Part shown: one piece after another, positions 1-64,000 of the stretch
How positions within the stretch are numbered: the first letter of the stretch is position 1
Layout of the letters: the number at the start of each line of letters is the position of its first letter
DNA from: Arcobacteraceae bacterium
GTDB lineage: Bacteria > Campylobacterota > Campylobacteria > Campylobacterales > Arcobacteraceae
Assembly: GCA_963662945.1 (NCBI GenBank)
Contig: OY759974.1
Span: forward strand, 224,001 to 288,000
Reading direction: 5' to 3'
Length of the DNA: 64,000 nucleotides
Notes under the pieces: model-generated
What the model saw: only the letters and a program-made list of their open reading frames with translations
Database searches by the model: none
What the model was told of the DNA's origin: nothing
Position numbers and translations under genes: made by a program

Positions 1-497
1 ATATCTATTTCTCATCTAACCCTACTCTAAACTCAAATCAAATTAACAAACTATTTGATAAAAATATAGAAAATGCAAATATAAATTTACTAAAAAATCC
101 AAACTGTAGTGAAGAAAAGATACAAGAATTTTTAGCTCTAAATGACAAAATATATAATATAACAATAGCACATAATGAAAACTTATCAACTACTATTTTT
201 CAACATTTAATAAGTCAAAATGATATAGATATCAATCTAAGCCTAGCATACAATCAAGCTACACCAAAAGAAATTTTGACACAACTCTATAATCAAAATA
301 TTCATGAGATAAATGAAGCTATAAGTCAAAACATCAATACACCTATCCATATTCTTATGCAACTTCAAGTAGATACAAGGTATAACACCCTTGTATCAAA
401 TAACCAAACATACAAAGAATTTTCAAAGAATAATTTAGGTATATTAGAGAATAATAATTTTTTTAAACGAAATACTTATATGGATACTGTTATCTAA
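1..497 (+). CDS. Partial (5'-truncated) protein with LRV/HEAT-like helical repeats
   Basis: Frame is open from base 3 to the stop at 497, longer than the listed ORF; repeated units such as IAHNENLS, LAYNQATP, ISQNINTP. Confidence 0.6.
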   Translation, partial: IYFSSNPTLNSNQINKLFDKNIENANINLLKNPNCSEEKIQEFLALNDKIYNITIAHNENLSTTIFQHLISQNDIDINLSLAYNQATPKEILTQLYNQNIHEINEAISQNINTPIHILMQLQVDTRYNTLVSNNQTYKEFSKNNLGILENNNFFKRNTYMDTVI

Positions 498-512
498 AAA
501 AATTTTATTTCT

Positions 513-1256
513 CTATTGTGCTAAAGAAAGTGCAAATTCTTTTTCTATCCCTTTTTGATTTTTATCTAAACTATTTTTTATCATTTTTGCAAAATCATCT
601 GGATATATCTCCTCTTGGTTTGTTTCTAGTCCTTTTATAATCTCAACTGCTATATCTTTTGGAGATGCTTTTGGCATATTTTCATCTGGAGTCATTTTTG
701 TATCAATTGGACCTGGTAATACTTCTAAAACATGAATATCTTTAGACATCATTTCTGCTCTGATTGCTTGAGTTAATGAATGTAAAGCACTTTTTGAAGC
801 ACAGTAAAGCCCCATAATAGGTAAGTTACAAAGTGCTAGTATAGAAGTGATATTTACTATTGCACCCTCTTTATTTATCTTATTTGATAAAAGTTGTGTT
901 ACTTTTAGTGTTCCTTGAACATTTATAATAAAATCACTATTCTCTTCATCAAATACTCTTTTACCACTATTTACACCTGCGTTATTGATGAGTAAATCTA
1001 TATTTTCAAGATTTGATAAATTATTTTCTAACATTATAGTATTTGATAAGTCTAAATCAATTATAGATATTTTATCTGATAACTCTTCTAAATATTTTCC
1101 TTTTTCTAAAGATTTTACTCCACAATATATTTTTCCAATACCTTTTTCTAATAGCTCTTTTACTATAGCAACACCAAGTCCACCATTTGCTCCTGTTACT
1201 AGTACTATTTTATTTGTTAAATCCACAGTTTTTCCTTTTATTAAGTTATTTATCAT
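513..1256 (-). CDS. Short-chain dehydrogenase/reductase (SDR)
   Basis: TGANGGLG, NNAG and YCASK motifs. Confidence 0.95.
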   Translation of the reverse strand: MINNLIKGKTVDLTNKIVLVTGANGGLGVAIVKELLEKGIGKIYCGVKSLEKGKYLEELSDKISIIDLDLSNTIMLENNLSNLENIDLLINNAGVNSGKRVFDEENSDFIINVQGTLKVTQLLSNKINKEGAIVNITSILALCNLPIMGLYCASKSALHSLTQAIRAEMMSKDIHVLEVLPGPIDTKMTPDENMPKASPKDIAVEIIKGLETNQEEIYPDDFAKMIKNSLDKNQKGIEKEFALSLAQ

Positions 1257-1296
1257 TTCGTGATATACTTTGAAATTATAGAATAAAATAAAATTT

Positions 1297-1734
1297 ATGT
1301 CAATTAGGTTTACAATGTCATTATGTTTTTTATCATTAGAATCAGGAAAAGTGTTTAATAAAGTTATCTTAAATAGACTACAGCAAAAAGGATTTACAGG
1401 GCTTACTGAAGCGCTTATTATTCTTTTCCCATATATTGACCAAGCACAAAATATCTCTATCTCTGAACTTTCAAGACAAGTAGGATACTCAAGACAAGCT
1501 ATGCATAAAAATATAAAAAAATTAGAAGAGTTAGGATATATTACCCTATCTTTAGAAAATCAAAAAGAAAAAACTATTCACTTTACACTCAAAAGTGAAA
1601 AGCTTATGAAAGAAGCAAATAAAATTATAAATGAAATTGAAAGTGAACTTAGTTTACTCCTTGGTCAAGAGCATTTAAACAACTATAAAAAACATCAAGG
1701 GGAAATTTATAGTTACTTAAATTCTTTACAATAA
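1297..1734 (+). CDS. MarR-family transcriptional regulator
   Basis: wHTH SISELSRQVGYSRQAMHKNIKKLEELGYI; divergent from the SDR gene. Confidence 0.85.
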   Translation: MSIRFTMSLCFLSLESGKVFNKVILNRLQQKGFTGLTEALIILFPYIDQAQNISISELSRQVGYSRQAMHKNIKKLEELGYITLSLENQKEKTIHFTLKSEKLMKEANKIINEIESELSLLLGQEHLNNYKKHQGEIYSYLNSLQ

Positions 1735-1753
1735 ATCGAATTTGATTATTTTA

Positions 1754-2191
1754 TTATTGTTTTGATTGAAAATATTCTTGATTTACAGCTTGAAATCTAG
1801 TTTTTCCTGTGACTGTTGTCCCCATGAATACTGGTGTTAAAGCATATCTTAAATAATACTCTTTACCTTCTTCTATTTTTAATTGAATTTTACCATGTTC
1901 AAAACCAGGCATAAACATCAAAGAACCTTTAACTGTAAAAGCATGATCTCCAGGTAAAACATTTATTACTAATTCTCTACCTACTCCTAATTTTCCAATA
2001 TATTTATCATCAATATAGAAAAATGGTTTTTCTGGATTCAAACTATGAAATGAAGTATAAGGTCTATAAATGTATACTTTTACAAGTTTTGTTTCATCTA
2101 TATTATCTATTCTATATACATCACTTTTCGTACATCCTACAAATAAAAGCGTATAAAAAAATACAATAAAAGTTAATATGAATTTTTTCAT
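1754..2191 (-). CDS. DUF2846-like lipoprotein
   Basis: Lipobox FVGC; VYIYRP and PGDH motifs. Confidence 0.75.
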   Translation of the reverse strand: MKKFILTFIVFFYTLLFVGCTKSDVYRIDNIDETKLVKVYIYRPYTSFHSLNPEKPFFYIDDKYIGKLGVGRELVINVLPGDHAFTVKGSLMFMPGFEHGKIQLKIEEGKEYYLRYALTPVFMGTTVTGKTRFQAVNQEYFQSKQ

Positions 2192-2200
2192 AATATTTCT

Positions 2201-3181
2201 TTAATCTAAATACAAATTAAGTATTTTTAGATTCCAAAGAGCTTCATTTGTTGTTTTACCTTCCCAAAAACTTTTTCTCTCTTTTAAATAACTATATGCT
2301 TCTTCTGTACCTAAATCACCTATACTTTTTAAAGCCATTGCTCTATCTTGCCACATCTTAGAATTTTTATTTAATGAAACTAAAAAATTAAATTGTGTTG
2401 TATCTCCAAGTGTACCAATACTTGAAATTGCAGCAAGTCTTATGTATTGTGCATTACTACTTGTTAATTCTTTAAGAAAACTTACTACTTTTAAATTGTT
2501 TGAAAAACCTAATTCATAAACATCAATATATGTCAGTCTTTCATTTTCTGGATTCAGTATCTTACTTTCTAATTGTTGAATATATTCATCTGTAAATTTA
2601 TATCCAAAATAATCTTTATTAATTTTAGCCACTATTTCTTTAATCAATAAGCTTATAGGCTCATTGTAGCAAATTTCAATAAACTCTTCCAAACTATTAC
2701 TAAACATCTTCGCTCTTTTAATCATCGATATAAATGTTTTTGTTGTATTCCCAATATTAACTCTTACTTTTACTGTTGATATTGTTACTAATGGAGAATA
2801 AGGTTTTTGCTCACTTATAATTTCAAAATCTTCTAATTTTAATTTATTATTACTAGAATTGACAAAATTAAATCCAATACCTCTAGCTTTAATCTCTTTT
2901 TCCAATGCTAATTTTATATATTCATTTGCTTTTATTTTTTCTTTATTATATTCTAAAATATAAACATTAGCTTTATTACCTTTTGAAATAATGTGCTCTT
3001 TTGTTAATAGACTATCAAACTGAATTTCTATTTTGTTATCTTTTTCTATATTTGAATAACTTACAGTAGATGTTTTTGGAGAGGAGACAGGCATTTCAAA
3101 TTTTAAACTACATCCCTGAAATAAACCAACAACTATACCTAATATTGTTAGCTTTAAAATCTTCTTTGATATACTTTTCAT
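2201..3181 (-). CDS. Lipoprotein with C-terminal HEAT repeats
   Basis: Lipobox FQGC; IRLAAISSIGTLGD and DRAMALKSIGDLG repeats. Confidence 0.75.
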   Translation of the reverse strand: MKSISKKILKLTILGIVVGLFQGCSLKFEMPVSSPKTSTVSYSNIEKDNKIEIQFDSLLTKEHIISKGNKANVYILEYNKEKIKANEYIKLALEKEIKARGIGFNFVNSSNNKLKLEDFEIISEQKPYSPLVTISTVKVRVNIGNTTKTFISMIKRAKMFSNSLEEFIEICYNEPISLLIKEIVAKINKDYFGYKFTDEYIQQLESKILNPENERLTYIDVYELGFSNNLKVVSFLKELTSSNAQYIRLAAISSIGTLGDTTQFNFLVSLNKNSKMWQDRAMALKSIGDLGTEEAYSYLKERKSFWEGKTTNEALWNLKILNLYLD

Positions 3182-3207
3182 ATACTTCCTTACTATTTAA
3201 TTTCTAA

Positions 3208-3266
3208 TAATTCTATCAAAACAATGTCACATCTAATGTCACATTTTTAATAAATTTTAAAATTTC
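3208..3266 (-). promoter_or_regulatory. Extended -10 promoter (TGATAGAAT on - strand) with tandem TGTCACA repeats
   Basis: AATGTCACATCTAATGTCACATTT at 3223-3246; near-identical block at about 31730-31786. Confidence 0.55.
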
Positions 3267-3297
3267 AATTATTCTAGTTATTAATAGTGCATAGTAA

Positions 3298-5676
3298 TTA
3301 AACTTGAGACTCTATAATCTTCTTCAACTCTTCACCATCGATAACCTCTTTTTTTATAAGTTCCTGTGCAACTGCTTCTATGGCACTCCAAAGTCGTTTT
3401 ACTTCATCTTCTGTATGTTTTTTAGCTTTATCTAACCACACCAGCATTCTCTCTTCTATTTTACTTTGGAAAATTGGATTATTTCCACCGAGGTCTAATC
3501 CTGAAATATTGATATACCCAAGTTCTTCATCCATACCAAATAAAGCAATTGCAGCATACACTTGCATAGTTGCAGCTTCTAAGTCACTCACTGCACCAGT
3601 TTCAAAACCATCTTCACCGAACTTTTCCATTTTTGCAACTCTTCCAGCTAAAAGTACACAAACATCATTAAAAAGTTCCTCTTTAGATGTTGCATCTACA
3701 TACTCTTCACTGTGATAAGAAACAAATCCTAAGCTTTCACTTCGAGGGGCTACTGTAACTTGCTCTATTTTTACATTTGGTAAAAGGGCATAAGATAACA
3801 CTGCATGACCTGCTTCATGATATGCTGTTTTTGCCATAGATTTTTCTATATCTCGTATCTGTTTATTTTCTAATTTTGAACCATATTTTATGATATTTAC
3901 CTGCTCTAAAAGTATCTCTTCTGTTAACTCTTTTAAGCCTTTTCTTGCAGCATACAAAGAAGCCTCTTGCCCTATTCTTTTTAATTCATTTCCACTCATA
4001 CCAGAGATGTATCTTACAACTCTTTCTATATCTATATTTTTATTATGTGGTTTTTTTAAAACATCTTTGATAAAAAATCGTCTTGCTTCCATATCTAATT
4101 TTGCTACTTCTATATGTATGTTTATTCTATTGGCTTGGATAAGTTCATGAGGTAAACTAGAACAATTATTTAAAGTAAGAATAGTAAAAATTGGAGAATC
4201 ATAACTTTGGTGTAAATTATCCAACTCTTCAAGAACAGGTTCTAAGCTCATAGTAGAAATCATCCCGTTTATGATTCCCTGAACGTCTATATCTTCAAAG
4301 ATAATAATCAAAGGAGCACTACTATATGCTTTTGCATACGCATTATGAATATTTTTTTGAGTAAAAAGGTCTGAACCATTTATCACAATATATGGCATAT
4401 CAGCTTCTTTTGCAAATGCTCTTGCTAAAAGCTTTTTCCCCATACCTGAAGGTCCACAAAGAATCATCCCTTTTGGAATATCAAGTTCAAATTGCTTTAA
4501 CCTTGTTGGGTCTTTTAATAAAGTTACTATTTCAGCTAATTCTTTTTTTACTTTTTTATGTCCTGCGATATAATCAAAGGAAATATCAGAAATATGAATA
4601 TCTTCATGGGATGCGATACTGATTTTTTCTTCCACATAAAAAGCATTTTTTATTTGACATTGTACACTACCATTTAAGGCTTCGATTTCCCATTCTAAAT
4701 TAACTCTTTTATGTTGTTTTGTAGTTTGTGTGATAAAAAACTGTTCATTTGCAAAAACATCTTGAAGAAAATTTTTTGCTTCATTTGAAACACTATAAAT
4801 AATACTTTTAACATTCTCTTTTATTTTTAATGCTTCATAGATATGATTAAATATCATTTGTGGTATTTTTTGTTTTATATGTCTTGCATTGATATATGGT
4901 GCAAGAGAAAGTGTTATAAGAGAAATAAAGTCATCATACTCTTCATACTCGATCTTTACTTTTGTTTCTTTTATAAACTCTTTTGTCATAGTTTGTAATG
5001 ACTGGTCTCCTATTTTTATCAAAGCTTTTAGTGAAAGTTTATTAAATGGGATTATTGTATGTTCATTGAGTAGAGAAAGAAGTTTTTTATCGAAAGCTTC
5101 TTCTTGTCCTCCTGATATATCTATCTTTTCATTGGCTAATTTTTCCATAAGAAAAGTATGTGCTTGTAAAGGATCTTCTTGCAACATACTTTTGAAATCT
5201 TTTCTTTGTAATAAAGAAGATAAAAGAGTCGTTGTTAAAACTAAGATAATATTTGAAAAATCAATTTCACTTTTGTCATAATCACTAAATAAAGTATAGA
5301 TTGCAAGTTGTATTTGTAAATCTGCCTTTTCAATATCCTCAAAGACAAGTATAGCTTTTGGATGATTTTGACAAAAATCAATAATCTCATCTGTAAAACT
5401 TTTCAGATTAAATTTTAATGTATCTATATTATATTGATCCATATAAAAAGTTTTTATCTCTTTGACATCAGAAGAATATTTTTCTATCAATTCACAAAAA
5501 TAATGTTTTCCACAATTTGGTGCCCCAATAAAAGTATATATATGGGGAATATTATTTTTGGTTTTTAAAATATCTGTTTGAAGTAAGGTTTTTATTAAAG
5601 TTTCAACAGCATAATCTTGATCAAATAAATTATTTTTTAAATCAGCTTCAAGCTGTTTGTAATTTTTATCTTTCAT
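3298..5676 (-). CDS. Soluble two-AAA-domain protein with C-terminal FtsH-type M41 zinc peptidase
   Basis: ClpB-NBD2-like N-domain (GAPNCGKH, FEDIEKA); FtsH-like AAA (PKGMILCGPSGMGK); HEAGH; GAVSDL; no transmembrane segment. Confidence 0.8.
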   Translation of the reverse strand: MKDKNYKQLEADLKNNLFDQDYAVETLIKTLLQTDILKTKNNIPHIYTFIGAPNCGKHYFCELIEKYSSDVKEIKTFYMDQYNIDTLKFNLKSFTDEIIDFCQNHPKAILVFEDIEKADLQIQLAIYTLFSDYDKSEIDFSNIILVLTTTLLSSLLQRKDFKSMLQEDPLQAHTFLMEKLANEKIDISGGQEEAFDKKLLSLLNEHTIIPFNKLSLKALIKIGDQSLQTMTKEFIKETKVKIEYEEYDDFISLITLSLAPYINARHIKQKIPQMIFNHIYEALKIKENVKSIIYSVSNEAKNFLQDVFANEQFFITQTTKQHKRVNLEWEIEALNGSVQCQIKNAFYVEEKISIASHEDIHISDISFDYIAGHKKVKKELAEIVTLLKDPTRLKQFELDIPKGMILCGPSGMGKKLLARAFAKEADMPYIVINGSDLFTQKNIHNAYAKAYSSAPLIIIFEDIDVQGIINGMISTMSLEPVLEELDNLHQSYDSPIFTILTLNNCSSLPHELIQANRINIHIEVAKLDMEARRFFIKDVLKKPHNKNIDIERVVRYISGMSGNELKRIGQEASLYAARKGLKELTEEILLEQVNIIKYGSKLENKQIRDIEKSMAKTAYHEAGHAVLSYALLPNVKIEQVTVAPRSESLGFVSYHSEEYVDATSKEELFNDVCVLLAGRVAKMEKFGEDGFETGAVSDLEAATMQVYAAIALFGMDEELGYINISGLDLGGNNPIFQSKIEERMLVWLDKAKKHTEDEVKRLWSAIEAVAQELIKKEVIDGEELKKIIESQV

Positions 5677-5711
5677 AGTAACTCTTTATAAAATATTATT
5701 TATTGTATTTA

Positions 5712-6335
5712 TTATTCAATTGTATTATACCCTCTATCACCTGCATCACCAAGTCCTGGAATAATAAATTTATCATCATTTAATTTTTCATCAATTTGTG
5801 CAACAAAAATATCAACATCATTATGAGTACTTTCTATATTTTTAAGTCCTTCAGGGGAACAAATAATATTTAATGAAATAATTTTAGAAGGAGATTTTGT
5901 CTTTATAACATCAATAGCATCATTTAAAGAACCTCCTGTTGCTAACATAGGATCAACTAGCAGTACAGTTTTACCTTTACAGTCGGGAACCCTATCATAG
6001 TAAAGTACACTTTCATGAGTTACTTCATCTCTTTTCATAGCTAAAAATCCTGCTGTAATATTTGGTAAAAGTTCCATTGCACTTTCAAGCATAGGAAGAC
6101 CTGCTCTAAGAATAGTTACTACCATTATATTCTCTTCATCAAGAGTATTAAAACTACTTTTCCCTTGCCATGTATCTATCTCTTTGTCTATCATTCGAAA
6201 TTCTTTCAATGCTTCGTAAATAAGTTGTTTTGTAATCTCTTTTATGGTGTAACGAAAAGTTAAAGCTTTTGTTTGAGTATCTCTTAAATTTGTAATTAAA
6301 GTTTTTGTTATTGGATTTGATAATTCATAAATCAT
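5712..6335 (-). CDS. upp: Uracil phosphoribosyltransferase
   Basis: ILRAG, DPMLATGGS, IIPGLGDAGDR; start set to the ATG after the AGGA RBS. Confidence 0.97.
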   Translation of the reverse strand: MIYELSNPITKTLITNLRDTQTKALTFRYTIKEITKQLIYEALKEFRMIDKEIDTWQGKSSFNTLDEENIMVVTILRAGLPMLESAMELLPNITAGFLAMKRDEVTHESVLYYDRVPDCKGKTVLLVDPMLATGGSLNDAIDVIKTKSPSKIISLNIICSPEGLKNIESTHNDVDIFVAQIDEKLNDDKFIIPGLGDAGDRGYNTIE

Positions 6336-6463
6336 ACTTTTTCCTTTTTTCATATTCTTAATTCTACACTTTTATTGCAAAAATCTATATAATCTATCTA
6401 CTTAATAGCTTTTTAAATCATCTTTGCTAAAATCCATTCATATATTACAATTATGGATAAAAT

Positions 6464-7468
6464 ATGATAGCAATAGATTTAAAAGAGGCACTTATACCAC
6501 TTATTGATTCACAAATACCAACTTTCGTTTGGGGAAGTCCTGGGGTTGGAAAGTCTTCACTTGTGGCTCAAATAGCCCTTGAAAAAGATATGAAATTTAT
6601 AGATTTGAGACTTTCACTTCTTGATCCCACTGATTTACGAGGGATTCCATTTTTTGCAAAAGAGGAGAAGAAAGCTGTTTGGGCGAAGCCTGAGTTTTTG
6701 CCAGATACTGACAGTAGCGATTTTGGAATACTTTTTTTAGATGAGATAAACTCTGCACCTCCTACTATACAAGCTGCTGCTTATCAACTTATCTTAGATA
6801 GAAAAATTGGTGAATATACTCTTCCTCAAAACTATTCTATCATCGCTGCTGGAAACTATGAAACAGATAGAGGTGTGACTTATCGTATGCCAACTCCACT
6901 TGCAAATAGATTTGTACACTTAAACTTTGATTTGGATTTTGAGAGTTGGAAACTTTGGGGATATAAAAACAATATAGATAAAAGAATCATCTCTTATCTT
7001 AGCTATAAACCAAGTGACCTTTTTATGTTTGACCCAAAATCACCAAGTAAATCGTTTGCAACGCCACGAAGTTGGAAATTTGTAGATGATATACTCAAAT
7101 CAAAGGTAAGTGAGAAACTTCTTGAAAATGTTATAGGTGGAGCTATTGGACTTGAAACTGCCCAAGAGTTTTTAAACTACACAAAAGTGATGGATGAGTT
7201 GCCAAATATAGATAAGATACTCAAAGGAATTGAAGTAGAGATACCTACAAAAAACTCCTCACTTTATGCTCTTTGTATTGGGATAGTATATGCACTAAAA
7301 GATAATTTTTCTACAAAAAATCTTACAAATGTGTTAAATTTCTCTCTTAAACTTGATGGAGAATTTACAATTTTGTTAGTTCGTGATATGCAAAAAGATG
7401 GTATTGATGTAGAGAGTAGCCCAGCGTGGAAGGGATGGGTAGATGAGCATAGATTTTTACTAACATAA
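6464..7468 (+). CDS. MoxR/dynein-related AAA+ ATPase
   Basis: GSPGVGKS, LFLDEIN, LANRF, ATPRSW. Confidence 0.9.
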   Translation: MIAIDLKEALIPLIDSQIPTFVWGSPGVGKSSLVAQIALEKDMKFIDLRLSLLDPTDLRGIPFFAKEEKKAVWAKPEFLPDTDSSDFGILFLDEINSAPPTIQAAAYQLILDRKIGEYTLPQNYSIIAAGNYETDRGVTYRMPTPLANRFVHLNFDLDFESWKLWGYKNNIDKRIISYLSYKPSDLFMFDPKSPSKSFATPRSWKFVDDILKSKVSEKLLENVIGGAIGLETAQEFLNYTKVMDELPNIDKILKGIEVEIPTKNSSLYALCIGIVYALKDNFSTKNLTNVLNFSLKLDGEFTILLVRDMQKDGIDVESSPAWKGWVDEHRFLLT

Positions 7469-7544
7469 AAAATAGAAAATGCTATAAATAAGCTATTTAG
7501 TTATATTATAATTCGCTTTTATTTTAAAAAAGGATTATATTCAT

Positions 7545-9467
7545 ATGAATACACTCAAATCAAAGCTATTAGCTACCTCAGTATTACCCCTTATCATATC
7601 AATGATACTAATAAGTATGGTAAGTATGTTTACATTTATTTCAACAAATGAAGAGATATTAAAATTTTATGAAACTGATATGATTCAGGAGAAACAACAA
7701 CTCATTAAAAATCAAATATCAACAGCAAAAAATGTAGTTGATTCTGTTTTATCAAAATACGATAATAAAGAAGAAGCAAGAGATGAGATTATCAATATTT
7801 TGTCAAATATTAGATATTTATCAAATAAAAGTGGTTACTTTTTTGCCTATGAAAAAAAAGGTGAAGATTATTACTTTGCTTTTCATGGTACAAAAGCTAA
7901 ACTCAATGGTACAAAAACAGATATAAATGCCCCAGACATAAAAGGTTTTGCATTTAGAAAAGCACTTATAGATAGTGCTACTGACGACAAATTTATCACA
8001 TATTATTACAAAAAACCAAATACAGATATAATACTGAAAAAAATTGCTTATGCTCAGTATATTCCAGAAATAAAATGGACATTAGTTACTGGAATATATG
8101 TAGATGATGTGTATGCCCAAGTACATAAACTTGAGAATAACAATGCAACTGTTTTAAGTACAACTATAACAAAATTTATAATTTTATCTTTGGTTTTATG
8201 TTTAGTCTCAGCATTCTTAATTATTTTTGTTATTCAAAACATCTTTAATAAACCATTATTAGCATTTGAAAAAGGTATTAATGGCTTTTTTAAATACTTA
8301 AATCAAGAAACAAATACAGTTACGCCGCTAGATGATACGAGAAACGATGAGTTAGGAAAAATGTCTAAAGTTGTAAATGAAAATATTAACAAAACAAAAA
8401 TAAAAATAGATGAAGATAGACAAGTTATAGATAAAACTATCGCAATTCTAGCAGAGTTTGAAAAAGGAGATTTATCTCAAAGAGTTACTATAAACACATC
8501 AAATCCAGCACTTAAAGAATTAACAAACTTACTTAATAAAATGGCTAATAACCTTGAAAAAAACATTGGAAATGTTTTAAAAGTTCTAGATGAATATTCA
8601 AATTATAATTATCTTAACAAAGTAGATATTAATGATATTAAAGAACATTTACTAAAACTTGCAAATGGTGTAAATTCTCTAGGTGATTCGATAACTCATA
8701 TGCTTCTAGATAACAAAAAAAATGGATTAACATTACAAAATAGTTCAACAACACTTTTAAACAATGTTGAAACATTAAATGTATCATCAAATGAAGCTGC
8801 TGCATCTTTAGAAGAAACAGCTGCTGCACTTGAAGAAATAACTTCAAATATAGCTAGTAATACTCAAAATGTAATACAAATGGCTCAGTATGCAAATGAG
8901 GTAACACAATCTGTAAATACTGGGCAAACTCTTGCAAACCAAACAACAATATCAATGGATGATATTAATAATGAGGTGATTTCTATTCATGAAGCAATAA
9001 CTGTTATTGATCAAATTGCATTCCAAACAAATATTCTAAGTTTAAATGCTGCTGTTGAAGCTGCAACTGCTGGTGAAGCTGGAAAAGGTTTTGCTGTTGT
9101 TGCTCAAGAAGTTAGAAATCTCGCTTCTAGAAGTGCAGATGCAGCAAATGAGATCAAAAATCTTGTAGAAAAAGCTACCCAAAAAGCGAATGATGGAAAA
9201 AATATCGCTACAAAAATGATAGATGGATATACGCATCTTAATGAAAGTATTTCAAAAACTATCGAACTGATCTCAAATGTTGAAAGTGCAAGCAAAGAGC
9301 AACAAACAGGAATAATTCAAATAAATAATGCAATTAATCTACTTGACCAACAAACACAAAAAAATGCTTCTGTAGCAAGTAATACAAAAACAATTGCTAT
9401 CCAAACACAAAATATTGCAAATACTGTTGTAAATAATGCCAACAATAAACAATTCAAGGGAAAATAA
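7545..9467 (+). CDS. Methyl-accepting chemotaxis protein with Cache sensor domain
   Basis: Two TM helices, Cache-like GYFF...[11 protein letters not shown], signalling domain [31 protein letters not shown]. Confidence 0.97.
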
Positions 9468-9508
9468 ACTATTATTTTCTCTTAAGTTAAATAGATATAA
9501 TATCTATT

Positions 9509-10612
9509 ATGACAAATCAACAACTTATAGAACAACGAATCAAGCAAGTTAAAGCTAATCTTTTATTAGAACAGCCCTACTTTGGAAGCGTAGCTATGCT
9601 ACAAAAACCAAAACTCAATGAAGATATACAAACCTTCTCTTCAACACCTGAACACTTTGAATACAACGATGACTATGTAGAGTGTTTAGATGATGAAGAG
9701 TTAAGTTTTCTTCTTACAAATTCTGCTATGCACCAAACTTTAGGATATGCAAATCGTAAAGAGGGAAGAATGGATTGGCTTTGGACTATGGCACAAGATT
9801 ATGCTATAAACTCTCTTTTAGTGAACAACGGATTAAAATTACCAGATGCCCTACTTTATGATGAGAGATTTGATACTTTGAGTGCGGAAGCTATCTATAA
9901 AATACTTGAAGATGAGATAGATGAAGATAAACACACTCCAAAAGAGGTTGAAAATATCCGTTATGAAAAGATGCCAGAAGTCAACGAATATGACCAAGAC
10001 CCAGTAGATTTTGAAGATATGAATCAACAGCTTTTAAATAAAGCAAAACTTCAAGGGGATTTACCTCTTGGGATTGAGATACTTGTACCTAATTTAGACA
10101 ATGCAACTATAACTTGGGAAGATGAATTGTATACTATCATAGAAAATAGTGTCAAATTTGACTACTCCTTATTTCCACCAAATAAACGCTATATTTCACA
10201 AGATATGGCACTACCAAGTTTAAGTGGTACGCGAACAAAACTAGTTATTGCCATAGATAGTTCAGGTTCTATTGATGGGGCACTTTTAGGAAGATTTTTA
10301 AGTGAAGTTGAGTCTATTATGAATACTTTTGTAGATTTTGAGATAGATCTACTTATAGCTGATGCCAAGGTACATGAACATCATGTATTATATGCAGGAG
10401 ATGAGCTCGAATACACTATCAAAGGTGGTGGTGGTACAAGTTTTGAGGAGACATTTAAATATTGTGACGAAAATATTGATAATGTCACACTCTTTTTATA
10501 CTTCACAGATGGTTTTGGAAAAATGCCACAAGAGGAACCATTATATGATGTAGTTTGGGTCTGTGATAACAATGAAGCAACTTTTCCTTTTGGTAGAGTT
10601 TTATCTTTATAA
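9509..10612 (+). CDS. DUF2201-type peptidase-like plus vWA domain protein (AAA partner)
   Basis: AQDYAIN, MIDAS DSSGS, GGGGT, YFTDG. Confidence 0.85.
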   Translation: MTNQQLIEQRIKQVKANLLLEQPYFGSVAMLQKPKLNEDIQTFSSTPEHFEYNDDYVECLDDEELSFLLTNSAMHQTLGYANRKEGRMDWLWTMAQDYAINSLLVNNGLKLPDALLYDERFDTLSAEAIYKILEDEIDEDKHTPKEVENIRYEKMPEVNEYDQDPVDFEDMNQQLLNKAKLQGDLPLGIEILVPNLDNATITWEDELYTIIENSVKFDYSLFPPNKRYISQDMALPSLSGTRTKLVIAIDSSGSIDGALLGRFLSEVESIMNTFVDFEIDLLIADAKVHEHHVLYAGDELEYTIKGGGGTSFEETFKYCDENIDNVTLFLYFTDGFGKMPQEEPLYDVVWVCDNNEATFPFGRVLSL

Positions 10613-10633
10613 GAGTTTAGATACAATTCCACT

Positions 10634-11101
10634 ATGGTATTATCAACTATAGACAACTCTATTTTTTCAAAGATATTTTGGACTACATTATTATTCAAAC
10701 AAAATAAATACCACAAGTATGGAATACTTTTACATACAGTCAAAGTTGTAATTGGTGTACTCAAAGCGAAAGATTTTAAGTTTTTAGCAGCTGCAGTTTT
10801 TCATGATATAGGAAAACCTTTTGTAGCATACCAAGATAGTGAAGATATTCTAGTTGGAGAATACTCTTTTACAGATCATGAAGAGAGAAGTTACCAGATA
10901 GTAAAAAACTGGTTTTTTTTGAGTGATTGGACAAAAAATATAATACGATACCACTACATTATAAGAGATATAGAAAATTCTAAAAGAAAAGGTTTGTTAG
11001 ATAGACTAGCAAGACTTGAAAAGGCTTATGCCACTTTAGATGATGATTTTATAAAAGAGTTAGAGATATTTTTAATATATGATGATTATGGGAAACAATA
11101 A
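10634..11101 (+). CDS. HD-domain protein
   Basis: HT..V, FHDIGK, DHEE motifs. Confidence 0.8.
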   Translation: MVLSTIDNSIFSKIFWTTLLFKQNKYHKYGILLHTVKVVIGVLKAKDFKFLAAAVFHDIGKPFVAYQDSEDILVGEYSFTDHEERSYQIVKNWFFLSDWTKNIIRYHYIIRDIENSKRKGLLDRLARLEKAYATLDDDFIKELEIFLIYDDYGKQ

Positions 11102-11113
11102 AAGGAAACAAAA

Positions 11114-12172
11114 TTGATAAAAAATATTACAGGAAATATTGACTTTATTGAGAGATTAAGAGGGAAAAGTGCTACTTTTATGTTAGCACTTTCAAACACA
11201 GAGACAGCAAAAATAGAGGGTATCACACAAGCTGGAATACCAGGACTTATACACTTAACCCCCACACTTGATAGTGAGTTTTTATGTAGTGGAGAGGTAA
11301 GAAGCCTAGAAGGGATTGCGACAACTCCGACTGGGGTACCAACTCCAGCACTGATTACTCGTGCTATTCACCTTTTACATCCATACAGTAATATTGAACT
11401 TCTTAACTTAGGATTAGAAGTAACACCACAACTACAATACTTCACAACATATAATTTTGATATACTCCCAAGTGGAAGTATAGATACAGGAGCTTCTATA
11501 GATGCACAAACTATTTTCCAAAAAGCTTTAGAATTTGGACAAAATTATGAATGTACAAATGAATATATCATTTTAGCAGAATCCGTCCCAAGTGGTACTA
11601 CAACTGCCTTAGCAACTGCTTTAGCACTTGGATATGATTGTAAAAATATGTTTAGTAGTAGTTTTAAAAATGTTCCAAACAATATAAGAGAAACAACTAT
11701 ACAAAAAGCTTTAGAAAACATTACAGAAGAAGATGATATTTTTACAGTTTTAAGTAAAGTATCTGATAATATGCTTATATTTACAGCAGGATTTATACTA
11801 GGACTTAACAACAAAATACCACTCGTTTTAGCAGGTGGTACACAAATGGCTTGTTCACTTCTTATTGTAAATAAAATATTAGAAGAGATGGGAAGTGAAT
11901 TTAATACCTCAAATCTATCCCTTTGTACTACAAAGTGGGTGGCAAAAGATACAAATAGTGATATTAAGGCAATTTTAGAAATGCTTAATTTTTCTATTAA
12001 TAGTTATTATGTAGATTTTGATTTTGCACTTTCAAATCATCCAGCTTTAAAACTTTACGATGAGGGAGAAGCAAAAGAGGGAGTTGGTGCTGGTGGGGCA
12101 TTGATGTATGGTGTTTTAAATGGTTTAAATAAGCAACAAATTACTAGTAAAGTGGAAGAGTTTTTAGCTTAA
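11114..12172 (+). CDS. cobT: Nicotinate-mononucleotide phosphoribosyltransferase (CobT, TIGR00303-like)
   Basis: AESVPSGTTTA, LAGGTQM, KEGVGAGG; adjacent to cobU and cobS. Confidence 0.85.
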   Translation: MIKNITGNIDFIERLRGKSATFMLALSNTETAKIEGITQAGIPGLIHLTPTLDSEFLCSGEVRSLEGIATTPTGVPTPALITRAIHLLHPYSNIELLNLGLEVTPQLQYFTTYNFDILPSGSIDTGASIDAQTIFQKALEFGQNYECTNEYIILAESVPSGTTTALATALALGYDCKNMFSSSFKNVPNNIRETTIQKALENITEEDDIFTVLSKVSDNMLIFTAGFILGLNNKIPLVLAGGTQMACSLLIVNKILEEMGSEFNTSNLSLCTTKWVAKDTNSDIKAILEMLNFSINSYYVDFDFALSNHPALKLYDEGEAKEGVGAGGALMYGVLNGLNKQQITSKVEEFLA

Positions 12173-12667
12173 ATGAAGATACTCTATTTCGGTGGACAAA
12201 AATCTGGAAAGTCAAACTTAGCTGAACAAAAAGCTATTAGATTATCAAATGAAAGAAAACCATACTATATAGCTACTTATGATAATAGTTATGGAGATAG
12301 TGAGATGATCCAAAGAATTCAAAAACATCAGCTTCAAAGAGTTGATAATTTTCTTACTATTGAAGAAACTCACGAGTTGTTTTCAGTTATAAATGAGGGA
12401 GAGACTTATCTTATAGACTGTATCTCTATGTGGATTTTAAACAATATTGAAGAAGATGAAACCAATTTACTAGAACAACTTGACCTTTTAAGCAAAAAAA
12501 ATGCCAATATAGTTTTTGTACTCAATGATGTAAGTTCTGGTGTAATTCCACTTGATAGTTTGAGTCGTAAATATGTTGATTTATCAGGTATTATAGGACA
12601 AAAGCTGGCATCATTTTGTGATGAGGTATATGAAGTAAAACTTGGATTGGAAGTAAAACTCAAATGA
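12173..12667 (+). CDS. cobU: Adenosylcobinamide kinase/guanylyltransferase
   Basis: GGQKSGKS, YIAT, RIQKHQ, LIDC. Confidence 0.92.
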   Translation: MKILYFGGQKSGKSNLAEQKAIRLSNERKPYYIATYDNSYGDSEMIQRIQKHQLQRVDNFLTIEETHELFSVINEGETYLIDCISMWILNNIEEDETNLLEQLDLLSKKNANIVFVLNDVSSGVIPLDSLSRKYVDLSGIIGQKLASFCDEVYEVKLGLEVKLK

Positions 12668-13353
12668 GAGATATGATAAATGGTTTAAAATATGGCATCT
12701 CTTATTTTTCATTTCTTCCTCTAAAAGTACCCTACTTTGAGGCAAACAAAGAGTTTTATAAAGGGGTAGTTTTTAGTTTACCTCTTGTTGGTTTTTTATT
12801 GTCAATCATTACTATAGGATTATTTGTACTTCTTCCTTTTCCACCTCTTTATAAAGCAATCCTTTGTTCTGTTCTTTATCTCTTTTTATATGGATTTATC
12901 CACCTTGAAGCAGTTGCTGATACAATAGACGGTTACTTTGCATGTTTGTCAAATAAAGATGTACATGATATAATGAAAGAGCCACAAATTGGGGCTATTG
13001 GAGCTATTGGAACTTTTTGTTTTGTACTTTTAAAAGTTTTAGCAATTTCATTTTTACTTTACTTTGAGCACTATATTTTAATTGTTATTGCTCTTGTTTT
13101 AAGCCGAAGTTCACTTCTTTTTGCTTTAGATTTAGAATATCATGAAAGTAGCAACTTTATCAACTCACTAAAAAGTTCCTTTCAAACTCCAATTTTTATT
13201 AAAATTCTATTTTTACCTTTAAATTTATTAACAAAATTTATTCTTAACCGATTAAAGAAACATCTTGGCTTTTTAAATGGAGATACTTTAGGATTTACTA
13301 TAGAACTACAAGAGATTCTTTTATTGAATCTAGGCATATTATTATGCAACTGA
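12664..13353 (+). CDS. cobS: Adenosylcobinamide-GDP ribazoletransferase
   Basis: GFIHLEAVADTIDG, IMKEPQIGAIG, NGDTLG. Confidence 0.92.
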   Translation: MRDMINGLKYGISYFSFLPLKVPYFEANKEFYKGVVFSLPLVGFLLSIITIGLFVLLPFPPLYKAILCSVLYLFLYGFIHLEAVADTIDGYFACLSNKDVHDIMKEPQIGAIGAIGTFCFVLLKVLAISFLLYFEHYILIVIALVLSRSSLLFALDLEYHESSNFINSLKSSFQTPIFIKILFLPLNLLTKFILNRLKKHLGFLNGDTLGFTIELQEILLLNLGILLCN

Positions 13354-14666
13354 TAAATAAAACACAAAAGTATGGAATACATAGACCTAGAGATAAATCT
13401 CTTACGCTACTCGAACTTATTGCTATAGCACTAGGAGGTATGATAGGTGGAGGAATATTTACTGTTTTAGGAATTTCTGTATCAATGATAGGAGTATTTA
13501 CTCCTGTAGCATTTCTAATTGGTGGATTACTCGCTATTTTAGCTGCATATTCATATATCAAATTAGGCGTTTATTATAAAGATGAAGGGGCTACATATTC
13601 TTTTTATAAAAAAACATTTCCCAATATCCCTTTTGCATCATCACTCATAGGTTGGTGGGTAATTTTTGGGTACATTAGTACCCTAGCTTTGTATGCTTAT
13701 ACTTTCGCATCTTATGCAATTAGTGGATTTGAATTTGCTCACAATGAATGGATAAGAAAAGGCGTTGCAGGTTCAATCATACTAATTTTTACACTTATAA
13801 ACATTTGGAGTGTAAAAGGGATGGGAAAAGTTGAAGACCTTATGGTATATACAAAATTAGTGATTCTAACCATAATCTCTTTTGTTCTTATTAACAATGC
13901 AAATACCACAATACCAACACTTATCCAAAATAATCAAGATATATCAACTCTTTCTATTTTAATTGTTGCTTCACTAACCTTTGTTGCCTTTGAGGGCTTT
14001 CAACTTGTTATTAATGCAGTAAATGAAATGGATAATCCTGATAAAAATATTCCAAAAGCTATCTATAGCGCAATGATTTTGGCTATATTGATTTATATAA
14101 TTTTATCTTTAGGAGCAATCTTGACAATACCTTTTGAAGATATTATAAAAGACCAAGAATATGCTTTAGCCTCAGGTGCAGATAAAATCTTGGGACATTG
14201 GGGAACAGAGTTAGTTATTCTTGGAGCACTCCTTGCTACTAGTAGTGCTATTAGTGGTACATTATTTGGAGCTTCACGACAAATGGCAGTGATAGCTCAA
14301 GATGGTTACTTTCCAAATTATCTTGCAAAAAGAAAAAATAACATTCCAATCTATTCAATAGTAACTATGGCAATATTAGCTTTGATACTTATACTTGTAG
14401 GAAATTTAAAAGTAATTTTAGAATTTGGCAGTGTTACTTTTTTACTAGTTTCATTTCTTATGGCATACGCTAATTTTAAAATATATAAAAAAACAAATTC
14501 CTCATTACTCATCACAATTACAGCTATGATTGGACTTGCTATTGGAACTATTCTTATTGTTTATGATGAATATATCACGCAAGTAGAGCAATTGTATTTT
14601 ATAGGTGGACTCTATTTTATACTGACAATTTCAGCTTTTATATATTCAAAACTAAAGAAGAATTAA
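13344..14666 (+). CDS. APC-family amino acid permease
   Basis: GGMIGGGIF, AFEGF, about 12 hydrophobic segments. Confidence 0.9.
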   Translation: MQLINKTQKYGIHRPRDKSLTLLELIAIALGGMIGGGIFTVLGISVSMIGVFTPVAFLIGGLLAILAAYSYIKLGVYYKDEGATYSFYKKTFPNIPFASSLIGWWVIFGYISTLALYAYTFASYAISGFEFAHNEWIRKGVAGSIILIFTLINIWSVKGMGKVEDLMVYTKLVILTIISFVLINNANTTIPTLIQNNQDISTLSILIVASLTFVAFEGFQLVINAVNEMDNPDKNIPKAIYSAMILAILIYIILSLGAILTIPFEDIIKDQEYALASGADKILGHWGTELVILGALLATSSAISGTLFGASRQMAVIAQDGYFPNYLAKRKNNIPIYSIVTMAILALILILVGNLKVILEFGSVTFLLVSFLMAYANFKIYKKTNSSLLITITAMIGLAIGTILIVYDEYITQVEQLYFIGGLYFILTISAFIYSKLKKN

Positions 14667-15874
14667 AATTTTATCCTAAAAATATTTTGATTATCCCTAT
14701 ATTCATATTCTAAAGTAAAATGATGATGTTCTAATACTCTTTTTACTATATTTAATCCCAAACCATATCCTTTTATATTTCTACTAGTATCCTCTTGTGT
14801 AAAAGTTTGCATATAAAATTCAAGCTCATTATCAAGCTTTTTTCCATAATTTCTTACTTCTAATGTACCCTTGTCAACTACTATTTCCACATTTCCTTTT
14901 TCTCTATATTTTAAAGCATTATCAATAAGATTTTTGATAGCTATAGAGATATAGTTTATATCTGCAATACAATCAAATCTATTCAAGATTTTCACCTCAA
15001 TATCTTCTTCATTTTCTACAATCATTTTTGATAAAGCATTTGCCAATATAGTTTCTATAGAATGTTTTTCAACATTCAATATAAGATTTTTTGAATTTAA
15101 TCTTTCTAATTCCAACAGTTCATTGGTGAGTTCATCAATATTATTTATAGATTTTTTTAAAATTGTTTTATATTTACTCTCTTCTATCATCTCTAATGAA
15201 AATTTTGCTTTTGAAATAGGAGTTCGTAACTCATGGCTAATATCATTTAAAAATTGTGTTCTTGCAACGATTAAACTTTCAAGATTTTCAGCCATTGTAT
15301 TAAATCTTCTTACAAGTTCTCCTATTTCATCTTTTGAATTTGAAATTAAAAGTCTTGAAGAGTAATCACCACTACCAAAATTTTTTATACCTTTAGATAT
15401 GGTTTTAAGTGGTCGTAAAATACCAATTATTACAAAAAACATAATAATCAAGATTGAGATATCAGCTAAGATAAGATAATTCAAATGCTCTTTTTGTTCA
15501 ATCTCTTTTTTTTGAGATATATCATAAAAATAAAACTCATCATCAAGATATTTCATAAAAAGTAAATACCCATCATCTTGTTTGAATATTTTTATCTCTC
15601 CAAATGAAATTATTTGTTTATAAATACTATTAGAATCTTCTATAGTTGTATTAACTATTCTTGTTTCATAATTTAACTCTTGAACTCTTTTATTTAATGT
15701 TGTTAAATCACCATTTACAAAATAATTAAAAAGTTCTTTAGAAGCTTGTATATATTTTTCCTTATGGATTAATTCAATTTTTTCATCAGTTATTTCATTT
15801 GTTTTACTAGATAAATACAACATCAAAACGATACTAATACAAAACAATATAAAAACTTTAGTAAAAATCGACAT
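14663..15874 (-). CDS. Sensor histidine kinase (HAMP-HisKA-HATPase)
   Basis: ISHELRTP, NLIDNALKY, GYGLGLNIV. Confidence 0.95.
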   Translation of the reverse strand: MSIFTKVFILFCISIVLMLYLSSKTNEITDEKIELIHKEKYIQASKELFNYFVNGDLTTLNKRVQELNYETRIVNTTIEDSNSIYKQIISFGEIKIFKQDDGYLLFMKYLDDEFYFYDISQKKEIEQKEHLNYLILADISILIIMFFVIIGILRPLKTISKGIKNFGSGDYSSRLLISNSKDEIGELVRRFNTMAENLESLIVARTQFLNDISHELRTPISKAKFSLEMIEESKYKTILKKSINNIDELTNELLELERLNSKNLILNVEKHSIETILANALSKMIVENEEDIEVKILNRFDCIADINYISIAIKNLIDNALKYREKGNVEIVVDKGTLEVRNYGKKLDNELEFYMQTFTQEDTSRNIKGYGLGLNIVKRVLEHHHFTLEYEYRDNQNIFRIKF

Positions 15875-15877
15875 CTT

Positions 15878-16546
15878 TTATCCTATAAATTTATATCCAA
15901 TACCCCAAATAGATTTAATATATTTTGCATTTTTTGAGTCATCAAAAATCTTATTTCGTATATTACTTATATGCATATCTATTGCTCTATCTTTGATATT
16001 CACATATTCGCTTCCTAAAAATTGTGCGATAGACTCTCTTGAGAGAACTTTGTTTTGATTATTTAAAAGTAATAAAAATATCTCATATTCTATTTTTGTA
16101 AGTTCTAAGATATGTCCCTCTTGCATAATTTGCATTTTATCTTCATCTATTGTAAATTCTCCAACAACTTTATTATGACATTTAGGTGTAATTCTTCGTA
16201 AAATAGCATTTATCCGTATCACTAACTCTTTTGGTTCATAAGGTTTCGCCAAATAATCATCTGCACCATAATCAAAAGCAACTATCTTATCTCCTAAATT
16301 ACCTCTGGCACTTGAAATTATTATAGGTATCGAGCTTTTTTCTCTTATCTTTTTGCAAACATCAAAACCATCAAGATGAGGAAGCATTAAATCTAAAACA
16401 ACTATATCATAACTATTTTTTTGTTCTAAACTTTTCAATGCCTCAAGAGGATTTGCAAAAGAATCTATTTCAAAATCAAAATTTTTTAAATAATCTTGAA
16501 GTAATTCTTGCATATCAAGATCATCTTCTATAAGTAAGATTTTCAT
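15878..16546 (-). CDS. OmpR-family response regulator
   Basis: LIEDD, LDLMLP, GADDYLAKP, WGIGY. Confidence 0.95.
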   Translation of the reverse strand: MKILLIEDDLDMQELLQDYLKNFDFEIDSFANPLEALKSLEQKNSYDIVVLDLMLPHLDGFDVCKKIREKSSIPIIISSARGNLGDKIVAFDYGADDYLAKPYEPKELVIRINAILRRITPKCHNKVVGEFTIDEDKMQIMQEGHILELTKIEYEIFLLLLNNQNKVLSRESIAQFLGSEYVNIKDRAIDMHISNIRNKIFDDSKNAKYIKSIWGIGYKFIG

Positions 16547-16926
16547 TCAACCTCCCATTCATCGATATATTCTATAAACTTAGTTCTTTGTTCTTTTGAC
16601 AAAAGAGTATGAATTTGTTGTAAAAATTTTATTTCTAACTCAGTAGCAATTTTAGAGACTTGAAAATTCAATTCTTCTATCTTTGTTGTATCAAAATTTT
16701 CTTGAGAAAATACTTTTTGTTTTTCCTCTAAAATATCTTTTCTTTCTTCTCTATATTTTTTAATATTTTTTCTATACTCTTTTAAAATATGTTTTAAACT
16801 TTTCTTTTGCTCATGGTCTAAATTTAAATAAGTTAAATCTTTATGGTAATAATGATGATGTTTCTCTTCATCACTATCTGCAAAAAGTGTATAAACTAAA
16901 AGAGATAGTATTAATAATAATCTCAT
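16543..16926 (-). CDS. Spy/CpxP-like periplasmic protein
   Basis: Signal peptide; LNLDHEQ and LSKEQR (LTxxQ-like) motifs. Confidence 0.7.
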   Translation of the reverse strand: MRLLLILSLLVYTLFADSDEEKHHHYYHKDLTYLNLDHEQKKSLKHILKEYRKNIKKYREERKDILEEKQKVFSQENFDTTKIEELNFQVSKIATELEIKFLQQIHTLLSKEQRTKFIEYIDEWEVE

Positions 16927-16927
16927 T

Positions 16928-18046
16928 TTATCCCCTAATATCTGGAACTTTTATCAAACTTTTTTCTATAAGTCCATTTTCTATATCTGTATGACAAGCT
17001 TTACAGTTTGCTTTAGATTTCACCTTTGCACTTGCAAAAATATCTTTATCTATTTTTTTATGTTTTTTTTCCCAATAAGGTGTTTTTGTTATAGCTATTG
17101 TACTATTATTTTCTTTGAGGCTTTTTAATATTTTAAAAGCTGCTTTATGTGTAGAATTTTCAGCACTATTTTTTTCTAAGAAACTAAGTATGGATAAATT
17201 TGTTTCCTTATCTATACTTGCATCATCTCCAAAATGATTTTCTAAATCACCCATCATAAGAGTCCAAGAGCTTTTAGGGAGTAAAAAAGGTGGATATGTT
17301 ATATGACAACTGCCACACTCCTTTGAAAAATCTTGATGTAACAAAGCATAGTCTTGTTTTATATTTGCACTAGCCACAAAAATATTGTCTTTTGCAAAAA
17401 TCAAATAATAAAGTGCATATAGTGAAGCTAGTATAAAAATCACACCCAATAACTTTTGAAAGAAATTAATTTTGATACTCACATCTTGTGATGTTTTTTT
17501 ATATCCATCAATCATTGATTCTATAGCATCACCTTTTTTTATAAACCTATCTATCAAACTTCCAGCAACATGTACAACAATCACAGCTAAAAATAGATTT
17601 GAGAGAAATTCATGTATCTCTTTAAAAAGTTCCATCTTTTTAAAATAATCACTATGTAAAAACGACAATATCCCATGATTTTCTTCAACTCCATAGACTA
17701 AAAGCCCAGATAATATGGTCAAAATTGCCAATACAATCATAGCTACAATGGCATAACTTGATGCAGGATTGTGTCCTAGATACTCTTTTGTTTTTGAAAA
17801 AGGGGAAAGTAGATACTCTTTCAAATCTACTAAATTAAAATTGAAATCTTTAAATTTAGAGTGTTTAGGCCCTATATAACCCCAAAAAACTCGAAATAAA
17901 AATACAACTCCCAGAGCAAGACCAAAAGCTACATGATAAGATAATAACTCATCAAAATCAGCTAAAACATAACTAACTGTAAAAAAGAGTATCATTAATA
18001 TATGCGATACTCTGTTAAACAAAGGCCAAATATAACTTTTAGTCAT
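16928..18046 (-). CDS. Cytochrome b fused to a dihaem cytochrome c (DHC) domain
   Basis: RVSH, GHNP, EIHE; CGSCH and CKACH; start moved to MTKSYIW, which overlaps the upstream stop. Confidence 0.9.
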   Translation of the reverse strand: MTKSYIWPLFNRVSHILMILFFTVSYVLADFDELLSYHVAFGLALGVVFLFRVFWGYIGPKHSKFKDFNFNLVDLKEYLLSPFSKTKEYLGHNPASSYAIVAMIVLAILTILSGLLVYGVEENHGILSFLHSDYFKKMELFKEIHEFLSNLFLAVIVVHVAGSLIDRFIKKGDAIESMIDGYKKTSQDVSIKINFFQKLLGVIFILASLYALYYLIFAKDNIFVASANIKQDYALLHQDFSKECGSCHITYPPFLLPKSSWTLMMGDLENHFGDDASIDKETNLSILSFLEKNSAENSTHKAAFKILKSLKENNSTIAITKTPYWEKKHKKIDKDIFASAKVKSKANCKACHTDIENGLIEKSLIKVPDIRG

Positions 18047-18530
18047 CCCATCTTCCATAGTTTGGTATTTTAATTGCTCTTTCACTGTATATTCCTTTAT
18101 CTGCTGTTGTATGACAAGCCATACAATTACTAAGTGTTCCAACCTCTTTTTGTGTTATCATTCTTTTTGGTATCTCATTATGTTTTTTTATAAAATATGC
18201 AACTTCAGTTATCTTTAGTGGTATTTCATTTGCCCTTATAGAGTTAGTTATTTTTCTACTTCTTTTATACTCCATAGCTTTTTCACTACTATTTGCTTTT
18301 AAATAGTTAAGTATCGTATTATAATCCTCTTTTGCTAAGGTAGCATCTGTATTAAAATGATTTTCTAAATTATTCATCATCTTTACCCAAGAACGCTCTG
18401 GTAAAAGACCAGCTTGAAAAGCAAAATGACAACTTCCACACTCTTTTATGTACAATTGATTATTCACAGGTTTTACTCCACTAGCAAAAACAATTGTTGT
18501 CAATAATATACTTAAAATTAATTTTTTCAT
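18039..18530 (-). CDS. Dihaem cytochrome c (DHC)
   Basis: Signal peptide, CGSCH, CMACH, NHF..DA. Confidence 0.9.
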   Translation of the reverse strand: MKKLILSILLTTIVFASGVKPVNNQLYIKECGSCHFAFQAGLLPERSWVKMMNNLENHFNTDATLAKEDYNTILNYLKANSSEKAMEYKRSRKITNSIRANEIPLKITEVAYFIKKHNEIPKRMITQKEVGTLSNCMACHTTADKGIYSERAIKIPNYGRWDD

Positions 18531-18541
18531 AGTCTATCCTT

Positions 18542-18959
18542 CTATTTTGAGTTGATGTAATACAATACATCACCTTTTTCTTGAGCAGTTCCCTCTCTAT
18601 TATATACATCTTTAAAATTTCTTCTTAACCATTTTTCAACATCTTTTACATTAGTTAGTCTAGTTGAATTTTTATTTGGAGAAAGAGGTTCAATAAGTTT
18701 ATTTGTAAAAACATTTTTCCCATTGTTGTTAAATCAATATTATGACAACTTGTACAAGATATCTTTTCACCTTTTTTCCCTATATGTGAAGTTGTAAATA
18801 TTTTCTCACCCTCTTTCACACTAAAATCCACAAAACCACCATTCTCTTTTTTCGCTTCTATTTTTAAACCATTTATATATTCTTGCATACTTGAATTAAA
18901 CTGTGCTGCAAATATATTTGTATTGTAAATCAACAGAAATCCTATCATTATTTTTTCAT
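18542..18959 (-). pseudogene. SHP/DUF1924-like monohaem cytochrome c with two single-base frameshifts
   Basis: CTSCH; adding one A near 18951-18956 and one near 18714-18718 gives MKKIMIGF...GKNVFTNKLIEPLSP...KWLRRNFKDVYNREGTAQEKGDVLYYINSK*. Confidence 0.8.
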
Positions 18960-19109
18960 TTTTTTCCTTTATATTTTTATTATCATAACTTTATTCCTAA
19001 TTTGTAAAATGAAATAATACATATCTTTACAATTTCTTTACAATTAAAGCTAACTTAAAAATATAATATAGTAGACTAAAAATTCAATTTAAAAAAAGGT
19101 CTCTAGTAT

Positions 19110-21152
19110 ATGGTTAAAAAAGATGTAATAAATTTAAAATCAATGGATACTCTACAATTTATTGTAGATGGCATAGATGCAATTATTTACATTATTGATA
19201 TTGAAACTTATGAAATCTTATATGCAAATTATCACTGTCAAAAAGAATTTGGCAATGTTCTTGGTAAAACTTGCTACAGTGTCCTACAAAAAGATAAACG
19301 ACATGCATGTGAAGAATGTGCTCTTTTTAATAATACCTATTCTAAAGAAATAGGAGCTACTTATAAATGGGAGCATTATAATAGTATAAATAACAAACAT
19401 TATATATTTAGTGATAGAATTACTCTTATTAATAATAGAAAAGTAAAAATTCAAGTTGGAATTAACATCTCTAAACAAAAAGAATTAGAAAATCAAATTC
19501 TTGAGCAACAAAGTAAAAATTTAGAAACCTTTGAAGCCTTATCAAATTCAACAATTGAAGGCTTAATTATCTATGATGAAAATAAAAAATGTATTAAAAC
19601 AAATACTGTAGCACCACAATTACTTGGCTATACAGATGAAGAGATGTTAGGTAAAAATGCTTTTGAGTTTATTGCTTATGAATCTATAAATCATGTAAAA
19701 AAAGTTATTAAGAATACAAATCAAGAACCTTATGAAGCAGTTATGCTACGAAAAGATGGTACAAAGTTTCCTGCTATTTTAAGAGGAAAAGATATACAAC
19801 TTGAAGGAAAAGAGATTAGAGTTTCTGCTGTTATGGATATAACGAAGATTAAAGAAAAAGAGGAAGAAATTTTAAAGCTTGCATATTATGATTCTTTAAC
19901 TTCTCTTCCAAATAGATCTTTATTAGAAGACAGAGCTAGTCGTCTTATAAATAAAAATGGAAGAAATAAAAACTATGGTGCTTTGATGTTTGTAGATTTG
20001 GATAACTTTAAAAATATCAATGATACAAAAGGACATATTGTTGGTGATCTCATTTTAGTGGAATGCGCCAAGAAACTTTCCAAAACTATAAGAAAATATG
20101 ACACTGTTGCAAGATTTGGTGGAGATGAGTTTGTCATACTTATTGATACTCAACATAATGATAAAAATTCTGCTGTTAAAAGTATCCGTACTGTTGCAAA
20201 TAATGTTTTAACAAAATTATCACAACCTCTTACTGTTGAAACTAATGAATATCAACTCACTGCAAGTATTGGTATTGCTATTTTTAATGACCATATTACT
20301 TTTGATGAACTTATGAAGCGTGCAGATAGTGCAATGTATCATTCTAAAGATAAAGGAAAAAATAACTTTAGTTTTTTTGATCCAAAACTTCAAAAAGAGA
20401 TAGAAAGAAAAACAATTATTACCGAAAAACTTAGACTGGCAATCAAAAATAAAAAAATTATGGTACATTATCAAAAACAATTTAATCAAGAACAACAAGT
20501 AGTGGGTGCTGAAGCACTCTTACGATGGAATGATAAGGTTTTAGGATATGTAAGTCCTGCTGAATTTATAAATATAGCAGAAGAAAGTGATTTAATTTTA
20601 CAACTAGGTGATTATGTTATTGAAGAATCTATAAAACTTCTTAGTAGTTGGGAAAAAGATAAAATTAAAAAAGATTGGAGAATTTCTGTAAATATAAGTA
20701 TAAAACAATTTGAAAAGTCTAATTTTGTCAAAAATGTAGAAAATAATATTTTCAAATATAATATAGTCCCAAATAAATTAAGATTGGAGTTTACAGAAAG
20801 TTTACTCTTCAAAAATACTGACAAAGCTCTTGAAAAGATACATTATCTTAAGAACTTAGGATTAACTCTTTCTATTGATGATTTTGGTACTGGTTATTCT
20901 TCTTTATCATACCTAAAGAAACTACCAATTGATGAGCTAAAAATAGATAAATCATTTATAGATGATATTCTTACTGATGAAAATGATGAAACAATTGTCT
21001 TAGCTATACTGTCTATTGGAAAAAAATTTGGTTTTGAAGTTATAGCAGAAGGTGTTGAAACAAAAGAGATGTATGAAAAACTACTTACTTTGGGATGTGA
21101 GTATTTTCAAGGTTATTATTTTGCTAAACCAATGCCGCAAGAAGAACTCTAA
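19110..21152 (+). CDS. PAS-GGDEF-EAL c-di-GMP signalling protein
   Basis: GGDEF, EAL and DDFGTGYSS intact; PAS domains. Confidence 0.95.
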   Translation: MVKKDVINLKSMDTLQFIVDGIDAIIYIIDIETYEILYANYHCQKEFGNVLGKTCYSVLQKDKRHACEECALFNNTYSKEIGATYKWEHYNSINNKHYIFSDRITLINNRKVKIQVGINISKQKELENQILEQQSKNLETFEALSNSTIEGLIIYDENKKCIKTNTVAPQLLGYTDEEMLGKNAFEFIAYESINHVKKVIKNTNQEPYEAVMLRKDGTKFPAILRGKDIQLEGKEIRVSAVMDITKIKEKEEEILKLAYYDSLTSLPNRSLLEDRASRLINKNGRNKNYGALMFVDLDNFKNINDTKGHIVGDLILVECAKKLSKTIRKYDTVARFGGDEFVILIDTQHNDKNSAVKSIRTVANNVLTKLSQPLTVETNEYQLTASIGIAIFNDHITFDELMKRADSAMYHSKDKGKNNFSFFDPKLQKEIERKTIITEKLRLAIKNKKIMVHYQKQFNQEQQVVGAEALLRWNDKVLGYVSPAEFINIAEESDLILQLGDYVIEESIKLLSSWEKDKIKKDWRISVNISIKQFEKSNFVKNVENNIFKYNIVPNKLRLEFTESLLFKNTDKALEKIHYLKNLGLTLSIDDFGTGYSSLSYLKKLPIDELKIDKSFIDDILTDENDETIVLAILSIGKKFGFEVIAEGVETKEMYEKLLTLGCEYFQGYYFAKPMPQEEL

Positions 21153-21237
21153 ATTTTCCTATTGATTTAATTTTATAAGTAGAGTTAAACACATAATATT
21201 GTAAACTCCACAAAATTTTATCACACGTAAGGATAAT

Positions 21238-22578
21238 ATGAAGAATATTAGTATATTTGGAACATCCTCCGATGCAGGGAAATCAACACTCACTTTTGTA
21301 ATAGCAAAAATTATTCAAGATTTAGGCTATAGTGTAGTTCCATTCAAAGCACAAAATGTATCTAATAATTCAAAAGTTTGTGATGATAACAGTGAGATAG
21401 CAATAGCTCAACACTTTCAAGCTGAAGTACTTGGAGTAAAAACCTCCTATCATCTTAATCCCATTCTATTAAAATCTGGTCGTGCAAATTCTGCTTCTTT
21501 GATAGTTGAGGGGAAAGTTGTATCTGATAAAGATGTAAGAGAATATTATAGAGATTTAGATTTACTTAAACCAGCTGTTGATAGATGTTTTAAGTATCTC
21601 AATGAACAATATGACTGTGTAGTGTGTGAAGGTGCAGGAAGTCCAGTTGAACTTAATCTTATGGACAAAGACTTGTCAAATATCTACATAGCAGATACTT
21701 ATGATACAAAAATTATACTTGTAGCAGATATACAAAAAGGTGGTGTTTTTGCTTCTATTTGGGGGGTTTATAATCTTTTACCGCAAAAACTTCGTGAAAA
21801 TGTTATAGGTGTTATTGTCAATAAATTTCAAGGAGATATGACACTTTTTGATGAAGGTGTTAGAATTATTGAAGAAGATTTTAAAATACCCGTTTTAGGA
21901 GTATTACCATATTTACCATTTAATTTAGGATTTGAAGATAGTGCAAGTCTTAAAAACTTTACTCAAAATTGTAAAAATGCTACGAAAAAAGTTGCTGTTA
22001 TTAACTATCCTTATATGAGTAACTATAATGATTTTGAGCCATTAATCGCAGATGAAGATATTTGTTTAGAGTTTATAACTTCCAATGTAGATTTAAATAA
22101 ATTTGACTTAGTAATACTTCCTGGTTCAAAACTAGTTATACAAGATTTACAATGGCTTAAAAACAATGGACTTTTTGAACAACTCAAAAATACTACAGTA
22201 GAACTTTTTGGTATTTGTGGTGGTTATGAGATGATGTTTGAAAAGATTATTGATGAACAATGTATTGAAAACACTACACCAACAATTGAATCTGGTTTAG
22301 GTTTTATAGATGATAATATCATCTTTCAAAGTGACAAAGTGCTGAAAAGAGAATTATACAGTATGTTTAAGAATAATTACGAAGGATTTGAGATACATCA
22401 AGGCATTAGTAAAAAACATCCACTCTATTTTGAAAAAAACAACATCAAAGGAACTTTTGTCCATGGCATCTTTGATGATGAAAAATTTAAAATTTATAAA
22501 GAAAAAACTCTTAATGAGTTTATAAATACTATGAAAGGAAAATTAGATATAGATAAGATTATATCTAGTATAATGTAA
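21238..22578 (+). CDS. cobQ: Cobyric acid synthase
   Basis: GTSSDAGKS, PFKAQN, EGAGSP, GICGGY. Confidence 0.95.
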   Translation: MKNISIFGTSSDAGKSTLTFVIAKIIQDLGYSVVPFKAQNVSNNSKVCDDNSEIAIAQHFQAEVLGVKTSYHLNPILLKSGRANSASLIVEGKVVSDKDVREYYRDLDLLKPAVDRCFKYLNEQYDCVVCEGAGSPVELNLMDKDLSNIYIADTYDTKIILVADIQKGGVFASIWGVYNLLPQKLRENVIGVIVNKFQGDMTLFDEGVRIIEEDFKIPVLGVLPYLPFNLGFEDSASLKNFTQNCKNATKKVAVINYPYMSNYNDFEPLIADEDICLEFITSNVDLNKFDLVILPGSKLVIQDLQWLKNNGLFEQLKNTTVELFGICGGYEMMFEKIIDEQCIENTTPTIESGLGFIDDNIIFQSDKVLKRELYSMFKNNYEGFEIHQGISKKHPLYFEKNNIKGTFVHGIFDDEKFKIYKEKTLNEFINTMKGKLDIDKIISSIM

Positions 22579-22579
22579 C

Positions 22580-25500
22580 ATGATAAAATCACTTATAAAA
22601 TTTGGTTTAGAAAAACCTATCTTAAATTATATGCTTCTTTTTTTTATATTTATACTTTCTGTATTTTCATACTTCAAAATACCAAAAGAGATATTTCCAC
22701 CATCAAATCTTGATGCTATTTCTATTACAGGAAGTTATCCAGGTGCAAGTAGTGATATACTCGATCTCATGGCTGTATCTAAAATTGAAGATGAGTTAGC
22801 AAATTTAAGTGAAGCAGATACTATTACAACTGTTGTTAAAACTGGTTATTTTAATATCCGAATTGATTTAAAAGAGGGAAATGATCTTTCAAAGCTTTTA
22901 GATGATGTAAAAGATATAGTCACAAAAACTCGTTCTGACTTACCAAGTGATATGGATGAACCAATAGTAAAAGAGATAACTTTTTCTTTTCCTCTTATTA
23001 CAATAGCTGTATTTGGAGATAAAACAAATGAAGAGTTACTTCAAATTTCAGATGATATAAAATCAAAAATAAATACTCTTGGGGATTTAAGTGATATAAC
23101 AATCTATGGAGATAGTGACAAAGAGTTACTAATCACTTTTGATGAAACAAAAATTGATGCATTTGGTTTAAATAAAAATGCCGTAATCAGTGCTATTGCA
23201 GCTACGAGTTCCATTTTCCCTGCAGGTATTATCAAAGATAAAGGAACTCACTATTATTTAAGCAGTCAAAATGGAGAAAAAGATATTCAAAAACTCCAAA
23301 ATATGATTATCAAAATAGGAGATACCTCTATTTACCTTAAAGATATTGCAAAAGTTGAATATAAACTTGCAGATGTAAATACCATCTCTCATTTTAATGG
23401 ACAAAAAAATATCTCTATAGGTGTAAACAAAAGTAAAACGGGAGATAGTATAGCTTTAGTTAAACAAATAAAACAAATACTTAAAGAGGAACAACAAAAC
23501 TATACAGGTGTAACATTTGACACTTATACAGACACTTCTGTTTGGATAAAAAACAGACTTAACACAGTTGTATCAAATATACTTTTTGGACTTATACTGC
23601 TTACTATTGCTTTGTTTTTCTTTATTAATGCACGTATAGCTTTTGTAGTCGCTGTTGGAATACCAACTAGTTTTATGATTGGAATTATTGGTGCCGAACA
23701 ATTAGGCTATAGTCTTAATATGCTTTCACTTTTAGGAGCTCTTCTTGCACTTGGTATGCTTGTAGATGAAGCAATTGTTGTAGGGGAAAATATCTATAGA
23801 CACCTTGAGATGGGAAAAGATAAGATGACAGCTGCATTAGATGGTGCTGTTGAGATGTATCCTGCTGTTTTAACTGCAACAGCAACTACTATCTTTGCAT
23901 TTTTACCAATCTTACTTATGAGTGGAGAGACTGGTGTATTTATGAGAATACTTCCTATTATGATCTCTATCCTACTTTTAAGCTCACTACTTGAGGCATT
24001 TTTCTTTTTGCCACTTCATGCAAAACATACTTTACAAGTCAATCATAGTGAAAAAAAATCAGAATCTATCTGGGAATGGAATAAAAATCTTTATAAAAAT
24101 ATATTAGATTTTGTACTTAAATGGAAATATCTTTCTCCAATTATTCTTACAGTTTTTATTATTATTGCAACAATAAGTTTTGCGAAAATTTTAAAATTTG
24201 AATTTATGCCAGAATTTGATACTACACAAGTATATATAAATGGTAGCGTTGGTGTAGGATACGATATAAAAGAAACTGAAAAAAAGATTTATGCCTTAGA
24301 AAAAAAGATACTTGAAAACTTTGAATTAGGAAATGAAATAGATAGTATAAGTTCAGTTATAGGAATGAAACTAGATGGAAAACAGCTTCCACAGAATGAA
24401 GAGTTTTATTTTCAAATTTTTGTAAACTTACAAGAAAGAGCACCTGAAAATGTGTTTGATAAATATATCAATCCCTATTTAAGTCCAAAATATGATGATA
24501 CAGATATGACAAGAGTTGAATCTGCAAAAACTATCTCAAATAATATTTCAAAACTTATCAACCAAAGTGATATTCAAAAAGAGTTTGAAGAGTTAAAAGT
24601 GTATGTTCCAGGAGCTGGAATAGTCAAATATGACATAGAAATCAGTCTTAGTGGTAAAGATGATAAAGAGTTAAGTAATGCAATTCAAACAATCAAAACA
24701 GAACTTGGCAAAATAAAAGGTGTTAAAAATATAGCAGATGATGTACTTCTTGGAAATCTTGATTTAAAATTTTCTATCAATCCTTATGGGCAATCTCTTG
24801 GATTTACTGAAACTGATGTTGTAAATCTTTTGAAACCATACTATTTTAAAGGTAATTTTTCTAAAATGTATGATGATAGTGGTATTGTAGATATAGTATT
24901 TCAAAGTGTAAACAAAGATATAAAACAAAGTCTTGACAGCTTTGAAGTAACTATACCTAACACAGATACAAAAGTGCTTTTAAATGATATAGTTGAGTTT
25001 AAAGCAAAATCAAGCCTAAGTCAAATTTTCAAAGAAGATGGTGTAGCAATACAAACTATCACAGCTTCACTTGATGGTCTTACAAGTACAGAATTATATG
25101 CTCAACTGAATCCTACTTTAGAAAAACTCAAAGATAAAGTAAAAATAGATATCAAAGGGGAAGAGAAAGAAAACAAAAAAATACAAATAGAAATGGGGCA
25201 AGCTTTTATTATAGCTTTATTACTTATTTTTATCTCTTTAGTGTGGATGTTTGATAGTCTTGTAAAATCACTTGTAATCTTAAGTACAATTCCACTTTCA
25301 GTTCTTGGAGTTTTAGTTGGGCATTTTATCATGGGATTAAATATCACTATGCCAGGACTTATAGGTATGGTTGGACTTGCTGGGGTTATTGTAAATGATG
25401 GGATTATTATGATGGATTTTATCCAAAAATCAAAAGATGTAGAAGAGATGAAACAATATGCACTTTTAAGACTCCGCCCTATTCTTCTTACATCACTTAC

Positions 25501-25663
25501 AACAATTTTAGGTCTGAGTACTTTAATGTTCTTTGCTTCAGGGCAATCACTTATATTACAACCGATGGCTGTATCTTTAGGATTTGGGATACTTTGGGCT
25601 ACGATTTTGAATTTGTATTATGTTCCTATGTTGTATAGGATTATTTATTTGAGGAAAGAGTAA
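22580..25663 (+). CDS. RND efflux permease (AcrB/AcrD/AcrF family)
   Basis: GMLVDEAIVVGEN, RLRPILLTSLTT, 1027 aa. Confidence 0.93.
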   Translation: MIKSLIKFGLEKPILNYMLLFFIFILSVFSYFKIPKEIFPPSNLDAISITGSYPGASSDILDLMAVSKIEDELANLSEADTITTVVKTGYFNIRIDLKEGNDLSKLLDDVKDIVTKTRSDLPSDMDEPIVKEITFSFPLITIAVFGDKTNEELLQISDDIKSKINTLGDLSDITIYGDSDKELLITFDETKIDAFGLNKNAVISAIAATSSIFPAGIIKDKGTHYYLSSQNGEKDIQKLQNMIIKIGDTSIYLKDIAKVEYKLADVNTISHFNGQKNISIGVNKSKTGDSIALVKQIKQILKEEQQNYTGVTFDTYTDTSVWIKNRLNTVVSNILFGLILLTIALFFFINARIAFVVAVGIPTSFMIGIIGAEQLGYSLNMLSLLGALLALGMLVDEAIVVGENIYRHLEMGKDKMTAALDGAVEMYPAVLTATATTIFAFLPILLMSGETGVFMRILPIMISILLLSSLLEAFFFLPLHAKHTLQVNHSEKKSESIWEWNKNLYKNILDFVLKWKYLSPIILTVFIIIATISFAKILKFEFMPEFDTTQVYINGSVGVGYDIKETEKKIYALEKKILENFELGNEIDSISSVIGMKLDGKQLPQNEEFYFQIFVNLQERAPENVFDKYINPYLSPKYDDTDMTRVESAKTISNNISKLINQSDIQKEFEELKVYVPGAGIVKYDIEISLSGKDDKELSNAIQTIKTELGKIKGVKNIADDVLLGNLDLKFSINPYGQSLGFTETDVVNLLKPYYFKGNFSKMYDDSGIVDIVFQSVNKDIKQSLDSFEVTIPNTDTKVLLNDIVEFKAKSSLSQIFKEDGVAIQTITASLDGLTSTELYAQLNPTLEKLKDKVKIDIKGEEKENKKIQIEMGQAFIIALLLIFISLVWMFDSLVKSLVILSTIPLSVLGVLVGHFIMGLNITMPGLIGMVGLAGVIVNDGIIMMDFIQKSKDVEEMKQYALLRLRPILLTSLTTILGLSTLMFFASGQSLILQPMAVSLGFGILWATILNLYYVPMLYRIIYLRKE

Positions 25664-25665
25664 GG
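25553..25665 (+). repeat. ~110-bp direct repeat, copy 1 (3' end of RND gene)
   Basis: Near-identical to 26290-26402. Confidence 0.95.
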
Positions 25666-25703
25666 GGGAAGGTTTTTATTTTTTTAGAAGTTAATTTGTA
25701 AGG

Positions 25704-25970
25704 TTATGGAAAATACTTATATATTTCTCTTCTATGTTTTACAGTTTCTATTATGATTGTATCATTCTCTTTTTTGATACCAACTCTATAGTCCCCAAAC
25801 CTTATTTTAAAATAGTTTTTATATCCTGTCATTTTTTCAACTTTACCTATTTCACTTAAACTCGTATATGTTGGGAAAGTATCAAATACAAATTCTTCAA
25901 TAGTTTGTCCATATTCAGTTGGTAATTTTGAAAGTTCTTTTAAAAACTTCTTTTTGTATTCAATATTCAT
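25704..25970 (-). CDS. RelE-family toxin
   Basis: KKFLKELSKL, KIRFGDYRVG, HRREIY. Confidence 0.9.
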   Translation of the reverse strand: MNIEYKKKFLKELSKLPTEYGQTIEEFVFDTFPTYTSLSEIGKVEKMTGYKNYFKIRFGDYRVGIKKENDTIIIETVKHRREIYKYFP

Positions 25971-25975
25971 TGATA

Positions 25976-26182
25976 TTATGAAGCTTTATTTTCTTTTAGT
26001 GATTTGTAGTATTCTTTTGCATCTTTTATAGATAATGTTTCATTTTCTTCATTTTCTTCCATTAGTTTATATAATGCAAAGTTTTCTAAAGTTTCTGTAA
26101 TTTGTTCATAAGTTTTCATATCTAACTGAACAGCAATTTTATGATTTTCGTCATCTACGATATAGTTTGGATTTATACACAT
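25976..26182 (-). CDS. Putative cognate antitoxin
   Basis: Small acidic ORF directly upstream of the toxin; YIVDDENHKIAVQL. Confidence 0.75.
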   Translation of the reverse strand: MCINPNYIVDDENHKIAVQLDMKTYEQITETLENFALYKLMEENEENETLSIKDAKEYYKSLKENKAS

Positions 26183-26289
26183 ACTATTCTCCTATAATTT
26201 ATTAATAATCCATTATATCAAATCTTAAATAAGTTTCACTTAAGATTAAATTTTTAATCTATACAATTTTTATTCTAATTTATATTTAC

Positions 26290-26402
26290 ATACTACAACC
26301 GATGGCTGTAGCTTTAGGATTTGGGATACTTTGGGCTACGATTTTGAATTTGTATTATGTTCCTATGTTGTATAGGATTATTTATTTGAGGAAAGAGTAA
26401 GG
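26290..26402 (+). repeat. ~110-bp direct repeat, copy 2 (orphan RND 3' end including stop)
   Basis: Matches 25553-25665 with about 2 mismatches. Confidence 0.95.
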
Positions 26403-26469
26403 AAGGGGAAGGTTATAATACACTACCTGTTAACTTTACCGACACTTTAGTCTTTTCTACTAGGTTTTG

Positions 26470-29400
26470 TTAACTATTTTCCTCAATAAGATTCGGGTTT
26501 CTTAGTTCCATAGACCAATTTTCATTAAAATTATCGTACATAAAGCATACTCCCATATTGTTTCCTACACTATTAAACGGTAAAGAATCTGTGGATTCAA
26601 CAGCAATTTTTGTTTTAAAGTCTGGACTACATAAAAAAACACTTTGTTCATTTTTTCTAATATTTAAAATATTGCTTTCTATTGTTTCCGATATTTTTTT
26701 CAAAGTGAAATTACTAACTTTAGGAATGTCTATACTATTGATATAATTCTGTTCTATTTCAAATATAGTTATCCATTCAGATGTAACAGGTAAACAGTAT
26801 TCAATTATTTTTTCTTGGTTAGAAATAATCAAGTTGAATAGTTTTCTTTTACTAACATCAACCAAATCACTATTGATTATCCCACTTAAATCTAATGAGG
26901 CAACTCTTGATCTTATTCCTGAAAGATATATTTTAACTGCAAAAATATTAGGTAGTCCAATTTCTGAAAAAAGAGCAATGTTCTCAAGTATCTCTGCCTC
27001 ATTATCTAAACTCATATCATACAATTTTCTAATAATTGCATTTAGAGCCCACGGTATAGTCATACCAAAATACTCGACACAAATTTTTTGACCATTATTG
27101 ATTTGTTTTATCTCTGCTAATGAAACCCCACTAAACCATTTTTCTCTAACTAAATCAACGTCAGTCTCTTCAAAATTATGTTTAAATGAAGTAGATGGCA
27201 TTTGTTGTATTAAGCTTTCAATTCTTTTTATTGTTTCAATAGTATCTGTAATGTTTTTTTCTGACTGATTATAAGTTTGAACTATTTCTTTTATTTCCTC
27301 AATATGTTCTTCAATCAAAACTGATGAACTTAATGGGATACCTGATTTTACAATTGATTCCCAATTACTTGAATCTCCTGCAATCCTTACTACGGCTTTA
27401 TTTCTTGCTTTTAAAAATTGTATTACTTCTTCTTGAGTTATGTTTGACTCATTTTGTGCCTGAATATAGGCTAATGAGTTTCTAAAATAATCATCTATCC
27501 ATGAAGAAGGATCAGCATCAAAAAATGCTACCTTTTTATAATCTAATGCTAGTAATGTATCATCAATCCAGTTAAAAGCTTCAAGAATATTTTCTGAATA
27601 ATTAGTCGTTGTTGTAGTTAAACGAGAAAAGTTATTTTCTGAAATCAATTGAAGCAATAGGTCAAAATCAATATTACATTGTGTTGCAATATTTTTTATT
27701 CTTTTTATTAAAAATAGTAAACCACTTGTGGCTTTATCCATATTTGAGATGTCAAAATATTGATTTATCATTTCAAAATCTTTCTTTAATTGCCATTGAC
27801 CTTTATTCTCATCTATTCCAAAAAGTATCTTACCTTCAATATCAACAAAAGCTCGTCCAGCTCGTCCTGCAATATTCCAAAAATCTTTTGAATCAATTTT
27901 CTCTCTTTTATTTGATTGCTGATTAAATCTAAAAACATCTGCAAATATTACTGTGGAGATACCAATATTTACACCTTGACCCAAAGTTGTTGTAGCAACA
28001 ATAACTTTGGGCTTTTCTTCACGCATCATTTTTTCCAATAAAATTCTCACTTCAGCTGATAATTGACCATGATGACAGAAGATACCATGTTCTGCAAGTT
28101 CAAAAATATCATTTTCACCTGATTCAATACAAGCTAATTTTAAAGACTTTTGATTAATTGTATTTTTCCATTGCATGTATTCTTTATTATTCATATGATT
28201 TAAAATTCTTCTAGCATTAGATAAAACTTGTGTTGCTTGAGCTACAAAAAACAAAACAGTACCCAAGGTCGATAATTTTAAAGCTGTTGATGCGAAACCA
28301 TCATATTTACTACTACTTTGCTCTACAAAACCTTTATTAAAAGATTTTGGTTCTTCTATCCATTCTATATCAATATTCTTACTTCTAGTCCACTTTAGTA
28401 TTCCAAATCTTTGATTGGCTAACCTTTTTTTAGATTCTAAAATATTATTTTCGTCATTTGAAATCCACTTTGAAATGTCTTTTGTATTTGGTAAAACAGC
28501 AGATAGCAAAATAATCTTTCCATTGTTTTTATTCATATGAAACTTCAATTCTTCAGTAAACATCTCATTTTGAATTAATCTTTGATTCGCACCTAAAAGA
28601 TGCCCTTCATCAATGACTAAAAGTTTGATTTGATCTCCAATTGATTCGTCGGCTCTAATTATCGCTTTTGCTTTTTCAGGTGTTGCAATAATAATATTTG
28701 AATGTTCTATGAGTGTTTTATCTATTTTACTGTATTGAGCACCACCATATAAGAAAGTCGTTGAAAATCCTAGTGGACTGAAAATTTTATCCATTGACTC
28801 TTCTACTTCAAATGATAGTGAACGAAAAGGAGCTAAATATAATACTTTTGACTCAGGATTATTTACTAAGGTTTCTAAAATTGCAATTTCTGCTATTCTT
28901 GTTTTTCCACTACTTGTAGGTAAACTTATCACGATGTTGTTATTATTTCTCATTGCATTAACAGCTTCATATTGAGTATAAAAAAGTTCGATTATTGAAG
29001 GATTGTTAAACGCTAATTGTTGAATATATAAAGTTGTTTTATCACTTGGTATTAAAGTTGGTAAAATATTCCAAAAAGAGTATTGTTTGTATGTGTTTAA
29101 CAGAATTGATATTAGCCTACTTATCCACCAAGTCAAAGGCTCATCATCAATAGAAGATAACGCTTTTAAGTCAAGCGTATATTCTTGGGCTAAGTCTAGC
29201 CATTGTTCGTCGCCAGAATAAATATACTCAATTACAAGATTTAATACTTTTGCTAAAATAACAGTGTAAAATTTAAAATTTGCATCCATAGAATCGTCTA
29301 ATGAGACAATTTGTTCTTCTTGAAACTCATCATTCAAAACAATATCATTAATTTTCAAAACTAAATCATCTATGTCTTTTTTTAAAAAAGTGCTTACTAT

Positions 29401-29808
29401 ATCAATAAATTTAGAGTTTGATTCAGCCTTTTTTATTGCAATAAACGATTTAGAATATTGTGAAGCAATATAAAAAGACAAACTGCTTATTAGCAAATAG
29501 AAATTACTGTTTTCCTTTTTATTATTTCTTGGCGAGTGAACTTGATAAATAATATCTCCGCTTTTTTCAAAAGCAATATTTGATATTTCGTGATGGACTT
29601 GCTGTTCTTTTAATGTACATGCTATAGATAGGTAAGAAAATGCTATATAATTAATCTTTTCATCAAGATTCTCTGTGTAGTTTGGGAAATTTTCAAATGG
29701 TTCATTTGCTTCAAGCAATATGTTCTTTGAGCTTGCTTGTGCAATTAGGTTCTGTGTAAATGTATCTTCTAATTCATTAAATAATAATAGTGCTTTTTCA
29801 ACTGTCAT
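26470..29808 (-). CDS. hamB: Ski2-like DEAD/DEAH helicase, Hachiman HamB-like
   Basis: PTSSGKT, DEGH, LSA, TTTLGQGVN, GRAGRA; long N-terminal helical region; follows a HamA-like gene. Confidence 0.75.
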   Translation of the reverse strand: MTVEKALLLFNELEDTFTQNLIAQASSKNILLEANEPFENFPNYTENLDEKINYIAFSYLSIACTLKEQQVHHEISNIAFEKSGDIIYQVHSPRNNKKENSNFYLLISSLSFYIASQYSKSFIAIKKAESNSKFIDIVSTFLKKDIDDLVLKINDIVLNDEFQEEQIVSLDDSMDANFKFYTVILAKVLNLVIEYIYSGDEQWLDLAQEYTLDLKALSSIDDEPLTWWISRLISILLNTYKQYSFWNILPTLIPSDKTTLYIQQLAFNNPSIIELFYTQYEAVNAMRNNNNIVISLPTSSGKTRIAEIAILETLVNNPESKVLYLAPFRSLSFEVEESMDKIFSPLGFSTTFLYGGAQYSKIDKTLIEHSNIIIATPEKAKAIIRADESIGDQIKLLVIDEGHLLGANQRLIQNEMFTEELKFHMNKNNGKIILLSAVLPNTKDISKWISNDENNILESKKRLANQRFGILKWTRSKNIDIEWIEEPKSFNKGFVEQSSSKYDGFASTALKLSTLGTVLFFVAQATQVLSNARRILNHMNNKEYMQWKNTINQKSLKLACIESGENDIFELAEHGIFCHHGQLSAEVRILLEKMMREEKPKVIVATTTLGQGVNIGISTVIFADVFRFNQQSNKREKIDSKDFWNIAGRAGRAFVDIEGKILFGIDENKGQWQLKKDFEMINQYFDISNMDKATSGLLFLIKRIKNIATQCNIDFDLLLQLISENNFSRLTTTTTNYSENILEAFNWIDDTLLALDYKKVAFFDADPSSWIDDYFRNSLAYIQAQNESNITQEEVIQFLKARNKAVVRIAGDSSNWESIVKSGIPLSSSVLIEEHIEEIKEIVQTYNQSEKNITDTIETIKRIESLIQQMPSTSFKHNFEETDVDLVREKWFSGVSLAEIKQINNGQKICVEYFGMTIPWALNAIIRKLYDMSLDNEAEILENIALFSEIGLPNIFAVKIYLSGIRSRVASLDLSGIINSDLVDVSKRKLFNLIISNQEKIIEYCLPVTSEWITIFEIEQNYINSIDIPKVSNFTLKKISETIESNILNIRKNEQSVFLCSPDFKTKIAVESTDSLPFNSVGNNMGVCFMYDNFNENWSMELRNPNLIEENS

Positions 29809-29809
29809 A

Positions 29810-30793
29810 TTAGCTCATTATCTTTTCAATAGCTTTATCAAAACTTTCTTTGATTAAAACTTCAGGATTTTTCTCACCATATGATATTACAACTAGATTT
29901 TCATTATCTGTATTCAAATGTGTTTCTATTGTATTTGCAACATTGTGGTTACTATGTAAAAATCCAGCATATACTATAGGTATATTTTTTTTGTGTACTG
30001 CACTGATTAAATCATCAATTTCATCAGCAATATCATTTTGTCCTAATTCATCAAGTCGGTCTCTTACAAAAGGTAATGAGATTGGTAAGCTATCTTTGGA
30101 CAATGCTTTCGTTATATCTTCAACAACTATATTATTTGGTGTAGTTCTATATTTAGACTCTCCCATAATAATTTTATTTTTAATGTTATTTTTATCAAAA
30201 AGTAATACATCATCACCTTTCATTGACTGAACAATATTTGGGTTGAATCTTAACTTATAAACCAATAATTCAAGTCCTGATGATGCTTTTAAATATTCAC
30301 ATAATATTATTTCACCTAAATTACCTTTTTGAGTGGAGAAGTTATTTATTGGTATTGTCATATTCTCTTCAACATACTTTGTAAGTTCATTATGTTTTTT
30401 CAAAATCGATTTCTTTTTATTAAATCTCTCAATTTGCTTAGCTGTAATGTGATGTTCAATTATCCAATCAGATAACTTTTCAATTAGAGTATCTCTATTA
30501 ATTCCCTTATCACTGAGTTTTCTATGTTTTTTAGTCATAGATGAGGCGAGATCTTCACATTTACACCAGTCAAAAAACAATGCTGATTTTGGATGATTTC
30601 CAATGAGAGCTGTTATTTCATCAAGTTCTTTCGAGGTATTGTTAAAATTAGTTGCGGCAAGAGAACGACATTTTGATTCTAATTCAGAAATGGAGTTAGG
30701 TGAGATATGATACTTTATAGCTAAAGCATTTATATCTAATTTTTTACCATTTGTAAGAGCTTCTAAAATTTCATGTTCTAAATCAATTTCCAA
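29810..30793 (-). CDS. hamA: HamA-like (DUF1837-type) PD-(D/E)xK nuclease
   Basis: GNLGEIILCEYL, KGDDVL, GESK; 1 bp from the helicase start. Confidence 0.75.
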   Translation of the reverse strand: MEIDLEHEILEALTNGKKLDINALAIKYHISPNSISELESKCRSLAATNFNNTSKELDEITALIGNHPKSALFFDWCKCEDLASSMTKKHRKLSDKGINRDTLIEKLSDWIIEHHITAKQIERFNKKKSILKKHNELTKYVEENMTIPINNFSTQKGNLGEIILCEYLKASSGLELLVYKLRFNPNIVQSMKGDDVLLFDKNNIKNKIIMGESKYRTTPNNIVVEDITKALSKDSLPISLPFVRDRLDELGQNDIADEIDDLISAVHKKNIPIVYAGFLHSNHNVANTIETHLNTDNENLVVISYGEKNPEVLIKESFDKAIEKIMS

Positions 30794-30918
30794 GACTATC
30801 CTTTTGTATAGTTAACGACTGAAGTGTGGAATGATGGGAATAGTCGTATATAAATATCTATTTTTCTAGTTTCTAAATGCAAAATTAAAAGCTAGTATAA
30901 TCGCCGTTATAGCCTCAT

Positions 30919-31689
30919 TTATCTTCTCTTTTTTGTTATACATTTGTTTGCTAATTTAAAATAACTACTACATTTAGGTGTTGTATTAGTGTCATATTTC
31001 AAAATAACTTTATATTCATTAATTGCAAATTTAATGGTATTAAATAAAAAATCCATTCCCTTTTTATATGTTGCTATTACAATTATAGCAACTAATATGT
31101 AAATTAACATTTGAATAGTTATTTCTATATTTACTATTGAAAAATCATTAATATTTATATTTGATTGTTTATTAAATTTAATAATAAATTGTTTAATAAA
31201 AATTGTATATCCCAACCAAGAAGTACTTACTATCCATCTTAAAGCTTTGATTCTTTCATTAGTTCTTGAATATATTATATTTATATTATTTTCAATACTT
31301 TCTAGAAGATAAGTAGTTTTTATATTATTTTGATATAAAATATTTACAATTTTTTCAATATGCTTATTTTCTATTCCATAAAAAGCATATGTACTAGGAA
31401 TAGCAAAAAATACTAAAGATGTAAAAGTAACTATAACTAATATAGTGTTCTCCAATTTCATATTTATAAATAAATTACAAATATAAATAGCTATGATTGT
31501 TAGTAATAATATTTTTATAAATTTACCTAGTGGACTAAATAACTCTTTAAATCCTAATAGCATATATCCTGCTGGCAATCTGTAATCTTGATCTATAGAC
31601 TTAAAAGTAGGTTTGAATGATTGTAATAAGTTTTTTTCACTTTCTTGTATAATATGTTTAGTAAGTAAAAATAATTTATTCTCTGTCAA
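30919..31689 (-). CDS. Hypothetical membrane protein (about 4 TM)
   Basis: Two pairs of hydrophobic segments; GGAGG RBS before TTG. Confidence 0.6.
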   Translation of the reverse strand: MTENKLFLLTKHIIQESEKNLLQSFKPTFKSIDQDYRLPAGYMLLGFKELFSPLGKFIKILLLTIIAIYICNLFINMKLENTILVIVTFTSLVFFAIPSTYAFYGIENKHIEKIVNILYQNNIKTTYLLESIENNINIIYSRTNERIKALRWIVSTSWLGYTIFIKQFIIKFNKQSNININDFSIVNIEITIQMLIYILVAIIVIATYKKGMDFLFNTIKFAINEYKVILKYDTNTTPKCSSYFKLANKCITKKRR

Positions 31690-31729
31690 GTCTATATTCC
31701 TCCTATGCGTATGTATTTAAACACAAACA

Positions 31730-31786
31730 ATTATAACAAACAAATGTCACATCTAGTGTTACATTTTTGATAAATTTTAAAATTTC
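31730..31786 (-). promoter_or_regulatory. Extended -10 promoter (TGTTATAAT on - strand) with tandem TGT(C/T)ACA repeats
   Basis: AATGTCACATCTAGTGTTACATTTTTGATAAATTTTAAAATTTC, homologous to 3223-3266. Confidence 0.55.
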
Positions 31787-31795
31787 TATTGATTT

Positions 31796-32075
31796 TTATA
31801 AGGGCTTGTTTTGATTAAAAATATTTAAGATAACTATCATATTGCTATCTAAATCAATCTCATAATTTATAGTATATTTTTTAAATATCATATCTCTGAT
31901 ATTTTCATCATAAAATAGATAGATTTTCTATATTTATATGGAAAGTTTGGAATATTTTTTATTTGTTAAAATAACTCTTTTTTGAACTTTTTTGAAGCAG
32001 ATAATTTATCTTTTGTAATATACTCAAAAATTAACTTGAAGTTTTTTCAAATTTAATATCAAGTTTAATTCGCAT
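31796..32075 (-). pseudogene. ParE/RelE-family toxin pseudogene
   Basis: Conceptual translation MRIKLDIKFE/KNFKLIFEYITKDKLSASKKFKKELF*QIKNIPNFPYKYRKSIYF/DENIRDMIFKKYTINYEID...IFNQNKPL; two frameshifts and one stop. Confidence 0.8.
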
Positions 32076-32277
32076 ATTTTATTTCAAGCTCTTTTTCAAA
32101 TGCATCTACATTATTTTCAAAATCTTCAAATGATATTAACTCACTTTTCCCGCTTTTAATATCATCTCGTATCTGATGAAGTTCTTTTTGTCTTTCATAA
32201 AAGTATAGGTTTAATTCTAAGTTTTTATCATTTGTAATACAATTACTTAAATTCTTTTCATCAACATTATTCATCAA
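32065..32277 (-). CDS. Putative antitoxin of the decayed ParE module
   Basis: Small acidic ORF whose 3' end overlaps the toxin start. Confidence 0.55.
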   Translation of the reverse strand: MMNNVDEKNLSNCITNDKNLELNLYFYERQKELHQIRDDIKSGKSELISFEDFENNVDAFEKELEIKYAN

Positions 32278-32516
32278 ATTTTAGAACCTCTTTTAATATA
32301 TTTCCAAACACCATAAGCACTAATAGCTATCCAAAATATTTCGATAATAACAGAAGGTAAATTCCAATTATAAAGTAGTGAGTACATAATTAAAACTGCA
32401 CCAAAAAGATTTAAAAATGAGTACCAAAAACCTTTTGCATCTATCTTATCAAATTGTAAAAGATAGTAAGTAGCTAGTACAAATGAGACACCAACTACAC
32501 CTATAATATCTTCCAT
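32274..32516 (-). CDS. Small membrane protein (CBU_0592-like)
   Basis: YYLLQ, YSFLNLFGA, EIFWIAIS. Confidence 0.75.
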   Translation of the reverse strand: MEDIIGVVGVSFVLATYYLLQFDKIDAKGFWYSFLNLFGAVLIMYSLLYNWNLPSVIIEIFWIAISAYGVWKYIKRGSKI

Positions 32517-32520
32517 ATTT

Positions 32521-33363
32521 TTAAATAAGAGCTTTTAAACTTTTTGCAGTATAAAGTTTCAACTCTTCACTTTTTAAAGATTTTAATTCACTACTAAAAC
32601 CATTTTTAGAAAATAGTACAAAACTATCTACAGGAAGTTGTATCTTTGCACAATCTTCTTTAAGTTTTGTAAGAACTGATTTTTTGAGTTTGCCATTTGT
32701 ATATTTACAACTTCCAGCTATAATTTTTCCATTGTTTGTTTTAGCAACCAAATCTATTTCAAGAGTATCATCCCAATAACTTCCAAGTTGTGACACTCGC
32801 TCTTCATCTTGAAGTTGAGTTTTTATAAACTCTCGACACAGTTGTTCAAAAGTGAACTGGACAAATTCTGTTTTTTTATTTTCATATAAAGTATTAAACT
32901 CTTCATAGTTTCCATCTCTTATCCCTTTAAAAATAGGAGAGATAAAAGCAAACCAAAATCGTAAAAATGGTGTTCTAAATATGAGTTTTTTAGCAATATC
33001 AGAATGATTTGACTGATTTGTAAGGTGGCTTAGTGATTTTTCACTTGAAAGTACTTTTGAATCCACAAGCTCCTCAACACACTCCATACCAGTTTTAAAT
33101 GAAACTTCTGCTCGTCTAAAGCTTGAGTTTGTTCTTCTATCTCCTTGTGCTACACCACTTAAAATAGCGTGTAAAAGTGGGTCTGCTGTAGCGATATCTG
33201 CTACTTTATTTCGTAAATATTTATAGTCATCAAGAATAAATTCTTTGATAAGTTCTTCTATTGGGATATTCGTATTTACTTGAACCTCTTCAAGTCCGCC
33301 AAAAACTGCAAAATACTCTACAGCTTGGTGCATATCATTGATATTATTTTTTGTACAAAACAA
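32521..33363 (-). CDS. DUF234-domain protein
   Basis: PFLRFWFAF, FEQLCREF, YWD..EIDLV, GSCKY; true start may lie slightly upstream. Confidence 0.8.
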   Translation of the reverse strand: MFCTKNNINDMHQAVEYFAVFGGLEEVQVNTNIPIEELIKEFILDDYKYLRNKVADIATADPLLHAILSGVAQGDRRTNSSFRRAEVSFKTGMECVEELVDSKVLSSEKSLSHLTNQSNHSDIAKKLIFRTPFLRFWFAFISPIFKGIRDGNYEEFNTLYENKKTEFVQFTFEQLCREFIKTQLQDEERVSQLGSYWDDTLEIDLVAKTNNGKIIAGSCKYTNGKLKKSVLTKLKEDCAKIQLPVDSFVLFSKNGFSSELKSLKSEELKLYTAKSLKALI

Positions 33364-33496
33364 AGAAAATTGCTCTTGTATTGTTTGATCTGTTGAAATT
33401 ATAATCTATCCTTTTTTGTCTCTAAATTGTAATAATTATACCATAATATTATAATATCTTTGATACAATCCGAAGAGTAAAAAACAAAGGCAAATA

Positions 33497-33775
33497 ATGA
33501 AAAAATGTGATATACAACTAAAAGAACTTATAGAAACCGTAGTATTACCTGATATTGAAGATAGTATTGATTATATATTTGAACAAATAGCGGAGAAAAA
33601 AGATGCAAGTGAAGAGCTTAACAAAGAGTTAGCACAAATGCATGAGATGAGAGATGATTTTAATGAAATTTTAAAAGATATAGAAAACAGAGAACTTTCA
33701 AAAGAAGAGTGTCAAGAGCTTTATGAAGGTATCAAAGCTATGATTGATGATATGGAGTTTGATGACGAAATGTAA
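33497..33775 (+). CDS. Acidic hypothetical protein
   Basis: ORF with RBS, helical composition. Confidence 0.7.
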   Translation: MKKCDIQLKELIETVVLPDIEDSIDYIFEQIAEKKDASEELNKELAQMHEMRDDFNEILKDIENRELSKEECQELYEGIKAMIDDMEFDDEM

Positions 33776-33778
33776 TTG

Positions 33779-34138
33779 TTAAATACAATCCTTACATTTC
33801 CCATTTACTATAACATTATTGATAAGATATCCTTCAAGTTTGATATCTAACTTTTCCAAACACTCAACCTTATTACACTCAATACAAACAAAGTGTGCAT
33901 GAGGTTTGAGTTTTAATTCAAAATATCTTTTTTTGTCATTTGATTCAAAAGAGTTTACTATCCCCTCTTCTTCAAAAAGTGCAATATTTCTATAAAAAGT
34001 TGCTTTATCCATAGATATATCTACCTTGATATCTTCATAACTCAATGGTTGTTTTGCATTTTTAAATATCTCAATAAGAGCCATTCTTGCAGTTGTTAAT
34101 TTTATATTTTTATTTTTTATTTTATCTTCTAAAGTCAT
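33779..34138 (-). CDS. Fur-family transcriptional regulator
   Basis: TTAR, ATFYR, HAHFVCIEC, CKDC. Confidence 0.92.
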   Translation of the reverse strand: MTLEDKIKNKNIKLTTARMALIEIFKNAKQPLSYEDIKVDISMDKATFYRNIALFEEEGIVNSFESNDKKRYFELKLKPHAHFVCIECNKVECLEKLDIKLEGYLINNVIVNGKCKDCI

Positions 34139-34236
34139 AAAAGCATTATAACAGATTAATCTTATTCAATTATTTTTTTAATTTTAACTTTCATTTTGGA
34201 TTTATTGGATAAAATCATATTTTTAAAAGGATAATA

Positions 34237-34890
34237 ATGAAACAAACAATTTTAAAATTAATTTTACTTGCTGTTACAACATATACTTTTCTAGGGTGTG
34301 CAGGGAAACAACAAGAAGTAAAAGAATATAACAAACCAGCTATTTACTGGTATAACAAAATGATAAAGCAAATTGCAGAGTATGATCTTGATGGTGCTGA
34401 TGATACTTTTACATCACTTGAATCAGAGCATAGAAACTCACCATTTATTCCAGCTGCTATGATGATTATTGCAACAGCTCATATGGAAGAAGAAGAATAT
34501 GCTATGGCAAACTACTATTTAGATGAATATCTAAAAAGATTTAGTTTAAAAAGAGATGCTGACTATATAAGATACTTAAAAATAAAATCAAATTTTTTAG
34601 CTTTTAAAAGTCAATACAGAGAACAAAATCTTTTAGATGAAACTATTATAAAAACAAATGAATTTCTAGATAAATACCCACACTCTGAATATGTACATTT
34701 AGTACAAACAATGCAAGCTCGACTTCTTATGGCTCGTTCTTTATTTGATAAAGAAATTTCAGAATTATATGGAAGAATTGACCAGCCTGTAGCACAAAAG
34801 TTTTATGAAGATAAAGCTTCAAGAAACTGGAAAAATATAGAAGATATCAAAGACGTAGATGTACCTTGGTATCGAGCTGTATTTGAATAA
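34237..34890 (+). CDS. bamD: Outer-membrane assembly lipoprotein BamD
   Basis: Lipobox FLGC, TPR pattern, bamD-lon adjacency typical of Campylobacterota. Confidence 0.85.
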   Translation: MKQTILKLILLAVTTYTFLGCAGKQQEVKEYNKPAIYWYNKMIKQIAEYDLDGADDTFTSLESEHRNSPFIPAAMMIIATAHMEEEEYAMANYYLDEYLKRFSLKRDADYIRYLKIKSNFLAFKSQYREQNLLDETIIKTNEFLDKYPHSEYVHLVQTMQARLLMARSLFDKEISELYGRIDQPVAQKFYEDKASRNWKNIEDIKDVDVPWYRAVFE

Positions 34891-34903
34891 GGAATAATAT
34901 TAT

Positions 34904-37243
34904 ATGAAATTAGCAGATTACGATAGTTTTCCAGATAGATTGCCAATACTTGTAGAGCAATCTATGTTTTTGTATCCATTTATGATCGCGCCAATTTTTA
35001 TTGGAGATGAGCAAAATATTAATGCAGTTGAATATGCAATAAACAATAACAAATTAATAACTGTTGCTGTAAGTAAAGAAAAAACTGCAAATGAATTTTA
35101 TAATGTTGCTGTGGTTGGAAATATTATGAGAAAAATCACTCTACCTGATGGAAGAGTAAAAGTTTTATTTCAAGGATTAGAAAAAGTAGAAATCAAAGAA
35201 GTTGTAAGTGGTTCTCCACTTATTGGTATAGTTGATGTACTCCCAACTCTTCCTTATGATGAAAAAGAGATTCATGCTATACTTGAAGTTTTAAAATCAA
35301 ATATTAATAGACTTTCAAAACTTAATCCAAAATTTCCAGTAGATTTAATTAAAACTATTCAAGAAAGTGCAGACCCTGTAAGGATTGCTGATTTAGTCTC
35401 ATCTGTAATACAAATCTCAAATAAAGATGCTTATGCTTTATTTAAAGAAACAAATATCAGTACAAGACTTTTAGGGATTATTGAACATATTAAACAAGAT
35501 ATAGAAACTTTTAAACTCAAAAATGAAATTAATCAAAAAGTAAATACAAACTTAGACAAACATCAAAAAGATTATGTTTTAAGAGAACAATTAAGAACTA
35601 TACAAAAAGAGTTAGGTGGAGACACAAGTAAAGACAAAGAGATACAAGAGTTTAGAAAAAAACTCAAAGCTCTTAAACCTTTTATGCCAAAAGCTGGATA
35701 CAAAGAAACAAAAAAACAAATTGATAGATTAAGTAGAATACATCCTGATAGTGGTGATGCTTCTACTCTTCAATCTTATATAGAAGCTGTTTTAGAGATA
35801 CCTTTTGGAGAAAAATCTGAAGAAAAATTTGATGCAACTCATGTGGAAGAACAACTTAATATTGATCATTACGCACTAAAAGAACCAAAAGATAGAATTA
35901 TCGAATACTTTGCAGTAAAACAGCTTCTTGAACAAAGAGAAATCAAAACTAGTAAAGACAATAGTACTGTTTTATGTTTTGTAGGACCTCCTGGTGTTGG
36001 TAAAACTTCATTGGCAAATTCAATTGCAAATGCACTTGATAGACCACTTGTAAGAATAGCTTTAGGTGGGATGGAAGATGTAAACGAACTTCGAGGACAT
36101 AGAAGAACATATGTTGGTGCAATGCCAGGACGAATTGTTCATGGATTTACAACAGCAAAAAAAATGAATCCTGTAATAGTTCTAGATGAAATAGATAAAA
36201 TTGGAGCAAATCATAGAGGTGATCCAAGTGCTGTGATGCTAGAGATTCTAGATCCTGAACAAAATCATGCTTTTAGAGACTTATATCTTAACTTTGAGAT
36301 AGATTTGAGTTCATGTATCTTTATAGCAACTGCTAACAATGCTGGTAAAATCCCTGCACCTCTTAGAGATAGAATGGAGTTTATCAATATAAGTAGTTAT
36401 ACACCAAATGAAAAATTTCATATTGCTTCAAATTATTTAATACCACAAGAGTTAAAAAAACATGGTATGAAAAAAACTGAAGTACACTTAAGTGACCCAA
36501 CTATTGAACTTATCATTGAAAAGTTTACAAGAGAAGCAGGTGTAAGAAACTTACGAAGAGTATTTAGTAAACTTTATAGAAAAGCTGCAAAAGAGCTTGT
36601 ATACAATAAAGACTTAAAAAAAGTGACAATTAATACTAAAAATATTGAAGAATATCTAGACAGTCCAGTATTTGAAATAGATCCAGCAGATAAATCAAAT
36701 AGTGTAGGAATAGTAAATGGTCTTGCTTGGACAAGTGTAGGTGGAGATGTTCTTAAAATAGAAGCTGTAAAATTTGCAGGTAAGGGAAACTTATCACTTA
36801 CTGGTAATATGGGTGATGTTATGAAAGAAAGTGCAAGAATTGCACATAGTGTTGTTAAGGGTTTAATCGATAAGAAAAAACTTAAAAATGCTTCTTTTAA
36901 AAACTACGATATACATATGCATATTCCAGAAGGTGCAACTCCAAAAGATGGACCAAGTGCAGGTATTGCTATGAGCTTGGTTATTGCTTCAATTTTATCA
37001 AATCAAAAAGTAGATTCAACTTTAGCTATGACAGGTGAAGTTACCCTGACAGGAAAAGTTCTTCCAATTGGTGGATTAAAAGAGAAACTTATTGCAGCTT
37101 ATAAAGCAAAAATGAAAAAAGTTTTAATTCCAGAAAAGAATTTCAAAAGAGATTTAAAAGATATTCCTGATGAAGTAAAAGAAAATATGGAAATAATAGC
37201 TGTTAAACGAGTTGAAGAGGTACTTGAACACGGTTTAATCTAA
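34904..37243 (+). CDS. lon: Lon protease
   Basis: GPPGVGKTS, GHRRTYVGA, PKDGPSAG, PIGGLKEK. Confidence 0.98.
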   Translation: MKLADYDSFPDRLPILVEQSMFLYPFMIAPIFIGDEQNINAVEYAINNNKLITVAVSKEKTANEFYNVAVVGNIMRKITLPDGRVKVLFQGLEKVEIKEVVSGSPLIGIVDVLPTLPYDEKEIHAILEVLKSNINRLSKLNPKFPVDLIKTIQESADPVRIADLVSSVIQISNKDAYALFKETNISTRLLGIIEHIKQDIETFKLKNEINQKVNTNLDKHQKDYVLREQLRTIQKELGGDTSKDKEIQEFRKKLKALKPFMPKAGYKETKKQIDRLSRIHPDSGDASTLQSYIEAVLEIPFGEKSEEKFDATHVEEQLNIDHYALKEPKDRIIEYFAVKQLLEQREIKTSKDNSTVLCFVGPPGVGKTSLANSIANALDRPLVRIALGGMEDVNELRGHRRTYVGAMPGRIVHGFTTAKKMNPVIVLDEIDKIGANHRGDPSAVMLEILDPEQNHAFRDLYLNFEIDLSSCIFIATANNAGKIPAPLRDRMEFINISSYTPNEKFHIASNYLIPQELKKHGMKKTEVHLSDPTIELIIEKFTREAGVRNLRRVFSKLYRKAAKELVYNKDLKKVTINTKNIEEYLDSPVFEIDPADKSNSVGIVNGLAWTSVGGDVLKIEAVKFAGKGNLSLTGNMGDVMKESARIAHSVVKGLIDKKKLKNASFKNYDIHMHIPEGATPKDGPSAGIAMSLVIASILSNQKVDSTLAMTGEVTLTGKVLPIGGLKEKLIAAYKAKMKKVLIPEKNFKRDLKDIPDEVKENMEIIAVKRVEEVLEHGLI

Positions 37244-37244
37244 T

Positions 37245-37532
37245 ATGGATAGAATAAAAGAAATAAAAAAACTACAAACAGAAGGCTATAAAGTTGAAAG
37301 AAGTCAAAGTGTAGTTTTAAATAATCTTTATGCTATCGTAACAATAGTTACAGTTTGTATCTCTATTATTTTTTATAACATTTATGTTGTCCCTACACAA
37401 AAAGCAAAAGAGCAAAGAGAACTCAAAGCAAAACAGCATCAAGAGTATCTAGATATGAGAGCAAAACAAATTGCTCTTTCCCATAAACTCAATAATCAAA
37501 AGACAAATAAAGAAGTTCAAAATGACAAATAG
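37245..37532 (+). CDS. Hypothetical single-TM protein
   Basis: ORF coupled between lon and the rhomboid gene. Confidence 0.6.
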   Translation: MDRIKEIKKLQTEGYKVERSQSVVLNNLYAIVTIVTVCISIIFYNIYVVPTQKAKEQRELKAKQHQEYLDMRAKQIALSHKLNNQKTNKEVQNDK

Positions 37533-38046
37533 AGTATTTACTGTAACAAATATCATCATACTTGTAAATATTTTTATGTTTATAGTTCAAAACAGTATCC
37601 ATAATGGTATTTTGTATTTTGGATTGAATATTTACTTTTTTAGAAATGAATTATATTATCAACTACTTTCAACTATGTTTGTTCATGGTGGAGTTGCGCA
37701 TATTTTGATGAATATGTTTGTTTTATTTCAATTTGGAAATATTATAGAAAGAGTTATCGGTATACCGAAATATCTCTTTTTATATTTTGTAGGTGGTGTT
37801 TTAACCTCAATTGGAAGTTTAGCTTATATGTATATTACAGGAGATTGGGCAAACTTAGTTGGTGCAAGTGGTGCTATAAGTGTTCTTCTTGGTTGGTTTG
37901 CGCTTAAAGACACATATCAAAGAAAAGGGATAATAGTATGGATACTTCTAATATCTTTTGCACCACTTTTATTGGGTATGCCTGTTGCTTGGTATGCTCA
38001 CCTCATAGGATTTGCTTTAGGATGGGCTTTAGGCTACATTTTATAA
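37522..38046 (+). CDS. Rhomboid intramembrane serine protease
   Basis: HILMN, GASG, AHLIG. Confidence 0.93.
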   Translation: MTNRVFTVTNIIILVNIFMFIVQNSIHNGILYFGLNIYFFRNELYYQLLSTMFVHGGVAHILMNMFVLFQFGNIIERVIGIPKYLFLYFVGGVLTSIGSLAYMYITGDWANLVGASGAISVLLGWFALKDTYQRKGIIVWILLISFAPLLLGMPVAWYAHLIGFALGWALGYIL

Positions 38047-38108
38047 GCATTTCAGAAGATCAAAAAAAATCTTAAATAATAGTCAAATAGGGTTAATTAG
38101 TGCCTATA

Positions 38109-38247
38109 AGGTACATATAATAGTACATAGTGTATAGTTCTTTTATGAATTTTATGTACCTATCTTATAAAATATGTACCTTTTGTTTTTAATAAAATTT
38201 CATTTTTAACAAAAAACTATGTACTTTTAGTATTTTTAATATGTACC
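38109..38247. repeat. Six TATGTAC(C/T) motifs, candidate integrase arm-type sites
   Basis: Inverted at 38109 and 38122; direct at 38153, 38173, 38218 and 38240. Confidence 0.65.
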
Positions 38248-38282
38248 TTTTCAAAATTCAACTTAATTTAAAAGGTTTAAAA

Positions 38283-39509
38283 ATGGCAAAATATGCAGGA
38301 ATAAGATCTGAAGTTATGAAGGATGGATCTGTTGCTATAATGGCTCAATTCAAACATTTAGGTGTTAGATATTCAAAAAAAAATCTAACTTCACTTTGGG
38401 GAATAAGAACTGAAAAAAAAGGTTTTGAAAAATTACAAGAAATAAAAGCTGAATTATCAGATAAAAAAGATCCTTTTGCAAGTTCAGCAAGTTCACTAAA
38501 TTTAATTTGGGAAAAAAAACTTGAGAAAAATAGAGCATCAGGTGAATGGGCTAAATCAACTTGTAAAAATTATTCTTATTTTTATAAAACTCATATAAGA
38601 ACTGCAATTGGTCAAAAGAAAATTGAAAGAATAACATATAATGATATTATGAATCTTTTTGATCATTTTAAAGCTAATCAAGCAAGTTCAAAAAATACTC
38701 TTATTGATATATTAAGACCTATTTTTAATGAAGAACAAATAAAAGGAAATATCACTAAAAATATATTTGATCCTATTAAAAAGTTTGTTGAAATTCCTCA
38801 AAAAGCACCTGTGTCTGATAGAACACATTATGAAGATATTGAAATAATTAGAAGAATTTATAATGCAATACCTGATTATAATCAAGCAAGAGTACATAAT
38901 ATTGAGATGCACCAAAACTTTTTATATATGTTGATTCTAAGTTGTCATAGAGTTGGTGAATTAACTAAATTAGAAAAAAAACATTGTAATTTAGAACATA
39001 GAATAATTGTTGCACCTAAAACTATTACTAAATCAAAAAGAGATTATCACTACCCTATTCCTGAAGAATGTATTTCATATATTGAAAATCATAAAGGTGG
39101 GGTTTTATTTCCAATAGCAAGAGGTGGAACATTAAGTAGAATATTTCAAAGAATACTTTTTCAAGCAGGTATTGATACAATTGAAGGTCATACTTTATCA
39201 AATCACTCTGTTAGAGCTATGATGATGAGTATAATGATTAATGATTTGGATATTAAAGAATCAATAGCTCACAATTGTCTTGAACATAAACCTCAAGATA
39301 TGAAGAAACATTATCATAATATTCCATATAGTGTTAAAGCTAAAACATTTAAGCAATATTGGGATTATATTAAAGAAATACCAATTGAAAATGAAGATAA
39401 TAAAAATACTGATGCAAATCTTGATGATTTAAAAGAATTGATCAGTAATTATAAAGAAGGATTATTGACTAAAGAAGAATTTGAAATAGCTAAAAAAATG
39501 ATATTATAA
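38283..39509 (+). CDS. Tyrosine recombinase/integrase with C-terminal SHOCT-like tail
   Basis: HRVGEL (R), TKSK (K), HSVR, LEH, HY; tail LKELISNYKEGLLTKEEFEIAKKMIL. Confidence 0.88.
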   Translation: MAKYAGIRSEVMKDGSVAIMAQFKHLGVRYSKKNLTSLWGIRTEKKGFEKLQEIKAELSDKKDPFASSASSLNLIWEKKLEKNRASGEWAKSTCKNYSYFYKTHIRTAIGQKKIERITYNDIMNLFDHFKANQASSKNTLIDILRPIFNEEQIKGNITKNIFDPIKKFVEIPQKAPVSDRTHYEDIEIIRRIYNAIPDYNQARVHNIEMHQNFLYMLILSCHRVGELTKLEKKHCNLEHRIIVAPKTITKSKRDYHYPIPEECISYIENHKGGVLFPIARGGTLSRIFQRILFQAGIDTIEGHTLSNHSVRAMMMSIMINDLDIKESIAHNCLEHKPQDMKKHYHNIPYSVKAKTFKQYWDYIKEIPIENEDNKNTDANLDDLKELISNYKEGLLTKEEFEIAKKMIL

Positions 39510-39512
39510 AAA

Positions 39513-39537
39513 ATCCCCACTTTAAAAAAGTGAGGAT
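39513..39537. terminator. Hairpin family T1 (ATCCCCACTT..AAGTGAGGAT); related copies at 40930, 57426 and inverted at 50705
   Basis: Stem-loop at gene ends, reused four times. Confidence 0.65.
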
Positions 39538-39663
39538 AAAATTAAGAAATTATTTTATTTTATGCTTTTAAACATATAATGTATTGTATTTAAAATATGT
39601 GAATATCTTGCTTAGTTATAAAAGAGGAAAATGTCTTTTTTCAAGAAAAATCAGGCATAAAAA

Positions 39664-39687
39664 AACCTTCCCTGTTAAGAGAAGGTT
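39664..39687 (-). terminator. Terminator family T2 (AACCTTCCCTGTTAAGAGAAGGTT); copies at 56266, inverted at 48331, variant at 47528
   Basis: Stem-loop followed by a U-tract downstream of genes. Confidence 0.75.
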
Positions 39688-39976
39688 AATTTCTATTATC
39701 AAATTGAAATATAATTGCTTCAACTATATCTGATTTTGATATTTTATCATATTGTAATGATAATGATTTTAATGTTATATATGTTTTTTCATCATATGAT
39801 AATGGAACTATTTGTTTCAAACTTTTATCATCATTTTCTAAAAATGTTAATTCTTGATCAGAATTATAGTTTTTAATCATATATCTTAATGCTGAAGATA
39901 TAGTGTAGTCATATTTTTTTGAAATTAATTTTAATTTATTGATTGCTTCAATACTTAATGTAATACTTGTTGTCAT
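39686..39976 (-). CDS. Tandem ribbon-helix-helix (CopG-like) DNA-binding protein
   Basis: Two beta-alpha-alpha units: TSITLS..KLKLISKK..TISSALRYMI and VPLSY..TLKSLS..SKSDIVEAII. Confidence 0.6.
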   Translation of the reverse strand: MTTSITLSIEAINKLKLISKKYDYTISSALRYMIKNYNSDQELTFLENDDKSLKQIVPLSYDEKTYITLKSLSLQYDKISKSDIVEAIIFQFDNRN

Positions 39977-40030
39977 AATTTTTTTTTCCTTTGAATTTTG
40001 ATTTATTTTAAAACAGGGTAAATACCTGTC

Positions 40031-40150
40031 TTATAAAAATTTGATGTTATGTTTGTTTGTTTTTGCTTGATCAAGAATTTTATTAATGTCAAGAACTTTC
40101 TTTCCTGTTAATGTTTCAAGAAATATTTGAAGGTCTTTATTTATACTCAT
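40031..40150 (-). CDS. Small ORF, 39 aa (MSINKDLQIFLETLTGKKV...)
   Basis: Not in the ORF track; AAGGA RBS overlapping the upstream stop; hairpin follows. Confidence 0.45.
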   Translation of the reverse strand: MSINKDLQIFLETLTGKKVLDINKILDQAKTNKHNIKFL

Positions 40151-40152
40151 AA

Positions 40153-40812
40153 TTAATCCTTACACATTTGATCTTTTATTTTTAAAGAACCAAATTTTAT
40201 AAGAACTTTATCTGCCCCTTCAAAATCATCTTCTAATATATAAGATAGTAAATGAGCAAATTCACCATTATAAAACACAATTTTCTTTAATTTTGAAGAA
40301 TTTATATCTGACATACTTTTTAAAAGATTATAAGCATTTAAACTCTTATTTTCAGATATGTTATATTCTATTACACTTGTAAGAAGATTTGCTCTATCAT
40401 TTTTTGATTTGTTTGGAGTTATGATTACATAAGAACCATTTTGTTTCATTAGCATATAGTCTTTATTTGCTCTTTTTATACTTGCTTCATCAATTATTGT
40501 AGTAATACCTATATATGAATATAATAAGTTGATATTTTGCTCTTTTTCATATGTCTTATAAATATGCTTGGTGTAAGAATCTAATTGCTTACAAATAGAT
40601 TTTCCCTTATAAATATCTAATAAAGAACAATCTTCTGTTTTGTCATAACCTAATAACTCAAATGTTTCTTCTCTCTGTATATCAAAATAAGTGTCTTTCA
40701 TTATTTTTATAACTTTCTGATCAGTTTCTTTTTCACAATTTATTTCATCTGCCATTGCACTTGTTGATAATACACCTATTAGTGCTATTGTTGTTATTGT
40801 TTTTTTTAACAT
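40153..40812 (-). CDS. Secreted hypothetical protein, KKTITTIAL paralogue family
   Basis: Signal peptide shared with 56310, 57458 and 58138; HIYKTYEKEQNINLLY motif. Confidence 0.75.
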   Translation of the reverse strand: MLKKTITTIALIGVLSTSAMADEINCEKETDQKVIKIMKDTYFDIQREETFELLGYDKTEDCSLLDIYKGKSICKQLDSYTKHIYKTYEKEQNINLLYSYIGITTIIDEASIKRANKDYMLMKQNGSYVIITPNKSKNDRANLLTSVIEYNISENKSLNAYNLLKSMSDINSSKLKKIVFYNGEFAHLLSYILEDDFEGADKVLIKFGSLKIKDQMCKD

Positions 40813-40971
40813 ATTTTGTTTCCTTTGTATTATAAAATTTAATTTGAGTTGTTTAACTCTATTGGGTTATAGTATTTCATTAATGATAATTATTAAAAAT
40901 GTGAGTTAATTAGAAAAAAGGCAAAAAAAATCCCCACTTAGTAAAAAGTGAGGATTATATGAGTGATTTAG

Positions 40972-41388
40972 TTATTTGCCAAAAACTATATTAGCAAAAC
41001 TTAATAAGATAAGGTCATAAAAGTTATTTAGTTTTTTAAAAAGAAAATTGAATATATTTGTAATTTTCTTAAATATTGTTATAAGTAATTTAGGATTAGC
41101 AAATAATGCTAAAATAATTGCAAATAAAGGCATATAAGTGATTAAGAAGTTTAAAGTGTTATCAGCAGGTGCAAAACCTTTACCTAATAGATTTCCTAAG
41201 ATATTAAACTCTATAGCACTAATATGTGTAAGTCCTATAGTATTTAAAAATTCTTTTATAGGATTTAAAATAATTGAAAAAATATCATTGTGAATTTCTG
41301 ATTGAATTTTTGCTCCAAATTCTAAAAATTTTGTAAGTAAAAATGAAAATGCTATAATTATAACATTCTTATTAAGGTTTTTAAACAT
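40972..41388 (-). CDS. Hypothetical membrane protein
   Basis: Hydrophobic segments; AAGGA RBS. Confidence 0.65.
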   Translation of the reverse strand: MFKNLNKNVIIIAFSFLLTKFLEFGAKIQSEIHNDIFSIILNPIKEFLNTIGLTHISAIEFNILGNLLGKGFAPADNTLNFLITYMPLFAIILALFANPKLLITIFKKITNIFNFLFKKLNNFYDLILLSFANIVFGK

Positions 41389-41466
41389 AATTTATCCTTT
41401 AAATTTATATTGTTTATTGGTTCTATAACTTTTGTTATATACTTATGAGTTTTATTTCTTGATCAA

Positions 41467-41667
41467 TTAGTTGAAATTAAATTTATTAATTCCAAAATAT
41501 TCATTATATTTCCCATCCTTAGAAGATACAATGTTTCCTTTTCCAAATATTTGTGAAACTCCACTTGTAATTTTACTTTGTTTCTTTTCTGTTAATTGGT
41601 TAATTGTAAATAATATTATTACACTTAATGCAATACTTGTTATTATTAATTTCTTTGATACTTGCAT
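41467..41667 (-). CDS. Small membrane-anchored hypothetical protein
   Basis: N-terminal TM; AAGGA RBS. Confidence 0.6.
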   Translation of the reverse strand: MQVSKKLIITSIALSVIILFTINQLTEKKQSKITSGVSQIFGKGNIVSSKDGKYNEYFGINKFNFN

Positions 41668-41892
41668 AATCTGTTTCCTTTGAAGATTGAATTGTATTTT
41701 TTTACTATTTATGTTATATATGCTTTACTAATAAAATTTATTAAATTTGATTTATAAAAAAAGGAATATCCTAAAAGGAATGGATTCACTTTGAAAAGTA
41801 AATGTAAACAAACACACACAAAGAAAACAAAATTAAAAATATTTTTCATCTAATCACCTAATGGGTTATATTATAAAATATGTACAAAAACA

Positions 41893-41928
41893 AAAAAACC
41901 CCTTAATAGAAGTTATTAAGGGGTTTTT
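41893..41928. terminator. Intrinsic terminator, probably bidirectional
   Basis: AAAAACCCCTTAATA-GAAGT-TATTAAGGGGTTTTT. Confidence 0.8.
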
Positions 41929-41948
41929 GTTGTATATATGAGCAAATG

Positions 41949-42353
41949 TTATGATGCTAAAAAATAGGTATCTTCATTATATTCTAATTGATCATTTAGA
42001 TCATTTTGTTCTAATAAATAATCTAAACTAAAAATATTTTCATCTTTATAATTATTTGATTCTAATTCATTTGATTCAAATATTACTGTTGAAATATCAA
42101 CACCTTCAAGATTTACATTTGAGAGATCACAACCTTCTAAAATAGTATTATTTAAAGTTGAACCTTTTAAATTTGCTCCTGATAAATTACAATAAGATAA
42201 ATCTGCACCTGTTAAATTACAATTTGATAAATCACAATTTGAAAGATCACTTCCAATAAATTTTGAACCTGTTAGATTTGTGTTTTTAAATGAAGTACCT
42301 CTGAAATTTACACACATAAATTCTTTTTTATTTGTTTTAATATTAATTGACAT
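41949..42353 (-). CDS. Pentapeptide-repeat protein with acidic tail
   Basis: (A/C/S)(D/N)L(S/T)x repeats. Confidence 0.9.
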   Translation of the reverse strand: MSINIKTNKKEFMCVNFRGTSFKNTNLTGSKFIGSDLSNCDLSNCNLTGADLSYCNLSGANLKGSTLNNTILEGCDLSNVNLEGVDISTVIFESNELESNNYKDENIFSLDYLLEQNDLNDQLEYNEDTYFLAS

Positions 42354-42465
42354 AATTTTGTTTCCTTTGATTTTTTATTTGATCAAATTATTTTGATCTT
42401 ACCTTGTTATAGTATTGAGTAGATAATAATTATTAATATTTTTTATTAAAGAGGTTAAAACCCCT

Positions 42466-43122
42466 TTATTTAGATAATTTTTCTTTTATATTTGATATAT
42501 CATAGTTTTTTATCATTTGATCAGCATTTTTAAAATCATTATCTAATACATAAGATAGCCATTGTTTAAATTTTGGATTATCTTTGTTTGTATTCTTGAA
42601 AAAGTTTTTAGCTACTTTTGAAGATGTATAAGGGTTACTGATACCCATTGAGCTGTAATAAGCCATTTGATCAACTAAATGATTGAATATACTGTTATTT
42701 GCACTTATTTGAGTAGTAAATGTAAAAAATTGATATAAAAGATTAATATCTTTGTTTTTTTGATATTCATTGTAAATATGTTTTACATATAAATTAAAAT
42801 TGATACAAAATTTTTGATCAGAAAAATCTTCTATTATTTTATTCTCATAATTTGATAATGCCATTTCACAATATTTAATATTAGTATTTTTATAATAACT
42901 ATCAATAGAATCAATTTTATTAACAGAATTTTCTAATACTGTAATAAGTGTATTATCAAAATCTTTCAAACTATCTTTGTGATGTTTTTGTTTATTTATA
43001 TCTGTAATTATTAGTGATATTATGATAGAAGTAATTAAGGTAACAAATACAACTTTACTTGTTACAACTTTGAGTGTTTTTTTTATTATGTTGATTATAT
43101 TATTTAATATTTTATCTTGCAT
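42466..43122 (-). CDS. Membrane-anchored paralogue of the secreted family
   Basis: TM anchor; FC..FNLYVKHIYNEYQKNKDINLLY and NPKFKQWLSYVL..DF..AD; start at the RBS-preceded MQDK. Confidence 0.7.
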   Translation of the reverse strand: MQDKILNNIINIIKKTLKVVTSKVVFVTLITSIIISLIITDINKQKHHKDSLKDFDNTLITVLENSVNKIDSIDSYYKNTNIKYCEMALSNYENKIIEDFSDQKFCINFNLYVKHIYNEYQKNKDINLLYQFFTFTTQISANNSIFNHLVDQMAYYSSMGISNPYTSSKVAKNFFKNTNKDNPKFKQWLSYVLDNDFKNADQMIKNYDISNIKEKLSK

Positions 43123-43235
43123 AATTTTTTCCTTTAAATTTGATTTTAGAAAACTTGTTTCTATAAAATTGTTATAAGAAAAAAACAATAGATCTCATTA
43201 AAAATGAATTACAAAAAAACAGGGAAAAACCCTGA

Positions 43236-43544
43236 TTATATTCCTTCAATATTTATAATTGAAGCACCTTTATTAATATTTGTTAAGTTTGCATTGGTTA
43301 GATTTGTATTTGATAAATCAGTATTTATAATAATTGCACCTGTAAGATTCACCTCTGATAAATTTGCTCCTGATAAATTTGCTCCTGTGAGATTCACATT
43401 TGACATATTTGCTCTTGATAAAATTGCATTTGAAAGGTTTGCCCTTGATAAATTTGAACCTGATAAATTTACATTTGATAAATTTTTAAAACTAAAATCT
43501 TTACCACTTAAATCCATACCACTTAGATCAATAGTTGTTTTCAA
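43236..43544 (-). CDS. Pentapeptide-repeat protein
   Basis: ANLSG/ANLT repeats. Confidence 0.9.
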   Translation of the reverse strand: MKTTIDLSGMDLSGKDFSFKNLSNVNLSGSNLSRANLSNAILSRANMSNVNLTGANLSGANLSEVNLTGAIIINTDLSNTNLTNANLTNINKGASIINIEGI

Positions 43545-43671
43545 TTGAAATCCTTTATGATAGATTGTTGAACTTAATCAACTATTGTGTTATAAGTAAA
43601 ATTTAGCTTAAAACTGTTTTTAGTTATTTGTGATCAAGTAGTTATATATTTTTTTGATTTTTAAAAGTAAT

Positions 43672-43827
43672 TAAAAAAGGTAAATACCATTTATATATAT
43701 TATTATTACTCTATGTAAATGAAAAACCCAAAAGGTTACAAAAATGCTATGAAGCATTTTTTCCACCATTTGATAAATTTGTTATGGAATAATGAATTGA
43801 TAAGTGTTTTGAACTTTATCTTTATAT
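43672..43827. repeat. Non-coding repeat module (inverted hairpin copy), near-identical to 62494-62649
   Basis: 156 bp with about 1 mismatch; contains AAAAATGCT-ATGA-AGCATTTTT. Confidence 0.9.
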
Positions 43828-43917
43828 GTCTTAAATTGATTATTGTATCTTAATAAGAACAATTGAAAATCTTGAAAAGTTTCAACTACATTTTATAAGT
43901 TGAGTTGAATTGATTTA

Positions 43918-44187
43918 TTATTCTAAATGAGAATATGAATTTAATATTCTAACAATTTCTTCATCATTATTATTATCAGCAATTCTATTTTGAATTTTAT
44001 GAGAAGTATGAACTGGTTTTTTATCATCTTTTTCCCATTTTTTTATTTGTTCTTTAATTTCTGCTCCAAGAAGCATTCCCCCAACAAAATGAACTACTCC
44101 AACAACTGCATATTTAGCTAATTCATTAGCTTGTATATTGGTTGATAATATTAATATTACTAATATTGATGTTGTAATCTTTTTCAT
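43918..44187 (-). CDS. Secreted or membrane hypothetical protein
   Basis: Signal peptide plus glycine-rich hydrophobic helix. Confidence 0.65.
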   Translation of the reverse strand: MKKITTSILVILILSTNIQANELAKYAVVGVVHFVGGMLLGAEIKEQIKKWEKDDKKPVHTSHKIQNRIADNNNDEEIVRILNSYSHLE

Positions 44188-44401
44188 AAATATCCTTCTT
44201 ATTGATATTATAGTTTATTTTAGTATTTTTTTCAATATTGAACTTAATATTTATTATGATTTTAGTGTTATTTGATTAATTTTATAAGGTTTTTCATATG
44301 AAAAAACAAATAAAGGTGTAATTACTGGTTTTAATATTATTTTGAGTTTTAGAGCATATTTAGTTTTTCAATAATAACTTATATTTTCTATCAATATTAA
44401 T

Positions 44402-44648
44402 TAAAGTTGTTGAAACTTTTCAAGATTTTTAATTATCCTTGTGAAAAAACTTTATAGTAATTGAGTATCTGAATAAAGTTGTTGGGATAAGCCAATCTAT
44501 TCTATTATCCTTGTGAAGAGAGTATTGCCAAATACTTAAATATTATCATAGAGATATGAAATATTTTTCTGATCAAAAAAACAAACCAAATAATCCTCAA
44601 TGGTGGAAAAAATGCTTCATAGCATTTTTGTAACCTTTGGTTTGTTCT
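44402..44648. repeat. ~250-bp non-coding repeat module, copy A
   Basis: Near-identical to 48410-48658 and partly to 60071-60250. Confidence 0.9.
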
Positions 44649-44674
44649 TAATAATAAAAGTATAGACTTCAAAA

Positions 44675-45657
44675 TAATAAACTGAAATATTCAACAAATA
44701 AAATTTAATCAAAATTCAATCAGATTTTCTTTTATAAAAAAATTTTACAACTTTTGGAAACTGGAAAATGCAACAAATGAAATTTCTATGCCTTTTATAT
44801 ACTATTTATTGGGTATGTTCAAAATTATTGCCTTCTCTATCTCAACAAAAGGAAAGTAGTTAAAAAAAAGGTGGTAAAAATATCCAACTTAAATATGAAA
44901 AGGTGGTAAAAATGTCCAACTTAAATTTAACTTAAACTTAATTTATTCAATTTTCTTATGTTTAATAAACTGAAATATTCAACAAATAAAATTTAATCAA
45001 AATTCAATCAGATTTTCTTTTATAAAAAAATTTTACAACTTTTGGAAACTGGAAAATGCAACAAATGAAATTTCTATGCCTTTTATATACTATTTATTGG
45101 GTATGTTCAAAATTATTGCCTTCTCTATCTCAACAAAAGGAAAGTAGTTAAAAAAAAGGTGGTAAAAATATCCAACTTAAATATGAAAAGGTGGTAAAAA
45201 TGTCCAACTTAAATTTAACTTAAACTTAATTTATTCAATTTTCTTATGTTTAATAAACTGAAATATTCAACAAATAAAATTTAATCAAAATTCAATCAGA
45301 TTTTCTTTTATAAAAAAATTTTACAACTTTTGGAAACTGGAAAATGCAACAAATGAAATTTCTATGCCTTTTATATACTATTTATTGGGTATGTTCAAAA
45401 TTATTGCCTTCTCTATCTCAACAAAAGGAAAGTAGTTAAAAAAAAGGTGGTAAAAATATCCAACTTAAATATGAAAAGGTGGTAAAAATGTCCAACTTAA
45501 ATTTAACTTAAACTTAATTTATTCAATTTTCTTATGTTTAATAAACTGAAATATTCAACAAATAAAATTTAATCAAAATTCAATCAGATTTTCTTTTATA
45601 AAAAAATTTTACAACTTTTGGAAACTGGAAAATGCAACAAATGAAATTTCTATGCCT
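44675..45657. repeat. Tandem array of a 288-bp unit (3.4 copies), each full unit with two iteron-like repeats
   Basis: Units start at 44675, 44963, 45251 and 45539; AAAAGGTGGTAAAAAT(A/G)TCCAACTTAAAT twice per unit with a 32-bp period. Confidence 0.92.
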
Positions 45658-45741
45658 GCTTTCATAAACATATATTCATTGGCTTTTTTTAAAATCATCA
45701 CCTGAACCTTAACAAAAGCTCTCACAAATGATTGGATTTTT

Positions 45742-45830
45742 AAAAATGTGTAACTTTGGGTGAGTCCAAATATCAAAAATGTGTAACTTTGGGTGAGTGC
45801 TAATATTGCCCTAAATATCAAAAATGTGTC
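45742..45830. repeat. Second iteron-like set upstream of rep
   Basis: AAAAATGTGTAACTTTGGGTGAGT twice plus a partial third. Confidence 0.75.
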
Positions 45831-46020
45831 AAAAAAAGTGAAAGTTCTTGCTGTTTAGTGTAAATACTTAAATTTAACTTAAACTTAAAGAAATTTTAAA
45901 TTTTATTAAAAAAGTGGTAAAAATAATTGAAATTTACCTCCAAATAATATATATTATAAGAAATATACTTATAACAAAGTAGATATTAAAAAAATATAAA
46001 TAAATTTTAAAGGAAAAAAA

Positions 46021-47067
46021 TTGAATAATAAATTTACACATAGTATGAATTGTTTGCTTCCACAAGAACAAAATAGATTTAATAAACCAAATGTATTAAT
46101 TAAGTCACAATTATCACAAGCAATAACTCATAAAGAATCTGAAGTATTTTCAGTATTAGTTAGGATGTTGTTAATAACTGAAAGAAGTAATTTTGATTTA
46201 GTAACTGATTATGATTTAAATTGTGATTATGCAGATATAAATAATTTTATGTCTGATAATCATACATCAAAAGATATTAGAAAAATTCTTGAAAAATTAT
46301 TAAATACAACAATCAGATTTAATTATATACATAATGGTAAATGTAGAATTAGAAATACAAAAATAATTACAGCATATGAAGATAGTAAAGGGAGATATGA
46401 TAAAGCAAGTATCTCATTTGATCATAAACTAATAAAAGTATTAATTGAAAAGGTATATCCATATACAAAATTAAATGAAATTGAGCAATATAAATTATCT
46501 AATATATATTCAACAACTTTTTATGAGTATTTTAAATTAGCTCTTGGTAATAAATTGAGCAATATAAAGTATTTTTCAGAATCAGAATTAAGAAAAAAGT
46601 TTTTTTTAGAAAATAAATACAAAAATATTAAAGAGTTTAATAAGTTTGTAATTAAAAAAGCTTTAACTGAAATAAATAGTCACACATCATTAAATATTGA
46701 ATATAAAGTTGAAAAAGATGAAATATCAAATGAAAGAATATATAAATTTAAAATTGAAGATATTCCTATGACTGAAAATATTTTAAATATTTCAGAATTT
46801 AAAAATCTGATCAAAAATATGTCTAAAAAAAATAGAGAAATTATTTATAAATATAGAAATAATAACTATTATCTTGGTGAACAATTAGACTTTTATGCTA
46901 CAGGAAAAATACTTTGGATTATTGAAAATAGTGATAAAACAACTTCAAAAATTATTGCTACTAAAATTTGGAATAATCTTTATAAAGAATATTTACAAAA
47001 TAGTGAGCAGTTTGCTGAAAAATATTATGATTTATCATATAAAGAATTATTAGAGGATGGAAAATAA
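46021..47067 (+). CDS. Plasmid replication initiator (Rep_3/RepB-like)
   Basis: KPNVLI, LSNIYSTTFYE, ELRKKF..Y..FNKFVIKKALTEINSHTSLNIEY; iterons upstream. Confidence 0.8.
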   Translation: MNNKFTHSMNCLLPQEQNRFNKPNVLIKSQLSQAITHKESEVFSVLVRMLLITERSNFDLVTDYDLNCDYADINNFMSDNHTSKDIRKILEKLLNTTIRFNYIHNGKCRIRNTKIITAYEDSKGRYDKASISFDHKLIKVLIEKVYPYTKLNEIEQYKLSNIYSTTFYEYFKLALGNKLSNIKYFSESELRKKFFLENKYKNIKEFNKFVIKKALTEINSHTSLNIEYKVEKDEISNERIYKFKIEDIPMTENILNISEFKNLIKNMSKKNREIIYKYRNNNYYLGEQLDFYATGKILWIIENSDKTTSKIIATKIWNNLYKEYLQNSEQFAEKYYDLSYKELLEDGK

Positions 47068-47069
47068 TT

Positions 47070-47495
47070 ATGACTTTACATCAATACAAAACAATACTTC
47101 ATAATGAATTTTCTGATCAAATTAATGCAGAAGTTTTTTTTGAATTATTAAGAATACAAGAATCATCTTTTGAATTAAGTTTATTAATTCCATTTTTAGA
47201 GATACCTAATAAATATAATATTTACTCATCATATAAAGATATTCAAGATTGTACATCTTTGAATATGTCATTTGAAAATTTTGAAAAAATAATTATTAAA
47301 TTATTAAATAAAAAATTCAAATTTCAATATATAAGTTCTGATGGTACAGAAATAATAACAAGGAACATTAATTTTGTAACTAAATATGAAAAAGAAATGA
47401 TAAAAGGTGAAGAAATACTAAAAATTTACTTTGATCCAAAATTTCTTGAAATATATATGAATATGATATTTATTCCTTTGAAAAAATCTGAATAA
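47070..47495 (+). CDS. Rep_3 WH1-like small protein
   Basis: Resembles the N-terminal half of the upstream Rep (IIKLLNKKFKFQYI...IYFDPKF vs LEKLLNTTIRFNYI...ISFDHKL). Confidence 0.5.
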   Translation: MTLHQYKTILHNEFSDQINAEVFFELLRIQESSFELSLLIPFLEIPNKYNIYSSYKDIQDCTSLNMSFENFEKIIIKLLNKKFKFQYISSDGTEIITRNINFVTKYEKEMIKGEEILKIYFDPKFLEIYMNMIFIPLKKSE

Positions 47496-47675
47496 ATTCA
47501 ATTATTAATCCTATTTTAATCCCCCTCACCTTCTCTTTTTGGGAAGGTTTTTTTATGCCTAACAAATTTTCAAATTTCTTCTAAAAACCCCTTTAAAATG
47601 GCTCTGAGAAGTGTTTTTTTATTGATTCTGAATTTTTCTATATATAACAAAGTATAACACTTAAAGGACTATACT

Positions 47676-48305
47676 ATGTTAAAGCTAACAGAAACTAAAA
47701 TCATAAATAATAAAAATCTAACTGGTGAATTTGAAAAATTTCAAAATTCTGAAACATATAAACATACTGAAAGAGTTGCTTATCACTCTCATATCATAGC
47801 AAAAAAATTAGGAATGACTGAAAAAGAATCTCAAAGAATTTTTGATATTGCTCCTTATCATGATTTTGGTAAAATGGTAATTGATGAAAATATTCTTTAT
47901 AAAGAATCTCAATTAACAGATGAAGAATTTAATATCATAAAATCTCATGCAACTCTTGGTTATGAAATTTTAAAAGATAATAATCATGACTTTTTTGATG
48001 AATGTGCTATTGTTGCTCACCAACATCATGAAAAATGGAATGGTACTGGTTATCCTAATAATTTAAAAGGTGAAGATATTCATATCTCTTCAAGAATTGT
48101 TGCTGTTGCAGATGTTCTTGATGCTTTAATCTCTAAAAGAGCTTATAAAAAAGCTTGGTCTCCTAAAGAAATTATTTTACATTTTGAAAAAGAAAAAAAT
48201 GTTTCTTTTGATCCTATTGTTGCTAAAACTGTTATTGAAAACTTCTCTGAATTTAATCACCAAAATCAAAAATTACACCATTTACAAACTTTAACAAATA
48301 TATAA
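47676..48305 (+). CDS. Stand-alone HD-GYP phosphodiesterase
   Basis: HTERV, HDFGK, HHEKWNGTGYP, VAVADVLDAL..RAYK. Confidence 0.92.
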   Translation: MLKLTETKIINNKNLTGEFEKFQNSETYKHTERVAYHSHIIAKKLGMTEKESQRIFDIAPYHDFGKMVIDENILYKESQLTDEEFNIIKSHATLGYEILKDNNHDFFDECAIVAHQHHEKWNGTGYPNNLKGEDIHISSRIVAVADVLDALISKRAYKKAWSPKEIILHFEKEKNVSFDPIVAKTVIENFSEFNHQNQKLHHLQTLTNI

Positions 48306-48409
48306 TTTTCTGATAATTAGCTTTAATTACAACCTTCTCTTAACAGGGAAGGTTTTTTTATGTCTAATTTTTCCTGATTAAATAAATCTAATCTATTATC
48401 AAATCTAAA

Positions 48410-48658
48410 TAAAGTTATTGAAACTTTTCAAGCTCTTTCATTATCCTTGTGAAAAAAACTTTATAGTAATTGAGTATCTGAATAAAGTTGTTGAAACAAG
48501 CCAAGATTTTTAATTATCCTTGTGAAGAGAGTATTGCCAAATACTTAAATATTATCATAGAGATATGAAATATTTTTCTGATCAAAAAAAACAAACCAAA
48601 TAATCCTCAATGGTGGAAAAAATGCTTCATAGCATTTTTGTAACCTTTGGTTTGTTCT
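48410..48658. repeat. ~250-bp non-coding repeat module, copy B
   Basis: Near-identical to 44402-44648. Confidence 0.9.
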
Positions 48659-48750
48659 CTTTAAAAATAGTTTTTTAATATTTTTTATTAATTCAATACT
48701 ATAACCCAATAGATCAATTGATCAAATAAAAATACAAAGGAAAACTGGTT

Positions 48751-48885
48751 ATGAATACAACATTAAAAATATATGGAACATTAGATTTTACTAAGGATAA
48801 TATATTTGAAAAGGATTCTTTTCATTTATTAGATTTTATGCCAATATTTATTGAAGATACTGAAATAATGAGAGGTATAAAATAA
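48751..48885 (+). CDS. Small ORF, 44 aa (MNTTLKIYGTLDF...)
   Basis: Not in the ORF track; AAGGA RBS; TAATG coupling to the next gene. Confidence 0.55.
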   Translation: MNTTLKIYGTLDFTKDNIFEKDSFHLLDFMPIFIEDTEIMRGIK

Positions 48886-49277
48886 TGGATAAACTGATAA
48901 CTGCAATATTTCTTTTAAGTCCATCTTTATTACTTGTTATTTATTTACAAATGCAACAAACTCAAAAACTTGATAATCAAGTTGATAATACAAAAATTGA
49001 ATTCAAAAAAGATCAACATAAATTTGATGAAGATTTTTATTTTGAGAAAAGTCAATTTTCAGATAATAAAGAAGCAAAAGAATATTATCTTAATAAATCA
49101 AAAGATGCTCAATCTAAATTATTAAAAATTGAAGAAGCTAAGAAAAAAGCTGAACTTGAAGCAAAAAAACTTAAAGAAAAAAGTCAAAAAACTTTTGAAA
49201 AATTAGAAAAATCTATCAATGATTTAGATAGTAAAAAAATGGATAGTGAATTTGATAATGATAATTTTGATTTTTAA
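48885..49277 (+). CDS. Membrane-anchored coiled-coil protein
   Basis: N-terminal TM, K/E-rich helix. Confidence 0.65.
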   Translation: MDKLITAIFLLSPSLLLVIYLQMQQTQKLDNQVDNTKIEFKKDQHKFDEDFYFEKSQFSDNKEAKEYYLNKSKDAQSKLLKIEEAKKKAELEAKKLKEKSQKTFEKLEKSINDLDSKKMDSEFDNDNFDF

Positions 49278-49362
49278 CAATTATATTAAAAAAAAACTAT
49301 AACAAGGTGGTGATAGATTAAATTCTATCCCAACAAATTTTAAAAATAAAAGGAAACAAAAT

Positions 49363-49773
49363 ATGTTTGGACAAAATAAATATACAAATGAATCAACTGA
49401 AACAAAAGAAGTTGAAGTAAAACAGGAAGTTAAACAAACTGTTGAAGAAAAAGTTGCTGAAGCTAAAAAAGTTGAAAATAAATCAACTAAAAATGAAACA
49501 AGATTAGAATCTTTACAAAGAAAATTGAAAGATGCTGAAGCTAAAAGAAATGATGATGAAAAAATCATCAAAGAGGATGCTAAATCAAAAATTGATGTAG
49601 TGAAAGAAAGATTTTATAAAGAAAAAGAAAGATTAGAAAAACTGATCAAAGTTGAAACTGATAAATCTGATAAAAAAACTGGTAATGAGTTAAGAGATAT
49701 TGCTGATAAATTAGGTCTTTCAGTTGATGAATTATTAGCTAATCTTGAAAAGAAAGCTGAAAAAGCAAACTAA
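49363..49773 (+). CDS. Charged coiled-coil hypothetical protein
   Basis: RBS; C-terminal ELRDIADKLGLSVDELL. Confidence 0.65.
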   Translation: MFGQNKYTNESTETKEVEVKQEVKQTVEEKVAEAKKVENKSTKNETRLESLQRKLKDAEAKRNDDEKIIKEDAKSKIDVVKERFYKEKERLEKLIKVETDKSDKKTGNELRDIADKLGLSVDELLANLEKKAEKAN

Positions 49774-49802
49774 GAAGTTTTACTTCTTAGGAAAGGATAA
49801 AT

Positions 49803-50705
49803 ATGAAAAATCTAATAATAAGTTTTTGTTTATTATTTAGTGTTAATGTGTATGCCCTTGATATGACAAGTGGTAATACTGTTGATGAAAATTTTAAAGA
49901 AGATAAACAAGAAAGTGATAAAAGAAATAGAAATCTTTCTTCTTCTGAAGAAAAATCAAAAACAAGAACAACTTCAGATGAAATATCTAATGCAAATTCT
50001 ACTGATTTAAAACTAATTGGACACCATGATGCACTAATTGTTCTTATGGCACTTGAAAAAGCAAATATTGAACCTTTCAAATCTTGTGAAATATTAACAA
50101 AACCAAGATTATTAGATGATTTTGGATTGGGTTGTAAAAGTTGGAATGGAATGATTAATTCAAATAGATGTTCTGCATTAGAAGAAGCAGGAAAAGCAAA
50201 TTTAACAGTTGAAAATCTGATTGATACAACACTTGTTGATAATCCAATAGATTTTAGAGAATTTACAGCTTGTGTTGGTTTATATGGTGCATTAATTGCT
50301 CAATCATTAAAAGAAGGAACTTTTGATGTTCAATTAAAAGATGAAGAATTAAAAGATCAATATTTATCACTTAATGATTCAATTGAATTTGATGAATGTA
50401 GATTAGATGGATCAGTATCAAATATTACTTGTGGTGAAACTACAATTAAAATAGGAGCAAATCCATCACTTACTTATGGTTCTATCCCTTTATATAGTGA
50501 TAGTGTTTATTATGGTTATTCATTAAGTATTAATGATAATAAAAGTAAGAAAAATTCTGAAACATTTAGTAAATCTAAATCTAAAAAAAGAAGTGAAGCA
50601 AATTCTCTTGCTAAAACTATTACTAATAATAAAACTTTAGGTATTTCAACTGCTAAAAATAGTGGTGTAAATATTGGTTTGAGTAAATTCTTACCTAATA
50701 AATAA
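49803..50705 (+). CDS. Secreted Cys-containing hypothetical protein
   Basis: Signal peptide, several Cys, S/K-rich ends. Confidence 0.7.
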   Translation: MKNLIISFCLLFSVNVYALDMTSGNTVDENFKEDKQESDKRNRNLSSSEEKSKTRTTSDEISNANSTDLKLIGHHDALIVLMALEKANIEPFKSCEILTKPRLLDDFGLGCKSWNGMINSNRCSALEEAGKANLTVENLIDTTLVDNPIDFREFTACVGLYGALIAQSLKEGTFDVQLKDEELKDQYLSLNDSIEFDECRLDGSVSNITCGETTIKIGANPSLTYGSIPLYSDSVYYGYSLSINDNKSKKNSETFSKSKSKKRSEANSLAKTITNNKTLGISTAKNSGVNIGLSKFLPNK

Positions 50706-50794
50706 TCCTCACTTTTATAGTGGGGATCTTCCCCCTCACTTCAATATTTTATATTACAAAACAAGTTGAAACAAAACCAACCAAAGGAACAACT

Positions 50795-50905
50795 ATGACT
50801 AAACAAGATTTATTAAAAGAAAAAGAAATTGAATTGTATAAAATTCAAAAACAAATAGATTTGCTTTTTAAAAAACTAAAATTTGAATTAAAAAAAATTT
50901 ATTAA
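50795..50905 (+). CDS. Small ORF, 36 aa, upstream of the relaxase
   Basis: AAGGA RBS before MTKQDLLKEKE. Confidence 0.5.
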   Translation: MTKQDLLKEKEIELYKIQKQIDLLFKKLKFELKKIY

Positions 50906-50920
50906 TTAAAGGAAAAAATT

Positions 50921-53900
50921 ATGAAAACAATAGCACCAATTAGCAGTTCAACTGCAAGTAAATATTACTATGAAAAAGATCCTATCTTTAATCCTGATGG
51001 TAAAGATCAAGCTAATATTGAATGGTATGGACAAATAGCAAAAGATTTTGGTATTGAAGGCAAAAATATTACAGGAGAAGAAGCTTACAATCTGTTTCAA
51101 GGTAAATCATTAGATGGTGAGGAACAATTATTAGATAGATCAAAATCTATAACAAGTGGTAATGAAAGAGCTGTATTTGATGCAATTTTAGCACCACCAA
51201 AACCTGTTTCAGCATTAGGATTAATGGAAGGTGGTGATAAAAGAATACTTGAACTTCATAAACAAGCTGTAAAAGCTACTATTGAGCATACTGAAAAAAA
51301 TATAATTGCTACAAGAGGTTATATTAAACAAGAAGATGGTTCTACTAAAAGAGAAACATATAAAACAGGTAATGCTTTGATTGCAAGTGTTAGTCATAGC
51401 ACTAATAGAAATAATGATTTGCATATGCACAATCATATGCTTATTTCAAATATGACTTATGATAAAAATACTAATTCTTATAAATCTTTAAATTTGGATT
51501 TTGTAAATGATCCAAAAGAAATGAACTCTGTTTATCAAAGTGAAATGATGAAAGGTATGAGAGAATTAGGTTATCAACTTGAAATTAGAGATAATGGTGC
51601 TTGGAATGTGGTTGGTTTTGATGAAAAAACAATTGAAGCAATGAGTACAAGAAAAGAAGAAATTGTTGATGCTAAATCAAAATTAGATTCTGATAATATT
51701 AATAAAATGACTAATAGAAAATTAGGATATGAAACTAAAAATGATAAAAATCCTAATATTACAGAAAAAGATATTCAAGAAAGAGCAAAAAATCAATTAG
51801 CTTCTGTTGGTACTACTATTCAAGAATTAAAAGAAAATGCTTTAAATCAGGGAAAATATGTTAATTATTTCTCAAGTGCAAAAGAAGTATTAGAATATAC
51901 TGCTGAAAAACTAACTCAATCAGATGCAAGATTTACTGAAAGAGAATTATTGAGTGCTGCTTCAGAAGTTGCACAAGGTGAATTTACTCATAAAGAATTA
52001 AAAAATGAATTAAGTAATGTAAAAAAGATTGGACAAAAAGAAAATAATGAACTTAAAAGATTAGGAACTGATCAAAAAGGTAATGAAGTTTTTACTACTA
52101 AAGAGATGCACCAAATTGAGAAAGAAAATATTCAATCTGTTAAAAATAATATTCAAGTTAATGGAATTATGACTAAGGAACAGGCTGAAGAAGCATATAA
52201 AGATTTTGCTAAAGAATATTTTGAACTTACAAAAGGTCAAAAAGATGCAGGTTTTCAAATATTAACTTCTACTGATCAAATTGGTGCAATTCAAGGTGAT
52301 GCAGGTACAGGTAAAAGTACAATGCTAAAATTTGTTGCTCATGCACTTGAATATCAAAATAGTAATGTTAAAGTTGCAGTTTCATCTTTAAGTAATAAAG
52401 CTGTTGAAGGTGCAAAAGGATTTTCACAAACTAAAGATGGTAAATCTTTTGAAGGTAGAACACTTCATAACTTAACTAAACAAGATGGTTTAAATAACTT
52501 TGTTAAAGGTGATCAAAAAGGACAAACTCAAAGAGTTAAAGATATTTCAAAAAATTTGAATGATATTCATTTATCAACTGGTAGTAAATCATTTAGTAAT
52601 AATAAAGGTTTTTCTATTGATCCAATGAATAAATTCTCAATAAATAGTTTTAAAAATTTTGAAACTTCAAGTAAAAGTTCAAAAACTAATTATCTTACTG
52701 GTTCTACTACTTATAAAAAAATAACAAAAGTTAAATCAGGTGAACATAAAGGTGCAACTAAAAATGAATCAACTACTGTAAATCAAAGTGGAACTTCTAT
52801 TAAATATCAATCAACAATTAAAGCAAATAATGGTGAAGTTTTTAAACAAAAAATTGAAACATTTAGTCCTGTAAAACTTGGTGGTAGAAATGGAAGTCCT
52901 ATTGCTAAGTTGGGTGAAAAAGTTATGTCAAGTTCTCATAGAGAAGTTAAAAATGATAAAGGTTTTTCTAAAGATAATAAATATTCAATTGCTGGAATTA
53001 CTTTTGAACATAAATCTGCACAAACATCTTATGGTGATCAACATAAAATGGGTATGAATATTTTAGGACTTGCTAAAGCTGAAAAAAATATTAGATCAAA
53101 TCAAACAAAAGATGGTTTAAAAGATACTACTGAAACAAAATTTAGTTTAATGGGATTAACTACTAAAAATATAGTTGAAGAAACTTATAATAAACAAGGT
53201 GAATTAACAAGTAAAGTATCAGTTAATGAAAAATCATTTATGGGTATTACTATTGGTAGAACCACTACATTAGATGATAAATCAAAAGATACTCATAATT
53301 ACTCAAAAAATGAAGATAAAATAAATAATCCAAAATTAGTTGATCAAAAAGAAATTTCTAATAAAGATGAAATGAAACAAGAATCAAAAAATATGGATAA
53401 AGATATAAAATCTGATAAAAAAGAAACTGCTTTATTGGTAGTTGATGAAGCAAGTATGATGAGTGCAAAAGATATGAATGTTATTTTTAAAGAAGTTGAA
53501 CAACTTAGTAAAGAGGGTTATAATGTAAGAGTTGAATTAATGGGTGATTCAAAACAATTACAAGCAATTGGTAGTGGTTCTTCATTTGATCAAATTAAAG
53601 AACAATTAGGTGATAAAGTAGCTGAAATGACTGAATCACAAAGACAAAGAAATACAACTGAACAAGGTATTACTAATCCTATTGCTCAAAAAGATATTAA
53701 AACTGCTTTTGATAATATGGAAAAAGCAGGTGCAATTAAAGAAGTTAAAGATCCTGATCAAAGAATTAATGCTGTGGTTGATGCAATTACTAAAAAAGAA
53801 AATGTTGATATTCAAAATTTTAAAGGTGAAACTGAAACTAAAAATATTGATTATAAAAATACAATTGGTTTAGCTTCTACTAACAAAGAAAATCAAGCAA

Positions 53901-54970
53901 TCAATGCAGGTGTTAGAAATGAATTAAAAAATCAAGGTTTAATCAAAAATGAAGTAAAAACTTCAATTAATGTTGGTGTGTTAAAAAATAGTATTAAACA
54001 ATCAAATGCTGTTAATTATGAAAAAGGTATGGAAGTAAAAACTTTTGAAAAAGTTAATGGAATGGCAAAAAATACTAATTATAAAGTAGTTGATATTAAT
54101 AAAAAAAATAATAGTTTAACACTAAAAACAACTGAACCTGATAAAAATGGTAATCATAAATATACTAATGTTAAAACAAAAGATATTGCAGGAAAAGTTA
54201 CTATTTCACAAAAAGAAGAAAGATCTTTTGGTGAAGGTGATAAAATTAGAATTACTGAAACTAATAAAAAAGCAGGTTTAACAAATTCTGATCAAGGAAT
54301 TATCACTAATATGGATCAAAAAAATAAAATTGCTACTATTGATTTTGGTGAAAAAGGAACTAAGCAAGTTGATTTAAAACAACAAAAAGGGATTGAATAT
54401 GGTTATTCAATGACAAATCACTCTGCTCAAGGAATTTCTGTTGATAGAGTTGTTGCAACTTTTGATACTTCAAAAAATGCTCAAATGAATACTATGAATA
54501 GTACATATGTTGCTATGTCAAGACAATCTGCAAAATCAGTTGCAATTACAGATAATAAAGAAAATTTGATGAATCAAGCAAGTAAAGAAGCTAAAAATGT
54601 TAGTACATTAGATAATCTAAAAGATGAAAAATCTAATAATAAAGTTGATCAAAAAACTGAAAATCAATCTAAAGAAAAGAATGATGTTTCAAAAGATAAA
54701 CTTGAAATTGATTCAAATAGTATCAAAGATGAAAAATCTAATAATAAAGTTGATCAAAAAATAGAAGATCAAAAAGATAAATCTGTTGATAAAGATAAAG
54801 TTAATAGAGTTGAAAGACAAACTATTAATGATTTAGGTGATTCAAAAAAATCTAATGATAAATTTAAAGCATTAGATAATATTAAAGATGAAAAATCAAA
54901 TGATATTTCAAAAGATAAATCTGATCAAAAAATTCAATCACCTCAAAAAGATCAAGGTATGTCAAGATAA
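50921..54970 (+). CDS. MOBF (TrwC/TraI-like) relaxase-helicase
   Basis: YYY..WYG, FDAILAPPKPVS, HSTNRNNDLHMHNH, QGDAGTGKST, VVDEASM, GDSKQLQAIGSG, YSMTNHSAQG, YVAMSR. Confidence 0.92.
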   Translation: MKTIAPISSSTASKYYYEKDPIFNPDGKDQANIEWYGQIAKDFGIEGKNITGEEAYNLFQGKSLDGEEQLLDRSKSITSGNERAVFDAILAPPKPVSALGLMEGGDKRILELHKQAVKATIEHTEKNIIATRGYIKQEDGSTKRETYKTGNALIASVSHSTNRNNDLHMHNHMLISNMTYDKNTNSYKSLNLDFVNDPKEMNSVYQSEMMKGMRELGYQLEIRDNGAWNVVGFDEKTIEAMSTRKEEIVDAKSKLDSDNINKMTNRKLGYETKNDKNPNITEKDIQERAKNQLASVGTTIQELKENALNQGKYVNYFSSAKEVLEYTAEKLTQSDARFTERELLSAASEVAQGEFTHKELKNELSNVKKIGQKENNELKRLGTDQKGNEVFTTKEMHQIEKENIQSVKNNIQVNGIMTKEQAEEAYKDFAKEYFELTKGQKDAGFQILTSTDQIGAIQGDAGTGKSTMLKFVAHALEYQNSNVKVAVSSLSNKAVEGAKGFSQTKDGKSFEGRTLHNLTKQDGLNNFVKGDQKGQTQRVKDISKNLNDIHLSTGSKSFSNNKGFSIDPMNKFSINSFKNFETSSKSSKTNYLTGSTTYKKITKVKSGEHKGATKNESTTVNQSGTSIKYQSTIKANNGEVFKQKIETFSPVKLGGRNGSPIAKLGEKVMSSSHREVKNDKGFSKDNKYSIAGITFEHKSAQTSYGDQHKMGMNILGLAKAEKNIRSNQTKDGLKDTTETKFSLMGLTTKNIVEETYNKQGELTSKVSVNEKSFMGITIGRTTTLDDKSKDTHNYSKNEDKINNPKLVDQKEISNKDEMKQESKNMDKDIKSDKKETALLVVDEASMMSAKDMNVIFKEVEQLSKEGYNVRVELMGDSKQLQAIGSGSSFDQIKEQLGDKVAEMTESQRQRNTTEQGITNPIAQKDIKTAFDNMEKAGAIKEVKDPDQRINAVVDAITKKENVDIQNFKGETETKNIDYKNTIGLASTNKENQAINAGVRNELKNQGLIKNEVKTSINVGVLKNSIKQSNAVNYEKGMEVKTFEKVNGMAKNTNYKVVDINKKNNSLTLKTTEPDKNGNHKYTNVKTKDIAGKVTISQKEERSFGEGDKIRITETNKKAGLTNSDQGIITNMDQKNKIATIDFGEKGTKQVDLKQQKGIEYGYSMTNHSAQGISVDRVVATFDTSKNAQMNTMNSTYVAMSRQSAKSVAITDNKENLMNQASKEAKNVSTLDNLKDEKSNNKVDQKTENQSKEKNDVSKDKLEIDSNSIKDEKSNNKVDQKIEDQKDKSVDKDKVNRVERQTINDLGDSKKSNDKFKALDNIKDEKSNDISKDKSDQKIQSPQKDQGMSR

Positions 54971-55015
54971 AAAAAGGCAAAAAAAAACAGGGAAAAAATC
55001 CCTGTTAATATTTTT

Positions 55016-55819
55016 TTAAAATGATGAAGAGAATGAACCCTTCACACCTGAATATTCTTCATTATATCCAACTGATATAGTTAAAACTGCATTTTTATAT
55101 TTATATCCAAATCCTGCCCCAACTGCACTTGCACCATTGAAATTCACTATATTTATAGCAAAACTTCTACTACCATTATTAAAATTAAAATCTAAGTTTG
55201 TTGCCATACCTGCACTTATTTTTAGATTTTCTCTTTTATCTATATCTTTTATACTTGCTTCTAATGCTGATATTCTATTTGAATTATTTGCAATATTAGA
55301 TGTATTAGTTGCAATATTTTCAGTATTTATATTAATTTTTCCTCTATTTTCACTAATATCACTTGTATTTTGAGCAATATTAGCTGTATTTGTTGCAATG
55401 TTTGATGTATTTGTTGCTATATCATTAGTGTTTTGAGCAATATTAGTTATATCACTTGTATTTTGAGCAACATCATTTTGTAAATCACTAATATCATTAG
55501 TGTTTTGTGTAATATTATCTGTATTAGTTACAATATCATTAGTATTTTGAGCAACATCATTTTCTAAATCAACTATATTAAAACCAACACAAGAACCATC
55601 ACTTTGCCAAGTATCATTTATAGTATTATCATCACCATCATCACAATCTGAACCAATAGTATAACCACTACAATATCCACCAATCAATGTATGCCAAGTA
55701 TCATTTACTGTATTAGCATTACCATCATCACAAGCATCCCCTTCTTCTAATGCTTGTAATTCACACAATACACCTGATATTAATAATAAAAATAATTGAA
55801 AGTGTTTTTGTTTTAACAT
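55016..55819 (-). CDS. Small YadA-like trimeric autotransporter adhesin
   Basis: Signal peptide, two CDDG..NT.NDTW repeats, IAxNTxx heptad stalk, beta-rich anchor ending in F. Confidence 0.7.
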   Translation of the reverse strand: MLKQKHFQLFLLLISGVLCELQALEEGDACDDGNANTVNDTWHTLIGGYCSGYTIGSDCDDGDDNTINDTWQSDGSCVGFNIVDLENDVAQNTNDIVTNTDNITQNTNDISDLQNDVAQNTSDITNIAQNTNDIATNTSNIATNTANIAQNTSDISENRGKININTENIATNTSNIANNSNRISALEASIKDIDKRENLKISAGMATNLDFNFNNGSRSFAINIVNFNGASAVGAGFGYKYKNAVLTISVGYNEEYSGVKGSFSSSF

Positions 55820-56145
55820 AATTTATCCTTTCTATTAAATGTACAAGTTGAACATTTTTCATAAAAAATATCTAAATCACAAACAACACATCTATGATCA
55901 AAATCTTTATTATTAATATCTCTGAATTTGGTTGTATTTCTGTTTTTTGTTGAACAATACACAACATTAGATGTTGGATCAAATAGTAATTTATTTGCTA
56001 TATAAGTAGATAAAGTTGGATTTAATGCTAAATTTCTTCTCACTAACATTGAAGGATCATTTGATAACTCTTCTTGCACCTTATAATCAACTGTTTTTAT
56101 TGCTATTTCTAATTTTTCTTTGTGTGTTAATTTACTTGTGTTCAT
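55813..56145 (-). CDS. LRV-like repeat protein with CxxC/CxxC tail
   Basis: LSNDPSMLVRRNLALNP; CVVC...CSTC. Confidence 0.6.
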   Translation of the reverse strand: MNTSKLTHKEKLEIAIKTVDYKVQEELSNDPSMLVRRNLALNPTLSTYIANKLLFDPTSNVVYCSTKNRNTTKFRDINNKDFDHRCVVCDLDIFYEKCSTCTFNRKDKLC

Positions 56146-56309
56146 AATCTTATTTCCTTGTGTTTTAAAATTTGTTATACTTTGTTATAAGACAAACTTT
56201 TCAGAAATAATATTTTTAATACTTTTTATTAAATGATTTTAATCAGGAAAAATTAGACATAAAAAAACCTTCCCTGTTAAGAGAAGGTTGAATGAAATAA
56301 TTGTTGAGT

Positions 56310-57305
56310 TTATTTATAATTTGAACATATACCTTGTGCATAATATCTTACTTGTCCATTCTTATCATAAGTAAAATTACCTGCAATTTGTTCTGTATTA
56401 ACTCCAATAACTGTACCATCATTAAGTGATCTTAATTCAATAATATTTTGATTACTATATACTTGAATAATTATATATGTATGTGAAGTATCAACCATTG
56501 ATTTATTAGCTAAATTCACAATATCTACACCATTATTGAATTTAATTTTTGTTCCTTTTTCATAATAATCTTCAGTTATTTGATTTTTCTTTTGATCAAA
56601 ATTAACATTGTAGTTACTTGTAAAAATTTCTTTATCAATAAATTGATCAGCTCTATTAAATTCACCTTGAATAACTAAATTTAAGAATTTCCAAAATTTA
56701 GGATCTCTATATCCTACACCTCTAACTTTTGATTGATTACCATTTTTCCAAATTGAATAAGCAAAATTAGTTGCACTAATCCCATCCCCTTTAGAATATC
56801 TTTCAGTTCCATATTTATAAGTTCTAAATCCTTTTGCAAATGGTGGGTTAGTTTCAAGAATCTTTTTAAAACCTGCATCTGAATTAAGTCCTGCATCAGT
56901 CAATCTAAACATATATGAAAAAGTATTATATAAAAGATTTATATCACCATCATTTTTATATTTTTGATCAATATGATGAATATATCCTTCAACTTGAGAA
57001 CAAAATCTTCCTGTATTATAATTATACACATCACCATCAGTAGATTTAATTTGAAAATTATAATCCATACCAATAAAATCTGACATAGCAATTTTACAAG
57101 ATTTAATTGCTACTACTTCATTAACTCTTATTGAAGAATCTGAAGTATCTCTATTATCTAAATTAATAGCATTTTTATCAAATATTGATGCTAAATTCCC
57201 ATCAATATTTGAACAGAATTGTTTTTTCTCTGCTTCTGTATTAGCATATGCACTTATTGATAATGCACCTATTAGTGCTATTGTTGTTATTGTTTTTTTA
57301 AACAT
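56310..57305 (-). CDS. Secreted hypothetical protein, KKTITTIAL paralogue family
   Basis: GMDYNFQIK, HIDQKYKNDGDINLLY, DPKFWKFL. Confidence 0.75.
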   Translation of the reverse strand: MFKKTITTIALIGALSISAYANTEAEKKQFCSNIDGNLASIFDKNAINLDNRDTSDSSIRVNEVVAIKSCKIAMSDFIGMDYNFQIKSTDGDVYNYNTGRFCSQVEGYIHHIDQKYKNDGDINLLYNTFSYMFRLTDAGLNSDAGFKKILETNPPFAKGFRTYKYGTERYSKGDGISATNFAYSIWKNGNQSKVRGVGYRDPKFWKFLNLVIQGEFNRADQFIDKEIFTSNYNVNFDQKKNQITEDYYEKGTKIKFNNGVDIVNLANKSMVDTSHTYIIIQVYSNQNIIELRSLNDGTVIGVNTEQIAGNFTYDKNGQVRYYAQGICSNYK

Positions 57306-57457
57306 ATTTTGTTTCCTTTAAATTTTAATTTGTTTAGGAAAAATTAATTCCCCTACTTAGTTATATCAAAAATAAAAAATAAAAATATTTTTTAATATTT
57401 TTTATTAACTTCTTGATCAAAAAAAATCCACACTTAATAAAAAGTGAGGATTAATTA

Positions 57458-58135
57458 CTATAAAAGTATTTTAATAGCTTCAGATCTAATTTTTTTACCA
57501 TCATATTCTTCAACTAATTTATCAGCACTTTCAAAATTTTGTTGTATTATGTATGATAAAAATTGATGAAATTTAGGATCATTAAATCCTACATATCTTT
57601 CAGATCCTTGATAACCACTTTGAAAAATGAAGTCAAACATTTCACAAGCATGATAATTATAAACTTTTAATGATAAAATATTTTCACCATAAAATGTGTT
57701 TCTTAATATAGAATTATTAGGAATAAATTTTATAAGTTCACTATTTTTATTTATTCCTCTACTAAAAAATGAAACATATGAATATAAAAGTTCAATATTA
57801 TCTTCTTTCTTATATCTATCATAAATATGTTCTATATATTTATTAAGATTTTTTCCAAATCTTATAAGATTATATGTTCTCATGTTCCCTGAAACATCTT
57901 TAATTGTAAAACCATAATCCATTCCAAGTAATTTTATTGTTGTATTACAATATCCACCACCATTTGAATCACCAAACCATCCAACTTGTTTGTATCTTTC
58001 AACATCTATTTTATTACTAATAGTTGATTGTAATCCATTAACAATTTTTTGATCTATTGGATTTAATGATTTTCCAAATAAACTTATTGATAATGCACCT
58101 AATAGTGCTATTGTTGTTATTGTTTTTTTAAACAT
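57458..58135 (-). CDS. Secreted hypothetical protein, KKTITTIAL paralogue family
   Basis: GMDYGFTIK, HIYDRYKKEDNIELLY, DPKFHQFL. Confidence 0.75.
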   Translation of the reverse strand: MFKKTITTIALLGALSISLFGKSLNPIDQKIVNGLQSTISNKIDVERYKQVGWFGDSNGGGYCNTTIKLLGMDYGFTIKDVSGNMRTYNLIRFGKNLNKYIEHIYDRYKKEDNIELLYSYVSFFSRGINKNSELIKFIPNNSILRNTFYGENILSLKVYNYHACEMFDFIFQSGYQGSERYVGFNDPKFHQFLSYIIQQNFESADKLVEEYDGKKIRSEAIKILL

Positions 58136-58137
58136 AA

Positions 58138-58431
58138 TTAAATACCACTCATTTGTTCTTGACATAAACTCATTGATGTAAAAAACAGATAAATATATTT
58201 TTCATTATAATGAATTACAGATGTACCACCTGCACTTTCTACAATGAACTGTTTTTGTGTCACTATATCTCTTAATTTATCTTCTGTATATTCACATTCT
58301 TTATTAGCAAGATTATAAAAAATATTTGCTTCTTCATTTGTAAGTGATCTTTTTTCCCATTTTACATCTGCCATTGCACTTGTTGATAATGCACCTAATA
58401 GTGCTATTGTTGTTATTGTTTTTTTTAACAT
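58138..58431 (-). CDS. Small secreted protein sharing the same signal peptide
   Basis: MLKKTITTIALLGALSTSAMAD; mature part unrelated. Confidence 0.7.
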   Translation of the reverse strand: MLKKTITTIALLGALSTSAMADVKWEKRSLTNEEANIFYNLANKECEYTEDKLRDIVTQKQFIVESAGGTSVIHYNEKYIYLFFTSMSLCQEQMSGI

Positions 58432-58603
58432 ATTTTGTTTCCTTTAAATTTTAATTTGTTTAGGAAAAATTAATTCCCCTACTTAGTTATATCAAGAAAA
58501 TAAAATAAATATATTTTTTAATACTTTTTATTAAGTTCTTGATATTTTATGTTCAATAGAACATATTAAAATAATTTTTTTATTTCAAAATCAAATAAAA
58601 TAT

Positions 58604-58963
58604 TTAATCATCATATCCCATATAGTTCACATCATCATAAAATTCTTTTGCACTTAATCCTAAACTTAAAGCAAAAAAAGCAACTATAAATCCAACTATT
58701 ATTGCTATTATCCAATGTTGTGAAGATATTGCTAATGAAAATCCAAATATTCCCCATCCTATTGAATAAGCATATATTAAATAATCACCAAATTTTGTTT
58801 GAACAATAAACCATAAAACAAAAAATAATATAAATCCAAAAAAACCATTATCAGTTATATTTGATAAAATAAAACTCAAAATAATAGTTGTAATAGTAAA
58901 ATATCCTATTCCTACATTATTCACCTCTGATTGATTATTCCCTTGTCTTATATAACTACCCAT
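58604..58963 (-). CDS. Hypothetical 4-TM membrane protein
   Basis: Hydrophobic segments; AAGGA RBS. Confidence 0.7.
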   Translation of the reverse strand: MGSYIRQGNNQSEVNNVGIGYFTITTIILSFILSNITDNGFFGFILFFVLWFIVQTKFGDYLIYAYSIGWGIFGFSLAISSQHWIIAIIVGFIVAFFALSLGLSAKEFYDDVNYMGYDD

Positions 58964-59005
58964 TTTAAATCCTTTTTTTTAATTACATAAAAGCCAAATT
59001 GACTT

Positions 59006-59518
59006 TTATGCTACTCTGTATATTCTCCCATTATGTAAATCATAATCAAAAGATAAATCACTTGCCATTGCATCAACATCAAGATAGTTTTCTAAATGTG
59101 GTGGTATTTCTCCAAATAAACCTTGATCAATAAATTCCCAAGCTAAATCTTTGAAATTATCATAATCATAAACTTCTAAATCATCAACTTTATTAATTGC
59201 TTCTTCTACTGAATAATTTAAACTATCTGTTAAATATGATAAACTTTCTATCTGATCATCATCTAAATCTAAATTATTATATGTATTAAATACTTCTTCA
59301 ATATTTGAATTTTCTGTAATAATTCCTAAAAAATCATTTTCCCAGTCTGCCATAAATAGTTCTAAATCATCTGAATTAAGTCCATTTAGTCTTTTAGCTT
59401 CTTTTACATACTCATAAATCTCTTCTATATCTGTTTCTTGATCAAACCATTTACATAATAATATTCCTCCATTGTTATATAATTCCCATTCTTCTACTGC
59501 TATACTTAGATTTTCCAT
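59006..59518 (-). CDS. ardA: Antirestriction protein ArdA (type I RM DNA mimic)
   Basis: YNNG..W, ELFMADWE, GEIP..L.NYLD..A.A.DL; very acidic. Confidence 0.88.
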   Translation of the reverse strand: MENLSIAVEEWELYNNGGILLCKWFDQETDIEEIYEYVKEAKRLNGLNSDDLELFMADWENDFLGIITENSNIEEVFNTYNNLDLDDDQIESLSYLTDSLNYSVEEAINKVDDLEVYDYDNFKDLAWEFIDQGLFGEIPPHLENYLDVDAMASDLSFDYDLHNGRIYRVA

Positions 59519-60065
59519 TGTAATTTCCTTATAAAATGATTTTTCCTTTTAGAAGATTTTTTTAAGAGGGCTTGGAGATTTTTGTAATAACTTTTAATTA
59601 AGTTAAAACAATCCTCACCCTTTTAATCAACTTTCAGGATTTTTCCCCTTAGTTAGTTTCTTCAATCAGGCTTTGAAAATTAAATTGTCATTTTCATAAC
59701 TTAGAATAAAATACAAATTAGTATAATTTTATATTTAGTGTAAGTTTGCAATATGTAAGATTTGAATTGGAAAAGTTTGAAGAAACTCAATAAGATGAAA
59801 AATAAAAGTTGATCAATAAAGGTGATTGGTTTTATTAATGATATGTAATAAAAAGTTATTACCAAAATTTTAGTTTTTTGTGTTTGAATGTAATGAAAAC
59901 TTATATTATTTGATCAAAGTTTAAATGCTAAGTATTTATAATTTATGTTCTTGATCAAATACCTTGAAATTTTTTTGTTTCTTTTTTAAAAGAAATATTC
60001 ATATTTAAAAATATGAATAATGTTTTAATATATAAAAAAGGTAAATACCATTTATATATATTATT
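59516..60065 (-). promoter_or_regulatory. Conserved upstream repeat with long stem-loop (Frpo/ssi-like), copy 1
   Basis: Homologous to 61990-62527; arms at about 59580-59665 and 59777-59868. Confidence 0.7.
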
Positions 60066-60070
60066 AATTA

Positions 60071-60250
60071 AGTATCTGAATAAAGTTGTTGAAACAAGTC
60101 AAGATTTTTAATTATCCTTGTGAAGAGAGTATTGCCAAATACTTAAATATTATCATAGAGATATGAAATATTTTTCTGATCAAAAAAACCATAACAAATA
60201 ATTCAAATGATGAAAAAAATACTTCATAGTATTTTTGTAATCTTTTGTTT
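60071..60250. repeat. Non-coding repeat module, copy C (diverged hairpin)
   Basis: Shares AGTATCTGAATAAAG...CTGATCAAAAAA with copies A and B. Confidence 0.85.
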
Positions 60251-60327
60251 AATTACCTTTCAAATAATAATGGATTTTTTCAAGGTCTTTATTGACTTTA
60301 TCCATTGCACCTAATAGTGCTTCATTT

Positions 60328-60720
60328 TTATTTATAAATAATTATATCTGATATTAATGCAAGAATTTTATCATCACCCTCATTTTCTTGTAAGTATTCT
60401 CTTAGCTCTTTAAAATTATTTATAATTCTGTTTTTTACATACTGATATAAATCTGCATCTATTAATTCTTTTTCTAATTTTTCATCAATATTTTTTCCAT
60501 TATCAACAAAAACTAAATCATATTTTACTTTTATTTCTGTTGTATTACTTTCTAACTTATAATCATTATATTTTGGATCAATAGAATAATCTATTTTTTT
60601 TAGATCACCATTAACAAATTCACCTTGTGCAATTATTTTATTATTTGATTTAAAATCAAATCCAATATATCTTATTGCAACTCTATTTGTTTCTAATAAT
60701 TGTTCTAATTTTTCATACAT
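60328..60720 (-). CDS. Hypothetical protein
   Basis: ORF with AAGGA RBS. Confidence 0.65.
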   Translation of the reverse strand: MYEKLEQLLETNRVAIRYIGFDFKSNNKIIAQGEFVNGDLKKIDYSIDPKYNDYKLESNTTEIKVKYDLVFVDNGKNIDEKLEKELIDADLYQYVKNRIINNFKELREYLQENEGDDKILALISDIIIYK

Positions 60721-60803
60721 TATATTCCTTTATTTTTAAAGCAAATATTATATTCAAAATAACTTTAATTATTCTATTTTAACTCTTCTTTTGAATCTTT
60801 TGT

Positions 60804-60986
60804 TTAATTACCTTTCAAATAATAATGGATTTTTTCAAGATCTTTATTGACTTTATCCATTGCACCTGTATAGCTCCAACATATAGTTTTATCTTCTTCA
60901 ACATAGTTTTCAATTAACTCTTTAATTTCTTCTAACAATACTAATGCTTTATTTTTATTTTGTATATATACTTTTGTTGATGTCAT
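60804..60986 (-). CDS. Small hypothetical protein
   Basis: AGGAG RBS; 3' end duplicated at 60239-60312. Confidence 0.6.
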   Translation of the reverse strand: MTSTKVYIQNKNKALVLLEEIKELIENYVEEDKTICWSYTGAMDKVNKDLEKIHYYLKGN

Positions 60987-61060
60987 TTGTTTCTCCTATA
61001 ATAAAAATTCACCAATTTTAAATATTAAATCATCTACTTTTTCTAATATCTCTTTTAATT

Positions 61061-61357
61061 TCATAATAATTCCTGTTTAAGAATTTCAAGCTCTTTCCAT
61101 TTTTTTCTTGATAAAAATAAACTTTCTTTTAATTCTTGAATTGTGGTTTCTAAATGATTGATAATCATTTCTTTTTTAGATGATTTATGTTCACCAAAGA
61201 ACTTCTTGAAAAAATTATAACTTCTATCAATATAAAATTGTTCTTCTTCCTCTGAAATATGCACTAAATAGTCACTCTTTATTTGAATAGTATCTTTTAG
61301 TTGATTACCTTGATTTACAATGATATTTTGTTGCTTTTCTAATTCTGCTAAATTCAT
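61061..61357 (-). CDS. Hypothetical coiled-coil protein
   Basis: Start moved to MNLAELEK, just after the upstream small ORF. Confidence 0.55.
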   Translation of the reverse strand: MNLAELEKQQNIIVNQGNQLKDTIQIKSDYLVHISEEEEQFYIDRSYNFFKKFFGEHKSSKKEMIINHLETTIQELKESLFLSRKKWKELEILKQELL

Positions 61358-61367
61358 AATAAGTCTT

Positions 61368-61544
61368 TTATTGAAAGTCAATAGAATAGTTGATATTATC
61401 ATCACTATGTATCATATTTAAAGCTTTATCATATGCAATATTACAAGCTTCATCCCAATCATCAGCATCTACTTCAATTTCTTCAAAGGCATAAGGCATA
61501 TTTTTATCAAAATCTTCATCATACCAAACTATTTCTACTCTCAT
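61368..61544 (-). CDS. Small highly acidic protein, 58 aa
   Basis: Not in the ORF track; AAGGAG RBS; MRVEIVWYDEDFDKNMPYAFEEIEVDADDWDEACNIAYDKALNMIHSDDNINYSIDFQ. Confidence 0.7.
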   Translation of the reverse strand: MRVEIVWYDEDFDKNMPYAFEEIEVDADDWDEACNIAYDKALNMIHSDDNINYSIDFQ

Positions 61545-61584
61545 AATTTACTCCTTTTAGATATTTTTATAAATAAAATCCCTT

Positions 61585-61992
61585 TTAAAAAGGAACTTTA
61601 TCTGCACTTTTTTCTGCTTCTATTTGTTCATTAATAATTTGAGATAACATCTTTTCTTGAACATTATCTTCAACTAATTGTTGTCTGTTATATACTGTGT
61701 AATATCTTACTGTTTCATCTTTCTTAGTAAATAATTGAACTCCATATTGTTTATCATCTTTGAATGTTAAATCCATTTCATCCATATCTTTTTGAGTTAG
61801 CCAAGTATTATCTGAATAGTTTTCTTTTTTAGCTCTCAAATCTAATAATTTTAAATTTAAACCTTTATATTCATTACCTTTAATACTTGTATGTACTTCT
61901 ATGTTACTATTGTGATTAGATACACTTATAATTGCTCTTTTGTAAATATCATTGATATTAAAAGTCTTTGCTGTTTTAGTTGTTGTTGTCAT
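61585..61992 (-). CDS. ArdC N-terminal (ssDNA-binding)-like protein
   Basis: GNEYKGLN...Y.D..WLT...YYTVYN..Q matches the ArdC-N pattern; no metalloprotease-like C-domain. Confidence 0.65.
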   Translation of the reverse strand: MTTTTKTAKTFNINDIYKRAIISVSNHNSNIEVHTSIKGNEYKGLNLKLLDLRAKKENYSDNTWLTQKDMDEMDLTFKDDKQYGVQLFTKKDETVRYYTVYNRQQLVEDNVQEKMLSQIINEQIEAEKSADKVPF

Positions 61993-62527
61993 TGTAATTT
62001 CCTTTTAAAAATGTTTTACCTTTTTTGAAGATTTTAAGAGGGTTTTGGATGATTTGTTTAAACTTTTAATTAAGTCAAAACATATCCCCTCTTTTTCTTA
62101 CTTCAAGGTTTTACCTCTTCAGTTAGTTTCAATCAGGCTTTGAAAATTAAATAGTCAATTTCATAACTTAGAATAAAATATAAATTAGAATAATTTTATT
62201 TATAGTATAAGTTTGTAAGGTGTAAGATTTGAATTGGAAAAGTTTGAAACTCACTTAGAGTTAAAATGTAGTAAGAATAAAAGAGATATATGTTTTCTTA
62301 ATGGTATGTAATAAAAAGTTTAAATTAATCACTGTTTATTGTGTTTGAATGTAATGAAAACTTATATTATTTGATCAAAGTTTAAATGCTAAGTATTTAT
62401 AATTTATGTTCTTGATAAAATACCTTGAAATTTTTTGTTTCTTTTACAAAAGAAATATTCATATTTAAAAAATATGAATAATGTTTTAATATATAAAAAA
62501 GGTAAATACCATTTATATATATTATTA
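61990..62527 (-). promoter_or_regulatory. Conserved upstream repeat with long stem-loop (Frpo/ssi-like), copy 2
   Basis: Arms at about 62051-62132 and 62244-62330. Confidence 0.7.
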
Positions 62528-62711
62528 TTACTCTATGTAAATGAAAAACACAAAAGGTTACAAAAATGCTATGAAGCATTTTTTCCACCATTTGATAAAT
62601 TTGTTATGGAATAATGAATTGATAAGTGTTTTGAACTTTATCTTTATATTCTTTCAACTGTAAAGTTTTTTTCATAAGGATAATTAAAGAGCTTGAAAAG
62701 TTTCAATAACT
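62494..62711. repeat. Non-coding repeat module, inverted copy
   Basis: Matches 43672-43827; 62665-62711 is close to the reverse complement of the start of copy B. Confidence 0.85.
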
Positions 62712-62824
62712 TCTTTGAAAGTTCAATATTATTCTTTATAGTTTTGTCTTTTTCTCCTAATCTTTTTATATAACATAATATGTTGATCAAATCAACAAAT
62801 TTAAAAAATAAAAGGATAAAAGTT

Positions 62825-63583
62825 ATGGATATAACTCAAGAAAACAAAAATGATACACCAAGTTATCAACAAGGTGATAGTGTATATTCTCAAAATAAAA
62901 CTGTAGAGGATAATAAATCTGTATTAGATAATGTTGAAAACAAATCATCTAACAATGAAATTGAAAATACTTATTCAAGAGTTGGTCAAGGTCATCAAGA
63001 TTTAAGAGGTAGTGAATCTGCACTTGATCAGGCAACTGCTGAAATGTTTGATAGATGGGAATCTGAAAGAGAAGCAAAAGATAATCCTGTTGCTGAAAAA
63101 AAAGAAGATAATGAAGTTACTATGAATCAATCTGATAAAACTGAAGCAAAAGATATTGAAAATACAAATAATTCAATTTCAAATGAACAAAGATCAAATA
63201 CTTTTGAAGATATTACAACAAAAGATTTTAATAATGATATTTCAAATGAATTAGATAAATCTGCAAATAAAAATGATTTTGAAAACACTTCAAATGAACA
63301 AACTGAAACTTCTCAAAGATCAAATACTTTTGAAGATATTACAACAAAAGATTTTAATAATGATATTTCAGAAGAATTAGATAAATTTGCAAAAAGAGAA
63401 GATTGGGGTGAAGAGGTATCTGAAAAGATAGCTGATAGTATTGAAAAAGAATTTGAACAAAAATCAGATAATGAAGATAAATTTAGTGCTTTAAATGATG
63501 TTAAAGTTGCTGAAGAATCAATTGAAAAAATTGATAATGAAGCACAAAAAGAAAATAATTCAGAAATGGTTATGAGTAGATAA
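62825..63583 (+). CDS. Acidic low-complexity protein with an internal duplication
   Basis: RBS before MDITQ; QRSNTFEDITTKDFNNDIS.ELDK twice; ends VMSR. Confidence 0.7.
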   Translation: MDITQENKNDTPSYQQGDSVYSQNKTVEDNKSVLDNVENKSSNNEIENTYSRVGQGHQDLRGSESALDQATAEMFDRWESEREAKDNPVAEKKEDNEVTMNQSDKTEAKDIENTNNSISNEQRSNTFEDITTKDFNNDISNELDKSANKNDFENTSNEQTETSQRSNTFEDITTKDFNNDISEELDKFAKREDWGEEVSEKIADSIEKEFEQKSDNEDKFSALNDVKVAEESIEKIDNEAQKENNSEMVMSR

Positions 63584-63601
63584 ATATAAGGGATTTTACC
63601 C

Positions 63602-64000
63602 TTATATTACTTTTAGTAAATCTTTTTTCAATCCAAACATATCTTTATACATTTTCAAATAAATTTTATACATTTCATTATGTGGTTGATACATTTCAGT
63701 TAAAAATTTTCTATAAATATTTTCAATTTTATTGTATTCTAAATTATATTTATATTCTAATTCATCTTTAGTTAATGAATGAATATCAAATAAAAGACTT
63801 TTCTTATTTTCTCTTGCTATTAACTTAACATATGGTTTGCAACCTGTTAAAGCAATTCTCAATGATATTTTTTTTGTTCTAATTTTATATTGTTTAAAAT
63901 TCTCAACAAATTCATTTAATAAAGGTAATCCTTTTATATTAAATAAGTTTTTAAAAAAATTGTTTTGAGCTATAAAATCAATCTTAAAATTATACAACAT
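63602..64000 (-). CDS. 3' part of a hypothetical protein (cut by the window end)
   Basis: Open frame to the window edge. Confidence 0.55.
   Translation of the reverse strand: MLYNFKIDFIAQNNFFKNLFNIKGLPLLNEFVENFKQYKIRTKKISLRIALTGCKPYVKLIARENKKSLLFDIHSLTKDELEYKYNLEYNKIENIYRKFLTEMYQPHNEMYKIYLKMYKDMFGLKKDLLKVI

Follow-up and report, generated by a model that had tools for sequence, protein, structure and literature searches.

Phages and broad-host-range plasmids avoid restriction sites; staphylococcal phage K, for example, has no GATC. The mobile element described here, from an Arcobacteraceae genome, resembles them in that its short target words are missing beyond chance, in its ArdA and ArdC-N genes and in the depletion of other palindromes. 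It differs from them in that the missing word is a dinucleotide, CG, with none of about 600 expected copies present, and all 16 NCGN contexts are therefore gone. We know of no restriction enzyme whose target is the bare CG dinucleotide.

Under-representation of CG is described for Mollicutes with CpG methyltransferases such as M.SssI and M.MpeI (in passages of PMC9465063 and PMC11282364), the former giving 0.46-0.5 of the expected CG for their genomes. Parts of PMC11282364 report that vertebrate viruses suppress CpG and so escape ZAP or TLR9, and CpG-free vectors have been engineered (PMC2440937, PMC5070371). Like the Mollicutes genomes, the element is AT-rich prokaryotic DNA with under-represented CG, but their depletion is genome-wide whereas here the ratio is 0.00, confined to an island, in a host without a C5-methyltransferase. 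It shares with the viruses that a mobile genome sheds CG more than its host, although natural vertebrate viruses are CpG-depleted and not devoid, and their sensors are vertebrate; to our knowledge bacteria have no counterpart of ZAP or TLR9 sensing. As in the vectors, which are man-made, full CG-free coding proves feasible through synonymous codons. A literature search found no published precedent for such an absence of CG.

Extent and composition of the CG-free tract

The window, a 64,000-nt stretch of the 2,497,315-nt genome, was analysed together with the DNA that follows it; in the latter (L001), position 1 corresponds to genome 288001, or 64001 in window numbering.

37902..64000 (no strand): CG-free tract, in-window part; the whole tract is genome 261902-306656, to L001 position 18656

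Successive CGs at genome 261901 and 306657 are separated by 44,756 bp; elsewhere in the 2.5-Mb genome no gap between CGs exceeds 1,744 bp. The sequence-only reading had given 37901 as the position of the last CG and 37449 as that of the last CTAG, and counts over the window agree. It had proposed a CG-free element of about 26 kb; the absence holds but the size does not, as the tract ends 18.6 kb past the window, with the first CG at L001 18657. In the whole element (44,385 nt) both words were found to be entirely missing, with 0 CG against 608 expected from its own base composition, so that AT-richness is no explanation, as that reading had argued. At the CG ratio of the host genome (17,769 CG in 2,497,315 nt, o/e 0.34) about 209 would still be expected. 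Each of the thirteen 2-kb bins from 38001 to 64000 has 0 CG (21.6-35.1 expected) and 0 CTAG, placing the right boundary outside the window, whereas the 19 host bins in the window hold 5-22 CG each (o/e 0.15-0.55). The CG ratio of the in-window element part (26,098 nt, 23.4% G + C) is thus unlike that of the host part, 0.00 versus 0.31.

An assembly artefact was rejected: long ORFs are intact, arginine is encoded by AGR only, an independent metagenomic relative is alike, and independent contigs from four public runs (two samples of one study) show 0 differences among the long pieces listed.

Codon usage was surveyed in 38 ORFs (11,132 codons) of the element. Third positions are C in 9.5-10.9% of codons followed by A, C or T, but in 0 of the 1,515 followed by G; arginine is encoded by 273 AGA and 12 AGG codons and by no CGN, and no NCG codon is used. 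CG removal in genes therefore went through synonymous choices only. The non-coding DNA (7,893 nt; 767 C, 889 G) also has 0 CG where about 86 are expected, which excludes a purely translational cause. When hsdR and hsdM of another genome (G393), holding 72 CG, were compared with the element copies, CG at codon positions 1-2 corresponded to AG in 12 of 15 cases, at positions 2-3 to CA in 9 of 14, and across codon junctions (3-1) to TG in 27 of 43.

Genes, boundaries and insertion site of the element

The tract represents an integrative mobilizable element: in essence, a Rep3 plasmid that has integrated into a rhomboid gene at its 3′ end. Its features are as follows.

37939..38048 (+): attL region, present rhomboid 3′ end; its diverged counterpart lies at genome 306434-306543 (L001:18434-18543)
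38085..38131 (+): imperfect direct repeat of 47 bp, left copy, immediately within the end of the element; right copy L001:18334-18380
38241..39509 (+): tyrosine integrase (phrog_1 integrase, E 3e-19; Phage_integrase, E 1.9e-5, under the Pfam cut-off)
41949..42353 (-): pentapeptide-repeat protein (PF00805, E 2.9e-24)
44675..45657 (no strand): iteron-like tandem repeat upstream of rep, 3.4 perfect copies of 288 bp
46021..47067 (+): Rep3-type replication initiator (Rep3_C, E 1.5e-10; weak RepE/RepM matches)
47676..48305 (+): HD-domain phosphohydrolase (HD_5, E 1.6e-27)
48885..50705 (+): three genes preceding the relaxase gene, with no assigned function (130, 136 and 300 aa)
50921..54970 (+): MOBF (TrwC-type) relaxase-helicase, 1,349 aa (TrwC, E 1.4e-47; AAA_30, E 1.5e-29)
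59006..59518 (-): ArdA anti-restriction protein (PF07275, E 1.1e-14)
61585..61992 (-): ArdC N-terminal domain protein (PF08401, E 1.1e-6; 29.3 bits, cut-off 22.6)
63602..64000, on to L001:186 (genome 287602-288186) (-): T5orf172-domain protein (PF10544, E 8.6e-4; 20.2 bits, cut-off 20)
L001 224-2122 (-): TrwB/TraD-like coupling protein (TrwB_AAD_bind, E 8.6e-68)
L001 3525-4235 (-): remote MjaI-family nuclease (RE_MjaI, E 2.5e-10; 40.9 bits, cut-off 22.7)
L001 5685-7406 (-): 573-aa orphan
L001 7619-8287 (+): PARCEL/DUF285 protein
L001 8663-9673 (+): NPPF N6_Mtase-like methyltransferase (N6_Mtase, E 2.8e-11)
L001 9955-10545 (+): 196-aa protein, no family match
L001 10639-13335 (+): hsdR (ResIII, EcoEI_R_C)
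L001 13332-14504 (+): hsdS (Methylase_S)
L001 14504-15514 (+): PDC-S11 nuclease-like gene (PDC-S11, E 2e-119)
L001 15518-16990 (+): hsdM (N6_Mtase, E 1.1e-66; HsdM_N)
L001 17023-18294 (+): 423-aa membrane protein
L001:18434-18543: displaced native rhomboid 3′ end (attR)

A recombinase at one end, flanking repeats with an empty site, and a relaxase with a coupling protein were all found. The empty site is seen in a relative (G006), where the rhomboid gene adjoins the amine-oxidase gene; at the other nine rhomboid loci examined, no amine-oxidase or integrase gene is present within 1.5 kb. The right-hand rhomboid 3′ end is closer to that of the nearest relative, G013 (87 of 107 nt), than the left-hand copy, and the attL copy probably arrived with the element. 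The left 47-bp repeat shares an 18-nt exact core with its right counterpart at genome 306334, the match extending over about 47 nt, and may represent an integrase arm site. The 288-bp tandem repeat is a putative origin region, and we read the C-terminus of the 196-aa protein as putatively excisionase-like. A type I restriction-modification cassette (hsdR, hsdS, hsdM) is carried outside the window.

The integrase, the att duplication of a gene 3′ end, the relaxase, the coupling protein and Rep3 are shared with integrative mobilizable elements and MOBF plasmids. Unlike in MOBF conjugative plasmids, no mating-pore genes (T4SS, VirB4-type ATPase) were found by Pfam and NCBIfam across all but one (70 aa) of the ORFs of at least 58 aa, a result short of proof as several proteins are orphans. 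The relaxase is also distant: its best homologue anywhere is 60% identical, and no relative above 28% identity was present in 72,556 plasmid records. Many element proteins match no family in Pfam, NCBIfam and further searches, and repeated family and homology searches gave no usable match for the 573-aa orphan.

CTAG and other restriction-type sites

CTAG is absent from the in-window part (35.5 expected by the Markov model, 52.4 by base composition) and from the whole element (65.6, the Markov value of about 66, or 89.2). The stretch without CTAG measures 45,987 bp, against 5,958 bp for the next largest in the genome, and the host genome has 4,316 CTAG sites. CATG occurs 11 times where about 89-90 are expected, four of these inside the HD-domain phosphohydrolase gene. 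Also depleted are GGCC (0 versus 3-8 expected), ATGCAT (0 versus 8.6-13), GATATC (1 versus 18), GAATTC (1 versus 14) and CTCAG (2 versus 21); CCWGG and GGWCC were counted at 0 occurrences each. GATC is at expectation (149 seen, 146 expected), compared with an o/e of 0.34 in the host. Short palindromes in the element are thus far under Markov expectation, as in restriction-site avoidance, and with both ArdA and ArdC-N confirmed, the stealth context suggested from the sequence alone fits.

The element nuclease lies within an operon ending in the coupling protein gene. It exceeds the PF09568 gathering score, but a true MjaI-family orthologue scores 179.5 bits and has no BLAST likeness to it. The family is over cut-off in 4 of 401 genomes of the phylum, this host counted. 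Known CTAG systems carry adjacent beta-class m4C methylases (M.MjaI, M.MthZI, M.BfaI). No such cognate methyltransferase was found beside the element nuclease: the sole PF01555 frame is 0.85 Mb off and has two stop codons, and on the element the closest methylase gene, the N6_Mtase-like one, is 4.4 kb away. MjaI itself is recorded as CTAG-specific in parts of PMC11033074 and PMC5867850. The CTAG absence is probably separate, ordinary site avoidance linked to CTAG-specific restriction, with the element's own nuclease as a possible source.

Related CG-poor islands and the cause of the CG absence

Comparison with homologous elements, as envisaged in the sequence-only reading, found two more that are nearly CG-free. 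A 9-kb metagenomic fragment (L014) has 3 CG versus 150 expected and 0 CTAG versus 14-20; its relaxase is the 60% identical homologue, four genes are syntenic, and its counterparts of the 130-, 136- and 300-aa proteins are 30%, 39% and 53% identical in conserved order. An island at the same att site in another genus (G395) has 8 CG versus 259 expected, between flanks with 220 versus 1,091, and its integrase is 50% identical; GATC (3 versus 42) and GTAC (1 versus 23) are also rare in it. The cassette common to the element and this island (5,172 aligned nt) differs at 688 sites (13%). When the same 688 changes were re-placed at random, 2,000 permutations in both directions gave 33.4 +/- 4.9 and 36.6 +/- 5.3 CG, whereas 2 and 0 are seen, and no permutation reached the observed count in either direction. 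Evidently, CG avoidance went on while the shared copies diverged. CG scarcity is scattered patchily over both gene trees, and no protein common to all three CG-poor elements was seen, L014 being only a fragment. PDC-S11 is common to the element and the G395 island, and its homologues sit in CG-normal DNA (o/e 0.83, 1.23-1.26).

No agent reading bare CG was found in the element, the hosts or the methylase and MjaI-family searches of relatives. PF00145 C5-methyltransferases are absent from the host (G000) and from G395, and family scans of the element ORFs revealed neither these nor deaminases. Searching the element beyond the window, where a CG-directed enzyme had been suspected, brought to light the MjaI-family nuclease, which may bear on CTAG, but no C5-methyltransferase and nothing recognisable as CG-directed. 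C5-methyltransferases, HaeIII-like and HhaI-like methylases among them, occur in 70 of 121 family genomes. Six, from well over 100 matches, were tested and none had M.MpeI (PDB 4dkj, which we take to be this CpG enzyme) as best solved relative; with so small a sample, the family may still hold CpG enzymes. CpG methylases are described only in Mollicutes in passages of PMC9465063. The host has an Mrr_cat gene, and G395 has none. As a counterpoint to selection, 17,769 apparently unprotected CGs stay in the host chromosome.

We favour, at about even chances, continuing purifying selection against CG: restriction-site avoidance in an extreme form, reaching down to a dinucleotide. Zero standing CG with about 4,800 TG + CA precursors would require CGs to be lost over 1,000 times faster than they arise, a rate that selection should give easily and m5C deamination should not. 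Residence with a CpG m5C methylase, one of the causes proposed earlier, finds no support as the only one: the host lacks a C5-methyltransferase, and 0 of about 600 is beyond deamination-level decay. An enzyme that deaminates C in CG on a single-stranded intermediate of transfer or replication, either a deaminase or a methyltransferase working as one, turning CG into TG or CA without selection, is an unlikely cause of the whole pattern, although the strand asymmetry points to some mutational component. On the + strand TG exceeds CA (2,641 versus 2,216; o/e 1.31 and 1.13) irrespective of gene orientation (o/e 1.33/1.15 and 1.38/1.15 in + and - gene blocks) and in non-coding DNA (388 versus 262); NCA/(NCA+NCT) is 0.68 in - genes versus 0.52 in + genes, and with its relaxase and Rep3 the element transfers, and may replicate, via single strands. 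Part of the asymmetry is, however, a general T>A, G>C skew (0.41 versus 0.33 at four-fold sites without C at position 2); the G395 island shows little of it (992 versus 865); the CGN-to-AGR changes (12 of 15) are transversions and not what deamination yields; neither the element nor the host has a deaminase or C5-methyltransferase; and 0 of about 600, with 0-2 of about 35 new CGs, would by our estimate need decay more than about 250 times background. Selection and extreme hypermutation are indistinguishable from sequence alone.

That the element sheds the targets of its own nucleases, cutting CTAG and CG, is less probable still as a whole. For CTAG alone it is a serious possibility, somewhat short of even: the nuclease gene accompanies 0 CTAG, at two loci whose genes match the MjaI family more strongly, 3.3-3.5 kb of DNA holds no CTAG, and the G395 island, with no match to the nuclease, keeps 8 of 40 expected; but the remoteness of the nuclease and its lack of an adjacent methylase, in a host with many CTAG sites, weigh against it. 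For CG it is improbable, for despite the many proteins without family there is no candidate nuclease, PDC-S11 being found in CG-normal DNA, and no shared protein. Long evolution in an unsampled donor lineage with a practically CG-free genome, followed by recent arrival, is doubtful. The signature is foreign (23.4% versus 28.9% G + C, GATC unavoided), and CG is scarce in host genomes of the family in any case (o/e 0.12-0.79 over 51 loci, median 0.34); however, none of the 51 is near zero, avoidance persisted in islands of two genera through 13% divergence, and no near-CG-free organism was found in the literature, nor is one known to us. Least credible is that ordinary restriction sites (ACGT, TCGA, CCGG, GCGC, CGCG and others) add up to the loss. 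The host is most depleted in ACGT (0.17) and CCGG (0.19), and HhaI-like (GCGC) methylases are the biggest cluster (13 of 19) among the 20 best-scoring C5-methyltransferase loci in the family, but about two thirds of CGs are expected in non-palindromic NCGN such as ACGA/TCGT (140-410 by our arithmetic) and none is present, which leaves this reading close to refuted.

The remaining candidate causes are a CG-directed barrier, a mutator and self-immunity. Under purifying selection, the element would be one of a small, mosaic set of islands in the family Arcobacteraceae that are kept CG-free, and a barrier met repeatedly across its host range would act on CG-containing DNA. Such a barrier might read CG directly, or it might act after methylation of CG-containing sites in a donor, which would expose them to cutting by methyl-dependent enzymes, for instance the product of the host Mrr-family gene. 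The cost of any one CG would be small, and since its removal is almost free in coding DNA of 23% G + C, every CG would be lost. The absence or near-absence of CG in three mobile islands suggests that something acts against CG in such mobile DNA.

Extent, insertion site and gene content of the CG-free element

Counting over the complete host genome, a single contig of 2,497,315 nt (the window being G000:C1:224001-288000), revealed that the absence of CG and CTAG noticed in the sequence-only reading is real and stronger than first described. The last CG (window 37901) and the last CTAG (37449) reported there are exact, and neither CG (21.6-35.1 expected per bin) nor CTAG occurs in any of the 13 two-kb bins between 38001 and 64000. 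The proposed comparison with host DNA gave an observed/expected ratio (o/e) of 0.31 for the host half of the window versus no CG in the element. The whole genome has 17,769 CG (o/e 0.34); its largest gap between successive CGs is 44,756 bp (261901-306657) and the runner-up only 1,744 bp. Therefore, the CG-free tract is unique in the genome and extends 18.6 kb past the window end, which maps the right boundary as the sequence-only reading had suggested. For CTAG the two largest gaps are 45,987 and 5,958 bp. For the whole element of 44,385 nt, base composition predicts 608 CG, or about 209 if the host ratio is applied; the expectation for CTAG is 66-89. An artefact is ruled out by intact ORFs, by agreeing independent contigs and by the same property in an independent relative. 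The element was found in four public sequencing runs of one study, and short identical pieces were found at low depth in a single run of another, too few to point to a second host.

The insertion site is a rhomboid gene downstream of lon, which the element entered at the 3′ end. Roughly 110 nt of this 3′ end occur as two diverged copies, one at either end (genome 261939-262048 and 306434-306543), with a 47-bp imperfect direct repeat just inside each element end. The right-hand copy resembles the nearest relative's rhomboid gene more closely (87/107 nt), which indicates that the present 3′ end was supplied by the element and the native one displaced. In G006, a genome of the same genus, the rhomboid gene adjoins the amine-oxidase gene that forms the right flank of our element, and this is the empty site; at the other nine rhomboid loci examined, neither this amine-oxidase gene nor an integrase was found within 1.5 kb. 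No tRNA gene was found at the element. For the purpose of annotation, scanning for CG-free tracts places the element limits within about 150 bp of the att sites.

Features of the element (L001 is the DNA past the window end, its position 1 being genome 288001)
Inside the window: tyrosine integrase
Inside the window: pentapeptide-repeat protein
Inside the window: HD-domain protein
Inside the window: MOBF relaxase-helicase, 1,349 aa
Inside the window: ArdA
Inside the window: ArdC-N protein
Inside the window: Rep3 initiator, preceded by the 288-bp tandem repeat
Window 44675-45657: perfect tandem repeat, 288 bp x 3.4 copies, 100% matches, upstream of the Rep3 gene in DNA without ORFs
Window 40743-40835, 44121-44213, 57236-57328, 58066-58158 and 58362-58454, - strand: shared 5′ ends of five genes
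L001 224-2122: TrwB-type coupling protein
L001 3525-4235: remote MjaI-family nuclease
L001 5685-7406: 573-aa orphan
L001 7619-8287: PARCEL/DUF285 surface protein
L001 8663-9673: short NPPF methyltransferase
L001 10639-16990: type I R-M cassette with embedded PDC-S11 gene

No mating-pore genes were found on the element, which is therefore called mobilizable and not self-transmissible. Each 288-bp repeat unit holds a 32-bp doublet, and the array resembles iterons or an origin. PDB sequence and Atlas searches gave nothing specific for the 573-aa protein and the methylase. The five - strand genes have a near-identical 5′ end in common, with 60-94% identity over 93 nt; it seems to code for an N-terminus resembling a signal peptide, and these genes may form a secreted-protein or lipoprotein family on the element. 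Intergenic repeats of 55-190 bp in both orientations (families D5, D7, D9-D11, D13, D14 and I1-I9) are dispersed at window 43643-44661, 48330-48713, 56173-56290, 59661-60312 and 62128-62723. They account for the cross-joined contigs in the public runs, the joints and loose ends of which were left out of the analysis.

Mode of CG loss and other avoided words

Codons were counted in 38 ORFs (11,132 codons) of the element. C occupies the third position in 9.5-10.9% of codons before A, C or T, but in 0 of 1,515 before G; arginine is encoded by AGA (273) and AGG (12) with no CGN, and NCG codons number 0. The host tendency is alike but only about three-fold, with third-position C at 5.6% before G versus 14-19% before other bases. 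Non-coding DNA of the element (7,893 nt) likewise has 0 CG versus about 86 expected. The zero counts at codon junctions and in non-coding DNA rule out a translational cause, that is, rarity of CGN and NCG codons. All CGs being removable synonymously, the cost to proteins is nil.

On the + strand of the whole element (window 38049-64000 and L001 1-18433), TG outnumbers CA (2,641 versus 2,216), and does so in non-coding DNA as well as in blocks of + and of - genes. A general T>A and G>C skew at four-fold sites accounts for part of this asymmetry, and NCN codon families show a bigger shift than other families. The asymmetry fits strand-biased C-to-T change as the usual route of CG loss, which would act, for example, on the transferred or unidirectionally replicated strand; by itself it is compatible with selection as well as mutation driving the loss.

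Other words are also scarce: CATG (11 seen, 89 expected), GGCC (0, 3-8), ATGCAT (0, 9-13), GATATC (1, 18), GAATTC (1, 14) and CTCAG (2, 21), together with CCWGG and GGWCC, each with 0 occurrences as a count without computed expectation. Four of the 11 CATG sites fall inside one stretch of 170 bp in the HD-domain gene (window 47859-48027), a cluster that may stem from recent acquisition or exchange of this segment. GATC is at expectation in the element (149 seen, 146 expected) but depleted in the host (o/e 0.34), so that the element signature is foreign to this host. A D12-class (Dam-like) methylase match is located at genome 186,327-186,554 of the host.

Several other loci from Campylobacterota or related metagenomes, L024 (15.7 kb), L077 (15.6 kb), L118 and L119, contain 0 CTAG and normal CG; avoidance of CTAG occurs in this group independently of that of CG. 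The CTAG loss is best explained as an ordinary avoidance distinct from that of CG, and may be linked to the nuclease that the element itself encodes. MjaI is described as specific for CTAG, and its methylase as an m4C enzyme of the beta class (PMC11033074, PMC5867850). The element nuclease is a remote member of this family, without a beta-class m4C methylase partner. The host has a beta-class N6_N4 methylase frame (genome 1,145,692-1,146,924) with two TAA stops, probably a pseudogene.

Related islands and continuing avoidance of CG

Relaxase searches reached at most 28% identity in 72,556 plasmid records and 33% in 401 genomes of the phylum. In genome contigs a profile search gave no more than 36% and a single-protein search no close relative; viral contigs gave no relative. 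CG at the loci of these relatives in plasmids, phylum genomes and genome contigs is ordinary (o/e 0.44-1.18). Related loci bear the names Campylobacterales and Sulfurimonas, and distant relaxase homologues that of Aliarcobacter, which suggests Campylobacterota, probably Arcobacteraceae, for the host. Rep3 and the coupling protein had no close relatives among plasmids, nor had the coupling protein a relative in viral contigs, where HsdM identity was at most 52%. The best relaxase homologue in the protein database is 60% identical. Only one of 60 metagenomic relaxase loci fetched is CG-poor, the 9-kb fragment L014; o/e in the others is 0.30 to 1.23. Its relaxase is also 60% identical to ours, with four genes syntenic, and it has 3 CG versus 150 expected, 0 CTAG versus 14-20, GATC 6/29 and GTAC 1/10.5. 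In the relaxase tree our element, L014 and the fetched loci L019 and L026 form one clade (100/100), in which L019, a 1.7-kb fragment with CG o/e 0.31, is the sister of L014.

HsdM homologues are 91% identical in G395, a genome of another genus of the family, and 81% in the genome G393. The G395 gene lies within an 18-kb island (G395:C32:91300-109500) that likewise occupies the lon-rhomboid site and has a displaced rhomboid 3′ end on the far side. This island encodes an integrase, a type I R-M system with PDC-S11, a NikA/MobC-like gene and a Rep3 of its own; identities to our element are 50% for integrase, 87% for hsdR, 38% for hsdS and 91% for PDC-S11. It has 8 CG versus 259 expected, its flanks 220 versus 1,091 (o/e 0.20), and it keeps some CTAG (8/40) without an MjaI-family gene. 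Different islands at one 3′ site in two genera make this site an insertion hot spot. In our element the R-M cassette is found near attR, in G395 next to the integrase, and it has evidently moved between islands.

The G393 orthologues contain 72 CG, and the same positions in our cassette are AG, CA or TG, according to codon position. Between our cassette and that of G395, 688 of 5,172 aligned sites differ. When the same changes were re-placed at random over the shared cassette (2,000 permutations), 33-37 CG were created, versus 0 and 2 in the real cassettes, and none of the permutations was that low. Therefore, CG avoidance is continuing and is not one past event. Integrase matches numbered 22 in 17 of 184 family genomes, and a CG-free gene and inner flank were found only in our element and G395; in the integrase tree G447, a family genome with 8 CG in the gene, is the sister of G395. 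The CG-free trait is thus rare and patchy, and is gained or lost on short evolutionary scales.

Candidate agents and significance

Long residence with a CpG methylase had been suggested as a cause, and the search for C5-methyltransferases proposed with it gave no PF00145 match in the host. SRA and McrC gave no match there either, the latter a weak blank as the McrC profile was silent in the E. coli control too. The host has one Mrr_cat gene, of the Mrr family, at genome 2,401,480-2,401,827; neither a C5-methylase nor Mrr was found in G395. C5-methylases are frequent among genomes of the family, 70 of 121 having a match over cut-off. A CpG-type enzyme among them was not supported: six of more than 100 matches were compared with solved structures, and the nearest was HhaI, HaeIII, Dnmt1 or 3g7u, in no case 4dkj, which we take to be the CpG methyltransferase M.MpeI. 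Near-zero CG was not found among 51 family loci (lowest o/e 0.12). In the host all NCGN contexts are depleted (0.17-0.55), ACGT and CCGG being lowest. According to PMC9465063, prokaryotic CpG methylases are recorded from Mollicutes only, and those genomes retain CG at 0.46-0.5. PDC-S11 as a CG-directed nuclease was rejected, its 42-46% identical homologues residing in CG-normal DNA (o/e 0.83-1.26). Type I R-M was dropped as the cause, the two hsdS genes being only 38% identical though both islands are CG-free.

The interpretation with the best support is that selection against CG continues to act on mosaic mobilizable islands that form a small pool, the loss having been upheld in at least two host genera during sequence divergence. 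It is possible that a CG-specific mutator caused the loss, with which the strand-biased C-to-T route is compatible, or that it arose as self-immunity of the element; a CG-free donor host as the source of the islands is possible also, and the element signature is indeed foreign to the present host. The avoidance we favour is of the same kind as ordinary restriction-site avoidance, but its target is a dinucleotide and its form extreme. We know of no site avoidance that comes near what is seen here, where 44 kb of natural DNA of functional appearance lack one dinucleotide altogether, and no account of a natural CG-free prokaryotic element was found in the literature searched. Rather speculatively, an undescribed barrier in Arcobacteraceae or their neighbours might recognise bare CG in incoming or single-stranded mobile DNA, the mosaic islands having escaped it through complete CG loss, and the same force may underlie the CG deficit of these AT-rich chromosomes. 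A defence nuclease is one form that such a barrier could take, a targeted mutator another.

To our knowledge, no bacterial enzyme reads bare CG except the CpG methylases of Mollicutes, and the pattern thus marks a missing player, which may be a defence or a mutator directed at CG, or else a self-targeting weapon. These islands offer a handle for finding this agent, as one and the same DNA can be compared directly with and without CG, and the finding may also be relevant to the long-standing puzzle of CG scarcity in AT-rich bacterial genomes that lack CpG methylation.

Follow-up and report, generated by a model that had tools for sequence, protein, structure and literature searches.

Candidate single-stranded DNA promoter hairpins upstream of ardA and an ardC-N operon in a mobilizable element of an Arcobacteraceae bacterium

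Introduction

At the single-strand origins (sso) of rolling-circle plasmids and the minus-strand origin of filamentous phages, host RNA polymerase makes a primer at a hairpin. A promoter acting on single-stranded DNA (ssDNA) must use the template strand of the gene that it drives. ArdA, ArdC-N and RadC are encoded by genes typical of plasmid establishment regions.

For pESBL and F, PMC12672017 describes three sequence-unrelated classes of ~300-nt ssDNA-promoter hairpins, among them a pair of similar hairpins that precede klcA and ardA, and start sites were determined by 5'RACE. As far as the literature was searched, start-site-mapped ssDNA promoters come from enterobacterial IncF and IncI1 plasmids only and fall into three classes (PMC12672017), and large surveys sought such promoters mainly via similarity to those sequences (PMC11541004). 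A full-text literature search returned no paper pairing 'Campylobacter' with 'ssDNA promoter' or 'Arcobacter' with 'leading region'. Here we describe two long hairpins upstream of anti-defence genes in an Arcobacteraceae bacterium, located within a 64,000-nt stretch of contig OY759974.1 (the window, to which coordinates refer), and the family of related modules to which they belong.

Results

Both hairpins are carried by a 44-kb integrated, mobilizable element without mating-pore genes. On its - strand lie ardA (59006..59518; 170 aa; Pfam ArdA, E 1.1e-14) and a gene encoding only the N-terminal domain of ArdC, ardC-N (61585..61992; 135 aa; Pfam ArdcN, E 1.1e-6), which heads about five co-directional small ORFs extending down to 60328. 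Each is preceded by a block of ~540 nt (59519-60060 before ardA, 61993-62530 before the ardC-N operon), and the two blocks are 85-90% identical: their alignment of 583 columns has a mean column identity of 90%, and BLAST of the 2.5-Mb genome gave 85% and no full copies besides these two. Alignment, BLAST and folding thus agree with the sequence-only reading, which had proposed homologous blocks with long imperfect inverted repeats before both genes. The upstream ~190 nt of each block (59869..60060 and 62332..62527, - strand) aligns at ~99% identity between the copies and contains four small palindromes. This part is confined to the present element and lies outside the family-wide module described below, being absent from its other members; it is a possible double-stranded DNA (dsDNA) promoter/operator region. 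The remark that both genes lack the TATAAC box of most other element genes held in its first half, as no TATAAC was found within 150 nt upstream of ardA or ardC-N, but only 12 of the 27 listed element ORFs carry one at that distance, mostly at -33 to -65.

Hairpin copy 1 (59578..59868, + strand) spans 291 nt with 108 Watson-Crick pairs in the palindrome alignment and lies upstream of ardA; copy 2 (62050..62331, + strand), upstream of the ardC-N operon, spans 282 nt with 102 pairs. Folded as ssDNA, copy 1 reached -43.9 kcal/mol on the - strand and -45.4 kcal/mol on the + strand (z -6.0 for both), and copy 2 reached -41.3 and -44.5 kcal/mol (z -6.7 and -6.5, respectively). None of 100 shuffled controls folded as well in any of these four folds, so the long stem proposed earlier is indeed stable relative to shuffled sequence (z -6.0 to -6.7). 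In a 300-nt sliding fold scan of the + strand over 104 kb (2074 windows), copy 2 ranked 4 and copy 1 ranked 10. For ardA the + strand serves as template, and it is presumably the strand that folds in hairpin 1.

The arm sequences and positions quoted in the sequence-only reading are all present. In copy 1, GTAATAACTTTT at 59584 faces AAAAGTTATTAC at 59851, corresponding to TTTAAACTTTT at 62057 and AAAAGTTTAAA at 62314 in copy 2; a second arm pair is formed by AGTTTCTTCAA at 59655 with TTGAAGAAACT at 59777 in copy 1 and by AGTTTCAA at 62125 with TTGAAACT at 62244 in copy 2. The matched 3-nt indel appears as a gap in both arms of the block alignment. Compensation between the two copies, which had been claimed from these examples, is visible when the quoted arms are read directly, but a naive mapping of copy 1 onto copy 2 yields only 2 strictly compensated pairs because the diverged helices are out of register in the sequence alignment.

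Several landmarks recur at fixed places in and around the hairpins. The conserved leaders between hairpin and start codon, 59519..59577 before the ardA ATG and 61993..62049 before the ardC-N ATG (both - strand), share the family motif CCCTC..AATCTTC(A/T)AAAA..GG.AAAA, and leader 1 carries an AAGGA ribosome-binding site. Read in the orientation of the putative transferred strand (T), TTTTTGAAGA..GAGGG immediately 5' of the hairpin is invariant. A mini stem-loop, TAT-GTA-ATA in copy 1 (59842..59850, + strand; equivalent in copy 2 at 62305..62313, + strand), branches from the 3' arm ~20 nt above the base with a stem of 3-4 bp; since it covaries in sequence across the family, it is conserved as a shape rather than as a -10 box. 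The GTTAGTT box (59652..59658, + strand, in copy 1) is invariant in 49/49 distinct copies, and its partner on the opposite arm is AACT(A/C)A(A/T). A candidate promoter-like site occupies the 5' arm immediately beneath the apical loop, TTGTCA-16-TAAAAT in copy 1 (59685..59712, + strand), overlapping TAGAAT at 59701-59706, with the equivalent candidate TAGTCA-16-TAAAAT in copy 2 (62152..62179, + strand).

Hairpin and conserved leader together form a module that is spread widely in the host family. BLAST with one relative as query (E<=1e-6) detected it in 47 of 184 genomes and 12 of 22 genera, and in an order-wide sample matches occurred in 10/39 family genomes and 2/361 genomes outside the family. 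A hairpin of 274-362 nt with 96-137 Watson-Crick pairs is kept in all 50 copies examined, even though module copies are merely 68-88% identical to the query, and all 50 point toward the downstream region. In 47 of them an ORF of at least 40 aa starts 34-82 nt past the leader motif. The cargo of the 50 copies comprises a small J-domain protein in 35 cases, for which we know of no anti-defence role, ArdA in 4, RadC in 2 (Pfam 2e-42) and ArdC-N in 1. Some copies reside in small islands of ~12 kb (int...xis), in which a Pfam search found no relaxase; in one genome (G039) the hairpin begins ~45 nt past an integrase gene. Five other module-bearing genomes gave no match to the TrwC relaxase, and none of five gave a homologue of the oriT candidate at E<=1e-4, with one weak 63-nt match. 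That elements with differing backbones carry the module suggests that a host factor recognises it. An Rfam search of 58900-62800 returned only two chance-level matches (E 0.35 and 0.99), both outside the hairpins. Three members of the module family had no blastn 'distant' match in PLSDB (72,556 plasmids, expected to include F and IncI1), a search whose active low-complexity filter could miss weak AT-rich similarity.

Across this family, pairing is maintained through compensatory change, and it is here, rather than in the two window copies, that the strong covariation evidence lies. For 51 pairs in register in alignment A3 the covariation score was 0.291 (shuffled 0.135; slid controls at most 0.074), 85.2% of cells were paired (shuffled 75.8%), 32 pairs had changed on both sides (expected 19.9) and 243 cells were compensated (expected 84.9), with none of 500 shuffles reaching any of the observed values. 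When each copy was taken in its own pairing, 91 of 127 well-populated columns showed at least two Watson-Crick pair types in at least two copies. These counts lean toward structure, as the pair columns derive from the same sequences.

The two strands of the module are not equivalent. The template strand of the downstream gene folds more stably in 48/50 copies, with mean energies for template and sense strand of -48.1 vs -43.2 kcal/mol for DNA and -73.7 vs -59.8 kcal/mol with RNA parameters. About half of the strand difference in DNA reflects base composition, as shuffles account for -2.3 of the -4.8 kcal/mol; the composition-corrected excess of -2.5 kcal/mol favours the template strand in 38/49 copies (Wilcoxon 4e-7). 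The opposed non-Watson-Crick bases on the template strand are of kinds that are stable in DNA: G·T outnumber A·C (219 vs 80), G·G outnumber C·C (100 vs 10), A·G outnumber C·T (285 vs 154) and T·T outnumber A·A (173 vs 119). Parsimony likewise counted 96 changes from Watson-Crick to G·T vs 60 to A·C (p 0.005). This mismatch spectrum fits template-strand ssDNA and antisense RNA alike. Taken alone, the window copies show no strand bias, both having 4 G·T vs 3 A·C in the sense orientation, and for copy 1 the RNA parameters favour folding of the sense RNA (-67.4 vs -62.6).

Promoter-like signals are less distinct than the structure. Hexamers resembling -10 elements occur at two alignment columns in 38/49 copies each, within AT-rich sequence; such hexamers are found easily in DNA of 23% G+C. 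One of the two columns falls in a stem segment with conserved mismatches, where columns 237 and 239 are unpaired in 39/49 and 36/49 copies. No conserved -35 was found in the module copies, no reconstituted -35/-10 pair could be pinned down in the stem, and promoter-like matches over the 3.4-kb region were not enriched (26 vs 30.8 in shuffles).

The best oriT candidate of the element lies just outside the window at 66668-67524 (window-extended coordinates), upstream of the accessory-gene/T4CP operon. In F and R388 the transfer genes enter last. If the candidate is real and the same order applies here, the transferred strand would be the + strand, which serves ardA and ardC-N as template. The 3' end of this putative T-strand, the last to enter, then lies 4.5-7.5 kb beyond the hairpins, which places them near its trailing end, so that 'leading region' is not supported for this element. 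The TrwC relaxase gene and the T4CP operon are on opposite strands, and an oriT upstream of the relaxase operon instead would make the - strand the T-strand. In another genome (G010), the ORF driven by the hairpin is encoded on the strand opposite to that of the nearest T4CP gene, which lies 24 kb away.

Discussion

The hairpins probably constitute a new class of ssDNA promoter, that is, a snap-back initiation site unrelated in sequence to Frpo and ssi, and each may also serve as a primer site. An analogy to these systems had been suggested by the sequence-only reading. It gains from hairpins that are real, conserved and covarying, that precede establishment-type genes and that fold better on the template strand; a leading-region position is not supported for this element with the candidate oriT, and the two window copies taken alone have no strand bias. 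During mobilization, one strand, presumably the + strand and template of ardA and ardC-N, would enter the recipient as ssDNA, where the ~290-nt inverted repeat would adopt a long, imperfect duplex form marked by fixed features: a basal stem, the branching stem-loop, the invariant GTTAGTT/AACTAA box, a mismatch-rich bubble and the -10-like TAGAAT/TAAAAT below the apical loop. Host RNA polymerase could bind this pseudo-duplex and transcribe along the same strand toward its 5' end, yielding an mRNA with the leader and ribosome-binding site of the anti-defence gene before a complementary strand exists. The same RNA could prime synthesis of that strand. Once the DNA is double-stranded the hairpin would no longer form, and expression would be transient. 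In this scheme, recognition by RNA polymerase, the start site, inactivity in dsDNA and the identity of the transferred strand are inferred, the last of these by analogy.

A more specific version of this proposal, which we consider unlikely as it stands, is a portable ssDNA promoter of new architecture, with a three-way junction, an invariant leader and a -10-like element on the 5' arm below the apical loop that is read by host RNA polymerase. In dsDNA such a promoter would point away from the gene, and only in the folded transferred strand would polymerase round the loop back into the anti-defence gene, which would create a directional on/off switch. As the cassette occurs in unrelated backbones, including small islands with no relaxase detected, it may serve any route by which single-stranded DNA enters.

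Transcribed in the antisense direction, the hairpin would be a long structured cis-antisense RNA over the 5' leader that silences the anti-defence gene after establishment. The better-folding strand is antisense to the gene, G·U-type wobble suits RNA equally well, a promoter-like site lies on the + strand inside the hairpin, and the invariant TTTTTGAAGA..GAGGG sits just 5' of the hairpin in T orientation. We nevertheless judge this role rather unlikely. Known cis-antisense regulators have far shorter stem-loops than 274-362 nt, no terminator-like site was found in the region, there is no Rfam family match, and such a role leaves unexplained why the module accompanies establishment-type genes in elements that are unrelated in other respects. 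The hairpin length instead fits known ssDNA promoters, for which PMC12672017 uses 300-nt scan windows.

It is improbable that the hairpins are solely single-strand origins, which would prime the complementary strand after transfer or rolling-circle replication and lie close to genes by chance. Long hairpins of fixed orientation are a hallmark of sso, priming at their position near the 3' end of the putative T-strand would yield nearly the whole complement in one run, and PMC4595007 reports an sso in an ICE. All 50 copies, however, are tied to a conserved leader, a ribosome-binding site and an ORF, with orientation and short spacing fixed, which would be needless for a pure replication signal. 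The 44-kb element, moreover, has two copies, and an operon follows each of them. Because promoter and primer roles coincide in Frpo, this explanation overlaps with the preferred one, in which the hairpin is an ssDNA promoter.

The alternative named in the sequence-only reading, a structured RNA leader, taken here as a sense-strand 5' UTR that would start from a promoter within the upstream block and control mRNA stability, RNase III processing or translation, loses ground to the better folding of the template strand, since the sense strand is less stable in 48/50 copies. Together with the kinds of mismatch, which in sense terms are unfavourable (A·C 219 vs G·U-type 80; C·C 100 vs G·G 10), this argues against such a leader. 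The hairpin does lie between the conserved upstream block and the ribosome-binding site, copy 1 is more stable as sense RNA with RNA parameters, and in plasmid p576 a long UTR with inverted repeats boosts ardC expression, according to PMC6294495. However, the ~190-nt upstream block is missing from other family members and the G039 hairpin starts ~45 nt after an integrase gene, and we regard a sense-RNA leader as very unlikely.

A dsDNA regulatory palindrome or repeat (a CUP-like region or repressor operator array) or a selfish inverted-repeat insertion without single-strand function is highly improbable despite the four small palindromes in the ~190-nt upstream part and the repeated conserved blocks before ard genes of IncN plasmids (PMC6294495), as it predicts strand symmetry where the mismatch spectrum is asymmetric, compensatory changes preserve 100+ pairs across 290 nt along with a mini stem-loop that covaries, well beyond any operator's needs, the hairpin keeps a fixed orientation toward the ORF, and no target-site duplications were noticed.

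If the ssDNA-promoter reading is true, the module represents an independent ssDNA-promoter family in Campylobacterales, recognisable from structure, covariation and a strand-specific mismatch signature, and its confirmation would show that expressing genes early from the transferred strand is a general solution at which evolution has arrived more than once. The comparison of G·T and G·G with A·C and C·C at opposed positions provides a sequence-independent computational test of which strand folds. The module also flags the ~154-aa J-domain protein and several uncharacterised ORFs as likely establishment or anti-defence genes.

Among described systems, the upstream repeats before ard genes of IncN plasmids, which we take to be those called CUP, resemble the present locus in having a block of several hundred bp repeated upstream of ard operons (here two ~540-nt blocks, 85-90% identical). 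CUP-type repeats are regarded as dsDNA promoter/operator regions on which ArdK/ArdR-type repressors act, and to our knowledge no strand-asymmetric 290-nt hairpin has been described for them. The sso of rolling-circle plasmids, ICEBs1 and filamentous phage share an orientation-specific long hairpin near the last-exposed strand end, but are uncoupled from a leader, ribosome-binding site and ORF. Like the present pair, the class 2 promoters of pESBL and F (PMC12672017) are two hairpins alike in sequence and structure, each preceding a different anti-restriction gene of the same element, and are unrelated in sequence to Frpo; they have mapped start sites and zygotic induction, whereas the present pair are candidates identified from sequence. 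Frpo and ssi1-3 (class 1; F, IncI1 ColIb-P9 and pESBL) differ in that our module shows no sequence similarity to them in the PLSDB searches and no conserved -35, has in addition a branching stem-loop that covaries and a single-stranded leader that is invariant, occurs in hosts of a Campylobacterales family, here in an integrated mobilizable element without mating-pore genes, and is trailing rather than leading relative to the candidate oriT. The likeness consists of an imperfect hairpin of ~300 nt, several similar copies per element, a position immediately before operons for establishment or anti-defence (ssb, psiB and ardA in Frpo/ssi1-3) and a folded strand that is the template, and as no sequence relationship links the two groups, it is one of functional analogy and not of family membership.

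Hairpins upstream of ardA and the ardC-N operon

The sequence-only reading had described two homologous blocks with long inverted repeats and proposed that they act as single-stranded DNA (ssDNA) promoters like Frpo and ssi. Its strings and coordinates were all correct on reading the sequence. The blocks 59519-60060 and 61993-62530 align with 90% column identity, and the matched 3-nt gap is seen in both arms. The upstream ~190 nt of the block are nearly identical between the copies, the hairpin half is more diverged, and the 2.5-Mb genome holds no further full copies of the block. Palindrome alignment gave a hairpin of 291 nt with 108 Watson-Crick pairs upstream of ardA (copy 1, 59578-59868) and one of 282 nt with 102 pairs upstream of the ardC-N operon (copy 2, 62050-62331). 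Both strands of both copies fold stably as ssDNA, with -41 to -45 kcal/mol in all four combinations (z -6.0 to -6.7; 0 of 100 shuffles equally stable), and both hairpins rank among the ten most stable of 2074 windows in a 300-nt sliding fold of 104 kb. Mapping of copy-1 pairs onto copy 2 via the sequence alignment undercounted compensation. The remark on TATAAC boxes holds in part: ardA and ardC-N lack one within 150 nt, and 12 of 27 element ORFs carry one, mostly 33-65 nt upstream.

The window belongs to a single-contig, AT-rich 2.5-Mb chromosome of the Arcobacter-like family. In it, an integrated mobile element starts at ~38.2 kb and reaches ~82.5 kb in window-extended coordinates, with housekeeping genes beyond. 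It encodes a tyrosine integrase (38241-39509, +), a Rep3-type initiator (46021-47067, +), a TrwC-type relaxase (50921-54970, +) and, beyond the window, a type IV coupling protein (T4CP; 64224-66122, -; TrwB_AAD_bind, 8.6e-68), whose gene is preceded by a 177-aa gene with a weak match to the RHH-like DUF6290 (E 0.008). Past these two genes lie type I and other restriction-modification genes. An unbroken series of - strand genes from 62 kb to 55 kb includes ardA (59006-59518; Pfam 1.1e-14) and the gene of a protein that has only the N-domain of ArdC (61585-61992; Pfam 1.1e-6). As integrase, relaxase and T4CP are present and Pfam revealed no mating-pore genes among the element ORFs scanned, the host looks like a ~44-kb integrative mobilizable element.

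The element contains several other repeats. Just upstream of the Rep3-type gene, a 288-nt unit forms 3.4 perfect tandem copies (44675-45657), which could be an iteron or origin region. An intergenic sequence of ~290 nt containing the hairpin AAAAAATGCTTCATAGCATTTTT occurs six times: direct at 44373-44661, 48381-48671 and 60051-60268 (+), inverted at 43708-43897 and 62530-62723, and once more at 8380-8570 of L217, a locus extending past the window. It is often followed by a palindromic GGTAAATACC..TATATATATTA motif and may be a terminator or regulatory cassette. Periodic 21-nt repeats at 55266-55561 lie within a 267-aa ORF (55016-55819, -) without Pfam match, which may encode a repetitive surface protein or be a repeat array. 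In four to five small - strand genes, the signal-peptide-like 5' end and the region upstream of it are nearly the same, with 71-94% identity (40743-40835, 57236-57328, 58066-58158 and 58362-58454); these genes make up a paralogous family of secreted proteins or lipoproteins. On the chromosome left of the element, at 26470-30793 (-), a HamA-domain protein (PF08878, 1.7e-18) adjoins a 1112-aa DEAD/ResIII helicase, which looks like a Hachiman-type defence pair.

A module widespread in the family

Copy 1 as BLAST query against 184 family genomes (Arcobacteraceae) returned mostly short AT-rich noise and real matches in two genomes only, G039 and G025. ArdA homologues of the order pointed to a third hairpin, which precedes an ardA of 33% identity in the congener G127; a fourth, before a J-domain gene in G039, was reached through a weak match. 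With the G039 copy as query, matches with 68-88% identity (E<=1e-6) were obtained in 47 of the 184 genomes and 12 of 22 genera. In an even sample of the order, 10 of 39 family genomes gave a match versus 2 of 361 others (E<=1e-8). The 53 candidate copies comprised the two of the window, loci L039 and L072, 29 BLAST loci found with the G039 query and 20 fetched stretches; L176, L183 and L212, in which the leader motif is absent, were left out of all counts. Thus, 50 copies were analysed, 49 of them distinct (L213 and L214 have the same sequence). A pattern scan of genome contigs was too loose, with L072 the sole family member among at least 120 stretches listed, each of which was folded. One chance pattern match, on a Rummeliibacillus contig (L118), is a 223-nt stretch with z about -10 unrelated to the module.

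All 50 copies possess a hairpin of 274-362 nt with 96-137 Watson-Crick pairs; downstream of it, the sense strand carries the leader ..CCCTC..AATCTTC(A/T)AAAA..GG.AAAA.. and then an AAGGA-type ribosome-binding site. An ORF of at least 40 aa begins 34-82 nt past the leader motif in 47 copies. Mostly (35 copies) the downstream gene encodes a ~154-aa J-domain protein with HPD motif (weak Pfam DnaJ match; phrog_15863, 2.9e-33), which consists of an N-terminal J-domain and a conserved W-rich C-terminal domain (e.g. L167:1847-2308 and 34 other loci); no Pfam family matched the C-terminal part. The remaining copies precede ArdA (4), a RadC-like JAB protein (2; 2e-42), ArdC-N (1), a 194-205-aa protein of unknown kind (2) or small hydrophobic ORFs (3), and three have no ORF within reach. 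ArdA, ArdC and RadC are typical cargo of the establishment or anti-defence kind, and the J-domain protein is a candidate establishment factor.

The genomic contexts differ: a TrwC/T4CP element in the window; an F-type integrative and conjugative element with the order ArdC-N, DUF2958, hairpin, ArdA in G127; and, in G039, an int...xis island of ~12 kb whose hairpin starts about 45 nt past the integrase gene. None of five other carrier genomes checked gave a TrwC relaxase match or a clear homologue of the window element's oriT candidate, to which one weak 63-nt match was found (E 1.8e-4). Because of these differences, the module is a cassette common to unrelated backbones. In G127, a NikA-like match that falls short of the Pfam cut-off (E 1e-5) has a ParA-like gene as its neighbour; a partition pair is likelier here than a relaxosome gene, and the match was left aside in placing an oriT.

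Covariation and structure of the hairpin

RNAalifold on a MAFFT alignment yielded 26 pairs only, 17 with compensatory change, because MAFFT registers only parts of the two arms. We therefore rely on 51 pairs: 48 in which a column has the same partner column in 60% or more of the copies, and three of a small branch helix. The observed values exceeded those of shuffled controls for cells paired (85.2% versus 75.8%), pairs changed on both sides (32 versus 19.9 ± 1.8), compensated cells (243 versus 84.9 ± 8.8) and covariation score (0.291 versus 0.135), figures that lean toward structure since the pair columns were derived from the same sequences. None of 500 shuffles attained any observed value and slid controls scored at most 0.074. 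The arms covary across the family, as proposed from the two window copies. With pairs taken from the palindrome alignment of each copy, 91 of 127 well-populated columns showed at least two Watson-Crick pair types in at least two copies. No Rfam family matches the module.

Read from the base on the template strand (complementary to the mRNA of the downstream gene), the hairpin begins with a basal stem of about 20-25 bp and a mini stem-loop on the 3' arm (3-4 bp, 3-4-nt loop). Covariation is seen in the stem of the latter: at columns 450:459, 24 copies have GC and 16 have AU, and at columns 451:456, 20 have UA, 15 CG, 7 UG and 3 AU. A bulge near the hairpin base, considered as a pre-melted -10 box, was dropped, as it is this covarying mini stem-loop. 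There follow an invariant GTTAGTT with its partner AACTAA(T/C), a bubble rich in mismatches, and an apical stem with ..TTTTTGCTTAGAATAAAAT.. and conserved mismatches (column 237 unpaired in 39 and column 239 in 36 of 49 copies). The tip is variable, with a ~60-nt insertion in one subgroup.

The template strand folds better

The ssDNA promoter and the alternative named in the sequence-only reading, a structured sense-RNA leader, are separated by a comparison of strand folding. The template strand was more stable in 48 of 50 copies under DNA and RNA parameters alike, with mean values of -48.1 versus -43.2 kcal/mol for template versus sense (DNA parameters) and -73.7 versus -59.8 (RNA parameters). 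Composition alone accounts for a strand difference of -2.3 kcal/mol, as estimated from shuffles; the excess beyond composition is -2.5 kcal/mol and appears in 38 of 49 copies (Wilcoxon 4e-7). Opposed non-Watson-Crick bases, counted strand-neutrally in 127 columns and stated for the template strand, were G·T 219 versus A·C 80, G·G 100 versus C·C 10, A·G 285 versus C·T 154, and T·T 173 versus A·A 119, the first of each pair being template-favoured. By nearest-neighbour data, the stabler mismatch of each complementary class pair is the template-strand one. Parsimony on a FastTree phylogeny counted 96 changes from Watson-Crick to G·T versus 60 to A·C (p 0.005), and 359 from one Watson-Crick pair to another.

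These results argue against the hairpin as a sense leader, a reading with which the fold of copy 1 under RNA parameters agrees, as there the sense RNA folds better than the template. Taken by themselves, the two copies of the window show no preference (in sense terms, four G·T and three A·C in each), and the strand bias is therefore a property of the family rather than one demonstrated by the window alone. The mismatch spectrum suits a folded template-strand ssDNA and an antisense RNA equally.

Further long hairpins precede other ardA genes. In G197, from another family of the order, an ardA homologue has a ~215-nt hairpin at a distance of 330-590 nt on its upstream side (L043:850-1180). It is G+C-richer, has no sequence relation to the module and folds with -80.6 versus -67.9 kcal/mol for template versus sense (z -10.1 versus -7.8); possibly it represents a second class of such elements. 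Another long hairpin was seen about 1 kb upstream of ardA in G477 (L041).

Promoter-like sites

In a snap-back promoter, template and non-template come from one strand, and boxes therefore have to be sought in the 5'->3' direction of the strand that folds. Hexamers with A second, T sixth and four or more of six matches were counted as -10-like; each of two alignment columns has one in 38 of 49 copies. On the 5' arm, immediately under the tip, it is TAAAAT/TAAACT with TAGAAT beside it; on the 3' arm, beside the bubble, it is TAGAAT/TAGAGT. In the window, the 5'-arm site forms TTGTCA-16-TAAAAT in copy 1 (59685-59712, +) and TAGTCA-16-TAAAAT in copy 2 (62152-62179, +). Since -35 conservation at the 5'-arm site is absent across the family and promoter-like matches in the 3.4-kb hairpin region do not outnumber those of shuffles (26 versus 30.8), these sites are ranked as candidates only. 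Should the 5'-arm site be the true one, polymerase would have to initiate close to the tip and follow the strand around the loop, and transcription from this site in double-stranded DNA would head away from the gene.

Putative oriT and polarity of transfer

A reasonable oriT candidate is the 857-nt intergenic region (66668-67524 window-extended; L217:2668-3524) that precedes the 177-aa gene and the coupling-protein operon. No other stretch of the 104 kb folds as strongly (401 nt with -57.7 kcal/mol and z -6.8). The region holds TGTAAACA four times, with a perfect inverted pair of 10 bp among these copies, an inverted repeat of 9 bp that encloses a G+C-rich loop (AAGGTACAA-N17-TTGTACCTT) and two direct ATTCTCAAAAT(G/A)AGAAT repeats. 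A MOBF nic-site motif matched once with three mismatches, versus 1.34 matches expected by chance, which is uninformative.

In F, R388 and related plasmids, the oriT-adjacent transfer genes enter last. If this order and the oriT candidate hold here, the transferred strand (T-strand) would be the + strand, on which the templates of ardA and ardC-N lie, in agreement with the template-strand folding bias. The hairpins would then lie 4.5-7.5 kb before the T-strand 3' end, in the last part to enter, and given this oriT their region is not a leading region. Such a trailing position suits a priming site for complementary-strand synthesis, as in an sso-only role of the hairpin, and still permits transcription from ssDNA. 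This polarity is only inferred, because the relaxase gene lies on the opposite strand, so that an oriT upstream of the relaxase operon would reverse it, and because in G010 the nearest coupling-protein gene and the hairpin-driven ORF are on opposite strands.

Comparison with known systems

Neither copy 1 nor two of its relatives matched PLSDB plasmids (blastn 'distant'), and literature searches for Campylobacter with 'ssDNA promoter' and Arcobacter with 'leading region' found no paper combining these subjects. A published survey relied on BLAST comparison to five known Frpo/ssi sequences and, in four islands, on consensus boxes; it reports that anti-defence genes are oriented for T-strand transcription (PMC11541004). 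A study on pESBL describes six hairpin promoters in three classes unrelated in sequence, their starts having been determined by 5'RACE. Its class 2 is a pair of similar hairpins, one 5' of klcA and one 5' of ardA. In a distant host no induction takes place, a result that suggests the promoters are adapted to the sigma factor of their own host (PMC12672017). According to a third paper, ard genes of other plasmids are instead preceded by dsDNA promoters under repressor control or by long UTRs with structure, and IncN plasmids have conserved regions of >400 bp upstream of ard-type operons (PMC6294495).

The observation behind the ssDNA-promoter proposal was thus confirmed and extended, and the proposal is the best available reading, although unproven. 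We consider it moderately probable that the hairpins are ssDNA promoters or primer sites; the rest of the probability falls to four rivals, namely antisense RNA, action as an sso alone, a sense-RNA leader and a dsDNA element. In its size, multiplicity, placement before ard genes and folding strand, the module resembles the known ssDNA promoters.
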